64,000 nucleotides of DNA from contig OZ024741.1 of the NCBI GenBank assembly GCA_964016885.1, positions 239,630,001 through 239,694,000 on the forward strand. The letters run 5' to 3'. A model generated the notes under the pieces. The model had not been told where the DNA came from, did not search any database, and saw nothing but the letters and a program-made list of their open reading frames with translations. Every line of letters begins with the position of its first letter. Positions within the stretch are counted from its first letter, which is position 1. This stretch comes from Eledone cirrhosa (Eukaryota). The position numbers and the translations under genes were made by a program. Shown one piece after another: positions 1-64,000 of the stretch.

Positions 1-422
1 AGACATGTCTTTACTGGTGATAGTATAAGTATATATTAAGGTGGAAGGATTAGTCTTAATAGGCAGGAATGTTGACAAGTTGGACTACAGGTGTACAACT
101 TACAAGAGACGTCTGAAATTACACAACGTTAGGTTCTTCCAAAACTATTCCTAAGATATTATTCACTAATGGTAAATTAGTCTGGCTAAAAATTCAATAT
201 GATGTACTGCAATATATGTATGCATTTTTTATTGTTTCATTTAGCTTTCTTGATACATATACCAATATGCAAACAGCAGTAAATTGTACATTTATCACAA
301 ATTTGATTTTAAAAAAGAATACATTTTTCATCGTGATATCATATTTTGGGGGGAAACAAACATTCTATACAAAAAACAATGGGAAATTATACAGTAAACT
401 GAGAAAGTATAAAATAGTTTAC

Positions 423-2774
423 CTTTGTGGATTTCTGAAGAGATCTGTTCATTGTTGATGTCTTCCACTCTTCAGGATAGTAATGACTTCTAGACTGACT
501 ATATCTGTCTGATATCTCTCCTCGATTACCTGACATCACAGATACACTGTTGTTACCTTGATAGATCAACTGTCTCATCTCATTACGACATTGGTATGCC
601 TGTTTCTCTTCTGTTGTTCTAGCTGAGTTATTTCTTACATTGTTACATCTCACAATACACAATGTTATAGAAACCACAATAGCTATAGATACTATCACAG
701 CTGCTACTACAATGATAATCAACAATGTTGCATCTATTGTGTTATCAGTTGGTACATGGACAGCTGTGAACATTGGTGATGTCTTGTTACTAACAGTCAG
801 TGTTAAAGAGACACTAGTTGCTGCTGACAGAACTGGAGTACCACTGTCTTTCACAACAAACTCCAGTTGATATGATCCTGCATCATTTTGGTAAACTGTG
901 CGAGAGTAAGATAAGACACCAGTGAATGAGTCCAGTTTAAATAACTGTCTCTCATTACCTGAAAGGATTTCATACCTGAGAAAAGCATTCATGTGACTGT
1001 CTATATCAGAGGCTTTCAGAAGTGTTATGTCATTCTTACTTTGTGGATGATAGTGGACATCAAGAGTGAAAGGGTCAACACTAGGAAATGTAAAATATGG
1101 AACATTATCATTTTTATCTAATACTTCCACTTCAACATTCACTGTGTTATTTAGAGATGGTGTTCCATTGTCTTTGACAAAAACCTCAAAGTCATAGAAA
1201 TCTCTGTGTTCTCTGTCTAAAGACTGGTTTGTTGAAATAAAGCCAGAGTTGATAATCTGGAATGGTAGACGATATTGGTGTTTATTTCTCAGATAATAAC
1301 TTAATTCACCTCCCTTACCAACATCTGGGTCTGTAGCATTGATAAAACCAATAGGGAAATTAGCTTTGTCATTTTCATAGGTAAGGAACTTGAATGTATC
1401 TTTGGTAAAGTGTGGTTTTACATCATTCACATCTAACACTTGTATTGAGAGATCTTTATCAGTTTTGAGAGAAGGTAATCCTTTATCTTGACAAGAGACA
1501 GTAAAGTGATAATGTTCCTGTGTCTCTCTGTCTACTGCTTTCTTTAGAACTATTTTATATTCCTTAGATCCCATTGATTGGAGTTTGAATGTATCATGTT
1601 TGATATTACAGCTGACCTCTCCATTGTGTCCAACATCATTGTCAGTGACCATCACATAAGCAATGAAACTACCAACTTTGATATCTTCCAGAATGGTAGC
1701 TGTGTTGTGAATCTCTGTAGAAATATAGTTGACATCAATATTTGGAGGATTGTTGTGTTGGTTGATAACCTTAACCATAACAGTTGCTATGGAACTGAGA
1801 GGAGGGCTCCCTCCATCTTTTGCTTCAATGTATAATTTTAACGTGCTTTTAGTGTCAATTTCTAATGGTTTTATTAAGAATATTTTTCCAGTATTTTCAT
1901 CAACACTAAAGTATCCTTTCATCTTCTCTTCAGTTTTTGGACTAAAATAAAAAGATGTTTTACCATTCCTACCAATATCTAAATCATTGGCAGATAACGT
2001 GACTACTGGAATATTCTTTTTGTGCTTATGTTTTATAGAGACATTATAGATACTATGAGAAAATTGTGGTCTGTTGTCATTTTCATCTTCTACAGATATT
2101 TTAACATTTAAAATACTTTGTTTTGGTGGAGTTCCTCCATCTTTAGCAATGACTTCAATATTGTAACTGTCTTTCTGTTCTCTGTCTAATTTACCTTCTA
2201 AGATAATTTCTAATGTTGAAATTCCATCTGCACGCTTCAAAACAGTTAAAGAGAAATTGCCATCATCAGTTAACGTATACGTTATGAAACTGTTCTGATA
2301 TCCTACATCTTTGTCAACAGCATTGGGTATGGCTTTCTTCATACCTTTACCATCTCCTTCCCTAAAATTAAGTGTAATGTCTTTCTCAGGAAACTCAGGT
2401 TGGTGGTCATTGATGTCTTCTATTATGACTTTAATTTTTAATATCTTCATAAATGTCTTGGATTTGTGAACAGCAACTTTAACTATTTCAAAACATTCTT
2501 TCTCATAACTACACACAGACTCAGCATCCAATGTCTGAACAGTGTACAGTTTACCTGTTTTTGTCACATTGAACAATTGTTCTCCCTTTTGTTGTAGTTG
2601 ACTAAATGTAATTAAATCCTTATTCTTTAAGAAGGAGCTATCTGATGTCTGTAAGTCAGTAGCAATGTCCCCTATATATGTATAGGGATTACTCTCTTCT
2701 TTAACATGGTATATAATATGTTCACTCAGATAACAGTGGAAGAAAGTCAGTAAAATACACAGAAATAATAACAT
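423..2774 (-). CDS. Pcdh: Protocadherin gene 1, large coding exon (signal peptide, EC1-EC6, TM, juxtamembrane); cytoplasmic exons lie off-window to the left
   Basis: Cadherin motifs (DINDHQP, LDRE, DENDN, DVND, DKNDN), EC1 C-x5-C, TM LLIIIVVAAVIVSIAIVVSITLCIV. Phase-0 donor AAG|GTAAAC at 423/422; acceptor TTTCAG|ATTG at 2832/2831. Confidence 0.95.
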
Positions 2775-5002
2775 CTCTGCTCTCGATGGTAATACAATAT
2801 CCAGGAGAAATTACAGCTTCAAATATTCAATCTGAAATGAAAACAATTTCAATATATTAATTGAATCTGATATGTTAAGGGTTATCTTGCTTTTTTCATG
2901 AAATTCTCATTGGTTTAACTTAGCATCTTACGTTTGAGAAATACCTGCTGTATCCTAAATATATTCTTTAAATACAGAGTGACAATTGCAGTGGTTCTGC
3001 CCTGCACTGAACAGCCCAGTATGTACACCTTTCTTAAGCAGTAAAGATTTTGCTGTCTGGGCCACATCCAACACATGAGCTGGCATCTGGAAGAAGGTTC
3101 ATAGGCCAGCCCAAGCTATGCTATCATGATGTTTGCACAACAAACATATAGACACTCAATATTAATACAAAATTCTGGCAGAGCTTTTCAGATGACCAAA
3201 ACCCTGAACAGCTAACTAAAGATAGGAGAAACAAATCTATTGGATGAAACAGAAGAAAATGGCACAGCAGTAACAACAGATAAAATAACACACGTAGATA
3301 TGACCTATACATCAAAACTGCAACTGCTGCAAATAACACTGCTTTTAAATAGCAAAGAAATAATTATTTTAAAAATCTATATTTCAATCTATATAAAGAA
3401 TATTTTAAGTAAGATGATATCTAAGTAATACTGGATTCAACTAACATATATTACCTCTATTTTATATATTAAAATATGGGTTCTATTTAATTGGTATCAA
3501 ATTTTAATGAGAAATATTAAGTTGGGAAAACTATTAAAATATAGACATTACATAGGAGGACGTTTGGAGTTATCTCTCTTGAACAAGAAATAATTTCAGA
3601 TATTACATTATATTCAACAAAACTGAAACATCTTATAAAGGTAATGTACAAATCAACATCACAGCTGCGATGTTAGTCACCTATTGTGTAAAAATGGACG
3701 GAATTATAGATTAGAATTTCTCAAGTATTATAATCTATATTGAACGGTATTGACAAGATATCTATTTACTAACTGCTATTGATATATTCAAAAATATATT
3801 CTAAACTAAATAACATTTTATACAATTAGCATTACCAATTCAATAATTTTTCTCTCAGAAAACATACTTTCTCTCACAAAACATACTTTGTCAAAACCTG
3901 TAGTACAAATAAAGTTACAATTTTAAAATCTTCGAAATCACTTTAAATACTTTTAATTATTTAGACTACATTCACATGATTCTTCTATTTGTGATATCAG
4001 CAACTTAAGCCTTTTTCATTTTTCATTTAACTAATTATAATATGAAACAAGCGATCACAATGTTTTTATTACAGGACTTCATTGCAATAAATTCTGGAAG
4101 TATTAATCTGAATACCTTAAATTTAACACTTCAGCAGAATATATATCTTTTGTTTAAATATCAAACTAATTTTTTATAAAGCCATCAAATTAACAGATTT
4201 CCATTTAACTGGGTTTTTTTTACAGTTGAGAAATAAATAAAATTAAGTTAAAAGCCACAATTAGTACATGAACATTGTTCATACAGATCATGGCTATAGA
4301 TTGTTTATATCTCATCTTGCTAAAGGTTACAAAACTTATAATAGGGAATTATAGAAATATCATGGATATATTTGGCCTGTTATCTAAAATATATTAATGA
4401 TTGTATATTTAAAACACTAAAGATATGTCATATTTGTAAATATAATTTCAAAAATAAAATGCTGAAATCAGATTAATAGGACATATTTTCTATGGGCATC
4501 AATAAACATATACACACATTGTATATATATATATAACTGTGTACATAATATCATTCTGTACATAATATCATAAATTATTTGATTGCCTGATATTATTTAC
4601 ATAAAACCTATATTACAGTATATATTTCAATGATATTTACGTTCAATATTTAGTATGTACTAAGACCATACAATGTCTGACTGAATAATTCAGTAAAAAT
4701 ATATAATGACGTATTATTTGAAAATGTAATACACAAGATAAATATTGTAAATACAACAAAGATGACTGCAAATATTTTCAGAAATATATTATATAAAACT
4801 ACAATTCAAAATAATTTCCTCTCTCTCACTGTTTCTTACAAAATACTTGATAGCCATGTTGGTAAAGAAGACATTCAATGAGAACTAACACAGATCTAAT
4901 ATGGCCACCATTACAATATTATATTTTCATGTTAGAATATAGCTATATATGAAGTTATTATTTTACATGACTGGATAAATAATATTGAATAATAAAACTT
5001 AC

Positions 5003-5340
5003 ATTCATTGTGTAAAATCCTTTGTTATAAACTGTAATTTGGTCCCAATGTTGTTGTTAATGGTTGTCTGTGTCACTGCTGCTATGGTGTGACAATGGCT
5101 TCATGTTGATGGAATAGTGTTGGTAGTGAGTCAGTGGGAACCAGCAGTTCCTCTCAGTCTTCTGTGTATGTGTGATGTTTACTGAGTGTGAGTGTGTGAG
5201 AGAAAGAGGTGGGGGAGGGTGATGCTTACGCCAGCCTCACTCAGACTAGATGTGTTTCCCCTCACAGTGAAGAGGGAGAGAGAGAGAGAAGACACTATAT
5301 CAGCTCCACTAACAGTCAGCCATAATATGTCTATATAATA
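5003..5340 (-). promoter_or_regulatory. Gene 1 non-coding first exon and proximal promoter block
   Basis: Donor AAT|GTAAGT at 5003/5002; block conserved upstream of all five genes; Inr-like TCAGT near 5183; TSS not determined. Confidence 0.7.
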
Positions 5341-6076
5341 CCAACATGTCTGATATAGAGATATTGACATTGAAATACTTAGAAAAGAGATGGTATATAA
5401 ACAAAATATGGCTGATGTTGTTCATGTCTAAGCAATTTAATGTTTAAATACAATATTGACAATAATAGTTAGTATGTGTCTGACTGAATTACAAACTATG
5501 TTATATTACAATTCTAAAATATATTTTCTCAAATGATTAAATTTTCAATATCATGTATTTAGCATTTATTTGTTCTAGCTCTTTACAGTTTGAGTTCAAT
5601 TTTGGCCTTTCATATTTATTACGTCAATAATGTAAAGTACCAGTCAAGTACTGAGGTTAATATATTCGATTTTCCCTTCAGCTAAATTACTTGCCTTGTG
5701 CCATATTGGAAATCATTATCCATTTGCAGAAAACAGATGTTAAATGATGATGATAAATCATATTTTCAAATTTAAAGATTATTTCCTGAACATTTATTAG
5801 TATAGTATACAGTTCCTTTATATAATTAATTTCCCTTAATATTATCAAGAAAAGTTTAAAGATGATATGTAATCTATGTAAAATATATTAACATTTACAA
5901 TAATGACTTAACAATTATAGAGATTTATGTTTTAATTCAATTTCCCTGTAAATAGTCTTCAGCATTACTATCCTAGTTTAATTTATTATTATCTAAATTT
6001 AATATATTTCTTTACTTTTAAATATTGTGTTAATGTTGAAGGTGATATTTCTGTTGTGTTAACTCCTCAGTCTGAC

Positions 6077-6195
6077 TTAACTGGCAACAACATCTGGTGT
6101 TGAAGGTAACTGTCTCTCTGGAGGTTTCACATATCTGTCTTGGTAATGGTCTCTCTCATTGTTGCTTGACACATCAGGTGGGACACCATAGATTC
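6077..6195 (-). CDS. Pcdh: Gene 2 terminal cytoplasmic exon (GIYGVPPDVSSNNERDHYQDRYVKPPERQLPSTPDVVAS*)
   Basis: TTTCAG acceptor, phase 1 matches previous exon, open to TAA; repeated in each unit. Confidence 0.88.
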
Positions 6196-6545
6196 CTGAA
6201 ACAAGTACATCAACACAACTTACCATTTAGTTCACATAGATAGATAATGGTTATTTTATTGATAATAATCATCAATTGTTTATCCACTACATCCACTGAA
6301 CTAAGAGAGAAAATAACAATCATATATTTACATCTTTACAATCTTAATAAACCACTAATTAGTTAAATAAAATAATATCTTTAGTAATTTAAAATCAATA
6401 TTAAATTACTTTAACTTTTAGTCTTTGAATTGACAACATGAGTAAAAATAATAAATCGCGGAAGTCACACAGTGCTTCGTTTAGGACTTACTCTGATATG
6501 TAACACTGAGAAAGACCATAAACATTTATGAAGATATTGTTTTAC

Positions 6546-6696
6546 CTGACATTGCTGGTATTTCTTCATACTGTCTACTTGACCTTTCACTCCAGCATTG
6601 TCCACTGCTCTTACGACTGGTCAATGTATCAGTGGGATAGTTAGAAGATGGTCTGTTGTCTCCATAAGATGTCACCTCTATTGGTTGACTGTATTT
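6546..6696 (-). CDS. Pcdh: Gene 2 first cytoplasmic exon (151 nt; KYSQPIEVTSYGDNRP...QYEEIPAMS)
   Basis: CAG acceptor and CAG|GTAAAA donor, phase 0 in and phase 1 out, open frame, conserved in each unit. Confidence 0.9.
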
Positions 6697-6723
6697 CTGA
6701 TGGAAAATATAGTTACAAGATAA

Positions 6724-6859
6724 AGTATAAAGATATCATTTATGACAATGTACCTAAAATATACCAAATGTCCTAGATATTGATAGGTACATGTATCTAT
6801 CAATATCTAGGACATTTAGTATATTTTAGGTACACTGTCGTAAATGATATTTTTGTACT
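6724..6859. repeat. 136-bp near-perfect palindrome in gene 2 intron
   Basis: Arms are reverse complements around TACA|TGTA centred at 6791/6792, with about six transition mismatches. Confidence 0.92.
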
Positions 6860-7237
6860 CTACTATTAAAATATTGGAACATTATCTACTAAAACATCAA
6901 TTGTATAAAACTTTCTGTATGACCACTTTCAATCATACCACAGAAAATGTATCCAGTACAAGTTCCAAATCATTATTTGATATCATACTCCAAGGTATTT
7001 GATATTTAGGTCTACCTTTATTGGTGTTACATTCATATTGTGTGAGTTTCGGGTACACACTTGTAGCTATTCCAGGCCAATAATTTGGAAGGTTTCTTTA
7101 CAGAAAGACAATTTACAAAACTATATGAATTCCACAATGTTAGCTAAGATCATACTGACATATAATATGACAGCTTGGCAAAAAACAATGTGATTCAATA
7201 CAGCCTTGAATTTCCTGGTATTTGGCTTTTTAGATAA

Positions 7238-8477
7238 ATGAGGGTCAGCTGAAAGGTTCATCGGTTGACTAAGATACTCTCATGGTGTGTGACCAAATGA
7301 GTTTTATTTTTCAACATAGTCTACCTTGTATTCCACACACTTCTTTCATTAGTTTTGCTGTTCTTCGATCCCATTGATGAAGAAGCTTTCATATTGTTGG
7401 TAAAAAAAATTCAACAGCAGATATGACATTATCACTGTGAAACTGGTTCTCAGCCAAGTGTTTTTCGTGTCAGGGAACAGATGATAATCAGATGGGTAAA
7501 ATCATGAGAATAAGGAGGGTGATCAATTTGTTCAAATCCAGTCATGCACAGCAGCCATTGAAACCAAGGACGTGTGTTGGAGCATTGTCCTAATGAAGCA
7601 AGAACCCTTTCATCAGATTTCCTGGGCATATGGTCTTGATTGACTTTCACAACTGCCTTAGCGAGATGGCATAATACTCTCCATTGATGGTGTGGCTCTT
7701 TTGAAGATAACCAATAAACAATGTCTTTTGCATCCCAAATGTCTGAGGGTATCACCTTCCTTGCAGATGAAATGACCTTGGCCTTCTTTGGACAACTGTT
7801 TCCACTACATGGATTGTCTCTTTGTCTGGCTCAAAGTGAAGAACCCAACCCTCATCCTGGGTTAGGAAACATTCAAGAGAACCAGCTGGATCTGCCTCAA
7901 ATAATGTCAGATTTCCCTGTGATGTGATCAACTTGGTGTGCTTTTGATCAGGTGTCAGAAAACATGGTACTCATCAAGCAGAATAGCAAGTTCTTTGTGC
8001 AGAATATTCTCAACTCTCACACGGGACATAGTAATAGTATTGGGTATTTGATTAATAGTCAATTGCTCTCGTCCATCACCATGCAGTGAACACGATCAAT
8101 GTTTTCCTCAGTTGCAGGACTTCCAGAACTTGTGTCATCTTCAAAGCTCTCCCCTCCCGCCTAAATTCAGTTGCCCACTTTTACAATGTTGATAAAGCTG
8201 GAGCATTATCCCTAATGTAGCAACCACGTTAGCATGAATGTCCTTGGAGGCTAAACGCTTTTTTTGCAGGTACTCGATAACACCGCGATGCCATATTTTG
8301 CACATTTTCAAGAGAAGTTGCTACTCATTGCTTTTGAAGTCTTCTTTGAAAAGGCAGTTTACATGGAAAGAAACAATGCAGTTATTAATAAGTGTCGAAA
8401 TTAATGCATGCAAGATTTCACAGCCCCAGAATCACTCCTTCACAATAAGCCCATGAACTGTTCAGCCCACGCTCATA
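7238..8477 (-). mobile_element. Decayed full-length mariner element in gene 2 intron
   Basis: ~1.24 kb with imperfect TIRs (TGAGGGTCAGCTGAAAGGTTCAT / ATGAACTGTTCAGCCCACGCTCA); transposase fragments KWATEFRR..EDDTSSGSP, WDAKDI, DHPPYSHD; many stops and frameshifts. Confidence 0.85.
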
Positions 8478-8709
8478 CAATTACCAACAAAAATTTTATC
8501 ACGTAAACAGGAGTAAATTTGGGATTATCTTAGAAAAACAAACAATATATCTTTACCAGATCATAATGCTTTGTGTTTGGAGACATTTAATTATTAAATC
8601 GCATTTAAATTAGTAATTTAAACAGTAATCTTGTGATCAAACACATTCAGATTTATCATGCTTAATTAAACATTATTTACTAAGATAGAAAATAGAAAAT
8701 AGATTTTAC

Positions 8710-11061
8710 CTTCGTGGATTTTTGAAGAGATCTGTTCATTGTTGATGTCTTCCAGTCTTCAGGATAGTAATGACTTCTAGACTGACTATATCTGTCCGAT
8801 ATATCTCCTCGATTACCTGACATCACAGATACACTGTTGTTACCTTGATAGATCAACTGTCTCATCTCATTATGACATTGGTATGCCTGTTTCTCTTCTG
8901 TTGTTCTAGCTGAGTTATTTCTCACATTGTTACATCTCACAATACACAATGTTATAGAAACCACAATAGCTATAGATACTATCACAGCTGCTACTACAAT
9001 GATAATCAACAATGTTGCATCTATTGTGTTATCAGTTGGTACATGGACAGCTGTGAACATTGGTGATGTCTTGTTACTAACAGTCAGTGTTAAAGAGACA
9101 CTAGTTGTTGCTGACAGAACTGGAGTACCACTGTCTTTCACAACAAACTCCAGTTGATATGATCCGGCATCATTTTGGTAAACTGTACGAGAGTAAGATA
9201 AGACACCAGTGAATGAGTCCAGTTTAAATAACTGTCTCTCATTACCTGAAAGGATTTCATATCTGAGAAAAGCATTCATATGACTGTCTATATCAGAGGC
9301 TTTCAGAAGTGTGATGTCATTCTTACTTTGTGGATGATAGTGTATATCAAGAGTGAAAGGGTCAACACTAGGAAATGTAAAATATGGAACATTATCATTT
9401 TTATCTAATACTTCCACTTCAACATTCACTGTGTTATTTAGAGATGGTGTTCCATTGTCTTTGACAAAAACCTCAAAGTCATAGAAATCTCTGTGTTCTC
9501 TGTCTAAAGATTGGTTTGTTGAAATAAAGCCAGAGTTGATAATCTGGAATGGTAGACGATATTGGTGTTTATTTCTCAGATAATAACTTAATTCACCTCC
9601 CTTACCAACATCTGGATCTGTAGCATTGATAAAACCAATAGGGAAATTAGCTTTGTCATTCTCATAGGTAAGGAACTTGAATGTATCTTTGGTAAAGTGT
9701 GGTTTTACATCATTCACATCTAACACTTGTATTGAGAGATCTTTATCAGTTTTGAGAGGAGGTAATCCTTTATCTTGACAGGAGACAGTAAAGTGATAAT
9801 GTTCTTGTGTTTCTCTGTCTACTGCTTTCTTTAGAACTATTTTATATTCTTTAGATCCCATTGATTGGAGTTTGAATGTATCATGTTTGATATTACAGCT
9901 GACCTCTCCATTGTGTCCAACATCATTGTCAGTGACCATCACATATGCAATGAAACTACCAACTTTGATATCTTCCAGAATGGTAGCTGTGTCGTGATTC
10001 TCTGTAGAAATATAGTTGACATCAATATTTGGAGGATTGTTATGTTGGTTGATAACCTTAACCATAACAGTTGCTATGGAACTGAGAGGAGGGCTCCCTC
10101 CATCTTTTGCTTCAATGTATAATTTTAACGTGCTCTTAGTGTCAATTTCTAATGGTTTTATTAAGAATATTTTTCCAGTATTTTCATCAACACTAAAGTA
10201 TCCTTTCATCTTTTCTTCAGTTTTTGGACTAAAATAGAAAGACATTTTACCATTCCTACCAATATCTAAATCATTGGCAGATAACGTGACTACTGGAATA
10301 TTCTTTTTGTGCTTATGTTCTATAGAGACATTATAGATACTATGAGAAAATTGTGGTCTGTTGTCATTTTCATCTTCTACAGATATTTTAACATTTAAAA
10401 TACTTTGTTTTGGTGGAGTTCCTCCATCTTTAGCAATGACTTCAATATTGTAACTGTCTTTCTGTTCTCTGTCTAATCTAGCTTCTAAAATAATTTCTAA
10501 AGTTGAAATTCCATCTGCTCGTTTCAAAACTGTTAAAGAGAAATTGCCATCATCAGTTAATGTATACGTTATGAAACTGTTCTGATAACCAACATCTTTA
10601 TCCACTGCATTTTCTATTGACCTCTTGGTACCTTTACTATCAGTTTCGGAAAACTGTATATTTACTTGTTCAGTTGGAAACTCAGGTTGGTGGTCATTGA
10701 TGTCTTCTATTATGACTTTAATTTTTAATATCTTCATAAATGTCTTGGATTTGTGAACAGCCACTTTCACTATTTCAAAACATTCTTTCTCATAACTACA
10801 CACAGACTCAGCATCCAATGTCTGAACAGTGTACAGTTTACCTGTTTTTGTCACATTGAACAATTGTTCTCCCTTTTGTTGTAGTTGACTAAATGTAATT
10901 AAATCCTTATTCTTTAAGAAGGAGCTATCTGATGTCTGTAAGTCAGTAGCAATGTCCCCTACATAAGTATAGGGATTACTCTCTTCTTTAACATGGTATG
11001 TGATATATTCACTTAGATAACAGTGGAAGAAAGTCAGTAAAATACACAGAAACAACAACAT
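8710..11061 (-). CDS. Pcdh: Protocadherin gene 2, large coding exon; spliced product ~873 aa
   Basis: Six cadherin repeats plus TM; donor AAG|GTAAAA at 8710/8709; acceptor at 11119/11118. Confidence 0.95.
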
Positions 11062-13143
11062 CTCTGCTCTTGATGGTAATACAGTATCCTGGAGAAATTA
11101 CAGCTTCAAATATTCAATCTGAAACAGAAATAGTTTTAGTATGGCAATATGAAGTGAACAGATGGTAAACATGAAAACAATATTCTATAGTAATTATCAA
11201 ATTATTTGTGGTATAATTATCACAAAATAAGAGCAAAGCTAGCAATGTTTTTCTCATGCTGTACAAGTGAACCAGATTTATTATGACTAATCCACAATAC
11301 CATGGAATATGATTCTACCTCCTTCGCAGTTTTACACATATTGAAGCTGGGTGTGCAAAATTTACACATTTACGTTTTGATTTATTGTTTCACAGCTTTT
11401 ATTATTATGACTTTTGAATTAAACATATCACCTATTTTAATCATTCACAGCTTGAAGCAAACATGTCTATTCCTGAGATTATATCACTCAAGCTACAAAT
11501 CTAGATAAGAAAGAAGGATGGTTATATAATGGCTAATCACGCCAGATGTAAACGCACCACTTTATTTAAGACACTAATATGAGTTACCTCCCATATGCTC
11601 AGAAATTAATTTGGCTTTAACACATCAAAGTCAAATTATATTGTAAAAATTATTTGAAAAACATCATTGTAACTAAAGTATTAGATAACAATAGTAATAA
11701 TTTCATAATGATTTATGTGAGTAACCTTCTATTGATTTTATAAAATTGGGTGAAATTTGAGATTATGGTATTTTAAATATCACAATCAATATTAAACAGT
11801 AACAACTCAAATGATTCTTATTGAAAAATGCAGAAGATATATAATGTAAACTGGTCAATGTTTGATATTTAAAATTTTTTTTATTCAATATGTAACCCAC
11901 CAAAAATTTACTGTTTTGTAAATACGTCTATCTTAAATTAATTAATGAAACTTCGTAAATTTATAAATGAACTAAGAAATGTATTTGATGGCATATGAAA
12001 TAAAATATTTTTTAAATATCACCGGGATCCTAAGTGCAAAGTTGAGGTAAACACACAACAAATATATTTCTTAATATTCCCTGTTCAAATTATCTTAAAT
12101 ATCTGAGAGGATGAATGTTGTTAAAAACTATAAAAGTGGGGAAAAACTGCATTAAAATGCCTGGCATATTGTTAAAAGTATTTCAAATTCAGTATGTATA
12201 TTTAAAAGCAAAATGAACTAATAAGGATAATTGTATTTTTAAGTTAAGTGATGTCATAATTCATACAAATTAAGACAATTTCCACATGAAACTATTCTGA
12301 CCAAACACTGAACCATTGAAGTGAAGATATACACACACTCACAAATTGTAGATACATGTACACACACACACATACATACATATATATACATACACACAAA
12401 ACAGGAGGAAACATAATAGTAACACTGATAAGGTCATAGGCGTGTGATGAAAAAACTTTGATAGACTATATGTATATATTTATATCTATATTTTTTTAAC
12501 TGTTGGTCAATCAATGTTAAACACTGATTGCCAGCTAAATTAACTATAAAGATATAAAATATACAGAAGCGAAAACCAATCCAAACCAAACAGTGAGTGT
12601 GTTTTATTATTATTTCTGGCAATATTATAACAATATGACCCTCCCAAAATATAATGATACACACACACACATGTATATATATATGTATGTATGCGTGTGC
12701 ATATATACCATCATGAGATGTTACACTGAATTTTATTTGAGGAAATTTACATAAATCCTACATTACTCTATACAGTTCAATATTCTTGTTCAATAATAAC
12801 TATATACTAAGACCATACAATGTCTGACTGAATAATTCAGTAAAAATATATAATAAGTAATGTTTAAATGTAATAAACAAGATAAATATTGTAAATACAT
12901 CAAAGATGACAGCAAATATTCTGAGAAGTATGTTATATAAAACTACAATTGAATATATATTCCTCTCTCACACTGTTTCTTACACAATACTTGATAGCCA
13001 TGATGGTAAAGAAGACATTCAGTGAGAACTAACACAGATCTAATATGGCCACCATTACAATATTATATTTTGATGTTATAATATAGCTATATATGAGGTT
13101 ATTATTTTACATGACTGGATAAATAATATAGAATAAAACTTAC

Positions 13144-13490
13144 ATTCATTGTGTAAAATCCTTTGTTATAAACTGTGAGTTGGTCCCAATGTTCTGTTAA
13201 TGGTTGTCTGTGTCACTGCTGCTATGGTGTGACAATGGCTTCATGTTGATGGAATAGTGTTGGTAGTGAGTCAGTGGGAACCAGCAGTTCCTCTCAGACT
13301 TCAATGTGTATGTGTGATGTTTACTGAGTGTGAGTGAGTGAGGGGTGGGAGAGAGGTGGGGGAGGGTGATGCTTACTCCAGCTTCACTCAGACTAGATGT
13401 GTTTCCCCTCACAGAGAAGAGGGAGAGAGAGAGAAGATACAATATCAGCTCCACTAACAGTCAGCCATAATATGTCTATATAATACCAAC
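13144..13490 (-). promoter_or_regulatory. Gene 2 non-coding first exon and proximal promoter block
   Basis: AAT|GTAAGT donor at 13144/13143; near-identical to 5003-5340. Confidence 0.7.
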
Positions 13491-14106
13491 ATGTCTGATG
13501 TAGAGAAACTGACAGAAATACTTAGAAAAGAGAGGTTATATTAAGAAAATATGGCTGGTGTTGTTAATATATATGTTATTTAATGTTTAAATACAATATT
13601 AACAACAATAGTTTGTATATGTCTGACCTAATTATACATAACTATTCAGAAAATATTTAGAAAAATTTACAGATGTTAAATTACATTTGTAAAATATATT
13701 TTCTCAAATAATAAAATGTTCAATATCATGTATTCATTATTAATTTGTTTAAGCTCAAGTTTGAGTTCAATTTTAGCCTTTCATATTTACAATGCCGATA
13801 AAATAAAGTACCAGTCAAGTAGAGGTCAATGTATTCGATTTTCTGTTCAGCTAAATTATTTGCTTTGTGCCGAAATTAAAAATCAAGATCTATTTGCAGA
13901 AATCAGAAGTTAATGGATATCGGTGATGATAATTCAATTCATATTTTCAAATTTAATTTGTATTTCCAAAAGATTTATTATTATTGACATTTTCGTTATG
14001 TTAAATTTCCCTTAATATTATCTACTAACTAACATATTTGTGTGGTTTTAATTATTGTGTGGATCTTGAAAGTGGTATTTCTGTTGTGTTAACTTCTCAG
14101 TCTGAC

Positions 14107-14225
14107 TTAACTAGCAACAACATCTGGTGTTGAAGGTAACTGTCTCTCTGGAGGTTTCACATATCTGTCTTGGTAATGGTCTCTCTCATTGTTGCTTGAC
14201 ACATCAGGTGGGACACCATAGATTC
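14107..14225 (-). CDS. Pcdh: Gene 3 terminal cytoplasmic exon
   Basis: Paralog of 6077-6195 with intact acceptor and TAA. Confidence 0.88.
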
Positions 14226-14431
14226 CTGAAAGAAATAATTCAACTCAACTTACCACATACTTCAAATAGACGATAATATCTGACATTAATAATCCATCTC
14301 TTGTTTAGTCTGATATAAAATAACAATTATCAAAACGGTTTTGTTTGACCATCCCTAAAATTCTTCAAAACTATAAACATTAATTATTATAATGATGATA
14401 AAGATAAACATGAAAAATGAAATGTTTTTAC

Positions 14432-14582
14432 CTGACATTGCAGGTATTTCTTCATACTGTCTACTTGACCTTTCACTCCAGCACTGTCCACTACTCTTAC
14501 AACTAGTCAATGTATCAGTGGGATAGTTAGAAGATGGTCTGTTGTCTCCATAAGATGTCACCTCTATAGGCTGGCTGTATTT
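14432..14582 (-). CDS. Pcdh: Gene 3 first cytoplasmic exon (151 nt)
   Basis: Paralog of 6546-6696; CAGCAG acceptor, GTAAAA donor. Confidence 0.9.
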
Positions 14583-15046
14583 CTGCTGTAAAATATAATT
14601 AGAGCGTATAAAGATATTTATAACAATGTACCTAAAATTGTAAACTGTAAAAATATTGGACCATTATCTACAAAAATATAAATTGTATAAAACTTTCTAT
14701 CAGACCACTTTCAATCATACCACAGAAAATGTATCCAGGACAAGTTTATAGCTCACTCAAACTATTTCTTTTTTTAGGCCTACCTATATTGATCTTATGT
14801 TCATATTGTTCATGAGTTTGTAATACACACGCGTAGTCATACTAAGCCAAGTATTTGGAAGGTTTCTTTACAGAAAGGCAATTTACAGAGCCACCTAAAT
14901 TCCACAAAGTTAGCTAAGATCATACTGACATATAGTATAACAGCTTGGCAAAAAACAAAAAGAGTGAGAGACAGCAATGTATGAATACATACATGATTCT
15001 TCTACTATTGACCTTCTTAGATATACATTTACCAACAAAAATGGGA

Positions 15047-15076
15047 AGCCTATGAACTTTTCAGCCCACTCTCGTA
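15047..15076. mobile_element. Solo mariner TIR remnant in gene 3 intron
   Basis: AGCCTATGAACTTTTCAGCCCACTCTCGTA matches the TIR at 8448-8477 at the paralogous position. Confidence 0.75.
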
Positions 15077-15301
15077 CATTTACCAACAAATATCTTAACA
15101 TGTAAACCAAAGTAAATCTTGGATTATCTTAGATTTCAAAGATAAAACATTTTTATCACCTGTTCATAATGCTAAGTTTTTGCAAACATTGTATACCACA
15201 AGTAATTTAAAGAGTAAGTGAACAATCAAAACAATTCAGATTTATCATGCTTAATTAAACATTATTTACTAACAGTTGGAAAATAAAAATATTGATTTTA
15301 C

Positions 15302-17656
15302 CTTTGTGGATTTTTGAAGAGATCTGTTCATTGTTGATGTCTTCCAGTCTTCAGGATAGTAATGACTTCTAGACTGACTATATCTGTCTGATATCTCTCC
15401 TCGATTACCTGACATCACAGATACACTGTTGTTACCTTGATAGATCAACTGTCTCATCTCATTACGACATTGGTATGCCTGTTTCTCTTCTGTTGTTCTA
15501 GCTGAGTTATTTCTCACATTGTTACATCTCACAATACACAATGTTATAGAAACCACAATAGCTATAGATACTATCACAGCTGCTACTACAATGATAATCA
15601 ACAATGTTGCATCTATTGTGTTATCAGTTGGTACATGGACAGCTGTGAACATTGGTGATGTCTTGTTACTAACAGTCAGTGTTAAAGAGACACTAGTTGT
15701 TGCTGACAGAACTGGAGTACCACTGTCTTTCACAACAAACTCCAGTTGATATGATCCAGCATCATTTTGGTAAACTGTGCGAGAGTAAGATAAGACACCA
15801 GTGAATGAGTCCAGTTTAAATAATTGTTTCTCATTACCTGAAAGGATTTCATACCTGAGAAAAGCATTCATGTGACTGTCTATATCAGAGGCTTTCAGAA
15901 GTGTGATGTCATTCTTACTTTGTGGATGATAGTGGACATCAAGAGTGAAAGGGTCAACACTAGGAAATGTAAAATATGGAGCATTATCATTTTTATCTAA
16001 TACTTCCACTTCAACATTTACTGTGTTATTTAGAGATGGTGTTCCATTGTCTTTGACTAAAACCTCAAAGTCATAGAAATCTCTGTATTCTCTGTCTAAA
16101 GACTGGTTTGTTGAAATAAAGCCAGAGTTGATAATCTGGAATGGTAGACGATATTGGTGTTTATTTCTCAGATGATAACTTAATTCACCTCCCTTACCAA
16201 CATCTGGGTCTGTAGCATTGATAAAACCAATAGGGAAATTAGCTTTGTCATTCTCATAGGTAAGGAACTTGAATGTATCTTTGGTAAAGTGTGGTTTTAC
16301 ATCATTCACATCTAACACTTGTATTGAGAGATCTTTATCAGTTTTGAGAGGAGGTAATCCTTTATCTTGACAGGAGACAGTAAAGTGATAATGTTCCTGT
16401 GTCTCTCTGTCTACTGCTTTCTTTAGAACTATTTTATATTCCTTAGATCCCATTGACTGTAGTTTGAATGTATCATGTTTAATATTACAGTTGACTTCTC
16501 CATTGTGTCCAACATCATTGTCAGTGACCATCACATAAGCAATGAAACTACCAACTTTGATATCTTCCAGAATGGTAGCTGTGTTGTGAATCTCTGTAGA
16601 AATATAGTTGACATCAATATTTGGAGGATTGTTGTGTTGGTTAATAACATTTACAATAACAGTTGCTATGGAACTAAGAGGAGGACTGCCATTATCTCTG
16701 GCTTTTATGTATAATTTAAAATACTCTTCCATATCTATATCTGCAGATTTAACTAAATATAACTTTCCTGTATTTTCATCTAAATCAAAGTATCTTTTAA
16801 TTTTCTCTGAAGTTGTCATTGCAAAATAGAAAGATATTTTACCATTCCTGCCAATATCTAAATCATTGGCAGATAATGTCACTACTGGAATATTCTTTTT
16901 ATGTTTATGTTCTATAGAGACATTGTAGATACTTTTGGAGAATTTTGGTATATTATCATTTTCATCTTTAACAGATATTTTAACATTTAAAATACTTTGC
17001 TTAGGTGGAGTTCCTCCATCTTTAGCAATCACCTCAATATTGTAGCTGTCTTTCTTTTCCCTGTCTAATTTCTCTTCTAAAATAATTCCTAATGTTGATA
17101 TTCCACCAGCTTCCTTGGAAACACTTAATGAAAATTGTCCATCATTGTGTTTCAGTTCATATTTAATTAATCTGTTTTGATATCCTACATCTTTGTCAAC
17201 AGCATTGGGTATGGCCTTCTTCATACCTTTACCATCTCCTTCCTCAAACACGAGCGTTATGTCTTTCTCAGGAAACTCAGGCTGGTGGTCATTGATGTCT
17301 TCTATTATGACTTTCATTTTTAATATCTTCATAAATGTCTTGGATTTGTGAACAGCAACTTTAACTATTTCAAAACATTCTTTCTCATAACTACACACAG
17401 ACTCAGCATCCAATGTCTGAACAGTGTACAGTTTACCTGTTTTTGTCACATTGAACAATTGTTCTCCCTTTTGTTGTAGTTGACTAAATGTAATTAAATC
17501 CTTATTCTTTAAGAAGGAGCTATCTGATGTCTGTAAGTCAGTAGCAATGTCCCCTACATAAGTATAGGGATTACTCTCTTCTTTAACATGATATGTGATA
17601 TGTTCACTTAGATAACAGTTGAAGAAAGTCAGTAAAATACACAGAAACAACATCAT
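15302..17656 (-). CDS. Pcdh: Protocadherin gene 3, large coding exon; spliced product ~874 aa
   Basis: Six cadherin repeats plus TM; donor at 15302/15301; acceptor at 17714/17713. Confidence 0.95.
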
Positions 17657-19885
17657 CTCTGCTCTTGATGGTAATACAGTATCCTGGAAAAATTACAGCT
17701 TTAAATATTCAATCTGAAACAGAGACAATTTCAATATATTAATGAAGTCTGATATATTAAGTCTTGTCTTGCTTTTTTCATGAAATTCTCAGATTAAACT
17801 AAACATCTTGTACTTAGGAAATATCTGCTGTATCCTAAATATATTCTGGAAATACAGAGTGACAATTACAGTAGTCCTGTCCTGCACTGAACAGACCAGT
17901 ATGTACACTTTTCTTAAGCAGTAAAGGTTTTGCTGTCTGGGCCACATGAGTTGGTATCTGGAAGGTTCATAGACCAGCCCAAGCTATGCTATCATGATGT
18001 TTGCACAACAAACATATAGACACTCAATATTAATACAGAATTCTGGGAGAGACTTTCAGATGACTAAAACCCTGAACAGCTAACTAAAGATAGGAGAAAT
18101 AAAGCTATTGGATGAAGCAGAAGAAAATAGCACAGCAGTAACAACAGATAAAATAACACACATAGAAATGACCTATACATCAAAACTAACTGCTGCAAAT
18201 GTCACTGCTTTAAAAAAAAACAAAAAAAATATTTTTAAAATCTATATAAAGCCCCTTTTTTTATTTTCCTGAAAATAAAGATTATTCTAAGTAATATTGG
18301 ACTCAACTAACATATATTACTACTATTTTATATAATATTAAAATATTGATATGGTATCAAATTTTAATGAGAAATATTAAGTTGGGAAAACTATGAAAAT
18401 ATAGATATTACATAGGAGGACGTTTTGAGTTATCTCTCTTGAACAAGAAATGATTTAAGATATTACACAATGTTCAACAAAACTAAAACATTTTGTAAAG
18501 ATAATGTACAAATCAACACTATAAAGATATTAACCAAGAATAGTAATAATGCTGTCATATAAATCACCTACTGTGTATTGTGTAAAACTGGACGGAATTA
18601 CAGATTGAAAATTTCTCAAGTATTACAATCTATATTAAACAGTATTGACAAGATATATATTTACTAACTGCTATTGATATATTTAGAAATATATTCTAAA
18701 CTGAATCATTCGATATTGTTAATATTACCACTTTAATGATTCTTCTCAGAAATAACATAACCTGTAGTTAAAATAACGTTATAATTCTAAAAACTTTAAA
18801 TTATTTAGACTACTTTCACATGATTCTTCTATTTGTTACATCAGCAACTTAAGCCTTTTTTATTTTGTTTATTGGACAAATTATAATTAAATTATGAAAC
18901 AACCAATCACAATTGTTTTGATTTTTTTTATTAAAGGGCTTCATTGCAATAAATTCTGGAAGTATTTATCTGAATACATAAATTTAACACTTCAGCAGAA
19001 TATATATCTTTTGTTTAAATATCAAACTAATTTTTTATAAAGCCATCAAATTAACAGATTTCCATTTAACTATTTGTTTTACAGTTGAGAAATAAATAAA
19101 ATTAAGTTAAAAGCCACAATTAGTAAATGAACATTGATTGTTCATACAGATCATAGATATAGATTCCTTACATCTCATCTTCCTAAAGGTTACAAAACTT
19201 ATAATAGGGAATTATAGAAAATCATGGATATATTTGGCCTGTTATCTAAAATGTATTTAATGATTGTATATTTAAAACACTAAAGATATGTCATCTTTGT
19301 AAATATAATTTCAAAAATAGAATGCTGAAATCAGATTAATAGGACATATTTTCTATAGGCATCAATAAACATATACACACATTGTGTATATATATAACTG
19401 TGTATTTGTGTGTGGGTGTATACCCATACAGAATTCTGTACATAATATCATAGCAAATTATTAGATTGCCTGATATTATTTACATAAAACCTACATTACA
19501 GTATGTATTTCAATGATATTCTAGTTCAATATTTAGTATGCACTAAGACCATACAATGTCTGACTGAATAATTCAGTAAAAATATATAATGATGTGTTCT
19601 ATTTAAATATAATAAACAAGATAAATATTGTAAATACAACAAAGATGACAGCAAATATTTTCAGAAATATATTATATAAAACTACAATTCAACATATATT
19701 CCTCTCTCTCACTGTTTCTTACAAAATACTTGATAGCCATGTTGGTAAAGAAGCCATTCAATGAGAACTAACACAGATCTAATATGGCCACCATTACAAT
19801 ATTATATTTTCATGTTATAATATAGCTATATATGAAGTTATTATTTTACATGACTGGATAAATAATAGAGAATAATAAAACTTAC

Positions 19886-20220
19886 ATTCATTGTGTAAAA
19901 TCCTTTGTTATAAACTGTGAGTTGGTCCCAATGTTCTGTTGTTAATGGTTGTCTGTGTCACTGCTGCTATGGTGTGACAATGGCTTCATGTTGATGGAAT
20001 AGTGTTGGTAGTGAGTCAGTGGGAACCAGCAGTTCCTCTCAGTCTTCTGTGTATGTGTGATGTTTACTGAGTGTGAGTGTGTGTGTGTGAGGGAGGGTGA
20101 TGCTTACTCCAGCTTCACTCAGACTAGATGTGTTTCCCCTCACAGAGAAGAGGGAGAGAGAGAGAAGACACTATATCAGCTCCACTAACAGTCAGCCATA
20201 ATATGTCTATATAATACCAA
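19886..20220 (-). promoter_or_regulatory. Gene 3 non-coding first exon and proximal promoter block
   Basis: AAT|GTAAGT donor at 19886/19885; conserved block. Confidence 0.7.
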
Positions 20221-20965
20221 CATGTCTGATATAGAGATATTGACATTGAAATACTTAGAAAAGAGTGGGTATATAAACAAAATGTGGCTGATGTTGTTCA
20301 TGTCTAAGCAATTTAATGTTTTAATACAATATTGACAATAATAGTTAGTGTGTGTCTGACCGAATTACAAACTATGTTATATTACAATTCTAAAATATAT
20401 TTTCTCAAATGATTAAATTTTCAATATCATGTATTTAGCATTTATTTGTTCTAGCTCTTTACAGTCGAGTTCAATTTTGGCCTTTCATATTTATTACATC
20501 AATAATGTAAAGTACCAGTCAAGTACTGAGGTCAATATATTCGATTTTCCCTTCAGCTAAATTACTTGCCTTGTGCCATATTGGAAATCATTATCCATTT
20601 GCAGAAAACAGATGTTAAATAATGATGATGATAATTCAATTTATATTTTCAGATTTAAAGATTATTTCCTGAACATTTATTATTATAGTACACAGTTCCT
20701 GTATATAATTAATTTCCCATAATATTATCAAGAAAAGTTTAAAGATGATATGTAATCTATGTAAAATATGTTCACATTTACAATAATGATTTAACAATTA
20801 TAGAGATTTATGTTTTAATACAATTCCCTGTAAATAGTCTTCAGCATTACTATCCTAGTTTAACTTTTTATTATTATCTTAATCTAACTAACATATTTCT
20901 TTACTTTTAAATATTGTGTTAATGTTGAAGGTGATATTTCTGTTGTGTTAACTTCTCAGTCTGAC

Positions 20966-21084
20966 TTAACTGGCAACAACATCTGGTGTTGAAGGTAACT
21001 GTCTCTCTGGAGGTTTCACATATCTGTCTTGGTAATGGTCTCTCTCATTGTTGCTTGACACATCAGGTGGAACACCATAGATTC
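20966..21084 (-). CDS. Pcdh: Gene 4 terminal cytoplasmic exon
   Basis: Paralog of 6077-6195, intact. Confidence 0.88.
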
Positions 21085-21428
21085 CTGAAACAAGTACATC
21101 AACTCAACTTACCATTTAGTTCACATAGATAGACAATGATTATTTTATTGATAATAATCATCAATTGTTTATCCACTACATCCACTGAACTAAGAGAGAA
21201 AATAACAATCATAATAGAATTCATACAAGATCATATATTTACATCTTTACAATCTTAATGAACCACTAATTAGTTAAATAAAATAATATCTTTAGTAATT
21301 GAAAATCAATATTAAATTACTTGAACTTTTTGTCTTGAATTGACAACAAACATAGTGCTTTGTTTAGGACTTACTCTGATATGTAACACTGAGAAAGACC
21401 ATAAATATTTATGAAGATATTGTTTTAC

Positions 21429-21579
21429 CTGACATTGCTGGTATTTCTTCATACTGTCTACTTGACCTTTCACTCCAGCATTGTCCACTGCTCTTATGAC
21501 TAGTCAATGTATCAGTGGGATAGTTAGAAGATGGTCTGTTGTCTCCATAAGATGTCACCTCTATTGGTTGACTGTATTT
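21429..21579 (-). CDS. Pcdh: Gene 4 first cytoplasmic exon (151 nt)
   Basis: Paralog of 6546-6696 with intact splice sites. Confidence 0.9.
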
Positions 21580-21806
21580 CTGATGGAAAATATAGTTACA
21601 AGATAGAGTATAAAGATATCATTTATGATATCTATCAATATCTAGGACATTTAGTATATTTTAGGTACACTGTCGTAAATGATATTTTTATACTCTGTTA
21701 AAATATTGGAACATTATCTACTAAAACATCAATTGTATAAAACTTTCTGTATGACCACTTTCAATCATACCACAGAAAATGTATCCAGTACAAGTTCCAA
21801 ATCATT

Positions 21807-21986
21807 GTAGATTGGCAGTATCAGTAGAGGGTCGGACGCCATGCTTTCCAGCATAGTTACGTCCCTTTACGATCTGAGTTCAAATCCCGTCGAGGTTGAC
21901 TTTGCCTTTCATCCTTACGGGATCGATAAAATAAAGTACCAGTAATGCACTGGGTAATTGCTGGCCTTGTGCCTAAAGTAGAAACA
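21807..21986 (+). mobile_element. tRNA-derived SINE (family A)
   Basis: Box A-like TGGCAGTATCAGTAG, box B GTTCAAATCC, core GCCTTTCATCCTTACGGGATCGATAAAATAAAGTACCAG (resembles the MetaSINE core); about ten copies in the window. Confidence 0.85.
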
Positions 21987-22129
21987 ATTATTTGATATCA
22001 TACTCCAAGGAATTTGTTTTTTAGGTCTACCTTTATTGGTGTTACATTCATATTGTGTGAGTTTGGGGTACACACTTGTAGCTATTCCAGGCCAATAATT
22101 TGGAAGGTTTCTTTACAGAAAAACAATTT

Positions 22130-23307
22130 ATTTTTCAACATTGTCCACCTTGCATTCCACACATTTCTTTCATCAGTTTTGCAGTTCTTGGATCCCATTG
22201 GTGAAGAAGCTTTCATATTGTTGGTAAAACAAATTCAACAGCAGATATGACATTATCACTGTGAAACTGGTTCTCAGCCAAGTGTTTTTCGTGTCAGGGA
22301 ACAGATGATAATCAGATGGGCAAAATCAGTTGAATAGGGAGGGTGATCAATTTGTTCAAATCCAGTCATGCATAGCAGCCATTGAAACCAAGGACTTGTG
22401 TGTTGGAGCATTGTCCTTATGAAGCAAGACCCCTTTCATCAGTTTTCCTGGGCATATGGTCTTGATAGACTTTCATAACTGCCTTAACGAGATGGTATAG
22501 TACTCTCCATTGATGGTGTGGCTCTTTTGAAGATACCCAATAAACACAATGTCTTTTGCATCCCAAATGTCTGAGGGCATCACCTTCCTTGCAGATGAAA
22601 TGACCTTGGCCTTCTTTGGACAAGAGAGGAGGGATGTTTCTACTACATGGATTGTCTCTTTGTCTCTAGTTCAAAGTGATGAACCCAACACTCATCCTGG
22701 GTTAGGAAATATTCAAGGAAACCAGCTGGATCTGCCTCAAATAATGTCAGATTTCCCTTGTGATGTGATCAACTTGGTGTGCTTTTGATCAGGTGTCGGA
22801 AAACATGGCACTCATCAAGCAGAAACCTTCGTCATACCAAGTTCTTTGTGCAGACTACTCTCAACGCTCTCACGAGACACACTAATAGCATTAGGTATTA
22901 ATAGTCAACTGCTGTCATCCATCACCATGCAGTGAACACGATCAATGTTTTCCTCAGTTGCAGGACTTCCAGAACTTGTGTCATCTTCAAAGCTCTCCCC
23001 TCCCGCCTAAATTCAGTTGCCCACTTTTACGATGTTGATAAAGCTGGAGCATTATACCTTATGTAGCAACCATGTTAGCATGAATGTCCTTGGAGGCTAA
23101 ACCCTTTTTTTTTTCAGGTACTCGATAACACCACGATACCATATTTTGCACATTTTGTAGAGAGGTTGCTACTCATTATTTTTGAAGTCTTCTGAACAGT
23201 CAGTTTACATGGAAAGAAAAAATGTAGTTATTAATGCATGCAAGATATCACAGCCTCAGAATCACTCCTTCATAATCAGCCTATGAAGTTTTCAGCCTAC
23301 GCTCATA
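22130..23307 (-). mobile_element. Decayed mariner in gene 4 intron, one end deleted
   Basis: Paralogous copy of 7238-8477. Confidence 0.85.
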
Positions 23308-23599
23308 TGATTACCAAGAAAAATTTTAACATTTAAACAAAGGTAAATTTTGGATTATCTTAGATTTTAAGAAACAAACAATATATTTTTATCTCCAGTT
23401 CATAATGCTTTGTGTTTAGAGACATTAAAATATTAAATCACATTTATGTTTAATGAGTAATTTAAACAGTAATTGTGTGATCAAACACATTCAGTTTTAT
23501 CATGCTTATCATCATCATCATCGTTTAACGTGCATCTTCCACGCTGGCATGGGTTAGTTATTATTTACTATCAGATAGAAAACATAAAATAGAATTTAC

Positions 23600-25951
23600 C
23601 TTTGTGGATTTTTGAAGAGATCTGCTCATTGTTGATGTCTTCCAGTCTTCAGGACAGTAATGGCTTCTAGACTGACTATATCTGTCTGATATCTCTCCGC
23701 GATTACCTGACATCACAGATACACTGTTGTTACCTTGATAGATCAACTGTCTCATCTCATTACGACATTGGTATGCCTGTTTCTCTTCTGTTGTTCTAGC
23801 TGAGTTATTTCTTACATTGTTACATCTCACAATACACAATGTTATAGAAACCACAATAGCTATAGATACTATCACAGCTGCTACTACAATGATAATCAAC
23901 AATGTTGCATCTATTGTGTTATCAGTTGATACATGGACAGCTGTGAACATTGGTGATGTCTTGTTACTAACAGTCAGTGTTAAAGAGACACTAGTTGTTG
24001 CTGACAGAACTGGAGTACCACTGTCTTTCACAACAAACTCCAGTTGATATGATCCAGCATCATTTTGGTAAACTGTGCGAGAGTAAGATAAGACACCAGT
24101 GAATGAGTCCAGTTTAAATAACTGTCTCTCATTACCTGAAAGGATTTCATACCTGAGAAAAGCATTCATGTGACTGTCTATATCAGAGGCTTTCAGAAGT
24201 GTGATGTCATTCTTACTTTGTGGATGATAGTGGACATCAAGAGTGAAAGGGTCAACACTAGGAAATGTAAAATATGGAGCATTATCATTTTTATCTAATA
24301 CTTCCACTTCAACATTCACTGTGTTATTTAGAGATGGTGTTCCATTGTCTTTGACAAAAACCTCAAAGTCATAAAAATCTCTGTACTCTCTGTCTAAAGA
24401 CTGGTTTGTTGAAATAAAGCCAGAGTTGATAATCTGGAATGGTAGACGATATTGGTGTTTATTTCTCAGATAATAACTTAATTCACCTCCCTTACCAACA
24501 TCTGGGTCTGTAGCATTGATAAAACCAATAGGGAAATTAGCTTTGTCATTCTCATAGGTAAGGAACTTGAATGTATCTTTGGTAAAGTGTGGTTTTACAT
24601 CATTCACATCTAAGACTTGTATTGAGAGATCTTTATCAGTTTTGAGAGGAGGTAATCCTTTATCTTGACAGGAGACAGTAAAGTGATAATGTTCCTGTGT
24701 CTCTCTGTCTACTGCTTTCTTTAGAACTATTTTATATTCTTTAGATCCCATTGACTGTAGTTTGAATGTATCATGTTTGATATTACAGCTGACCTCTCCA
24801 TTATGTCCAACATCATTGTCAGTGACCATCACATAAGCAATGAAACTATCAACTTTGATATCTTCTAGAATGGTAGCTGTGTTGTGATTCTCTGTAGAAA
24901 TATAGTTGACATCAATATTTGGAGGATTGTTGTGTTGGTTGATAACATTTACCATAACAGTTGCTATGGCACTTAGTGGTGGACTGCCATTATCTCTGGC
25001 TTCAATGTATAATTTAAAAAACTCTTCCATATCAATTTCTGCAGATTTAGCTAAATATAACTTTCCAGTATTTTCATCTACATCAAAGAATCTTTTCATT
25101 TTTTCTGCAGTTTTCCTTGCAAAATAGAAATATATTTTACCATTCCTACCAATATCTAAATCATTGGCAGATAATGTCACTACTGGAATATTCTTTTTAT
25201 GTAAATGTTCAATAGAGACATTGTAGTTACTTTGGGAAAATTGCGGTCTGTTATCATTTTCATCTTCTACAGATATTTTGACATTTAAGATACTTTGTTT
25301 AGGTGGAGTTCCTCCATCTTTAGCGATGACTTCAATATTGTAACTGTCTTCCTTTTCCCTGTCTAATTTACCATCTAGGATTATTTCTAATGTTGATATT
25401 CCATCAGTTTGTTTGGAAACTGATAAAGAAAAATATTCATTATGCTTGTTTAATGCATATGTAATTAAGCTGTTCTCATACCCAACATCTTTGTCAATGG
25501 CACTGGGAATAGGTTTCTTCATACCTTTACCATCTCCTTCCCTAAAATTAAGTGTGATTTCTTGCTCAGGAAACTCAGGATGATGATCATTGATGTCTTC
25601 TATTATGACTTTAATTTTTAATATCTTCATAAATGTCTTGGATTTGTGAACAGCAACTTTAACTATTTCAAAACATTCTTTCTCATAACTACACACAGAC
25701 TCAGCATCCAATGTCTGAACAGTGTACAGTTTACCTGTTTTTGTCACATTGAACAATTGTTCTCCTTTTTGTTGTAGTTGACTAAATGTAATTAAATCCT
25801 TATTCTTTAAGAAGGAGCTATCTGATGTCTGTAAGTCAGTAGCAATGTCCCCTACATAGGTATAGGGATTTCTCTCTTCTTTAACATGGTATATGATATA
25901 TTCACTTAAATAACAGTGGAAGAAAGTCAGTAAAATACACAGAAATAACAT
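23600..25951 (-). CDS. Pcdh: Protocadherin gene 4, large coding exon; spliced product ~873 aa
   Basis: Six cadherin repeats plus TM; donor at 23600/23599; acceptor at 26009/26008. Confidence 0.95.
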
Positions 25952-28087
25952 CTCTGCTCTCGATGGTAATATAGTATCCTGGAGAAGTTACAGCTACAAA
26001 TATTCAATCTGAAACAGAAACAATTTCAATATATTAATGGAGTCTGATATATTATGGTTTGACTTACCTTTTTCATGAAATTCTCACTGACTAACCTTAA
26101 CATCTTGTACTTAAGAAATATCTGCTGTATCCTAAATATATTCAGTAAAAACAGAGTAACAATTACAGTAGTTTTGTCCTAGACTGAAGATCCCAGTATG
26201 TACACCTTTCTCAAGCAGTAATGGTTTTGCTGTCTGGGCCACATCCAACACATGAGTTGGTATCTGGAAGAAAGTTCATAGGCCAGCCCAAGCTATGCTA
26301 TCATGATGTTTCCACAGCAAACATATAGACACTCAATATTAATACAAAATTCTGGCAGAGCTTTTCGGATGACCAAAACTCTGAACAGCTAACTAAAAAT
26401 AGGAGAAACAAATCTATTGGATGAAACAGAAGAAAATGGCACAGCAGTAACAACAGATAAAATAACACACGTAGATATGACCTATACATCAAAACTGCAA
26501 CTACTGCAAATAACACTGCTTTTAAATAGCAAAGAAATAATTATTTTAAAAATCTATATTTAAATCTATATAAAGAATATTTTAAGTAAGATGATATCTA
26601 AGTAATACTGGATTCAACTAACATATATTACCTCTATTTTATATATTAAAATATGGGTTCTATTTAATTGGTATCAAATTTTAATGAGAAATATTAAGTT
26701 GGGAAAACTATTAAAATATAGACATTACATAGGAGGACGTTTGGAGTTATCTCTCTTGAACAAAATTTTCTTATTGTGTAAAACTGGACGGAATTATAGA
26801 TTAGAATTTCTGAAGTATTATAATCTATATTGAACAGTATTGACAAGATATCTATTTACTAACTGCTATTGATATATTCAAAAATATATTCTAAACTGAA
26901 TAACATTTTATACAATTAGCATTACCACTTCAATAATTTTTCTCTCAGAAATAACATACTTTGTCAAAACCTGTAGTACAAATAAAGTTACAATTTTAAA
27001 ATCTTCGAAATCACTTTAAATACTTTTAATTATTTAGACTACATTCACATGATTCTTCTATTTGTGATATCAGCAACTTAAGCCTTTTTCATTTTTCATT
27101 TAACTAATTATAATATGAAACAAGCGATCACAATGTTTTTATTACAGGACTTCATTGCAATAAATTCTGGAAGTATTAATCTGAATACCTTAAATTTAAC
27201 ACTTCAGCAGAATATATATCTTCTGTTTAAATATCAAACTAATTTTTTATAAAGCCATCAAATTAACAGATTTCCATTTAACTGGGTTTTTTTTACAGTT
27301 GAGAAATAAATAAAATTAAGTTAAAAGCCACAATTAGTACATGAACATTGTTCATACAGATCATGGCTATAGATTCCTTATATCTCATCTTCCTAAAGGT
27401 TACAAAATTTATAATAAGGGATTATAGAAATACCATGACTATATTTGGACTGTTATCTAAATTGTATTAATAATTGTATATTTAAAACACTAAATTTGTA
27501 AATATAATTTTAAATTTTAAATTCATAGAAATTAAAGTAAAATATATTTTCTATAGGCGTCAATAAACATATACACACATTGTGTATATATATATATATA
27601 TAACTCTGTGTGTATGTGTGGGTGTATGCCCATACAGAATTGTGTACATAATATTATAACAAATTATTAGATTGCCTGATATTACTTACATAAAACATAT
27701 ATTACTGTATATATTTCAATGATATTTACGTTCAATATTTAGTATGTACTAAGACCATACAATGTCTGACTGAATAATTCAGTAAAAATATATAATGATG
27801 AGTTATTTTAAAATATAATAAACAAGATAAATATTGTAAATGCATTAAAGATGACCAACTAATTTCAGAAGTATGTTATATAAAACTACAATTGAAAATA
27901 TATTCTTCTCTCACTGTTTCTTACAAAATATTTGATAGCCATGTTGGTAAAGAAGACATTCAATGAGAACTAACATAGATCTAATATGGCCACCATTACA
28001 ATGTTATATTTTGATGATTTAATATAGCAATACATGAAATTATTATTTTACATGACTGGATAAATAATAGAGAATAATAAAACTTAC

Positions 28088-28420
28088 ATTCATTGTGTAA
28101 AATCATTTGTTATAAACTGTGAGATGGTCCCAATGTTCTGTTAATGGTTGTCTGTGTCACTGCTGCTATGGTGTGACAATGGCTTCATGTTGATGGAATA
28201 GTGTTGGTAGTGAGTCAGTGGGAACTAGCAGTTCCTCTCAGTCTTCTGTGTATGTGTGATGTTTACCGAGTGTGAGTGTGTGAGAGAGAGGTGGGGGAGG
28301 GTGATGCTTACTCCAGCCTCACTCAGACTAGATGTGTTTCCCCTCACAGAGAAGAGGGAGAGAGAGAAAAGACACTATATCAGCTCCACTAACAGTCAGC
28401 CATAATATGTCTATATAATA
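28088..28420 (-). promoter_or_regulatory. Gene 4 non-coding first exon and proximal promoter block
   Basis: AAT|GTAAGT donor at 28088/28087; conserved block. Confidence 0.7.
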
Positions 28421-29157
28421 AAAACATGTCTGATAAAGAAATATTGACATTGAAATACTTAGAAAAGAGATGGTATATAAACAAAATATGGTTGATGTTT
28501 TTCATGTCTAAGCAATTTAATGTTTAAATACAATATTGACAATAATAGTTAGTGTGTGTCTGACCGAATTACAAACTATGTTATATTACAATTCTAAAAT
28601 ATATTTTCTCAAATGATTAAATTTTCTATATCATGTATTTATCATTTATTTGTTCTAGCTCTTTACAGTTGAGTTCAATTTTGGCCTTTCATATTTATTA
28701 CGTCAATAAAGTAAAGTACCAATCAAGTACTGAGGTCAATATATTCGATTGTCCCTTCAGTTAAATTACTTGCCTTGTGCCATATTGGAAATCATTATCC
28801 ATTTGCAGAAAACAGATGTTAAATGATGATGATGATAATTAAATTCATATTTTCAAATTTAAAGTTTATTTCTTGAACATTTATTATTATAGTACACAGT
28901 TCCTGTATATAATTAATTTCCCTTAATATTATCAAGAAAAGTTTAAAGATGATATGTAATCTATGTAAAATATGTTCACATTTACAATAATGAATAAACA
29001 ATTTTATAATTCAATTTCCCTGTAAATAGTCTTCAGCATTACTATCCAAATTTCACTTATTATTATTATCTTAATCTAACTAACATATTTCTTTACTTTT
29101 AAATATTGTGTTAATGTTGAAGGTGATATTTCTGTTGTGTTAACTTCTCAGTCTGAC

Positions 29158-29276
29158 TTAACTGGCAACAACATCTGGTGTTGAAGGTAACTGTCTCTCT
29201 GGAGGTTTCACATATCTGTCTTGGTAATGGTCTCTCTCATTGTTGCTTGATACATCAGGTGGGACACCATAGATTC
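29158..29276 (-). CDS. Pcdh: Gene 5 terminal cytoplasmic exon
   Basis: Paralog of 6077-6195, intact. Confidence 0.88.
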
Positions 29277-29620
29277 CTGAAACAAGTACATCAACACAAC
29301 TTACCATTTAGTTCACATAGATAGACAATGGTTATTTTATTGATAATAATCATCAATTGTTTATCCACTACATCCACTGAACTAAGAGAGAAAATAATAA
29401 TCATAATAGAATTCATACAAGATCATATATTTACATCTTTACAATCTTAATAAACCACTAATTAGTTAAATAAAATAATATCTTTAGTAATTGAAAATCA
29501 ATATTAAATTACTTGAACTTTTTGTCTTGAATTTACAACAAACATAGTGCTTTGTTTAGGACTTACTCTGATATGTAACACTGAGAAAGACCATAAACAT
29601 TTATGAAGATATTGTTTTAC

Positions 29621-29771
29621 CTGACATTGCTGGTATTTCTTCATACTGTCTACTTGACCTTTCACTCCAGCATTGTCCACTGCTCTTATGACTAGTCAAT
29701 GTATCAGTGGGATAGTTAGAAGATGGTCTGTTGTCTCCATAAGATGTCACCTCTATTGGTTGACTGTATTT
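29621..29771 (-). CDS. Pcdh: Gene 5 first cytoplasmic exon (151 nt)
   Basis: Paralog of 6546-6696 with intact splice sites. Confidence 0.9.
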
Positions 29772-29795
29772 CTGATGGAAAATATAGTTACAAGA

Positions 29796-29937
29796 TAGAG
29801 TATAAAGATATCATTTATGACAATGTACCTAAAATATACTAAATGTCCTAGATATTGATAGGTACATGTATCTATCAATATCTAGGACATTTAGTATATT
29901 TTAGTTACACTGTCGTAAATGATATTTTTATACTCTA
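29796..29937. repeat. 142-bp near-perfect palindrome in gene 5 intron
   Basis: Centre at 29866/29867; paralog of 6724-6859. Confidence 0.92.
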
Positions 29938-30064
29938 CTGTTAAAATATTGGACCATTATCTACTAAAACATCAATTGTATAAAACTTTCTGTATGACCA
30001 CTTTCAATCATACCACAGAAAATGTATCCAGTACAAGTTCCAAATCATTATTTGATATCATACT

Positions 30065-30251
30065 AGGGCGGTAGATTGGCAGTATTGGTAGAGGATCGGA
30101 CGCCATGCTTTGACGTATAGAGTTACGGCCCTTGCCATTCTGAGTTCAAATCTCGCCAAGTTAACTTTTCCTTGCATCCTTACGGGGTCAATAAAATAAA
30201 GTACCAGTAATGCACTGGGTAATTGCTGGCCTTGTGCCTAACGTAGAAACA
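30065..30251 (+). mobile_element. tRNA-derived SINE (family A) with 18-bp target-site duplication
   Basis: ATTATTTGATATCATACT at 30047-30064 and 30252-30269; empty site in gene 2 at ~6972. Confidence 0.9.
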
Positions 30252-30394
30252 ATTATTTGATATCATACTCCAAGATATTTGTTTTTTAGGTCTACCATTA
30301 TTGATGTTACATTTATATTGCATGAGTTTGGGGTACACACTTGTAGCTATTCCAGGCCAATAATTTGGAAGGTTTCTTTACAGAAAAACAATTT

Positions 30395-31479
30395 ATTTTT
30401 CAACATTGTCCACCTTGCATTCCACACATTTCTTTCATCAGTTTTGCAGTTCTTGGATCCCATTGGTGAAGAAGCTTTCATATTGTTGGTAAATCAAATT
30501 CATCAACAGCAGATAACACATTATCACTGCAAAACTGGTTCTCAGCCAAGTGTTTTTCGTGTCAGGGAACAGATGATAATCAGATGGGCAAAATCAGTTG
30601 AATAGGGAGGGTGATCAATTTGTTCAAATCCAGTCATGCACAGTAGCCATTGAAACCAAGGACTTGTGTTGGAGCATTGTCCTAATGAAGCAAGACCCCT
30701 TTCATCAGAATTCCTGAGATTATGGTCTTGATTGACTTTCATAACTACCTTAACGAGATGGTATAGTACTCTTCATTGATGGTGTGGCTCTTTTGAAGAT
30801 ACCCAACAAACACAATGTCTTTTGCATCCCAAATGTCTGAGGGCATCACCTTCCTTGCAGATGAAATGACCTTGGCCTTCTTTGGACAACTGTTTCCACT
30901 ACATGGATTGTCTCTTTGTCTGGCTCAAAGTGATGAACCCAACACTAATCCTGGGTTAGGAAACATTCAAGGGAACCAGCTGGATCTGCCTCAAATAATG
31001 TCAGATTTCCCTGTGATGTGATCAACTTGGTGTGCTTTTGATCAGGTGTCGGAAAACATGGCACTCATCAAGCAGAAACCTTCGTCATACCAAGTTCTTT
31101 GTGCAGACTACTCTCAACTCTCACACGGGACACACTAATAGCATTGGGTATTAATAGTCAACTGCTCTCATCCATCACCATGCAGTGAACACGATCAATG
31201 TTTTCCTCAGTTGCAGGACTTCCAGAACTTGTGTCATCTTCAAAGCTCTCCCCTCCCGCCTAAATTCAGTTGCCCACTTTTACAATGTTGATAAAGCTGG
31301 AGCATTATCCCTAATGTTGCAACCATGTTAGCATGAATGTCCTTGGAGACTAAACCCTTTTTTTTCAGGTACTCGATAACACCGCGATGCCATATTTTGC
31401 ACATTTTCAAGAGAAGTTGCTACTCATTACTTTTGAAGTCTTCTTTGAACAGGCAGTTTACATGGAAAGAAACAATGCA
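30395..31479 (-). mobile_element. Decayed mariner in gene 5 intron, both ends deleted
   Basis: Paralogous copy of 7238-8477; DHPPYSTDFA motif. Confidence 0.85.
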
Positions 31480-31710
31480 AAGTTTTAACATGTAAACAGG
31501 TGTAAATTTAGGATTATCTTAGATTTCAAAAAACAGACAATAGAATTTTATCTCCAGATCATACCTTGTGTTTGGAGACATATAAATATTAAATTGCATT
31601 ATGTTTAATTAGTAATTTAAACAGTAATTGTGTGATCAAACACATTCAGTTTTATCATGCTTAATTAAACATTATTTACTAACAGGTATAAAATATAAAA
31701 TAGACTTTAC

Positions 31711-34053
31711 CTTCGTGGATTTTTGAAGAGATCTGTTCATTGTTGATGTCTTCCAGTCTTCAGGATAGTAATGACTTCTAGACTGACTATATCTGTCTGA
31801 TATCTCTCCTCGATTACCTGACATCACAGATACACTGTTGTTACCTTGATAGATCAACTGTCTCATCTCATTACGACATTGGTATGCCTGTTTCTCTTCT
31901 ATTGTTCTAGCTGAGTTATTTCTTACATTGTTACATCTCACAATACACAATGTTATAGAAACCACAATAGCTATAGATACTATCACAGCTGCTACTACAA
32001 TGATAATCAACAATGTTGCATCTATTGTGTTATCAGTTGGTACATGGACAGCTGTGAACATTGGTGATGTCTTGTTACTAACAGTCAGTGTTAAAGAGAC
32101 ACTAGTTGTTGCTGACAGAACTGGAGTACCACTGTCTTTCACAACAAACTCCAGTTGATATGATCCGGCATCATTTTGGTAAACTGTGCGAGAGTAAGAT
32201 AAGACACCAGTGAATGAATCCAGTTTAAATAACTGTCTCTCATTACCTGAAAGGATTTCATACCTGAGAAAAGCATTCATGTGACTGTCTATATCAGAGG
32301 CTTTCAGAAGTGTGATGTCATTCTTACTTTGTGGATGATAGTGGACATCAAGAGTGAAAGGGTCAACACTAGGAAATGTAAAATATGGAGCATTATCATT
32401 TTTATCTAATACTTCCACTTCAACATTCACTGTGTTATTTAGAGATGGTGTTCCATTGTCTTTGATAAAAACCTCAAAATCATAGAAATCTCTGTGTTCC
32501 CTGTCTAAAGACTGGTTTGTTGAAATAAAACCAGAGTTGATAATCTGGAATGGTAGACGATATTGGTGTTTATTTCTCAGATAATAACTTAATTCACCTC
32601 CCTTACCAACATCTGGGTCTGTAGCATTGATAAAACCAATAGGGAAATTAGCTTTGTCATTCTCATAGGTAAGGAACTTGAATGTATCTTTGGTAAAGTG
32701 TGGTTTTACATCATTCACATCTAACACTTGTATTGAGAGATCTTTATCAGTTTTCAGAGAAGGTAATCCTTTATCTTGACAGGAGACAGTAAAGTGATAA
32801 TGTTCCTGTGTCTCTCTGTCTACTGCTTTCTTTAGAACTATTTTATATTCTTTAGATCCCATTGACTGTAGTTTGAATGTATCATGTTTGATATGACAGC
32901 TGACCTCTCCATTATGTCCAACATCATTGTCAGTGACCATCACATAAGCAATGAAACTACCAACTTTGATATCTTCCAGAATGGTAGCTGTGTTGTGATT
33001 TGGTGTAGAAATAAAGTTAACATCAATATTTGGACGATTGTTGTGTTGGTTGATAACATTTACCATAACAGTTGCAATGGAACTGAGAGGAGGGCTCCCT
33101 CCATCTCTGGCTTCAATATATAATTTATAAAACTTTTTATTTAATTTTGAATGTTTATTTAGAAAAAGTTCCCCAGTCTCCTTATTCAATATAAAATATG
33201 CTTTCATTTTTTCATCTGTGGTTAGACTGAAATAGTATGAAATTTTACCATTTTTTTTAATATCAGAATCTTTTGAAGACAGTGTTACAATCGGAATCTG
33301 TCTTTGGTGAGCATCTGTAACAGAAATATTGTAAATATTTCTAGAAAATTTTGGTTGATTATCATTCTCATCTCTGACAGAAATATGGACCTTCAAGGCA
33401 GTTTGTTTTGGTGGGGAACCTTCATCTTTTGCTATAATATCTATTCTATAGCTATCTTTTGATTCCCGATCTAATTTGTCTTCTAAAACAATTTTCAACG
33501 AAGATACACCATCAGCTCTTTTTGAAATAGATAAACTGAATGGCTCAGTAGTCTTTTTTAATTCATATCTAATCAATTTATTCTTAAACCCAACATCCCT
33601 GTCAACAGCATTTGGTATAGATATTGGTGAACCTTTCCCATCTCTCTCTGAAAACTGGATATTAACTTCTTGGACAGGAAACTCAGGTTGATGATCATTG
33701 ATGTCCTCTATTATAACTTTCACTTTCAGAATCTTCATGAAAGTACTTTTCTTATGTACAGCAACCTTTATGATTGTAAAACATTCTTTTTCAAAAGTAC
33801 ACAGACTTTCAGCATCTAGTCTCTGAGCAGTGAAAATTTTGCCTAGTTTGGTGATATTAAATAATTGTTTATCATCGTGCAATTGACTAAATGTTAGCTG
33901 AATGTTTTCTGTGGTTGCATTGTCAAATAAAATAGAATCACTAATATCCCCGACATATGTATATGCTTTATTTTCTTCTTTCACATGATATGTAATATCA
34001 ACACACATACATCTGTATAGCAAGCATAAAAGGATATATATAGCTGCAAGCAT
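31711..34053 (-). CDS. Pcdh: Protocadherin gene 5, large coding exon with divergent signal/EC1-EC3; spliced product ~870 aa
   Basis: Six cadherin repeats plus TM; donor at 31711/31710; probable acceptor TTGTAG at 34107/34106. Confidence 0.95.
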
Positions 34054-34455
34054 TGTTGTTCTTGTGGTTATTAAATAAATTTGAGTGAACCCTTATATGA
34101 TTTGATCTACAATAAAATAAAAAATAAGATCATAAACATACAGACATTAAATCATTAAAAAAAAACAATTAAATTAAACTATGAATTCAAAAATAATTGA
34201 TATGTTCTTTGCAAAGTTTGAGTCATATCTATCTTGCTATATTAGTAAACACAATAATTTAAACTGAGGTGGTTCACTGACATTATAAGTTAACTAAATA
34301 TACACACAAGGAAATTAGCTAATATAATTACATTACATTTTGTTATACTTTTTAATAAATAAGGATGCTTGAGAATCAATAACATTGTTTTTCTCAAGGT
34401 TTGGTCAATTATGATTTAACAATAATTGAAAAACTACTATCACACAAATAATGTA

Positions 34456-34715
34456 TTAACCCTTTCGTTACCATATTTCTTATAAAATATACTACCTATA
34501 TGTTTCAATTAATTTTGAAAACCATCAAAAAGTTAGAGGAATTTAATAAAGGAATTAACCTTTTCATTACTAAGCTGATGTTTGGAATATTACTTAACAA
34601 AAATTTATTTTAAAAAAAATTGACGGAAGGTTTTCATATAACTATATTTTTAAATGGGGGGTTTTTTATGATAAAACTAGGGTAGTTTCATGTGGTTTGG
34701 TATCAAAAGAGTTAA
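34456..34715. mobile_element. TTAA-flanked MITE (piggyBac-like ends)
   Basis: TTAA-CCCTTTCGTTACC ... GGTATCAAAAGAG-TTAA; a related copy in opposite orientation at 38277-38652. Confidence 0.65.
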
Positions 34716-35990
34716 GTCAATTTCAGAATACATAAGATTTAAGGCTAAACATGTCATTTGGTTGTTGTATACTATTGCAATGACCTTTCAAATATTATAT
34801 ATGTTGTGAACTTAAAATATGTTAATAGAATGAAACCCTTCAAAATTAATGATTTTCACCTTTTGCACTATTGAGTGTAATCGACTGAAACGATCTCAAT
34901 ACACGCTTGGTTCCACTATAATCAGTCATGGATGGATGATAAACAAAGTCAACTCCTGTGCCATTTGAACTCAAAACTACATTGTTCTAAGTTAATATTA
35001 GAGCTACACACTACTGCGAATTAGATATTATTGGAGTTATTTCCCTTACATAATTTGCGTCAACAAGCAATAATGTAACTGTGAATTATTTAAGTTAAAT
35101 TTCTTCGAAAACACAACTATGATACTCAATACGTTTCCAAATAAATCTATTTAGATATGAAAATTCTACAAAATCTTAGTGAATCTTACACAGAAAACAA
35201 TTTATATATCTTCTATTATGTAAATGAGAGGAGGAGGAGGAACTAAGAGAATATTTTAAAAGTTATAACAATAGATTTTTATCATCATTTTTACATCCAC
35301 TTTTCCATGCTGGCATGGGTTGGACAGGATAATATTTTTGTAACTCTCTAACAAGAATCCCTCCTTTGATATGGCTATATTGATTAAATAATATTTTATT
35401 TCATCATTTGGTTGACTGGTAAGATCAGAATGATTTTGATATAACAGCTGTGATTATAGAACTAGTTTAGAATTATTAATTTACCTCACTAATATCTATA
35501 TTAATAATTACATTGCAAGCAGGGAAAAGCGGATGTAAAATGATGATGATGAGCTGTCTCCCAAAATTTCATACTGAGAAATTGTAAATATAAATGTGTT
35601 TTTACACAAGTTACAATCATTCAATGCATTTGCTTTACATCTTCCTAAACATCATTTTATGAATATTTTTTATGTTATTTATAGTTTCCATCAAAATGGT
35701 GATATTTCTAAAATATAACTTATTTTCAAAAAACATGAAATTATCGTTTAATATTATTCACATGGACACACATACATCTTCATTAAAGAAAATTAAGAGC
35801 TACTATCTTAGTTAAGTAATCTAAATTTTGAATGAAAGGCGACAGCAATATAATTACTATCTTAATTATTCAAATACAACATGGCTTCCTTATAGATTTC
35901 TTATTCGAGCTAGGCTTTCCCTGCTTCTAAAATGGTTACTAAAATTTCATGGCATAACTATGTAGTGTAAGGAAATAAAACCAAGCTTAC

Positions 35991-36450
35991 ATTGACTGTG
36001 TGTAAAATCCTTTGTTATAAACTGTGAGTTGGTCCCAATGTTCTGTTAATGGTTGTCTGTGTCACTGCTGCTATGGTGTGACAATGGCTTCATGTTGATG
36101 GAATAGTGTTGGTAGTGAGTCAGTGGGAACCAGCAGTTCCTCTCAGTCTTCTGTGTATGTGTGATGTTTACTGAGTGTGAGAGTGTATATATGTGTGTGA
36201 GTGTACAAGAGAGAGAAGGATGGGTGATGCTTACTCCAGCCTCACTCAGACTAGATGTTTTGTTTCCCCTCATAGAGAAGAGGGAGAGACAAACAAAAAG
36301 GATGCTTACTCTAGCCTCACTCAGACTAGCTGTTTCCACTCACAAAGGAGAGAGAGAGAAGGGGGCATGTGTGATGCTTACTCCAGGCTCACTCTGACTA
36401 GATGTTTCCTCTCCACAGAAGAGAGAGTTCACACAATATCAGCTTCACTA
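35991..36450 (-). promoter_or_regulatory. Gene 5 non-coding first exon and promoter with a triplicated ~75-bp unit
   Basis: Donor AAT|GTAAGC at 35991/35990; motif GATGCTTACTCCAGCCTCACTCAGACTAG starts at 36226, 36301 and 36373. Confidence 0.72.
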
Positions 36451-36794
36451 CAAGCCAACCACAGTACATCTACTTAATATGAATATCTGATTTAGAGTGT
36501 GTAGCCATCATCATCTAGTAGTTCCAATTCCACATTCTGTAGACATAGTTTAGTAGAAATATTCAGTATTTAGAAGAGAATATATTAGGGAAATACAATT
36601 GATGATAGCAATAAATTGCTAATTAGAAATGTAATTTTATCATTTGTAATGATATTCAATATATATTTGATCTTATTTTGTTTTTAAAATATAGAAATAT
36701 CATGAAAATTTTTAATTGCAAACATATAAACATATTTGTAGACACATGCACTAAAGAGGTCATGTAGGTGTCACAACAAAAAAACACACAATCC

Positions 36795-37014
36795 ACGCTG
36801 TAATGTGGCAGTGTAGGAAACACTGTAAAAAGGCTCCCAGTGCACACTGTAAATGTTGTTGGTGTTAGGAAGGGCATCCAGCTGTAGAAAACCTGCCAGA
36901 TACAGTTCTATACAAGCGAGACACGGTCACCTGATCAATCTTGTTCAAGTGGGACTATTCCCGTCTAACCCATGCTAGCGTGGAAGATAGACGTATGAGG
37001 ACGATGATGATGAT
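36795..37014 (+). mobile_element. SINE-like repeat family B with (GAT)n tail
   Basis: GGTGTTAGGAAGGGCATCCAGCTGTAGAAAAC...AACCCATGCTAGCGTGGAA...GATGATGAT; second copy at 41374-41593; tail fragments at ~23510, ~35285, ~35520 and ~37700. Confidence 0.75.
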
Positions 37015-37188
37015 GCACACACACACAATTCTATTTAAAACATTATACTGCTATTTAACCTATTTACTTTTTTTTTAGTGGGAAATGATACATTCATAGA
37101 ACTAGTTTAGAATTATTCATTTACCTCACTAATATCTATATTAATAATTATTTAATCTTATATTAATAATTACATAAATTTTGATATA

Positions 37189-37375
37189 ATAATTGTTTCT
37201 ACTTTTTGACACAAGGCCAGCAATTATCCCAGTGTATTACTGGTACTTTATTTTATCCACCCCGTAAGGATGAAAGGCAAAGTTAACCTCGGTGGGATTT
37301 GAACTCAGTCCGTAAAGGGACGTAACTGTGCTACAAAGCATGGCGTCCGACCCTCTACCGATACTGCCAATCCAC
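37189..37375 (-). mobile_element. SINE family A
   Basis: Reverse complement of 21807-21986. Confidence 0.85.
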
Positions 37376-37811
37376 TAATAATACTATAAATATTTGCAGA
37401 TTTTTAACTATTTTAATGACAAAGTCTATAGTGTTGGTGATCGTACATAATAAATGCACCCAATACACTGTAAAGTGGGTGGTGATAGGAAGTGCATCCA
37501 ACTGTGGAAAATTTACCAAACAAAAGAGTCAGGAGGATTTTTCAGCTATGCCAAAGACATGACAACTTCCCCAATATTGGTGCTATGATAAAAAGCACCC
37601 AAAATCATGTCAGTCTCTCAGCCCACCTGGAAATCACTGGCTCCACTTGAGTACTGACCAGTCTGTGACAACATGTCAAAACTTTGCTAACAGAGAAAAC
37701 AGACATTAAACAATGATGATGATGATATTATATGAAATCTATAATCCATGATAAAACTTATCTTAAAACATGTCTAATAATTCATGTGTGAAAGAAAGAT
37801 TTTAATTAAAA

Positions 37812-37912
37812 TCAAATTAATGATGGTACTAAAGGTCTTTCAGAGAATTTTACATCTTGATATTGCTGTTTTTCACTGTTAGTTGATATTTCTGACTAGG
37901 TACTATAAAGAC
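37812..37912 (-). pseudogene. Diverged terminal cytoplasmic exon of the sixth (broken) Pcdh, with an in-frame TAG
   Basis: TTTCAG acceptor; phase-1 translation GLYST*SEISTNSEKQQYQDVKFSERPLVPSLI* aligns with GIYGVPPDVSSNNERDHYQDRYVKPPERQL. Confidence 0.7.
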
Positions 37913-38276
37913 CTGAAATATAATTTTTTGTTTTGCTTTAGATACAATGTCTGAGGGCAGCAGATTGGCAGAGTCATTAGAATGTCAGTAAAATGCTTTG
38001 TAATATTCATTCCAGCTTTCTGCTCTCAGAGAACAAATCTGCACTTCCTCCTTTCAAGGTCAATAAAAATAGTACCAGTCTAATAATGGAATTGATTCTT
38101 CTCCTTCTCACTTTCTATCACTATCTCTCCTTATATGGAAGAAATCGACTGTGTTCAAACCTGGAGAGGAGATGGGCTCCGCCTGGTTTTAAAACCTGCC
38201 CAAGAATCGCATCTCTTTATCTTAGCCCAGCAACAGGTTATTTCTAGCCTATTGTATACACAACCAAACTATAAAT

Positions 38277-38652
38277 TACCCTTTCTGATACCAAACTGCT
38301 TAAAACTGACCCTGATTCAACTGCTTATTGTATAGGTGTTTATATTTATCTATCATAGTTTTATGTAAGAACCTTTAGTAATTTTTGTTCAAATCAACTT
38401 GATATTGAGAAAGTTAGTCATATGATTACATACCTATAAATTCATAATTATTTTCAATATTATTTGAAAATAATTGTTTCTACTTTTTGGCACAAGGCCA
38501 GCAATTATCCCAGTGCATTACTGGATGAAGGGCAAAGTTAACCTCGGCGGGATTTGAACTCAGAATGGCAAGGACCGTAACTCTATGCGTCAAAGCATGG
38601 TGTCCGATCCTCTACCGATACTGCCAATCCATAATGGTAACAAAAGAGTTAA
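38277..38652. mobile_element. TTAA-type MITE containing a nested SINE A (38470-38630, minus strand)
   Basis: Ends match the reverse complement of 34456-34715; SINE inside. Confidence 0.65.
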
Positions 38653-38668
38653 ATACTCCATAAGTTAC

Positions 38669-38800
38669 CTGCAAGGGCAACAACTGCAAGTTGGAGTGAC
38701 TGTTCCAGTGCATCTACATTGCCATCTTCCAGAGCAACATCTTCTCTATTCTGTCCTCTGGGACCATGAGGTTGACTAACCCTTAAACAGTTGCCTCCTC
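38669..38800 (-). other. Candidate extra 132-nt phase 1-1 cytoplasmic exon of the sixth Pcdh
   Basis: TAG|GAGGAG acceptor and CAG|GTAACT donor; open in the expected frame (GGGNCLRVSQPHGPRGQNREDVALEDGNVDALEQSLQLAVVALA); lies between the two tail-exon homologs. Confidence 0.5.
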
Positions 38801-39017
38801 CTATTTCATAACACAAATACAATAAGTCTAACAAATAATTATCATAATGTGCTCATTATGTAATACTGTTGTTTTCAAGTAAAAATCGTTTCTAGAACAA
38901 GATGTAAAGCAAAATGCAGTTGGATACATACATCTCAAGAGCTGACACCTCAATGAGGTATATGCTGTACCTTTAAATAAAGGGAGCAATCACACATAAA
39001 AAATAATATGTTTTTAC

Positions 39018-39168
39018 CAGGCATTGCAGGTATTTCTTCATACCATCTACTTGACCTTTCACTCAAGCACTGTCCACTATTCTTATGACTGGTCAATGTA
39101 TCAGTGGGATAGTTAGAGGATGGTCTGTTGTCTCCATAAGAAGTCATCTCCCCTGGTTGACTGTATTT
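39018..39168 (-). pseudogene. First cytoplasmic exon of the sixth Pcdh (open, splice sites intact)
   Basis: 151 nt; KYSQPGEMTSYGDNRP...RWYEEIPAMP; TAGCAG acceptor, GTAAAA donor. Confidence 0.85.
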
Positions 39169-39589
39169 CTGCTAAAACATAATAGCATTTTGTGGAGCAT
39201 AAATGATTTTCAAAAATTGTCAATAAAAAAAGGTATGCTTCAAATTTCAAAAGTTTAGTCCAAATAGTTATACCACTGTTATAATATAGAACACAAATAG
39301 AATGATTCTCAAGATATTTTTCTATCATAACACTATAAGAGAATTTTTTAAAACTTGGATTTAAAATGCTTTAGAGAAAACCACCAAATGTAGCATTCTC
39401 TAATCTTTTGAAACACAAAAGTCTTTTTATATTGGAGAGCATTGTGAAAGACAGTTCCTAAGGAAATAAGGAATGGCTTGTAAGAGCCATAGTAGCCATG
39501 TACAGAGGTGCAGTCAGCAATGAGTTCAGCTACGAATTTAGTGAATACATAGGTATCTATCAAGTTTCTGTTCTCATCACCCTTCTGTT

Positions 39590-40520
39590 TATTATAGTTC
39601 TCCATGCCATAACAGAGGAGTTCAAGACTGACTATCCATAGGAACTCTTGTATACTGATGACCTAGATGAATCAGTAGATTTAGAAACAAAATTCCAGGC
39701 ATGGAAGTAGAACCCAGAATTGAGAGGCCTCAAAGTGAAATTCGCAAACACTAATGTTTTAGCAAATAGAAAAGATAGGACCTTATTGCTGTCAATGAGT
39801 AGGTAGGAATTTCATATGGTGGTCATACAAGAGGTGTACTGGAATCACAGACAGGCTGACAGTGAAGGAAGGCTTCATATGTAATAAAAACACAGGATTA
39901 GTAAGCAGTAAGAATACCCATGAAATAGATTATCTCAAATGCTAGGATGGCTCCCTAGAAGTAGCAAATAGCTGTTATTACTTAGGTGACTTAATTATCA
40001 GTGGAGATGGGTAGTTTGAAAGCAGAGTAGCAAGAATGATAACAGAGTAGAAAAAATTCAGAGAATTTTTAACTCTGTGAGCAACAAAAATTTTCCCTCT
40101 AAGAATAAATAAAGGGTAAATTGTATGCAACGTGGTAACAAGATGCAGGCCTTGAATGTGGAACATTTACAGTTGAAAAGATATGAGGTAAGCATGATCC
40201 ACTGTATGTGTAATGTTAATGCGCATGAATGATAAACAACAAATGAGCTTCAAGAAAAGCTAGATATAAGAGGAATTAGGTCTAGTGTGCCAGGGGTGAG
40301 ACTGTGCTGATACAGACAATATAATGCGTATAGAGGATGTCAGTCGTATAAAGAAGTGCAAGGCATTTGAGATGGATAGAACCTATGGAAGAGGGAAACT
40401 GAATAAGACATGGGACACAACAGTGAAAAATCTCAAGGTGTGATCATTGATGACAAACAGCACTGGAGAAGTCCCACTCATTAGTGCAAGAAAAGTAAAA
40501 TGATTGTTAAAATAGTGGTG
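39590..40520 (+). mobile_element. Decayed RTE-like LINE 3' fragment
   Basis: AITEEFKT..ELLYTDDL (YADD-like) and downstream LINE thumb-like fragments with many stops. Confidence 0.7.
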
Positions 40521-40784
40521 GTATAAGAGGTTGGGATGTATAACTAGACTTGGTCCCTCATCAAGTTAAATCTCCATCTACTGCACTTTTATTTACCCTC
40601 ACACGTTATCACTCAACCTCTTTCCTATCACTATAGCATGTCCAGAGTTAATCCCTACACTATCACTCATTTTTTTTATTGCTCTCTCATCATGCTATTG
40701 ATGCAATTTCTTATTCAATTTCTTTACACACAACCACTACTAGTATAGAAAACAGGCATAAAATGATCAATATGTTTATGTGTA

Positions 40785-40839
<55 letters not shown>

Positions 40840-41287
40840 ATGATGGCTGCCCTCTCGTTACCGAGTATGGCCATTGCACGATATACCATTATTAATAATT
40901 ATTAATTAATTCTATCGTGCAATGCCTGTGCGTGAAGATATTTTTTGAATATCTGAACCAATCCCACTCTCTGAGCGACAGTAGCTATAACCCAAAAAGA
41001 AGAAAAGATTAACATCATCGGTAAGTACTGAGCTGCAGGTTTTATATCGGAGTTATCCCAGTTTCCTGAGTTGCCTTCTCCTAGAAGAATGCCCTGACAA
41101 AGGCTAGGGCTCCTTCACTCCCTGCATATACATACACATGCACCCATGTATATACACATACATACATACACATGTACATGTGTATATACATATTTACACA
41201 CTATTGGATGGCCGTTGACCCTTATGAGTTCTTCCACCCTTTGTCAGGTTTTGTTTTTTGTCCTGCAGGGTGTCCAAAATCACCCTC

Positions 41288-41340
<53 letters not shown>

Positions 41341-41373
41341 TCATTCAAGTTTACTTAAATTGCACATATATAT

Positions 41374-41593
41374 AACGCTGTAATGTGGCTGTGTAGGTAA
41401 CACGGTAAAAAGTACCCAGTTCCACACTGTAAATGTGGTTGGTGTTAGGAAGGGCATCCAGCCGTAGAAAACCTGCCAGATAGTCCTATATGAGTGAGAC
41501 ATGGTCACCCGACCAACCTTGCCTCAAGTGGGACAACTCCCGTCTAACCCATGCTAGCGTGGAAAATGGACGTTAAACGAAGATGATGATGAT
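41374..41593 (+). mobile_element. SINE-like repeat family B
   Basis: Similar to 36795-37014. Confidence 0.75.
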
Positions 41594-42388
41594 ATATATA
41601 TATATATGTGTGTTTATAATTTCCAAAAAAGCCTGCATGGAATATGAATTCAAAACAGGGGCATGCACAGACAATGAAAAAAACAATGGGAAAATGGACA
41701 GTCCCATCTCCTCAGTCCACCTCTAAACATCACAACGGTTTTGGTGCATTAAGTTTGATGCTGTACATTCCAGTGCACATTTGGGCATAACAAAACAAGT
41801 AGAGACAAAGACAAAACAATTTAAGCCTTTCAGCAAATTACACAAATAAAGATGAAAAAGTATCCAAAGTGCATCAACTGACAACGAAGGGAGAGAAATA
41901 GAAATACAGAAAAGAATAAAATGGACTGCAATCCAAAGTGCTGAAAAAGAAGAATGAAACTGAGGTAAGAAGGGAGAACATAGGAAGACAGACCAGACAG
42001 TGTGACTGCTATTATGTGCTTGTTTCAAAAAATGCCTGCATGGCTAAGTCTTTCAAATATGAATTCAAAAGGGTGACAAAGACAATGGAAAAACACAGGA
42101 AAAATGGACAGTCAAAAAGATGATGGAATGAAAGATTTAAAGCTCACATTTATGTAGGTTTAGCTGGCCTCATAAGGAGTTGCACTAAATAAGAAGTTTC
42201 TGGATACTTTAATGACAGTTGCCCCAGTTCACTCAAGAAAATTATGAAATGAAGCATCTTGCTCAAGAACACAACATGACACCTGGTCCAAGTATCAAAC
42301 CCATGACCTTATATTTATGAGCCCAATTACCTTAACCACTAGATTGTATACATTCACTGGATGATGGATTGATAATTTATCATTTTAC

Positions 42389-43158
42389 CTTTACGGATAT
42401 CTGAAGAGATCTGTTCACTGTTGATGTCTTCCAGTCTTCATGATAGTAATGGCTTCTAGACTGACTATATCTGTCTGATATCTCTCCTCGATTACCTGTT
42501 TCTCTTCTGTTGTTCTAGCTGAGTTATTTCTTACATTGTTACATCTCACAATACACAATGTTATAGAAACCACAATAGCTATAGATACTATCACAGCTGC
42601 TACTACAATGATAATCAACAATGTTGCATCTATTGTGTTATCAGTTGGTACATGGACAGCTGTGAACATTGGTGATGTCTTGTTACTAACAGTCAGTGTT
42701 AAAGAGACACTAGTTGTTGCTGACAGAACTGGAGTACCACTGTGTTTATTTCTCAGATAATAACTTAATTCACCTCCCTTACCAACATCTGGGTCTGTAG
42801 CATTGATAAAACCAATAGGGAAATTAGCTTTGTCATTCTCATAGGTAAGGAACTTGAATGTATCTTTGGTAAAGTGTGGTTTTACATCATTCACATCTAA
42901 CACTTGTATTGACAGATCTTTATCAGTTTTCAGAGAAGGTAATCCTTTATCTTGACAGGAGACAGTAAAGTGATAATGTTCCTGTGTCTCTCCGGCTACT
43001 GCTTTCTTTAAAACTATTTTATATTCTTTAGATCCCATTGACTGTAGTTTGAATGTATCATGTTTAATATGACAGCTGACCTCTCCATTGTGTCCAACAT
43101 CATTGTCAGTGACCATCACATAAGCAATGAAACTACTTTGATATCTTCCAGAATGGTA
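42389..43158 (-). pseudogene. Sixth protocadherin: truncated large exon (EC4, part of EC5 fused to end of EC6, TM)
   Basis: Near-identical to paralogs but lacks EC2-3; relative to gene 1 it has a 432-nt in-frame deletion, a 70-nt deletion at CCTG microhomology and a 4-nt deletion; DRE changed to AGE; donor kept at 42389/42388. Confidence 0.92.
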
Positions 43159-43445
43159 TTTAATTTTACTTGTTAGAATCTCTAGCTTAGATTTTCGAGA
43201 TGTTTTTTCTCTATGAACCACAACTTTTTACCAGGACTTAAGAAACCTTTTTGCTCTGGTCAACGTGAAGAAGCCCTCCTCCCCCTCCTCGACGCTAACG
43301 CCATTTTGTCCACCAGTGTGCAGCTGATTTATACCACTTAGAGTCTGCTACACCCTCCTCCTTTCCCCTTACTTTCATTATTAATTTTTTTTTTTTTTCT
43401 TACTGCAGACGTTATGTAATTTAATTGAAATTTGTTGAATAAAGA

Positions 43446-43700
43446 TGTCTATATTTGTACAAAATGATACAACATCCAATGTTTGAAGTGTAATTTCATT
43501 AACTGTGCGACATTGAAAAATGGTGTAGCTTTCTTTACTGGTAATTGCTGATGTGTATTATGGCTAAGATCTTCAGTTTCGTTTGGGTGCCAATTTTCAA
43601 AACTAGAAGTAATGTACTGCTCTTTCTCGCACATAGGATTTGGAACTATTTTCTTCCTTTAAATGATAGGTAACGTCTATAGATACATCATCACTGCTGG
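43446..43700 (-). pseudogene. Highly decayed protocadherin EC1 relic
   Basis: Across frameshifts reads IDVTYHLKEENSSKSYV / PFFNVAQLMKL / TLQTLDVVSFCT, matching VDITYHVKEENKAYTYV / LFNVTKTGKL / TVQTLDAESVCS. Confidence 0.75.
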
Positions 43701-45149
43701 TGTTATTGTTCGAATGATAAGAAGTAACCACAACCCTGAAAAAAAAAATTACTTAATGCAATCTAAATTGAAAAAAGAAATGTTACCCCACATTTCAAAT
43801 TGAAACAAAAGTCACTTAACCCTAACCCTAAACAGGCGATCTTTCTTAAGTGGTAGACGAAAACATTTTGTCGTCGAACACATATGTACGGAGATACATA
43901 CACGCATATATAATGTGGTTGGTGACGGTATTTAATAATAACGAGCACACAAAACAAATATATTCACTATGTGTGTTTTAGAAAAATACCATAATGTAGA
44001 AATAGACATTCACAACGGGAAACGTACACTTTATTGTTTACCACTTACGCAATATCGCCGTCTTCACCTAAACCTTAATTTAAATAATCTATTATATGAT
44101 CTATTTATATATTGTTTGTTTCATTTTGAAATGCTAGGTAATAATTATTTCTACTAATAAATAATTATTTCGAGGCAATAACGAAGTGTCATTTCCAACA
44201 ATGTTATTGTAATCACGGTAGACATGACAGTTTTAAACCAATTATAATCGTTGATATTTATTAAAACTTACCTGAATTGGTTTGTCAGGCATTGTAAGTG
44301 TTCTCATTTATTTATCTTTTTTTTTGTCTTTGACATTTCTTTTAAAAGTGAAATTCTCTAATCTGTTTCAATAAATAAATAAATAAAATCTTAGTAACAT
44401 TGAACCACAATTTTAATTAAACTCACCTAAACCTTCATGATCAGCCATAACGAGGGAACCACGTTCTACCTGGGAGAAATAGCCGACAAATATCCCACAA
44501 ACTACTCCCTATCCTGTTAAAAAAGAAACGATACATTGGATAGTGTAATCCTAAACACCCATAAACTGGCGAAATGCTCACGGCTGGAAAGCCCTTTAAT
44601 CAGCGGTCTCCTCTATCAAGGTTTACCTGAGGCTAAACGACATCTTAATGACAACTAACTAACTAATTCAAAATGGAATCAAACTATATTTTAAATGTTA
44701 CAAAAATTACATACAATAGTGTAAAATATAGAACAAAATACTTTTTATCCATTTTCTTTGATTAATCTGTAGTTTTTCACCAAAATTAAGTTCTAAGATT
44801 TTTCGCTCTTAAAATTGCCGCCGAAGTTGTCAATTTGAATGGAAGCAATCTAAAGAGTTATCTCCCTTGGAGTTTTTATCGACTATCTGAAGTAATCCCG
44901 CCATTTATGAACGCTAACTATAACAAAATGATTGCTTTCAAATAAACAATAAATATCTTATTTACTTCTGCTAACGAATAATAACAATAAAGAAAATTGT
45001 TCCAATTTATTAATATTGTCAAAATGATACGAACATCTTTACGGAAAACATCGAAACTTTAAATTATTAGTCAAAATATTATTTCGATGTTTTATAAAAT
45101 ACAATTAAATTCAAAAAATAAAAAAAGAGCCAAACTGTTTTAGCAGCAA

Positions 45150-45330
45150 TTGGCAGTATTGGTAGAGGGTCGGACGCCATGCTTTGACGCATAGAGTTAC
45201 GGCCCTTGCCATTCTGAGTTCAAATCCCGCCGGGGTTAACTTTGCCTTTCATCCTTACGGGGTCGATAAAATAAAGTACCAGTAATACACTGGATAATTG
45301 CTGGCCTTGTGCCTAACGTAGAAACAATTA
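45150..45330 (+). mobile_element. SINE family A
   Basis: Full copy ending GAAACAATTATTATT. Confidence 0.85.
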
Positions 45331-46047
45331 TTATTTAAACTGTTTTATGAGTTTTTTTCTGAAAGTTAATTGTAAAATAATTGTTTCTACTTTAGCCAGC
45401 AATTAACCAGTGCATTACTGGTACTTTATTTTAAAATACTTTATTTTAATTGTAAAATAATGATCAAGTAAAGAATTATTAGATCATACAATCACAACGT
45501 CCCTCAATCCACTCGTTGTGTATACTGAAATAGCAGGTGGGAAAGGGTTTGAAAAAATGATTTCTTTGTTAACCACAAGGTTGAAAATATGAAAACAATT
45601 TGATTTCGTGGCACCGGTTTTTAATCGAGGCAACGCTGCGAGTGTGGTGGCTTGCCTCAAAAATCTTTAGAGAGGTTGGGCTGTACTCGCGACGTTGCTG
45701 TCTTTTGCTCTGGTGTTGGCTCGGTTGTTCACCCCTTCCTTTACATTTTCTTTAATATTGTAACATTCGTATGTATATTATGTTTTAACTTCTGTTAGCA
45801 TTATTCACTACCTTTCATTGCATATAATTGATTTATCTTACTATTAGTCGACAGTGCTATACCTTGAATTAAATATAATCATTGATTAAATGACATAATA
45901 ATGAACCGAAAAAATTTGTAATTCCTGGTACAATCACCATCTTAGAGGTCATGAATTATATCTGCTGAATTGTGTCTCTGTGGCAGGTAATTAATTCTAT
46001 CTGCCTCACTTCAAGCATATTGAAATTAGATGTTAGTCATTATGGGA

Positions 46048-46533
46048 ACTAGCAGAAAAACCGCCTTTCCGGCGTGAATGTATGTATAGGTGTGTGAATG
46101 TATGTATGTTTGTGTGAATGTATGTATGTTTGTGTGAATGTATGTGTATTTGTGTGAATTATATCCGTCAGCGTCTATTTTTATAAGTTTGTGTTTGCGC
46201 GATTATAGTTATATACTCATACATATAGATGTATGTATATGCACACTCACACGCGTCAGAGTGTAGAAAATCATAATCTCTCTATCTCTCTCATCACACA
46301 CTCTCTCTTTCTCTATATATGGTAGTTGAAGTGGTAGTGGTGGCGACAATATACTGGAAGTGCAACTTTGAAAAGAAGTCAATTTGAAATTATTTATTTT
46401 TACGAAAGTGAGTACATAAATTATGTAATATTCATTCATTATTTATTCAAAGTAATCCAACTTATTTTACTAACTGGATTAAAAGAAATAAACTGTACAC
46501 AGTCCCGCAGACCTTCCGTTATTATAGTTTAGA
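46048..46533. mobile_element. Possible non-autonomous Helitron/HINE-like repeat
   Basis: Starts ACTAGCAGAAAAACCG, internal ~20-bp TGTGTGAATGTATGTATGTT repeats, ends TTATAGTTTAGAT; family assignment from memory only. Confidence 0.4.
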
Positions 46534-47104
46534 TATAAACCTTAAGAGAGAGTTTTGTATCCTATCTTAGTGAAGATGCATCTCATATCCACATAGTATT
46601 GCTTATTCATAATATTTAGTTCAGCATCAGTATTATGAATTCCTGTGGTTTCATGAAGACAAGGAATCAAACCTATGACATTTTGATCGGAAGTCCAACA
46701 CCCTAACCACTAGACCATATGCTTTCACAGTTGCTCAATAGCAATAGTATAATCAATTTACTGTGATAAGCGATCAAATACTTTGTCATATTTTGTATTG
46801 AGTTTGTTAATAACCAATCAATGCAATGTTTATCTGAAGTTCACTGACATTACTTAATAACCACAGACATTGTCTTATTAACATTCCTAAGTCTTTGATT
46901 CAAATTTCTTTCTAAACTATCTCCTAATTTCTCACAGAAACAGTCTAGATGACTTGAGATGGTGATTAAATTCTAGGTGGTAATTAAAATCATATCAATC
47001 ACATGAAAATGTTCCACATTATTTATTGAATTTTTTGCTCTTATGTCACCTCAATATAATGTAATGAAATTCATCAATATAATACTATTTTAACCCTCAC
47101 TCTT

Positions 47105-48605
47105 TGATATGCAGACCCAAGATACTTTGGATCCTTTAGATATAGAGACTAGAGAGATAACAATGATAGCAGTTCTTCAAGTCATAAAAAACACTCAAGA
47201 ATGGAAAGGCACCAGGACTAGACAGAATCTCACCAGAATTACTGAAGCATGGAAATCCGGACTTCATGTAACAGCTTACCTACTTCTTCAACATATCTGG
47301 GAATAAGAAGATATGCCAGATTGGAGAAAGGGAGTGATTGTCAGAATACCAAAGAAGAGAAACTTTAACAATTGTAACAACTGGAGACGGATCATGCTAC
47401 TATTAATCCCTGATAAGGTGTTTTGTTCAGTCTTACTGAATATATTATGTGGTAGCCTAGACACAAAACTTCATGAGGAGCAGGCTGGTTTTAGGAAGGG
47501 AAGATTATGTATTGACTAGATCCTAACCCTTAGGAACAGAGTATGGAGTTCAACAAAAAACTTTACATCAACTTCATCAATTTCAAGAAGACCTTTGACA
47601 GTAAACACAGAGAGACTGTTTGGAGAATAGCCAAGATCTATGGAATTCCTCAAAAGCTTATCAACATTTTCAAGAGCCTATACTGCTGCATCAAAACTAG
47701 TAGTGGTTCTACAGAGTTCTTTGATATAGTTTCAGAAGTGTGCTAAGGCTGCATATTATTTCCTCTATTATTACTCCTCACAATTGATTTTGTGATGCAA
47801 AAGGCCACATCTTGGAATCAGGTGGAATATTTCTCATGTGACTAACCTGGATTTTGCAGATGACATTGCCCTTCTTGGCAAATCAGAACCTGGTAAGAAT
47901 ATTCCTAAAGTTGGGCTTGAAATCAGCTCAGAAAAGATGAAGGCTATGTCAGTGAAGGAAGAAAACCCTATTAACATACAAGTAAATAACACACAGATGA
48001 GGTTGAGAGGTTCATCTACCTAGGTGGCAGCATTTCCAACATGGGTGACATGGAGAAAGACATGCTGAGCAGAATTGGAAAAGCAGCCTCTGTTTTAGGG
48101 AGGCTTAGAAACATCTGGCAATCTAATCAGATGACTCTAAAAAGTAAGATAGCTTTATATAATTCTCTGGTCATCCGAATTGCCACCTATGCCAGTGAAA
48201 CATGGAAGATGAAAGCAGGATTTGCCCACAGGCTAGATGTATTCCATCAGAGGTGCCTCTACAAATTTCTTAATATCTCTTGGTAAGACAAAATAACCAA
48301 TGAAGAAGTCTATGGGAGAAACAAGCAGAAACCACTAAGCATCACAGTGAAAGATTGTCATCTGAGATTTCTTGGACATATCTTTAAAATGCCATCAAGA
48401 TACACAAGGCTCTCCCTTGACTGGAAGCCAGAAGGTGGAAAAAGGAAATGTGAGCATCCATTAACAACATAGAAGAGGACAGTCCTGAAGGATCTAGATA
48501 CGAAAGAGCTGAGCTGGGAGGATGTCAAATCTATTGCAGTAGAGTGCAGAGGATGGAGATATTTTGTTGTTGCCCAATGTTCCATGTGGAATGGGAGGAC
48601 CTAAC
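47105..48605 (+). mobile_element. Decayed 5'-truncated RTE-clade LINE (reverse transcriptase)
   Basis: PDWRKGVIVRIPKK, EEQAGFRKGRLCID, LDFADDIALL, YASETW; broken by stops. Confidence 0.9.
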
Positions 48606-49217
48606 TATGCCAGGGGGAAGGGGGTTCTAAGAGCCCATCTCCACTTGTGATTGTTTTGCATAGCTTTTGAAAGGAAGATTTTTCTCAGAAATTTTGTGAC
48701 TTTTCCTAAAATTTAAGAGAAAGTACACGACACTACCTATATGCAGTACCCATATCTCTGCAAAGTTTCATGATATAGCCTTAGTGGCTCTGAAAAAATT
48801 TTGAATACTATAAAAGTACAAAATTTTAACACATCTGGGTACAGCTGATGACGTCAGCAACATTTTTGTAATTCAGAAATGTTTGCCTATCAATGGTCTG
48901 TACTTATGCCAAGTTTCGGGTACACGACACTACCTATATGCAGTACCTCTACAAAGTTTCATGATATAGCCTTAGGGGCTCTGAAAATTTTTTGAATACT
49001 ATAAAAGTACGAAATTTTAACACATCTGGGTACAACTGATGACGTCATCAACATTTTTGTAATTCAGAAATGTTTGCCTATCAATGGTCTGTACTTATGC
49101 CAAGTTTCATTGTCATGGCATTAAATGTTCAGGTATAAAGTAAAGAGAGGGGTCTCTCAAAGAACCCACCCACCCTGGCTTGCAGAGCCCCTAAAACGCC
49201 CAGGTTTAAAGGGTTAA
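48606..49217. mobile_element. TTAA-ended non-autonomous DNA element with internal ~195-bp tandem duplication
   Basis: Right end AGGG-TTAA at 49210-49217; repeat units start at 48723 and 48920; probable left end TTAA-CCCT at 47091. Confidence 0.6.
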
Positions 49218-49479
49218 GAAAATTTCTCTCAGAAGAGAGCTATTATTTCTCTAAATAGATATCACAAAGAAACTAGAAATATGAAAAAACTAAAATATTT
49301 CATAAACATATCAAAGGGAAAAGAAAATTTTTGAAGTGCGAACAAGGCTTCAAAATTAAATAAATTACTCAACACAATTTGTACTTTAAAAAAATAAAAC
49401 CATTAGCGAAAAAATAAGTACATAGTTTCAGAATTTGAAATCTATTGTTATTAACAATAATATATGTTCTATTCAGACT

Positions 49480-52140
49480 CCATTATCTGTGTCTGCTGAT
49501 ATAGCTTGGTTTGTAGTTTCAGATTCTTGTTTCCAAAGTCAGGATGGAAGAGTTTTCCAAAAATGACAGGCAACTGAAATACTGTTACATTGTGTGGAGA
49601 TGATACTTCCAATATATTGGAACTGGTCTATGTGTGCCACTGGTGTATTAGAAATAGTGATGTTGAAACCTGGAAGGATTGAATTTGGAGCAGGTTATGC
49701 AGGTATTTTGGTCTTCTGAATTTTGATTGTCAATCAAGGCAATCATATGTGTTTTTGAAGTTGATAACTGATTCCTGCATTTCTATGGATGAATGAACTA
49801 GTGAAGCATTGTCCTTGATGTATTGCAGTTTAGTGATATGAGTTTTCTTGGTCAGTCTTTATGATCAGGGTCTGAGTAGATTGTAGAGTCCACCATTGAA
49901 GCCTTACTTCACCCCTACACCAGGGCTGGTAGGTGTAATTTCATGAAGCATGGCTGCAAGGTATAGGGAAAACAAAGTTAGATCAAGTACACACTTTTGT
50001 TTTAAGCTATAGGTGATTGGGGAATTTTCTGACATGTTTTGATATCTCACTTGTCCTATCATGCCATTGTGGAGTGCTAGGATGAGTGCCACAAAACAAT
50101 CAGAGCAACTGAATCACTTCAACGCCCTCCATGTAACTGTGCATAGTATGGTGTCAAAATCCTTTTCAGGATCATAGAAAACAAGTAAGAGAGGTTTCTG
50201 TTGTTCTCTACATTTTTCCTGTTGCTATCTTGCATGGAAAATCATGTCAATTGTTCCTCTGGAGGTTCAAAACCTACACTAAGATTCTGGCAATACAATC
50301 GTAGAGATGATTAGGAGATGGTTGAACAGTATTCTGGCAAAGATTTTCCCTATGATGGAAAGGAGGGATCTGTCACAATAGTTTCCACAAATATTGCAAT
50401 CTTCTTTATTTAAGACTGTATGGATGACAATGTTCTTTAGATATGCAGGTACTATTTGGATTTTCCATATTTTCAGGATGAGGTTGAATAGCCTTGTTCT
50501 TAAAGACTGACAACCATATGACAGAACCATATGACTTCCTTGGTTTCATCTTTTTGATGACATCACTAAATTCACGAAAAGTTGGAGGGTTCAACATCCA
50601 TGTTGAGATGGTGTTTTAAAAAAATCTTCTTCCGTGGAGTTTCTATTTAGAAGAGTACAGGAGTTCAAGATGCTTTCACTGTCTGTGAGAATGTTGGCAA
50701 TGTCAACAGCCTTCAAAATATCAGTTGAAGCTTAGGTTGGGCCATACAGTTCTTTGATTCAAGCATAAACATTTCTAAGGTCCCTAGCATTTGCAAATTG
50801 TTGAAGCTCTATGGCCTTTTCTATCCACCAGTTGTTTTGAATCTCTCTGATCTAAGTTTGACCTATCTGCTTGAAATCTTGAAAGTATTTTTTTTAAATT
50901 TGTGATCAGATTTTGTTTAAGAGATAGGCAGGTATTTCTTTTAGCCAGTGTTGAGATTTTTCGTTGTTTTCATCAAACCAATCTTAGTTGTTCATTTTTG
51001 TGAAGCCAATGGTGTTTTCAGTTGGGTGGCGTTTGGGATTGTTTTCCACTCTTCATTGGTGTCCTTGGTTTTTGAAGAGCTGTTTTCTAGGTTGTCACTG
51101 ATGTATTTTTGGAACCCTTCTGCTTGGTCTTTAAGATTTGATGTGTTGAACTTTCTTCTTGGCTGACATATTAATTGGAGTTGTAGTTTAGAATGAACAG
51201 AAATTCTGAGTCAATTGATGAGGAGCTTGTGCTTTATCCAATAGCCATCAGCCTTTCTTGCTGTTTTGGTAATAATAATTGCATTGACAAGTGATGATGT
51301 AGTCAAGGCATTTCAATGCTTAAAACGTGGGTGCATCCACATAGTTTTAAAGTGGCTTTGGACCTGAAACTGAGTGTTGCTAATGAAAAGGTCATACTCT
51401 GCACAGACTTCAAGAAGTAAGTGACCATTTGCATTACAGTTTCCAATACCTTGTTTTCTCATTGTGTTCTTCCACAGATGAGAGTTCCTTCTGACTCTAG
51501 CTTTGAAATTATCAAGCAAGAAAAACTTGATCTTAGGTGGTTCTTTGGAGAGAATGTTGTTCAGCTGTTGGTAAAATTTGTTTTTTATGCCTTCATTTTC
51601 AAGAGTAGATGCATATGCATAAATGGAAGTGATGAAGCTGTCTCCAGAAAATGGGACACAAAACGTAATGATACTCTCATTGGTGGTTGTTGGGCTGAAT
51701 TGATAGTCCTTCACCAGCCTTATCTTCACAGCAAAACCAACTTTAGGAGAACAACATTTCCCTACATCCTTTCCTTTCTAAAAAATAGTGTAACCTAAAC
51801 CAGATTCTTTAATTTTGCCTTGTTCCGAAAGTCTTGTCTCACTTCAGTTAAGCTATTTCTTGAGCCATGATGATTGTTCTTATTTCATATCAGTGGTCAT
51901 TTTCTTTTAGATTGAGCAAAGTTTTAATATTCGAAGTTCTGATTGTCATAATAGTAAGGGGATTGAGAAATTTCTTGTCATTTCAACTGCATTTAGGCTG
52001 AGCCATTGTGTGTGGTTACCCAGCCAGATTTGAAATGACTTCTGGTGTTTAGCCTACACTTTTAGGGCCATTCCAATTTGGAGTGGGCAGTGGTGTCCCT
52101 ATATAGGCCTGCCCAGATACATACAGGTTTTAATGAGAAC
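49480..52140 (-). mobile_element. Decayed RTE-clade LINE (APE endonuclease plus RT)
   Basis: SIYAYAST, LLDNFKARV, GNCNANGHLLLEVC, WMHPRFKH; CGNYCDRSLLSIIGKIFARIL..VLPES. Confidence 0.88.
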
Positions 52141-52249
52141 TACTGTCATGTCATAATAGAACTAAGAAAATAATGTTATTCCAAATACAGATAAAAGAGA
52201 AAATTTAGATTGAGCAGAGAGAATGGAATGTAAAATATAAACATTTTTT

Positions 52250-53960
52250 TTTTAATGGAAAAGGCGGGGAATGGCAAGGGCTCTAGTGTCACAGAAGAAC
52301 GAGGAGGGGAGAGGAGGGTGATTGGGTACTGGGCCTAGGGCGTAGCAGTAATGGGACTGCACCACGTGGACAAGACCACAGAAGCATTCCCGCGGACAAT
52401 GGCCAGTGACACCCACTGCAACAGCCACCCCACTACATAGGGTTTCTTCCTCAGATGGACTGCCAACATTCTGATCTTGCGGAAGAATTTGACAGTAGGG
52501 GGTCCAAGTATGCCTGAGGTTATGATGGGACCGTTGCGAAGAGGAAGCAGCCAGACAATCCCCGGTATTTGTTTATCTTTCTTTCCTCTGCATGGCAGGC
52601 CATGGTACTGGGATTTGTGGCTGAAGTGACTAAGTCAGAGGTAGAGAACGTGTCACAACATCTAAGGTGAGGAATCTACCTCCTTCAAATGGGACCTTGC
52701 GGTCAAGGCTTGTTGGCTCTAGTTGGGATGGGAAGCCAGCTGCATCCACGCTCCTTCATTGAGCGGCATGTTGGGGGAACCAGCCTATGCTCTGATGGCA
52801 AGACAGTGGGTGCAGGCCGAACTTGTCAACAACTGCCCTACAACGACATTTATGTGGCTCACACATGTGGAGGCCGAGGCATTGGGCTACTCCAACGTGA
52901 GTGCACTCATCATTAAGAAGGGTACTGGTTTATAAGGAGGGCACTGAATTGAGCCACGCGCTGCTGTTTGGCTGTGAAGCGGAGCGGAGGCAGGCAAGGC
53001 GGTGTTGGTCCAAGCCAGGCTTATCTGACAGAAGACCTGCATTTGATGTTGTCCCAGTTACGTTTGACAGTTGTACACTGGGGGACAGAAAAGCCTTTGC
53101 CTGTCCAGTTGGCCAGAGCCTGTTCAAGCTCTGGGGTCATGTCAGGTTTGGCTGCCTGGCTGAGAACCTTGCTGATGAGAGTGTGACTGGAGGAGATTGA
53201 GGAAAAGTAGACAGGTAGAGCCAGATCTGAAGCTGATCGAAGGCTGAGGCTACCGAACCTCGCTGGGAGTTTCACCTGTTGCCAGCCAGCGCTGTTGAAA
53301 CTGACATCGCAGATAAGTTCTGCACAGCATGGAATGGTGACGTCAAGTTCACCGAGAAGATCTGCGTGGGTGTGACAAGGTGCACCGCACAGCATGAATT
53401 TAAGGAGGGCAAAGCAGTTCCTCAAGAGGTAGAGCGCTGGGTGAGCATCAATGAGACACAGCCTCTCTGCCATATGGGATAAATCTGCATGCTTGGTCCA
53501 GGCATTCGCTTATGGGTTTCAAGAGAATTAGAGTGCAGAGAATGAATGCAGCATGTTTGGGTGTTAGCCGAGCTCCGGACAGGACAGGATGGGTGCTGAG
53601 TACGGCGCTGTGAAATGCGGTCTCTCCATAGCTCATGTTTTTCACCTCAGACTTGGATGGGTTGATCTCAAGTCCAAGGAGCTTTAGAGCTGGGATGATT
53701 TGCCGAAGGTCTCAGCTGATCCGCCCTTGGCCGTGTCGTCCAGGTACCAAACGTTGAGGGGCGACCGGACCGAGTGGGCAACGTCATCGACTGACAGCGC
53801 AAAGAGGTGTGAACTGAGTGAGTCTCCCTACTGGACACCCATGGCGGAAGTAATCCTGTTGTCAGTGGCCATGCGTGAGCTGGGTCTTCTGTACGAGGGG
53901 TGAGTGAAAGGGTAAACGGAAGGGGCTCATCTAAGACACGTCTTTAGGACGTGATCTTGT
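52250..53960 (-). mobile_element. Decayed CRE-like non-LTR retroelement (RT, CCHC finger, probable restriction-like endonuclease)
   Basis: GC-rich; GVQ*GDSL..LFAL, WYLDD, WQQVKLPARFGSL, CRC.AVVDKFGLHPLSC...H. Confidence 0.75.
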
Positions 53961-54107
53961 CTAATATATGGAACTAGATATTACATAGACAATAAATTCA
54001 ATGTAGTGTACGCTTATAATTATTGTCAAATAGTATATTCTACTTCTCAACTCTAGAGAGGGAGAAGTTAGAGGTGAGACCATCTTCGATACTGAAAATG
54101 TGATATT

Positions 54108-54675
54108 ATGGATTGGCAGTATCTGTAGAGGGTCGGACGCCATGCTTTCCAGCATAGTTACGTCCCTTTACGATCTGAGTTCAAATCCCGCCGAGGTTGA
54201 CTTTGCCTTTCATCCTTACGGGGTCGATAAAATAAAGTACCAGTAATGCACTGGGTAATTGCTGGCCTTGTGCCTAAAGTAGAAACAATTATTTTGGATT
54301 GGCAGTATCGGTAGAGGGTCGGACGCCATGCTTTCTAGCATAGAGTTACGGCCCTTGCCATTCTGAGTTCAAATCCCGCCGAGGTTAACTTTGCCTTTCA
54401 TCCTTACAGGGTCGATGAAATAAAGTACCGGTAATGAACTGGGTAATTGCTGGCCTTGTGCCAAAATTAGAAACAATTATTTTTTAGGGTCGGACGTTAT
54501 GCTTTGCAGCATAGAGTTACACCCCTTTACGATCTGAATTCAAATCCCGCCGAGGTTAACTTCGCCTTTCGTCCTTACGGGGTCGATAAAGTAAAGCACC
54601 GGTGACGTGCTGGGGTCGATTTAATCGACTTCCCCCTCCCCCAAAGTTGCTGGCCTTATGCCTATATAAGAAACC
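54108..54675 (+). mobile_element. Head-to-tail trimer of SINE family A
   Basis: Copies start at ~54108, ~54296 and ~54486; the third is 5'-truncated with a variant 3' part. Confidence 0.88.
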
Positions 54676-55529
54676 ATTAATTAGACAACGTACGACCATC
54701 TTATCTTATTTCTAAACACTGTGTTCAGAAGTATATTATTTGATGTGTCCTTTCTGTTTTTTCTTTTTCTTCCTTTTTATAGTTTGAGGGGGAATTTTGC
54801 TATTATTTCTAACAAGTCAGAAGATTACATAATGTCACGCTACCGAAAAGTGGGTTAATATGGCATAAACATCCGCTAAGGGAAATCACTCTAAAAGTCA
54901 TGTAACACGGTTAGAGGGACGTCACTCTAATTCAAGTAAAATACTTAAAACTACACAGGGTAATCAATAATTACCATGGAAAGAGGCTGTATAACCTGGA
55001 ATTATGGATAAATATAATTACGGCCAATTCAGTTTGGACTGTTGCCTGTAAGAAAAGGATTAAAGCTTATGGTCGTTGGGGTTGGGTTCGGTTTAAAAAT
55101 GAATGTGAATTATTGGTTCAGTGTTTAAGACACAGCTCGGAAGATAAGTTGACTCGTAATGAAATGGATTTAGAACATGTATTTCTGAAATCTAAATTTT
55201 CATCTTGTGTAAAACATATATAAAATGATCTTAGAAACATTTATAAAAACATTAGAATACTTAAAAATTACTATTTGTCTTTTCAATTGAATTTCTGTAA
55301 ATTGATCACTAATATTAGCAAGAGACTACCCAACACTTTTTTTAATGCAGAGACAGTGTAGTAATTGGACTCCATTACTTGACTGGTACTATATTATGTC
55401 GACACTGAAACTATAAAATAGAAAGGTGATGATTTAAACTCAGAATGTAAAAGGTCATAACGATATACTAGAAAGTATCTTGTTCGGTACTCTAACGATT
55501 CTGCCAATTAGCGCTCGAAAACTTCTGTA

Positions 55530-55602
55530 ATAGTTCTTGCACTTTTACAGATAGTTCTTGCACTTTTACAATAGTTCTTGCACTTTTACTTCTTGCACTT
55601 TT
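55530..55602. repeat. Short tandem repeat, ~20-bp unit ATAGTTCTTGCACTTTTAC x3.5
   Basis: Directly visible. Confidence 0.85.
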
Positions 55603-56328
55603 CTAAAAATAGTTTGAATATCACAGTGCCAACGAGGAAACCAAACTTGGCATACTAAAAATAAACATTCCTCTCAAACCACCCGCAACTAACTATTTTG
55701 GATGGTTTAGGCTTGAATACATTAACTGAAAATAAGAGGGTATGGGCATAATTGAGAGGCTTTTGTCACAGGAATACTTGATTAAAATTGACCTGGGAGC
55801 TAAACCACAACACATGTTTATTTGGGCCAGCACTTTAATTCATATTAAGCAAAACAGCGTTACAGGTGACATATAGATATTAAAACTAACAAGAAAACTA
55901 ACATTTCTGTTATTATAACATTCTCTGCTATGGTGTTAAAATTATTAATATATTGAAGAAACAAATATATCTACTTCAATAGCATAATTTAAGGTAATAT
56001 GGTTACACAAAAACACAATGGTGTAGGGCAGAACAAAGGAGAGACACGAAATAAGAAATCAGTTACTGAGGTGGTCACAGAATGTGTGACGAAAGAGCTT
56101 TGACACTATATAAACAACCATCCGGTTATTGAACTAAACAACCAACCGGAAATTTATAATAAATTGAAGTGAAAACAAACGTGCGTGTGTTTCTTATTGG
56201 CAGCATGACCCTTCCAAAGTATAACAATATTCTTATAGTATATTACATGAACTGGATTTATTGTTTCTATCATATATATTCATCTTATTTCAGTCTTACT
56301 TTAAGCTAATTTTCTATTTATTACACTG

Positions 56329-56661
56329 CAGTGGAATCTCGGTTCACGAATGCCACTCATCACGAACAAATCGGTTCACGAACAATTTTCCCGAATATTA
56401 AACATCTTGGTTCACGAATGGTGTCTCGAGTAACGAACACGAAAGCCGACAACAATGGTTGGCAACAAGCTTGGAGTATCGACGGGAAAGCGTCACTTGC
56501 TGTGTAGTTAATTACTATGGTGATATCTGTCTTTCACACACAGCCTCTCTCTCACTGTATTTCTCAAACTTTGGTATGGGCAAAATAGTTTCGACTTACG
56601 AACATTTCGGGTGAGGAAAGACCTTCAGGAACTAATTTATTCGTGAACCGAGGTTCCACAG
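56329..56661. mobile_element. Tc1/pogo-like MITE
   Basis: 22-bp TIRs CAGTGGAATCTCGGTTCACGAA / TTCGTGAACCGAGGTTCCACAG with subterminal TCACGAA repeats. Confidence 0.8.
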
Positions 56662-57682
56662 TGCTTAATTTCATTTTAATATTTACGAAAATTATTAAAA
56701 TGAATATTTGATTTATTTAAAAATCTATATACTTTCTTCTCTTACGTAAGTAAATATCTAACGGATATATGCATACAACATGTTAAATATTTTGTTAGTC
56801 TGCATTGCTATAACATTCAAATACTGTAAATTGTCATTTATTGATCTGAGACGCAAATGTGCATCTTCTTAAAATATTGTATATTACAAGTGCAATGTTT
56901 TTCAAATTTGAAATTTCTGTTAATCAAGTAAATATTGTACATTTCCAGATAAAATTAAATTCATTAAATAAATATAATGTAAAGAGAAATAACTCACCAA
57001 ATGATGTTTCAAGCAAGTTTTAATCTACCAATCAATCGACCGATTGATTTATCTATTTATCTAACTATCTATGTATCTATATTCACACACACACACGTAC
57101 ACATGCGCGCGCGCACACACATTCATGCGTGCATGCATGCATGCATGATGGCTGCAATTTGATTTCGAGTAATGTCATCGTTTGATACTTAAGCATGATC
57201 ATCACGGATGTGGTTTTTTAGTCCAGCTAGAGATTTGCCTTTGGCCAGGAATACTGTCCATCGCAAAAAGTCATATATCAAGCAATGCCTGCGATTGAAG
57301 CTTTTTTAAGTGAGGAAAGGCTTTGCACGAGGCCAATTCCATTCTCTGAACATCAAATGCATTTACTCCAAAAGAAGTACTGATCTACATCATTAAATGC
57401 AAATGAAGTCGCAGGTTTTATATTAGAATGACCTTCTCCTAGAGAGATGTCTGAATGAAGACTAGGGGTCCCTCGCTCCACAAAAAAAGCTTTATTGGAT
57501 GGCCATTGACCCTCTTGAGTTCCTCCGCTCTTGACGGGTTTTGTTTTTCATCCCGCAGGGTGTCCCAAATCACCCTCTTCACCAAGCAAGCTTGATGAGG
57601 TTGCCGGTTTAGTCGTCGACGACCCGACCATGCACAGGTTGTACTGGGTTACATGTTACCAGTAGCGCTGAAGAGCGATCTG

Positions 57683-57770
57683 ACATACATACATACATAC
57701 ATACATACATACATACATACATACATACATACATACATACATACATACATACATACATACATACATACAT
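57683..57770. repeat. (CATA)n microsatellite; (TA)n tracts also at ~40792, 41291, 58708, 59856 and 61408
   Basis: Directly visible. Confidence 0.95.
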
Positions 57771-58703
57771 GCATGAATGGAATGAAAAATTAGCCATTCC
57801 AATATGAGAATCTATATAGATGACAGCAGCGTCTTTATCATTTGATATATACAACACAGCTTTAAAGTTAATTACCGTATTTCCATGCGTTGAAGAGGCT
57901 ACTTTTTCCCCAAAATAAGCCCCAAAAATCTACCATGCGTCCTAGAGGATACCATTTATTTACATTGCCACCGATTCATAGTTATAAATATCTAATATAT
58001 TTGCTCTCCTCGGTCCTTTTGAGATGCTGTTGTCAGTGAAAGTGTCCTTGAGCAACGAGTCAACCAAATCATCCAGTCCGAGTTTTTACCATCACTGCAG
58101 GTCGGTCCGGCAGACCTCAAGATTGTCGATCTAACAACCGACGCTTTGAGACATACGATTATATTGCTTATTTTAGCGTGCCGAGGACATCTCCCGCATA
58201 GAGACAGAATTCTTGATCAGGTCTAGACACTATCACTCGTCACACGTCTGAACCCACGTAAAGTATCATGCAAATTATCCAGTTTGATAATACATTTGGG
58301 TACTGGGATGCAGTTGAACTAGACATCACGGATCATGTGCAGCGGTCAGTTGTACAATATCTTCTTTATTTTGTACGTCTGAAAGCACTTATACCGAATG
58401 TCTCTCAACAACTGTTTCATCCAAATTTTATTGCATCTTTTTATGTTGGTATACTTTCGATATCAAAACGAGGCATATATTCCTACAAATCAAATAATAT
58501 ACTGTATATGGATAAGGATGATCCAGTAGTATTGGAAATGATGTGTTAGAGTATGCTACGATAAGATATGTAGATGTACACCGATTTGGGCAGTACGAGG
58601 AAGCTCTTTGGTATGACATAGGTCGGATGTGCGTCTTTGTGTTTCCGCCATTCAGGTGAATATGGGGCACGAATTTTGATTTCAACCCTATCATTATGTG
58701 TAA

Positions 58704-58750
<47 letters not shown>

Positions 58751-58752
<2 letters not shown>

Positions 58753-59405
58753 GAGGTGTGTCAGAAAAAATATCAGGCCTTAGTGTGCTGTATGAGCTAT
58801 GAGTGGGGTAGGGATTCGCGGGTTGCGTCACCACGTGATGTAATACTCGGGAAGTATATAACTGTGATCTTAGCTCTTTGCAGCCATTCTATGTTTTTTC
58901 ACATGCTTTTGTTAACAGCTCCTCAATTTTAGGCTGACGAACGAGCAATGAACCAGCATGATGTTTCTGACTGAGAAAACACCGTTAGAATCACTCGGAA
59001 TACTGTAGCAAGTGTACGGAGATAATACGATGTCGCGTTCGCGGGTTTCCGAGTGGCACAAAAGGTTCAAAGACGACCCCAGGAACTGAAGGCTTACAAC
59101 GAGCAGGACTGATGCCAACGTTGAATGCGTGATGCAGATGGTGCGTGGCGATCGTTAACTGAGTGTTCGACTGATCGCAAGTGAGCTGGCAATGAACCGT
59201 GACAGCGTTTGGAAGATTATCACCAAAGATTTGGGCATGTGGAAGATCTGCGAGAAGATGATGCCGAAGTTGCTGAACGTTGACCTGAAGCAGTGTATGC
59301 AGGTGTGTCAGGACATCCTGGAGCGTCATAAAACTGAACCAGACTTGTTGGGGAGAGTCATGACCGGTGATAGATCAAGGATCTTCGAGTACGACCCGAA
59401 GACCA
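58751..59405 (+). mobile_element. 5' half of a second mariner family
   Basis: TIR-like CGAGGTGTGTCAGAAAAAATATC; MSRSRVSEWHKRFK, IITKDLGMWKICEKMMPKLL (WVPKLL-like), VMTGDRSRIFEYDP (TGDE-like). Confidence 0.85.
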
Positions 59406-59852
59406 GGTGCCTGAGACACCAAGAGGGCCGTGACGATGGAGCTGTGGAGATTCCCCCACACGAATCCTTAGGTTCTTCATATTTTACATTCATTATATCG
59501 TGCACCCACTCGAAATTGTTTTCCGAATGCACTGTTATCTCAACATCAGGACATATTTGTCAATTCAGAATACGCCATAACGTCAGGACGATACGTCGTT
59601 ATAGCAATATGGATCGGAAATCAGAGTGCTTACTTAAAATACTCCTGTACTTTTCAGTCATTGGCACATTGCAGGCATCTAGGTACCGGCTTTCTCTTGT
59701 TTACACTCATGGGTTTTCCTTTCCCGATATCTTTATATACACCAGGAGGTCGACATATCATTGACATAACTGAAGAGTCCGCTCTACTCTTTGGCAAGTT
59801 TTCTCCAGATAGATACCCTTCCTATCACCAATCACAGGATGTACTGTGCACA

Positions 59853-59913
<61 letters not shown>

Positions 59914-59955
59914 GTGTGTGTGTGTGCGCACGCACATGAAGTATCTACTAATGTA

Positions 59956-60465
59956 TAATTGTTTCTACTTTTGGCACAAGGCCAGCAATTATCCCAGTGC
60001 ATTACTAGTGCTTTATTTTATCGACCCCGTAAGGATGAAAATCAAATTTAACCTCAGCGGGATCGGGATTTGAACTCAGACCATAAAGGGCCGTAACTCG
60101 ATGCTGCAACTAATATATAATACGCTTGTGTATTTGTCTATCACAAGAGATGTCTGAGGAAGGAAGGGGTGATAACATCCAATATTCGCTACATCTGTGT
60201 GTATCTATATTTATAGCGAATTGGCTACACACATTGGCTGTTATGATTATGTGTGTTTGTGTGTGTATGTAAATTATATATATATATAATTGTTTCTACT
60301 TTTGGCACCAGGCCAGCAATTATCTCAGTGCATTACTGGTATTTTATCGACCCTGTAAGGATGAAAGGCAAAGTTAACCTCGGCGGGATTTGAACTCAGA
60401 TCATAAAGGGAGGTAACTCTATGCTTCAAAGCATGGCGCACGACCCTCTACGATACTGCCAATCC
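59956..60465 (-). mobile_element. Two SINE family A copies (59956-60108 partial; 60287-60465)
   Basis: Reverse complements of the family A sequence. Confidence 0.8.
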
Positions 60466-61403
60466 TATAATATTTGTGTGTATATGTGTTTGTGTGTGTT
60501 TATTAAGAAAGATACATAGGCAATAGAATTACAAACATACACGAATCTACACAGACATATATAAACAGAAACACTTAGAAAAGATAATTATTATAGACAC
60601 ACTTCTATGTGATGACTCAGAAAGGAGGGGGGGGGGTAAACTATAGGAGTCCAACGTTCTAAGATTCGTCACACTGTGTGTAGCGATTTGGCTACACACA
60701 TTGACTGTGTGTTTGTATCACTTGTGTGAGTGAGCACGAAGGAACCAACCAACAAACAAACATCTCTTTTTTTTAATACTATGTATACATATTATAATTA
60801 GCCGTCATTTTTGACGGCACGGGGTCAGCTAGTATGTATACAATGCATATGTACAAGAAAGGTGTTAAAGGAGCACTAAGAGTTGCGTCCCTTGCATCAT
60901 CTGCCTAGTCAAGTTATACGCACACGTCCCTGCGTCTGTCGAGGAAATTTATATGAATACACGCTCATACTTAAAATGCAACTCATTTTCACAATTACAC
61001 ACAAATTAATCAAACACAGACATAAACACATATACAGTTACACTCATATACAAACACATGCTCACACATGAACACAATCACTTATGTACATATGCAAACA
61101 ATTCAAATGAATAATTTTTGAATATTAAAATATCGTCAATGGAAGGTTGTTCAAATTGTCGCTCCATGTTCCCAAATTTTTTATTGTCCAAAAAAATCTT
61201 TAGAAAATGTTCACAATATGGATATTTCTTTATTTGAATTAACTTCGTATCTCCAAATTTACCCTGGATTTTTACCTGCGATGATACTTGTAAGTACTTA
61301 GACCTAATTCCTTATTTAAACATCTATAAAGGTTTCATGACTGAATAACATTTTGAACAAATGTGTTTTATTAATGTCTACCATTATTTGATACAGAATA
61401 TCC

Positions 61404-61473
<70 letters not shown>

Positions 61474-61559
61474 GATATCCCTGAAATATATATAATGAAA
61501 TAAATATGGTTTTATAAATATAGTTTCCATTTATTTAATATTGTAAATATACTCCAAAT

Positions 61560-64000
61560 ACTTGTCGAGTGCTTTTATATCAGTTATAAATATTTACTAG
61601 TTGTAACCCAACAATTTAAATATAACTTTCCATGTACCTTGCTCCATACTGTTGAGCGCTTTATATTATAACTGGAAAAATGGAATTCTTTAAGATTACT
61701 TCCTCTTTAAAAGACATACCTCTACCTAGAAACAAAGACTTTATAAAACAATTAATAGATAAATCTGACTCTTTTATAAGGAGAATCAGGTGGCGAGCAT
61801 TCCACTTTGATAAATCTAATATAAATGAAAATGTCTCGGACTTAAACAAAGTTTTCAAATCTAAAAGAAATCCACCCCCTAACAAACTTTTATCTGACTT
61901 TGAAAACGATATAATTTCTATCATACAAGGGGTCAAATTCAAGAGAAACTTCAAAGGCCAGGAATATCTGAAAGGCATTAAGGATAATATTGAGAGCTTA
62001 GAGAAAACTGAGAAGATCTTGGTGAAATCTGACAAGACCAACAACCTCTATGGGGTGCAGAAAGACATGTATAATGGCCTCATACTGAAGGAACTGAGGA
62101 AAAAGTACAAGGTAGCAGATAAGGCCGAGCTTGAGAAAATGAATGTCGAAGCATCTTGTATAATGCACGAGTTGGAAATTGAGAACAGAACACAACCTTT
62201 CGTGCCCAGGAAACCGAAGATCAATATGAAAGATCACAAGAGGAATTTTGAAAATGACTTGCCAGTTAGATTGATCGCACCATCAAAATCGGACCTGGGC
62301 AAATTAAGCAAAAACATTCTTGACAGGGTGATACAGCAAATTAAGAACTTGGATTGTTTATCTAACCTGAGCTTGTGGAAGGGAACTGGAGAGGTTGTTG
62401 AGTGGTTTAAGCAAATTAAATATAACAATAATAATAAGTTTATTCAACTTGATATTGCTAACTATTATTCTTCTATTACCCCTAATCTACTAAATAAGGC
62501 ACTAAATTACGCATTCAAACATACTGACCTAACTAGCAATGAAATGCATATTATATTATCGGCTAGGAAAACTTTGATAGAATTTAATGACCAACTATGG
62601 ACCAGAGCAGATAGAGATAGCAATTTTGACATTACTATGGGATCATCCGACTCAGCTCAGGTAACTGACCTTGTGGGCTTATTTTTAATCAATTCGCTAC
62701 ATAGGAAAATACCTGGTACTACTGGAGGTTTATATAGAGATGACATGCTTTTACTTATTGATAATAATAACTCTGAACTAAATAGAAAATGTAAACAAAT
62801 TACACAATTTTTTAATTACTTTAATCTTAAAATAGAAATTGAGAACAACCATAGAATAGTCAATTTCCTAGATATAACATTAAATCTCAACACATGTCTT
62901 CACTATCCTTTTCACAAGTTGAATGAAAACTTAAACTATGTCAACTTTAACTCTAACCACCCCCAGATCTGTCAAAAACACTATAGTAAACTCTGTTCAA
63001 AAATGTATTTCTAGGATCTCGTCGAATAGAAAGATTTTCGACGAAAAAGCCCAATACTACAATGAAGCATTAGCTAGAGCAGGATATGCTGATAAGATTA
63101 TGTACATAGATAATGATAGACAAACTAAACAAAATAACAACTATTTTAATTACGGCAACAACCTTAACAACTATAATAGAAAGCATTACAATAATTCCAA
63201 AGGCCAAAAAAGAAATAGAACTAGGAACATAATTTGGTTTGCCCCCCCCCCCCCCTTTCTCACTAAACATTAAAACCCACATCGCTAAACTATTTTTTAA
63301 AGCTCTTGATAATCGCTTCCCTAGAACACATAGGTATCACTCAATTTTCAATAGACATACTATAAAATTAACCTACTCATCCACCAAAAATTTAGCATAA
63401 ATAATATACAAGTTAACAAATGTAACTGTAGAGATAGATCTAAATGTCCGTTAGATAACAACTGCTTAGTTAAAAATATAGTATACAATTGTAATGTTAA
63501 AACTGACTCTAATTCTTTTAACTACGTCGGTTCCACATCGACGGAATTTAAACTTCGCTATAATAACCACAAGAATTCTTTCACAGATCCAAGCAAAAAA
63601 TCTTCAACGGCACTATCAGGCGTACTCTGGCAACTTAAGCTAGATAACGTTAGATATTCGACGGCTTGGAATATAGTCTCAAGAGGGATTCCTTTTAATT
63701 CATCCTCTGAGACATGTGACCTCTGCGCAGAGGAGATATTCTTTATACTAAAATCTAAAAATTCCCTTAATCTACGGACAAATTTATTCAGTTGCTGCAA
63801 ACATAGATTAAACTCAACGTTTAAATATAAATTTAAATTTAAAATGTAGTATATTTAGTTTGATTTATAATTATATGGGAAACTAGCCGATAAATCTTTC
63901 GATTTCTTCTTTTTATTCTTTTTATTTTTTTATTTTTATTTTTATTTAAACATTCTTCATGAAAAATTAAGCTACCCTAAAAGTTGATGCTCCAAATATT
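61560..64000 (+). mobile_element. Penelope-like retroelement (RT plus GIY-YIG endonuclease), lightly disrupted
   Basis: 444-aa ORF 61680-63014 (RRIRWRAFHF, KSDKTNN, VRLIAP, LDIANYYSSI, TMGSSDSAQV, YRDD, NFLDITL); after frameshifts CNCRDRSKCPLDNNCLVKNIVY..YVGSTSTEFKLRYNNHKNSF. Confidence 0.9.

Follow-up and report, generated by a model that had tools for sequence, protein, structure and literature searches.

An exchangeable EC2 cassette in a partly homogenised octopod protocadherin array and its likely unlinking by germline gene conversion

Our data imply that, in the 32 core genes of a protocadherin array of Eledone cirrhosa with a homogenised rear half and diverse EC2-EC3, germline conversion has likely unlinked a 69-bp cassette at the start of EC2 from the rest of the gene, and that selection likely keeps its alleles because they would alter partner choice; we assign this reading a probability of about 0.58. 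The initial annotation of the window, the whole stretch of 64,000 nucleotides analysed here, had proposed a generator of neuronal identity codes that recombines sub-domain blocks of EC2-EC3 on a homogenised scaffold. The scaffold, the block mosaicism and the convergence with vertebrate clusters were borne out, and the generator holds as a germline evolutionary process, not as one acting in the neuron. An identity code and new recognition specificities are what we infer from these observations.

Array layout and gene architecture

The window contains five intact large exons on the minus strand, with start codons at 2774, 11061, 17656, 25951 and 34053; the span 423-34053 leads from the donor of gene 1 to the ATG of gene 5. 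These genes, first taken for the complete array, are the 5' end of 43 protocadherin genes arranged head-to-tail within 388 kb, all on the minus strand, and the cytoplasmic tail of each gene extends beyond the large exon into two further coding exons. We modelled 42 of the 43 genes by script with their own exons 2-3; A35, whose exons were located by tblastn, contributed exon 1 only, and A01, A46 and A47 are without models. Shared constant exons are ruled out, as separate copies of exons 2 and 3 are present in every unit; they would also have contradicted the coleoid whole-gene layout given in the available part of PMC9068888. The joint of intron 2 is present in contigs of runs X20 and X1, which were treated as RNA-like on the basis of exon-only cover and one spliced joint, and these contigs leave room for occasional splicing across units.

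The encoded proteins have the protocadherin composition of six cadherin repeats with a Cadherin_2-type EC1, one TM and a cytoplasmic tail. Genes 1 and 5 carry Pfam PF08266 plus five PF00028 stretches, the best PDB matches by sequence and by fold are protocadherin EC1-4, and the identity to clustered and delta protocadherins alike is about 30%. As in the coleoid sub-arrays of PMC9068888, PMC6339937 and PMC9795677 (alpha/beta clusters), to the extent that the available parts of these papers describe them, the genes are related, tandem, multi-exonic whole-gene duplicates of the same orientation on one chromosome. Each gene has, where tested, its own copy of a near-identical non-coding first exon, and a conserved upstream block, the putative promoter, was found in 40/40 other intergenic intervals (318 of 514 columns at least 90% conserved across 39 genes). 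The introns, of which every unit has its own, are diverged, with a median BLAST coverage of 6% over 496 pairs, whereas the exons are 95-98% alike; divergence was taken from coverage, MAFFT intron p-distances being unreliable.

The features of the window are listed below; the 5' limits of the first exons are approximate.

423..2774, minus: gene 1 (A06) large coding exon with signal, EC1-EC6, TM and first cytoplasmic part, ending in an AAG/GT donor; exons 2-3 fall immediately outside the left edge of the window
2328..2396, minus: gene 1 floating cassette B1, E-type, residues 127-149, EC2 A'-B strands
2172..2306, minus: gene 1 block B2, residues 157-201, EC2 C-D-E strands with the DE loop, correlated with B3 and B4
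2019..2090, minus: gene 1 block B3, residues 229-252, EC2-EC3 linker and EC3 A' strand
1764..1958, minus: gene 1 block B4, residues 273-337, EC3 C strand, Phe-X11-Phe helix loop and D-G strands
5003..5330, minus: gene 1 non-coding first exon and putative promoter block, donor after 5003
6077..6195, minus: gene 2 (A05) last coding exon; two RNA-like runs show the intron joint 6194-6545
6546..6696, minus: gene 2 small coding exon 2
8710..11061, minus: gene 2 large coding exon, with its splice acceptor at 11118, where the loose end of an RNA-like contig matches the end of the gene 2 non-coding first exon
10615..10683, minus: gene 2 floating cassette B1, T-type, on a gene-1-like backbone
13144..13470, minus: gene 2 non-coding first exon and putative promoter block
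14107..14225, minus: gene 3 (A04) last coding exon
14432..14585, minus: gene 3 small coding exon 2
15302..17656, minus: gene 3 large coding exon; E-type cassette 17210-17278
19886..20210, minus: gene 3 non-coding first exon and putative promoter block
20966..21084, minus: gene 4 (A03) last coding exon
21429..21579, minus: gene 4 small coding exon 2
23600..25951, minus: gene 4 large coding exon; E-type cassette 25508-25576
28088..28410, minus: gene 4 non-coding first exon and putative promoter block
29158..29276, minus: gene 5 (A02) last coding exon
29621..29771, minus: gene 5 small coding exon 2
31711..34053, minus: gene 5 large coding exon, of a divergent class in EC1-3 but with homogenised EC4-tail; T-like segment 33616-33684
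35991..36300, minus: gene 5 non-coding first exon and putative promoter block
42384..43158, minus: broken sixth unit, beginning in EC4, without most of EC5-EC6 and with a disrupted tail frame
39016-39171, minus: degenerate exon 2 of the broken sixth unit

Homogenised scaffold and divergent EC2-EC3

The near-identity of EC4-EC6, TM and tail described by the initial annotation is confirmed by synonymous p-distances of 0.10 in EC4, 0.056 in EC5, 0.049 in EC6, 0.00 in the TM and 0.064 in the tail of the five genes, as is that of EC1 in genes 1-4 (0.062), while EC2 and EC3 are indeed the variable region (0.54 and 0.44). The same picture emerges from the 32 core genes, where dS equals 0.074, 0.509, 0.401, 0.081, 0.049 and 0.060 from EC1 to EC6 and 0.016 in the TM, and a separate 6-gene subfamily follows this shape (0.066, 0.22, 0.24 and 0.054 from EC1 onward). 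The array thus shows the trait of vertebrate clusters, with EC4-6 homogenised by conversion and EC2-3 most divergent. Among the 32 core genes 31 EC2-3 proteins are distinct, with an average pairwise identity of 77%; the array holds two recent duplicate pairs (A26/A28 and A24/A27).

The dN/dS ratio is below 1 in every domain, and the values of EC2 (0.27) and EC3 (0.32) therefore indicate no average positive selection. For private changes the ratio was 0.54 in the blocks (0.92 in B4), compared with 0.26 for the scaffold (Fisher p=0.0006), and only 0.24 in the cassette. Tajima's D, a population statistic that is only descriptive for paralogues, was +2.85 in the cassette and -1.4 to -1.7 in the scaffold. 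GC3 amounts to 0.29-0.31 in EC1, B1 and EC4-tail, which fits conversion, versus 0.19-0.22 in B2-B4; the value of 0.20 in the homogenised linkers is at odds with conversion there.

A floating cassette and coupled blocks

All three motif splits quoted by the initial annotation were found in the alignment as written, but not all of them conflict: the EC2-start block groups genes 1, 3, 4 versus 2, 5, whereas mid-EC2 and EC3 give one and the same split (1, 2 versus 3, 4), so that the window holds a single real conflict, that of the EC2-start block. Here genes 1 and 2 differ at 30/66 nt, compared to 16/570 nt over the rest of EC2-3; by alignment count, 14 residues differ in or beside the cassette and 10 in the remainder of EC1-4. 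A recent conversion from gene 5 to gene 2 is ruled out by the 15/66 nt at which their EC2-start blocks differ, and the sharing is ancient.

Across the 32 core genes the cassette, 23 residues of the EC2 A'-B strands, is uncorrelated with B2, B3 and B4 (r 0.05, -0.05 and 0.00), while the minima of 200 single-tree simulations were 0.46, 0.24 and 0.51. The nearest neighbour by cassette differs from that by backbone in 30/32 genes. There are two allele types, E and T, of which T occurs in 13/32 genes on most backbone classes, and both types are also found on several backbones in the Argonauta and Octopus protein sets; the two types are ancient.

The other blocks behave differently: B2, B3 and B4 are correlated across homogenised linkers (B2-B3 r 0.51, B2-B4 0.30, B3-B4 0.38; permutation p at most 0.003, main block pairs permuted 4999 times), and B2-B4 reaches 0.65 in 15 Argonauta proteins (p=0.001). 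Free shuffling among all EC2-3 blocks is thereby ruled out, and the recombination of sub-domain blocks proposed earlier is retained for the cassette (gene 1 residues 127-149) but not for EC2 D-E, EC3 A' and EC3 C-F, which stay correlated. The B2-B4 coupling can be plain shared ancestry; a partial coupling of EC2 D-E with EC3 would also be expected of partner patches in an antiparallel dimer.

No single tree fits all segments. A PHI-type test on EC2-3 of the five window genes gave p=0.0005, the lowest value attainable with 2000 permutations, and was not significant within EC3 (p=0.49 for the five genes, p=0.16 for the core). A GENECONV-like run test marked 32/496 core pairs at p<0.05, many of them in conserved linkers; it is therefore sensitive to rate variation and was not relied on. 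Segment trees conflict with one another, and since AU tests on segments of 66-195 nt are biased toward the fitted tree, the single-tree simulation served as control.

Cross-species trees

Orthologous arrays were seen among Argonauta and Octopus proteins. The EC4-tail tree unites the 44 Eledone cirrhosa genes in one clade (SH-aLRT 99.9), in conflict with the EC1 and EC2-3 trees, in which orthologues pair across these species; a species clade is rejected for EC1-3 with p-AU 8e-105 (13 versus 15 rows). At 12 EC4-tail sites a residue is found in 42/42 Eledone cirrhosa genes, 0/21 Argonauta and 0/8 Octopus proteins; this count omits A36, A45 and five divergent relatives (including P0011, P0031, P0032 and P0033), all of which are in the trees. 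A rear half that groups by species and EC1-3 that pair orthologues argue for domain-restricted gene conversion and not for recent duplication.

Interface positions and proposed mechanism

The vertebrate specificity pairs 111:294, 125:253 and 128:257 (PMC5106212) map to 136:323, 150:279 and 151:~282 of gene 1, a sequence mapping at about 30% identity, and the EC2 b4-b5 loop, EC3 b1b and EC3 Phe-X10-Phe loop named in PMC5001838 correspond to B2, B3 and B4 on a predicted monomer model. By this mapping, the cassette and the coupled blocks are placed at positions of the vertebrate trans interface. The initial annotation had taken it as known that EC2-3 carry most of the specificity, as stated in PMC5001838; PMC5106212 disputes this primacy and places specificity in EC1:EC4 as well. 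No co-variation was found at the mapped pair 136:323, and site pairs between B1 and EC3 were near background. An association at 151:279 (R279 in 7/8 S151 genes) was discounted, as it lies at the cassette edge and involves related genes.

The mechanism that we propose starts with non-allelic conversion tracts, which very probably homogenise exons, not introns, and now and then transfer the entire cassette, anchored at either end by a conserved calcium motif (DINDHQP and DKD). The proteins probably form an antiparallel EC1-4 dimer of the vertebrate type, in which constant EC1:EC4 contacts would provide generic affinity. The EC2 top (DE loop) would face, and have to match, the EC3 bottom of the partner (A' strand, C-D loop), and for this reason, we propose, B2, B3 and B4 travel together. 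The cassette would face the EC3 top (FG loop), which is less variable and hence may allow its exchange, and would add a second, independent specificity axis. Near-identical putative promoters could conceivably let neurons express subsets and so form a self/non-self or wiring code.

In its boldest form, which we hold to be doubtful, the array would be a two-axis neuronal barcode on a constant chassis with interchangeable promoters: an unsplittable EC2-DE/EC3 lock multiplied by an exchangeable 23-residue cassette with alleles older than the Argonauta-Octopus split, conversion being the germline shuffler that mints self-compatible, mutually orthogonal specificities.

Alternative explanations

One would argue that the pattern is a neutral by-product, which we consider rather unlikely. 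As conversion requires local identity, an old divergent EC2-EC3 patch would escape homogenisation, tracts started in EC1 would drag the cassette along and the variants would be binding-neutral. The low dN/dS values agree with this, as do toy simulations in which an EC2-3 island survived under a 40-nt identity requirement (pi 0.13-0.27 vs 0.05-0.08 in the flanks, 24 runs) and B1-B2 linkage dropped to 0.07-0.19 without selection (24 runs). However, in all 36 toy runs Tajima's D of the cassette stayed at or below 1.54 and B2-B4 r at or below 0.23, short of the observed values, and 150-nt tracts eroded the edge block (0.14 vs 0.17 in B2), whereas the real cassette, which adjoins EC1, is the most diverse block. 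The starting conditions were arbitrary, and this evidence against neutrality is therefore weak. Further points against neutrality are that the diverse island occupies the domains that are also diverse in vertebrates and that it coincides with mapped interface positions.

It is less probable still that conversion and selection are real but serve a graded or heterophilic cell-type adhesion code, with the cassette tuning affinity or a cis or other-ligand contact. Its indifference to the mapped partner site 136:323 fits a tolerant interface, the constancy of EC1 and EC4 in the core takes away half of the vertebrate specificity surface, and protocadherins are cell-type markers in octopus brain according to the available part of PMC9795677. 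Against it, vertebrate b6 and b8, 92% identical in EC1-4 with five interface differences, do not cross-bind (PMC8901172), core EC2-3 pairs of the array are 77% identical on average, and the B2-B3-B4 coupling suggests matching constraints.

Recent whole-gene duplications with fast EC2-3 mutation and no conversion are very improbable: the two recent pairs and the burst at 8-14 Ma, which the available part of PMC9795677 derives from paralogue distances, speak for them, but the EC1-3 classes with Argonauta and Octopus orthologues and species-specific rear halves already contradict this account, as do the diverged introns next to similar exons and the conflicting segment trees. Chimeras assembled from collapsed similar copies are hardly credible either: the second, cassette-backbone junction of gene 2 is without an exact contig in four runs, but shared cassettes are non-identical (an identical partner exists in only 2/32 genes, one duplicate pair), independent Argonauta and Octopus protein sets hold both allele types on several backbones, short-read and RNA-like contigs join EC1 to both allele starts, and every unit has its own introns.

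Comparison with known systems

The array resembles vertebrate clustered protocadherins (alpha, beta, gamma) in its head-to-tail order, single large EC1-TM exon and highest dS in EC2-3, in a conserved upstream block that is a candidate counterpart of their promoter element, and in regional conversion that homogenises 3' ectodomains at synonymous sites (PMC1852091 for fugu, PMC4978886 for Xenopus). It differs in that each gene has its own, homogenised tail exons, whereas vertebrate alpha and gamma variable exons are spliced to shared constant exons, and in that the 32-gene core also homogenises EC1. Vertebrate EC2-3 are apparently not converted (PMC4978886), while paralogues of the octopod array exchange one EC2 cassette that has not become homogenised.

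The coleoid cluster arose independently of the vertebrate one according to the available part of PMC9068888, which makes no functional claim for coleoid protocadherins. Gene conversion had already been suggested for the similarity of these genes in PMC9068888, PMC9795677 and PMC6339937; measured against the available parts of these papers, the domain-level conversion map, the cassette, the block coupling and the homogenised first exon go further. The octopod array is likely the cluster of PMC9795677, and in that case the 8-14 Ma burst would be an artefact of conversion. More generally, ages derived from whole-gene distances are far too recent for these clusters.

Insect Dscam1 with its variable Ig half-domains and chelicerate sDscam likewise keep a constant scaffold and draw their diversity of recognition from modular patches on its surface. 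Dscam1 modules are combined by splicing in each cell. The octopod modules, in contrast, come together through DNA exchange in the germline, so that each gene carries a fixed combination; the folds are unrelated.

Our findings are a sequence-level sign that an independently expanded octopod cluster has diversified the same two domains as vertebrates, and mixing and matching of the cassette would give neurons many more of the surface tags by which they are predicted to recognise each other. Because only EC2-3 and the non-coding flanks distinguish the genes, expression cannot be attributed to individual members of the array by short-read or 5'/3' single-cell counts. Genes 1 and 2, with the same backbone and different cassettes, are a natural near-isogenic test pair.

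Array organization and gene structure

On the minus strand of the window lie five intact ORFs, each about 805 codons long, together with a broken sixth unit. Pfam places Cadherin_2 plus five Cadherin stretches in genes 1 and 5, the predicted EC1-4 model (mean pLDDT 85.5) has its best structural matches in protocadherin EC1-4, and the proteins nearest to the window genes are named Octopus and Argonauta protocadherins with 91-93% identity across the rear part. A search of the same genome showed that the array extends leftward beyond the window: 47 long minus-strand protocadherin ORFs (A01-A47) lie across 664 kb of contiguous sequence, and 43 of them (A02-A44) are tightly arrayed within 388 kb. 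Window gene 5 (A02) is the first gene of this array in transcription order, genes 4, 3, 2 and 1 being A03-A06; the 32 genes of one common EC1 type, A03-A34, are referred to as the core.

Every large exon is closed by a GT donor, and the tails of annotated relatives map to two places within every unit. Gene models in which GT-AG introns separate three coding exons and one stop codon closes the frame were obtained for 43 of the 47 ORFs (A02-A34 and A36-A45, but not A01, A35, A46 and A47). Therefore, shared constant exons are absent and every unit has its own tail exons, in agreement with PMC9068888 on coleoid protocadherins. The intron 2 joint is seen in two RNA-like contig sets, one of which covers exons only. 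One contig departs from the large exon at an acceptor located 57 nt upstream of the ATG. The loose end of this contig corresponds to an intergenic element that is present in 40/40 other intergenic intervals and has 318 of 514 aligned columns at least 90% conserved; a pattern search located the donor of this element in 39 of 42 intervals, and that of A03 was found separately. Therefore, a near-identical non-coding first exon belongs to each gene, and we infer a near-identical putative promoter for each as well. No homogenisation is seen in intron 1, where BLAST coverage has a median of 6% across 496 core pairs.

At the first-exon donors (window 5003, 13144, 19886, 28088) it was also observed that an ATG directly precedes the donor in most first exons; in gene 2 splicing would create a short upstream ORF from it, and the first exon of gene 5 has no such ATG. 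A tandem NAG-CAG acceptor at exon 2 occurs in about half of the genes (e.g. window 14585, 6696), by which one glutamine is gained or omitted, and both forms occur among annotated relatives.

Probable gene conversion of the scaffold

Synonymous divergence in the core is distributed very unevenly: dS is 0.074 in EC1, 0.509 in EC2, 0.401 in EC3, 0.081 in EC4, 0.049 in EC5, 0.060 in EC6, 0.016 in the transmembrane segment and 0.084 in the tail, with dN/dS of 0.14-0.32 across the six EC domains. The same domains are the diverse ones in a separate six-gene subfamily. The comparison of 42 own genes with 21 Argonauta and 8 Octopus proteins (A36, A45 and the relatives P0011, P0031, P0032 and P0033 left out) revealed 12 EC4-tail sites at which all 42 are fixed for a residue absent from the Argonauta and Octopus proteins. 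The EC4-tail tree, rooted with P0031 and P0033, clusters by species (SH-aLRT 99.9 for the 44 own genes, 94.2 for Octopus, 71.9 for Argonauta). The EC1 and EC2-3 trees contain the cross-species pairs A45/P0011, A38/P0023, A36/P0032 and A39-44 with P0022/P0009/P0024, and the EC2-3 tree also joins A25/A29 with P0021/P0025. In a reduced set (13 own rows, 15 foreign rows) a species clade is rejected by EC1-3 (p-AU 8e-105) and is already present in EC4-tail. The genes are old, with rear halves rewritten separately in each lineage, which points to conversion and not to youth.

Conversion in coleoid protocadherin arrays was already suggested in PMC9068888 and PMC6339937, and PMC1852091 and PMC4978886 describe the same pattern in vertebrate clustered protocadherins. 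According to PMC9795677, one cluster was dated to 8-14 Ma via paralogue distances; if it is the present array, this date would reflect conversion.

The floating cassette

The initial annotation had described discrete EC2-EC3 blocks with conflicting relationships, and all motifs it quoted were found in the sequence. Diversity of EC2-3 forms four peaks with homogenised linkers between them (gene 1 residues; the rest of EC2-3 is termed the backbone):

B1, residues 127-149, the cassette, with two allele types (E and T)
B2, residues 157-201
B3, residues 229-252
B4, residues 273-337

Our implementation of the PHI test is significant for EC2-3 (p=0.0005 in both the five genes and the core) and not significant for EC3 alone (p=0.49 and p=0.16). 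Informative sites of the five genes group them as 134|25 at residues 133-150 and thereafter mostly as 12|34, so the conflict claimed within the window is real, but it is a single one.

Every block's tree rejects the trees of the other blocks, in a test that is biased. As a control, sequences were simulated along one tree under the fitted site rates in 200 runs, with B1 defined here as residues 130-151. The correlations of B1 with B2, B3 and B4 are 0.05, -0.05 and 0.00, the simulated single-tree minima being 0.46, 0.24 and 0.51. For B2-B3 (0.51) and B3-B4 (0.38) the values are inside the simulated range or at its margin; B2-B4 (0.30) is significant, yet below the minimum of 0.63, so some exchange took place between these blocks too. 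Thus, of the proposed combinatorial shuffling, free movement stands for one cassette, B1, but B2-B3-B4 are partly locked.

The cassette limits, about 127 and 148-156, fall inside conserved calcium-binding motifs (three-codon windows). The T type is carried by 13/32 core genes, most backbone classes bear both versions, and the nearest neighbour differs between cassette and backbone in 30/32 core genes. Both types are found in Argonauta, Octopus and even more distant octopod protocadherins. Among 15 Argonauta proteins B2 is coupled to B4 (0.65, p=0.001) and coupling of B1 to the other blocks is not significant (0.16-0.24). EC2-3 diversity is thus one free cassette multiplied by a partly locked backbone, and to conversion with a floating cassette we assign a probability of about 0.95. 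That the mosaic genes result from assembly collapse is very unlikely, because shared cassettes are non-identical, introns are private to each gene and proteins of other species show the same mosaic; exact contigs that join EC1 to both allele starts come from one RNA-like run and from three DNA-like runs on a single sample, and none spans the second junction of gene 2.

Predicted interface

With strand letters that we assume from cadherin topology, the predicted model places B1 at the EC2 A' strand, loop and B strand, B2 at the C-D-E strands and DE loop, B3 at the EC3 A' strand and B4 at the C strand, the Phe-X11-Phe helix and the D-G strands. The top co-varying site pairs, which relatedness inflates (162:280, 183:278, 183:280, 185:241, 181:235), link elements of the type given in PMC5001838 as contacting specificity regions: the EC2 b4-b5 loop, EC3 b1b and the EC3 Phe-X10-Phe loop. 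Vertebrate specificity pairs from PMC5106212, transferred via gamma-B4 and gamma-A9 alignments with their numbering as stand-ins, map to gene 1 136:323, 150:279 and 151:about 282, which would put the cassette on the predicted interface as well, opposite the EC3 FG loop. No co-variation was found between the cassette and this facing loop. In mouse protocadherins five interface residues are enough for strict specificity, as shown in PMC8901172.

The EC3-EC4 linker of the array (gene 1 residues 338-344) reads NQHNNPP in place of the calcium-binding DxNDNxP, and a clear DRE motif is missing from EC3 as well; calcium binding may be reduced at this junction.

Selection or neutrality

In favour of selection we counted Tajima's D of the cassette (+2.85, where the scaffold gives -1.4 to -1.7), the excess of non-synonymous private changes in the blocks (113 non-synonymous and 51 synonymous versus 66 and 69 in the scaffold; p=0.0006) and the shared location of diversity in the six-gene subfamily. 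Counted against it were dN/dS below 1 throughout and a private-change dN/dS of 0.24 in the cassette. One would argue that homology-dependent conversion produced the pattern neutrally, and dN/dS agrees with this. In a toy Moran model conversion erased the EC2-3 island when homology was not required, and a 40-nt requirement kept the island and broke linkage without selection. In 36 runs the model reached neither the observed D nor the observed B2-B4 coupling. We lean slightly towards selection for recognition diversity, which would maintain conversion and the floating cassette via a vertebrate-like interface, with neutrality as a less probable alternative. A full two-axis neuronal barcode is doubtful. 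The interpretation of the initial annotation is supported in part. Titles, abstract beginnings and passages on cephalopod protocadherins yielded no domain-level conversion map, EC2 cassette or binding test.

Margins of the array and neighbouring elements

A pseudogene lies at the 5' edge of the array (window 42384-43158 and 39016-39171); remnants of its EC4 and EC6-TM retain 96-99% identity with intact genes, and its tail exon has decayed. The open chimeric ORF A01 (L045), on the minus strand 76 kb upstream of the array (G000:C2:239740184 downwards), joins core EC1-EC2 with a T-type cassette, a mostly deleted EC3 and array-type EC4-EC5 to EC6-TM-tail of a different protocadherin class, which suggests ectopic recombination outside the array. 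At G000:C2:239440277-239478350 lies a recent two-gene block duplication, with identical EC2-3 proteins in A26 and A28 and 98% identity between A24 and A27; alternatively, it could be an uncollapsed haplotype. Past the 3' end a lone array-type TM-tail fragment (G000:C2:239238715-239238945) has 94% identity to gene 1 over 68 residues.

Two plus-strand ORFs at window 61656-63849 carry reverse-transcriptase-like and GIY-YIG-like motifs; a Pfam search gave no match at 0.001, and we take the pair to resemble a Penelope-type retroelement. A repeat unit of roughly 190 bp, SINE-like by size, is dispersed in both orientations, with window copies at:

21800-21993
30074-30258
37182-37380
45149-45337
54104-54614
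60270-60477

Follow-up and report, generated by a model that had tools for sequence, protein, structure and literature searches.

A conserved tyrosine motif and class I SH3 ligands as a candidate Src-family docking site in octopod protocadherin tails

The protocadherins of cephalopods have expanded independently of those of vertebrates, and a protocadherin array of Eledone cirrhosa raises the question of which proteins their cytoplasmic tails engage inside the cell. In the available sections of Styfhals 2019 (PMC6339937), the intracellular partners of cephalopod protocadherins are described as unexplored and vertebrate tail motifs as absent; eight octopus motifs are given in the accessible portion of its Table S2, with neither YEEI nor an SH3 ligand among them. 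The first-pass annotation of the present locus, a stretch of 64,000 nucleotides (referred to as the window), had proposed that these tails unite an SH2 ligand (YEEIP) and a class I SH3 ligand (RQLPSTP) in a shared output module for Src-family kinases. This interpretation is partly supported by the analysis presented here, which offers a first testable guess at intracellular signalling by octopus protocadherins.

On the reverse strand of the window, the first exons of five protocadherin genes are intact and one copy is broken (Table 1). Gene 2 comprises three coding exons joined in an open frame of 873 amino acids, with Pfam Cadherin matches in six stretches (six cadherin repeats), a single transmembrane segment and a cytoplasmic tail. 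The claimed occurrence of both motifs in the spliced tail was reproduced, YEEIP starting at residue 827 and RQLPSTP at residue 862, with the proposed spacing of 35 residues and at the proposed reverse-strand positions, and each of genes 2-5 contains both motifs in its own tail exons. These genes are tandem same-strand multi-exon full-gene copies, each with its own exons 2 and 3 and without shared constant exons; the tail exons of gene 1 are located immediately outside the window start, where the same exon 3 recurs (L029). Judged by six repeats, a single transmembrane segment and tandem full-gene copies, genes 2-5 are clustered protocadherins of the coleoid type. Among public sequences, Argonauta and Octopus protocadherins are closest (92-93% identity over residues 560-784), and the cluster is therefore an octopod one. 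No Pfam family was detected for exon 2, exon 3 or four other tails, and a search of the PDB with exon 3 gave no match.

Table 1. Protocadherin features in the window
Feature	Position	Strand	Remarks
Gene 2 coding exon 1	8710..11061	-	Signal peptide, six cadherin repeats, transmembrane segment, start of tail; GT donor 8709, phase 0
Gene 2 exon 2	6546..6696	-	151 nt, tail, phase 1 at end
Gene 2 YEEIP	6556..6570	-	Residues 827-831; candidate phosphotyrosine/SH2 site
Gene 2 exon 3, coding portion including stop codon	6077..6195	-	
Gene 2 YVKP	6122..6133	-	Conserved YxxP tyrosine motif immediately ahead of SH3 ligand
Gene 2 RQLPSTP	6095..6115	-	Residues 862-868; class I SH3-ligand consensus
Gene 3 exon 2	14432..14582	-	YEEIP at 14442-14456
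Gene 3 exon 3	14107..14225	-	RQLPSTP at 14125-14145
Gene 4 exon 2	21429..21579	-	YEEIP at 21439-21453
Gene 4 exon 3	20966..21084	-	RQLPSTP at 20984-21004
Gene 5 exon 2	29621..29771	-	YEEIP at 29631-29645
Gene 5 exon 3	29158..29276	-	RQLPSTP at 29176-29196
Broken gene 6 exon 2	39018..39168	-	YEEIP kept at 39028-39042; no exon 3 found

Sequences resembling mobile elements also occur in the window. Degenerate and repeated transposon sequence of high contig depth, which we take to be mariner-like, occurs in intron 1 of gene 2 (~7250-8450) and at 59159-59764, and the reverse-transcriptase-like and GIY-YIG-like ORFs at 61656-63849 probably represent a Penelope-type retroelement.

A processed retrocopy, transcript contigs of relatives and public gene models agree that the two small tail exons are spliced as originally modelled. 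The retrocopy (L031; contig C1 of this genome) could be aligned over 470 nt to the modelled cDNA at 87% identity and crosses both junctions. It consists of the 3' end of the subfamily minus both introns (G000:C1 ~225,096,900-225,097,400) and has lost RQLPSTP via a small deletion; a further pair of shorter 3' copies (L032, L033) resides on C1 and C28. The species behind the transcript-contig runs are relatives (6-7% shared words), X21 alone being recorded as RNA. Four of eight runs (X1, X4, X15, X13) displayed the exact exon 2/3 GT..AG join, while in the remaining four the same exon 2 donor was spliced to exon 3 of a paralog. The exon 1/2 join was seen in three of the four runs covering it and is 3 nt (one codon) longer there, which is consistent with NAGNAG acceptor use. 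Within the window, the exon 2 acceptor is a NAGNAG in genes 3 and 6, genes 2, 4 and 5 having just one AG (6697-6702, 14583-14588, 39169-39174), corresponding to tails that include or lack one Gln. This tail end is shared by the 33 closest public models, with YEEIP in all 33 and the class I motif in 31.

Copy number within the window was ruled out as evidence of selection. At least 44 matches to exon 2 at >=88% identity are present in the genome, at least 43 of them within one 400-kb sub-array (C2:239.28-239.67 Mb), and the near-identical in-window copies are therefore not independent. The diverged sixth copy does keep YEEIP, as had been pointed out, but fails as an argument for conservation: its exon 1 is a remnant with a deletion and a frameshift, an exon 3 was not detectable, and exon 2 is 88% identical over its entire length, so that YEEIP in this broken gene is no evidence of selection. 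That the motifs occur beyond chance is evident from distant paralogs and not from the in-window copies.

For the comparison of distant paralogs, 172 octopod proteins were pooled and resolved into 55 tail clusters of <50% identity, of which five with tails <125 aa, all devoid of either motif, were left out of the motif counts. The pattern Y[ED][ET][IL] was detected in 35 of the resulting 50 clusters (shuffles: mean 0.59, maximum 5), a count not to be read as a probability against the shuffles, since the search patterns were picked after the tails had been seen and the clusters share descent. In a pattern-free test, YEELP emerged as the top five-column window among 176 alignment columns (0.65 versus a median of 0.32) and outranked juxtamembrane CIVRR. 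The tyrosine motif is thus better conserved than its flanks, YEE[IL]P being the best-conserved window of the distant tails, and the SH2-ligand consensus pY-E-E-I is conserved above background in octopod tails. A first set of 120 proteins gave a similar picture, with the tyrosine motif in 22 and the class I motif in 9 of 34 clusters. The motif profile is characterized by E at +1 (34/35), I/L at +3 (35/35, imposed by the pattern) and P at +4 (26/35).

Such conservation could in principle reside at the DNA or RNA level, with a purine-rich exonic enhancer of splicing close to the donor of exon 2 and gene conversion maintaining the motif without any protein function. The motif is indeed near the donor in most paralogs, those of the same genome use TAT in 11/11 and GAA in 19/22 cases, TAT makes up 25/34 of the Tyr codons in exon 1, and the 43 sub-array copies of exon 2 are near-identical; still, GAA use is near background (32/44), the motif persists in paralogs <50% identical and thus beyond the reach of conversion, and the SH3 motif is left unexplained, which together render a purely nucleotide-level origin highly improbable. 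Synonymous variants (GAG, ATC, ATT, CTT, CCT, CCG) occur at the motif codons and the substitutions are conservative amino acid swaps (I/L, E/D), both of which point to constraint at the protein level, with the uniform TAT leaving a splicing enhancer perhaps a minor role.

Besides SH2 binding, tyrosine motifs of this type may serve intracellular traffic. YxxPhi sorting signals consist of a tyrosine followed at the third position by a bulky hydrophobic residue, and Y-type LC3-interacting motifs (LIR) usually possess an acidic run before the tyrosine. YEEI, YEEL and YETL could accordingly be sorting signals for the mu subunit of AP complexes or a Y-type LIR directing endocytosis or lysosomal traffic, with the proline motif being independent. 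All 35 instances fit Y-x-x-I/L, a fit imposed by the pattern to a consensus too loose to discriminate; 22 of the 50 clusters have the motif but no SH3 site, and an Atlas match to a cadherin Y-type LIR family scored 0.76-0.79, i.e., at lead level only. This assignment is nevertheless quite unlikely, as E at +1 and P at +4 exceed the needs of YxxPhi, the site is ~125-140 residues away from the membrane, and an acidic run ahead of the tyrosine is lacking, acidic residues accounting for 20 of 140 preceding positions against a background of 10.6%, without enrichment. The two roles are not mutually exclusive, since phosphorylation could switch the site between sorting and binding of SH2 domains. A function as ITAM, for which another YxxL/I has to follow the first at a distance of 6-8 residues, was rejected, the second Tyr being positioned at +10 and reading YGVP, YGGA or YGSP. 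In the gene 2 subfamily the tyrosine is preceded by SSRQ, which makes a poor substrate context for Src; acidic residues ahead of the tyrosine are favoured by kinases, according to the available part of PMC3514216.

Two records of one Octopus vulgaris paralog, P0285 and P0391, differ in 852 residues solely by Tyr>Cys at the motif tyrosine (residue 843). P0285 is probably transcript-derived, and the change is one that A-to-I editing could produce, an allele or an error being also possible in this single case. Three further record pairs of this kind contain mostly non-A>G differences, and no T>C at the tyrosine codon was found among the differences listed for four transcript-contig runs, 40 of 266 differences being covered in another set of runs, in contigs that drop rare variants.

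The class I consensus [RK]xLPxxP was detected in 18 of the 50 clusters (shuffles: 0.30, maximum 3); class II SH3 ligands, counted as a control, were dismissed as being at background (5/50 versus 4.7). Class I ligands occupy at least two non-homologous tail sites: KPLPxxP is found at the C-terminus of long-tailed, early-branching paralogs, one large subfamily has RRLPPVP or RKLPPVP at the end of exon 1 (L040), and RQLPSTP is encoded in exon 3 of the gene 2 subfamily. Homology between the exon 1 site and the C-terminal ones is excluded. An older RxLP is present at the exon 1 site in 11/50 clusters and was completed to the class I form, so that few changes were needed, and RQLPSTP may have been derived from the KPLP site through a four-residue insertion. 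A class I ligand is present in both of the subfamilies with most members in the sample (32 of 120 proteins each), and the turnover of its positions suggests that the ligand is functional. The expectation that RQLPSTP stands out from its flanks did not hold within exon 3, where the motif is present in 28 of 33 distinct variants and the adjoining block YQDRYVKPPE in 30-33 of 33; as this block is as constant as the class I motif, its YxxP site may matter as much.

Several further motifs neighbour these sites. A third tyrosine motif, DxYxxP, is located near the tail end (YVKP, YMKP, YLEP, YLQP; for gene 2 see Table 1; P0045, P0085, P0088) and is present also in lineages without a C-terminal SH3 ligand, and DYLEP units are repeated in cuttlefish P0501. 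NSFxxxxKPLP immediately precedes the C-terminal SH3 ligand in 12/50 clusters (shuffles: 0), among them the long-tailed P0093, P0098 and P0482; it is WIRS-like, but an enrichment of the strict WIRS pattern was rejected (4/50 versus 1.9). A DSG[HRN]G box a few residues ahead of the tyrosine site is shared by 5/50 octopod clusters and one cuttlefish-type tail (carriers: P0093, P0382, P0388, P0480, P0483, P0511) and presumably resembles the CM1 core of vertebrate delta-protocadherins. CM1 is reported absent in the accessible sections of Styfhals 2019 (PMC6339937).

The notion of a paired module shared throughout the family was not sustained, as 13 of the 50 clusters contain the two motifs together, versus 12.6 expected under independence. 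Next to the clusters with the tyrosine motif only, 13 proteins with RKLPPVP or RRLPPVP are devoid of it, and the class I motif was absent from the ~30-copy YEEIP sub-array of the same genome in two stretches examined and in the matching public models. In the gene 2 subfamily, the class I ligand at 35 residues from the tyrosine is within reach. In the reading preferred here, the tyrosine site would be an old, family-wide element and the SH3 site an optional add-on, lost and regained by individual lineages.

The age of the tyrosine site was addressed within the coleoids; a representative search beyond them yielded Fat/Dachsous cadherins and no usable tail of a non-cephalopod mollusc protocadherin. 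Four spliced cuttlefish-type tails were compared: P0501 (named Acanthosepion pharaonis), P0578, which clusters with an Acanthosepion pharaonis-named protein, and P0546 and P0511, grouped by tree. None of these four possesses a homologous tyrosine site or class I motif; P0578 has CKKIP at the homologous position, and in P0578 and P0546 YEEI or YQEI instead spans the exon 1/2 junction. In a FastTree phylogeny of the membrane-proximal ectodomain, the cuttlefish-type group nests, with moderate backbone support, among tyrosine-bearing octopod lineages. It is only suggested by this that the tyrosine site predates the octopod-decapodiform split and was lost later. Both motifs are absent from an unclustered seven-repeat octopus protocadherin (P0388) and from the one complete vertebrate tail retrieved, presumably of gamma-type (P0242).

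The genome contains 35 SH2 matches, including Abl and one Grb2/Nck-like exon, and one SH2 exon is identical to a protein clustering with a named Octopus Src42A. SH3 and SH2 domains of octopod Src42A align to human Src, and the residues which we take to form the ligand pockets are kept except for one Thr>Ala exchange at the edge of the pY+3 pocket. Judged from these alignments, a cognate Src-family kinase with intact SH2 and SH3 pockets appears to exist in the organism. A complex prediction for octopod Src42A SH3-SH2 and a homologous tail, run with the tyrosine unphosphorylated and no alignments, scored 0.11 against a mark of 0.34, a value that speaks neither for nor against docking. SH2 exons that are presumably Csk-like (L044, L045, L046, L055) are duplicated on opposite strands at G000:C6 17.10-17.18 Mb.

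According to the sections available, the middle-T pYEEIP peptide binds Src SH2 at 0.55-0.8 uM (PMC3514216), and choanoflagellate Src SH2 binds pYEEI at 140 nM, pYEEI binding being conserved to mammalian Src (PMC5876402). The Src specificity originally attributed to YEEIP does not follow, as on the arrays of the former study, as far as accessible, pYEEIP is also bound by Nck1, Fer, Brk and Shc1. Both motifs may hence be real SH2 and SH3 ligands for other partners, engaged separately or jointly, such as Nck/Dock, Abl, Crk, Fer, Shc or Tec-family kinases. This alternative, which we regard as somewhat unlikely, agrees with the array data, the number of SH2 matches in the genome, the statistically unpaired motifs and the equal conservation in exon 3 of YxxP, a typical Crk/Nck site; it is at odds with the enrichment of class I and not class II ligands, with the resemblance of the class I form to the Src-SH3 sites of FAK and p130Cas, and with E at +1 and +2 combined with I/L at +3, the Src optimum in the available part of PMC5876402. 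In FAK, RALPSIP is used with pY397 (PMC6528292), and in p130Cas, RPLPSPP with YDYVHL (PMC8542790), as described in the accessible portions of these articles.

The preferred reading, held at about even odds (roughly 0.5), is that YEEIP and RQLPSTP of the octopod tail constitute a FAK/p130Cas-like two-point docking site for Src-family kinases, e.g., Src42A. The SH3 domain of the kinase would bind RQLPSTP weakly and constitutively, and receptor clustering on cell contact would lead to phosphorylation of the tyrosine. The SH2 domain could then clamp onto pYEEIP and thereby open the kinase in the manner of FAK or p130Cas, and neighbouring YxxP tyrosines might recruit Crk/Nck-type adaptors and thereby bring about actin remodelling.

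A broader scenario, in which octopods evolved their own Src-activating protocadherin output by combining, in each of the two largest expanded subfamilies of the sample, the old YEE[IL]P with a class I ligand at a position of its own, is unlikely as a whole; it would entail sub-arrays differing in signalling strength as well as recognition, a site that Tyr>Cys editing could switch off, and convergence with Pcdh-alpha/Fyn. No published report of these tail motifs in cephalopod protocadherins was found in the available sections of PMC6339937, PMC9068888, PMC7339444, PMC7811963 and PMC10084454, with Albertin 2015 and Wang & Ragsdale 2017 outside this scope. The best-conserved tail stretch of octopods, a candidate kinase from the same genome and named point mutants (Y827F, P865A/P868A) make a direct test of docking possible.

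Among known systems, FAK resembles the octopod tail in that ~30 residues separate its class I SH3 ligand from an SH2-type tyrosine (FAK 363-375, Y397), as far as described in the sources available. The order is reversed in the gene 2 subfamily, with the tyrosine first, and both order and spacing vary among paralogs. p130Cas/BCAR1 likewise, in its available descriptions, contains YxxP tyrosines in the same protein, there as YxxP repeats. Unlike in FAK and p130Cas, the octopod motifs are situated in a transmembrane adhesion receptor and represent a candidate site known from sequence. With hamster polyomavirus middle-T, the six residues QYEEIP are identical in the accessible parts of PMC3514216 and PMC5876402; in contrast to the viral site, the octopod site is without upstream acidic residues, cellular, multi-copy and evolutionarily conserved. 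Six repeats and tandem head-to-tail multi-exon full-gene copies are shared with the coleoid clustered protocadherins described in the available sections of PMC9068888 and PMC6339937. Vertebrate Pcdh-alpha/CNR binds Fyn, and clustered Pcdhs bind FAK/Pyk2, as cited in the accessible parts of PMC6339937, PMC7339444 and PMC7811963, and there too a diversified protocadherin cluster is linked, as proposed here for octopods, to non-receptor tyrosine kinases. Unlike the octopod genes, those of vertebrate Pcdhs splice to a shared constant tail, and the likeness to Pcdh-alpha/Fyn would be convergent and confined to the level of the partner. If Src binding holds true, two neuronal identity systems that arose independently would have converged on one kinase family. 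The fly self-recognition receptor Dscam has been proposed to engage the SH2/SH3 protein Dock/Nck via tyrosine and proline motifs; unlike the docking site proposed for octopods, it belongs to another receptor family, and its partner is an adaptor rather than a kinase.
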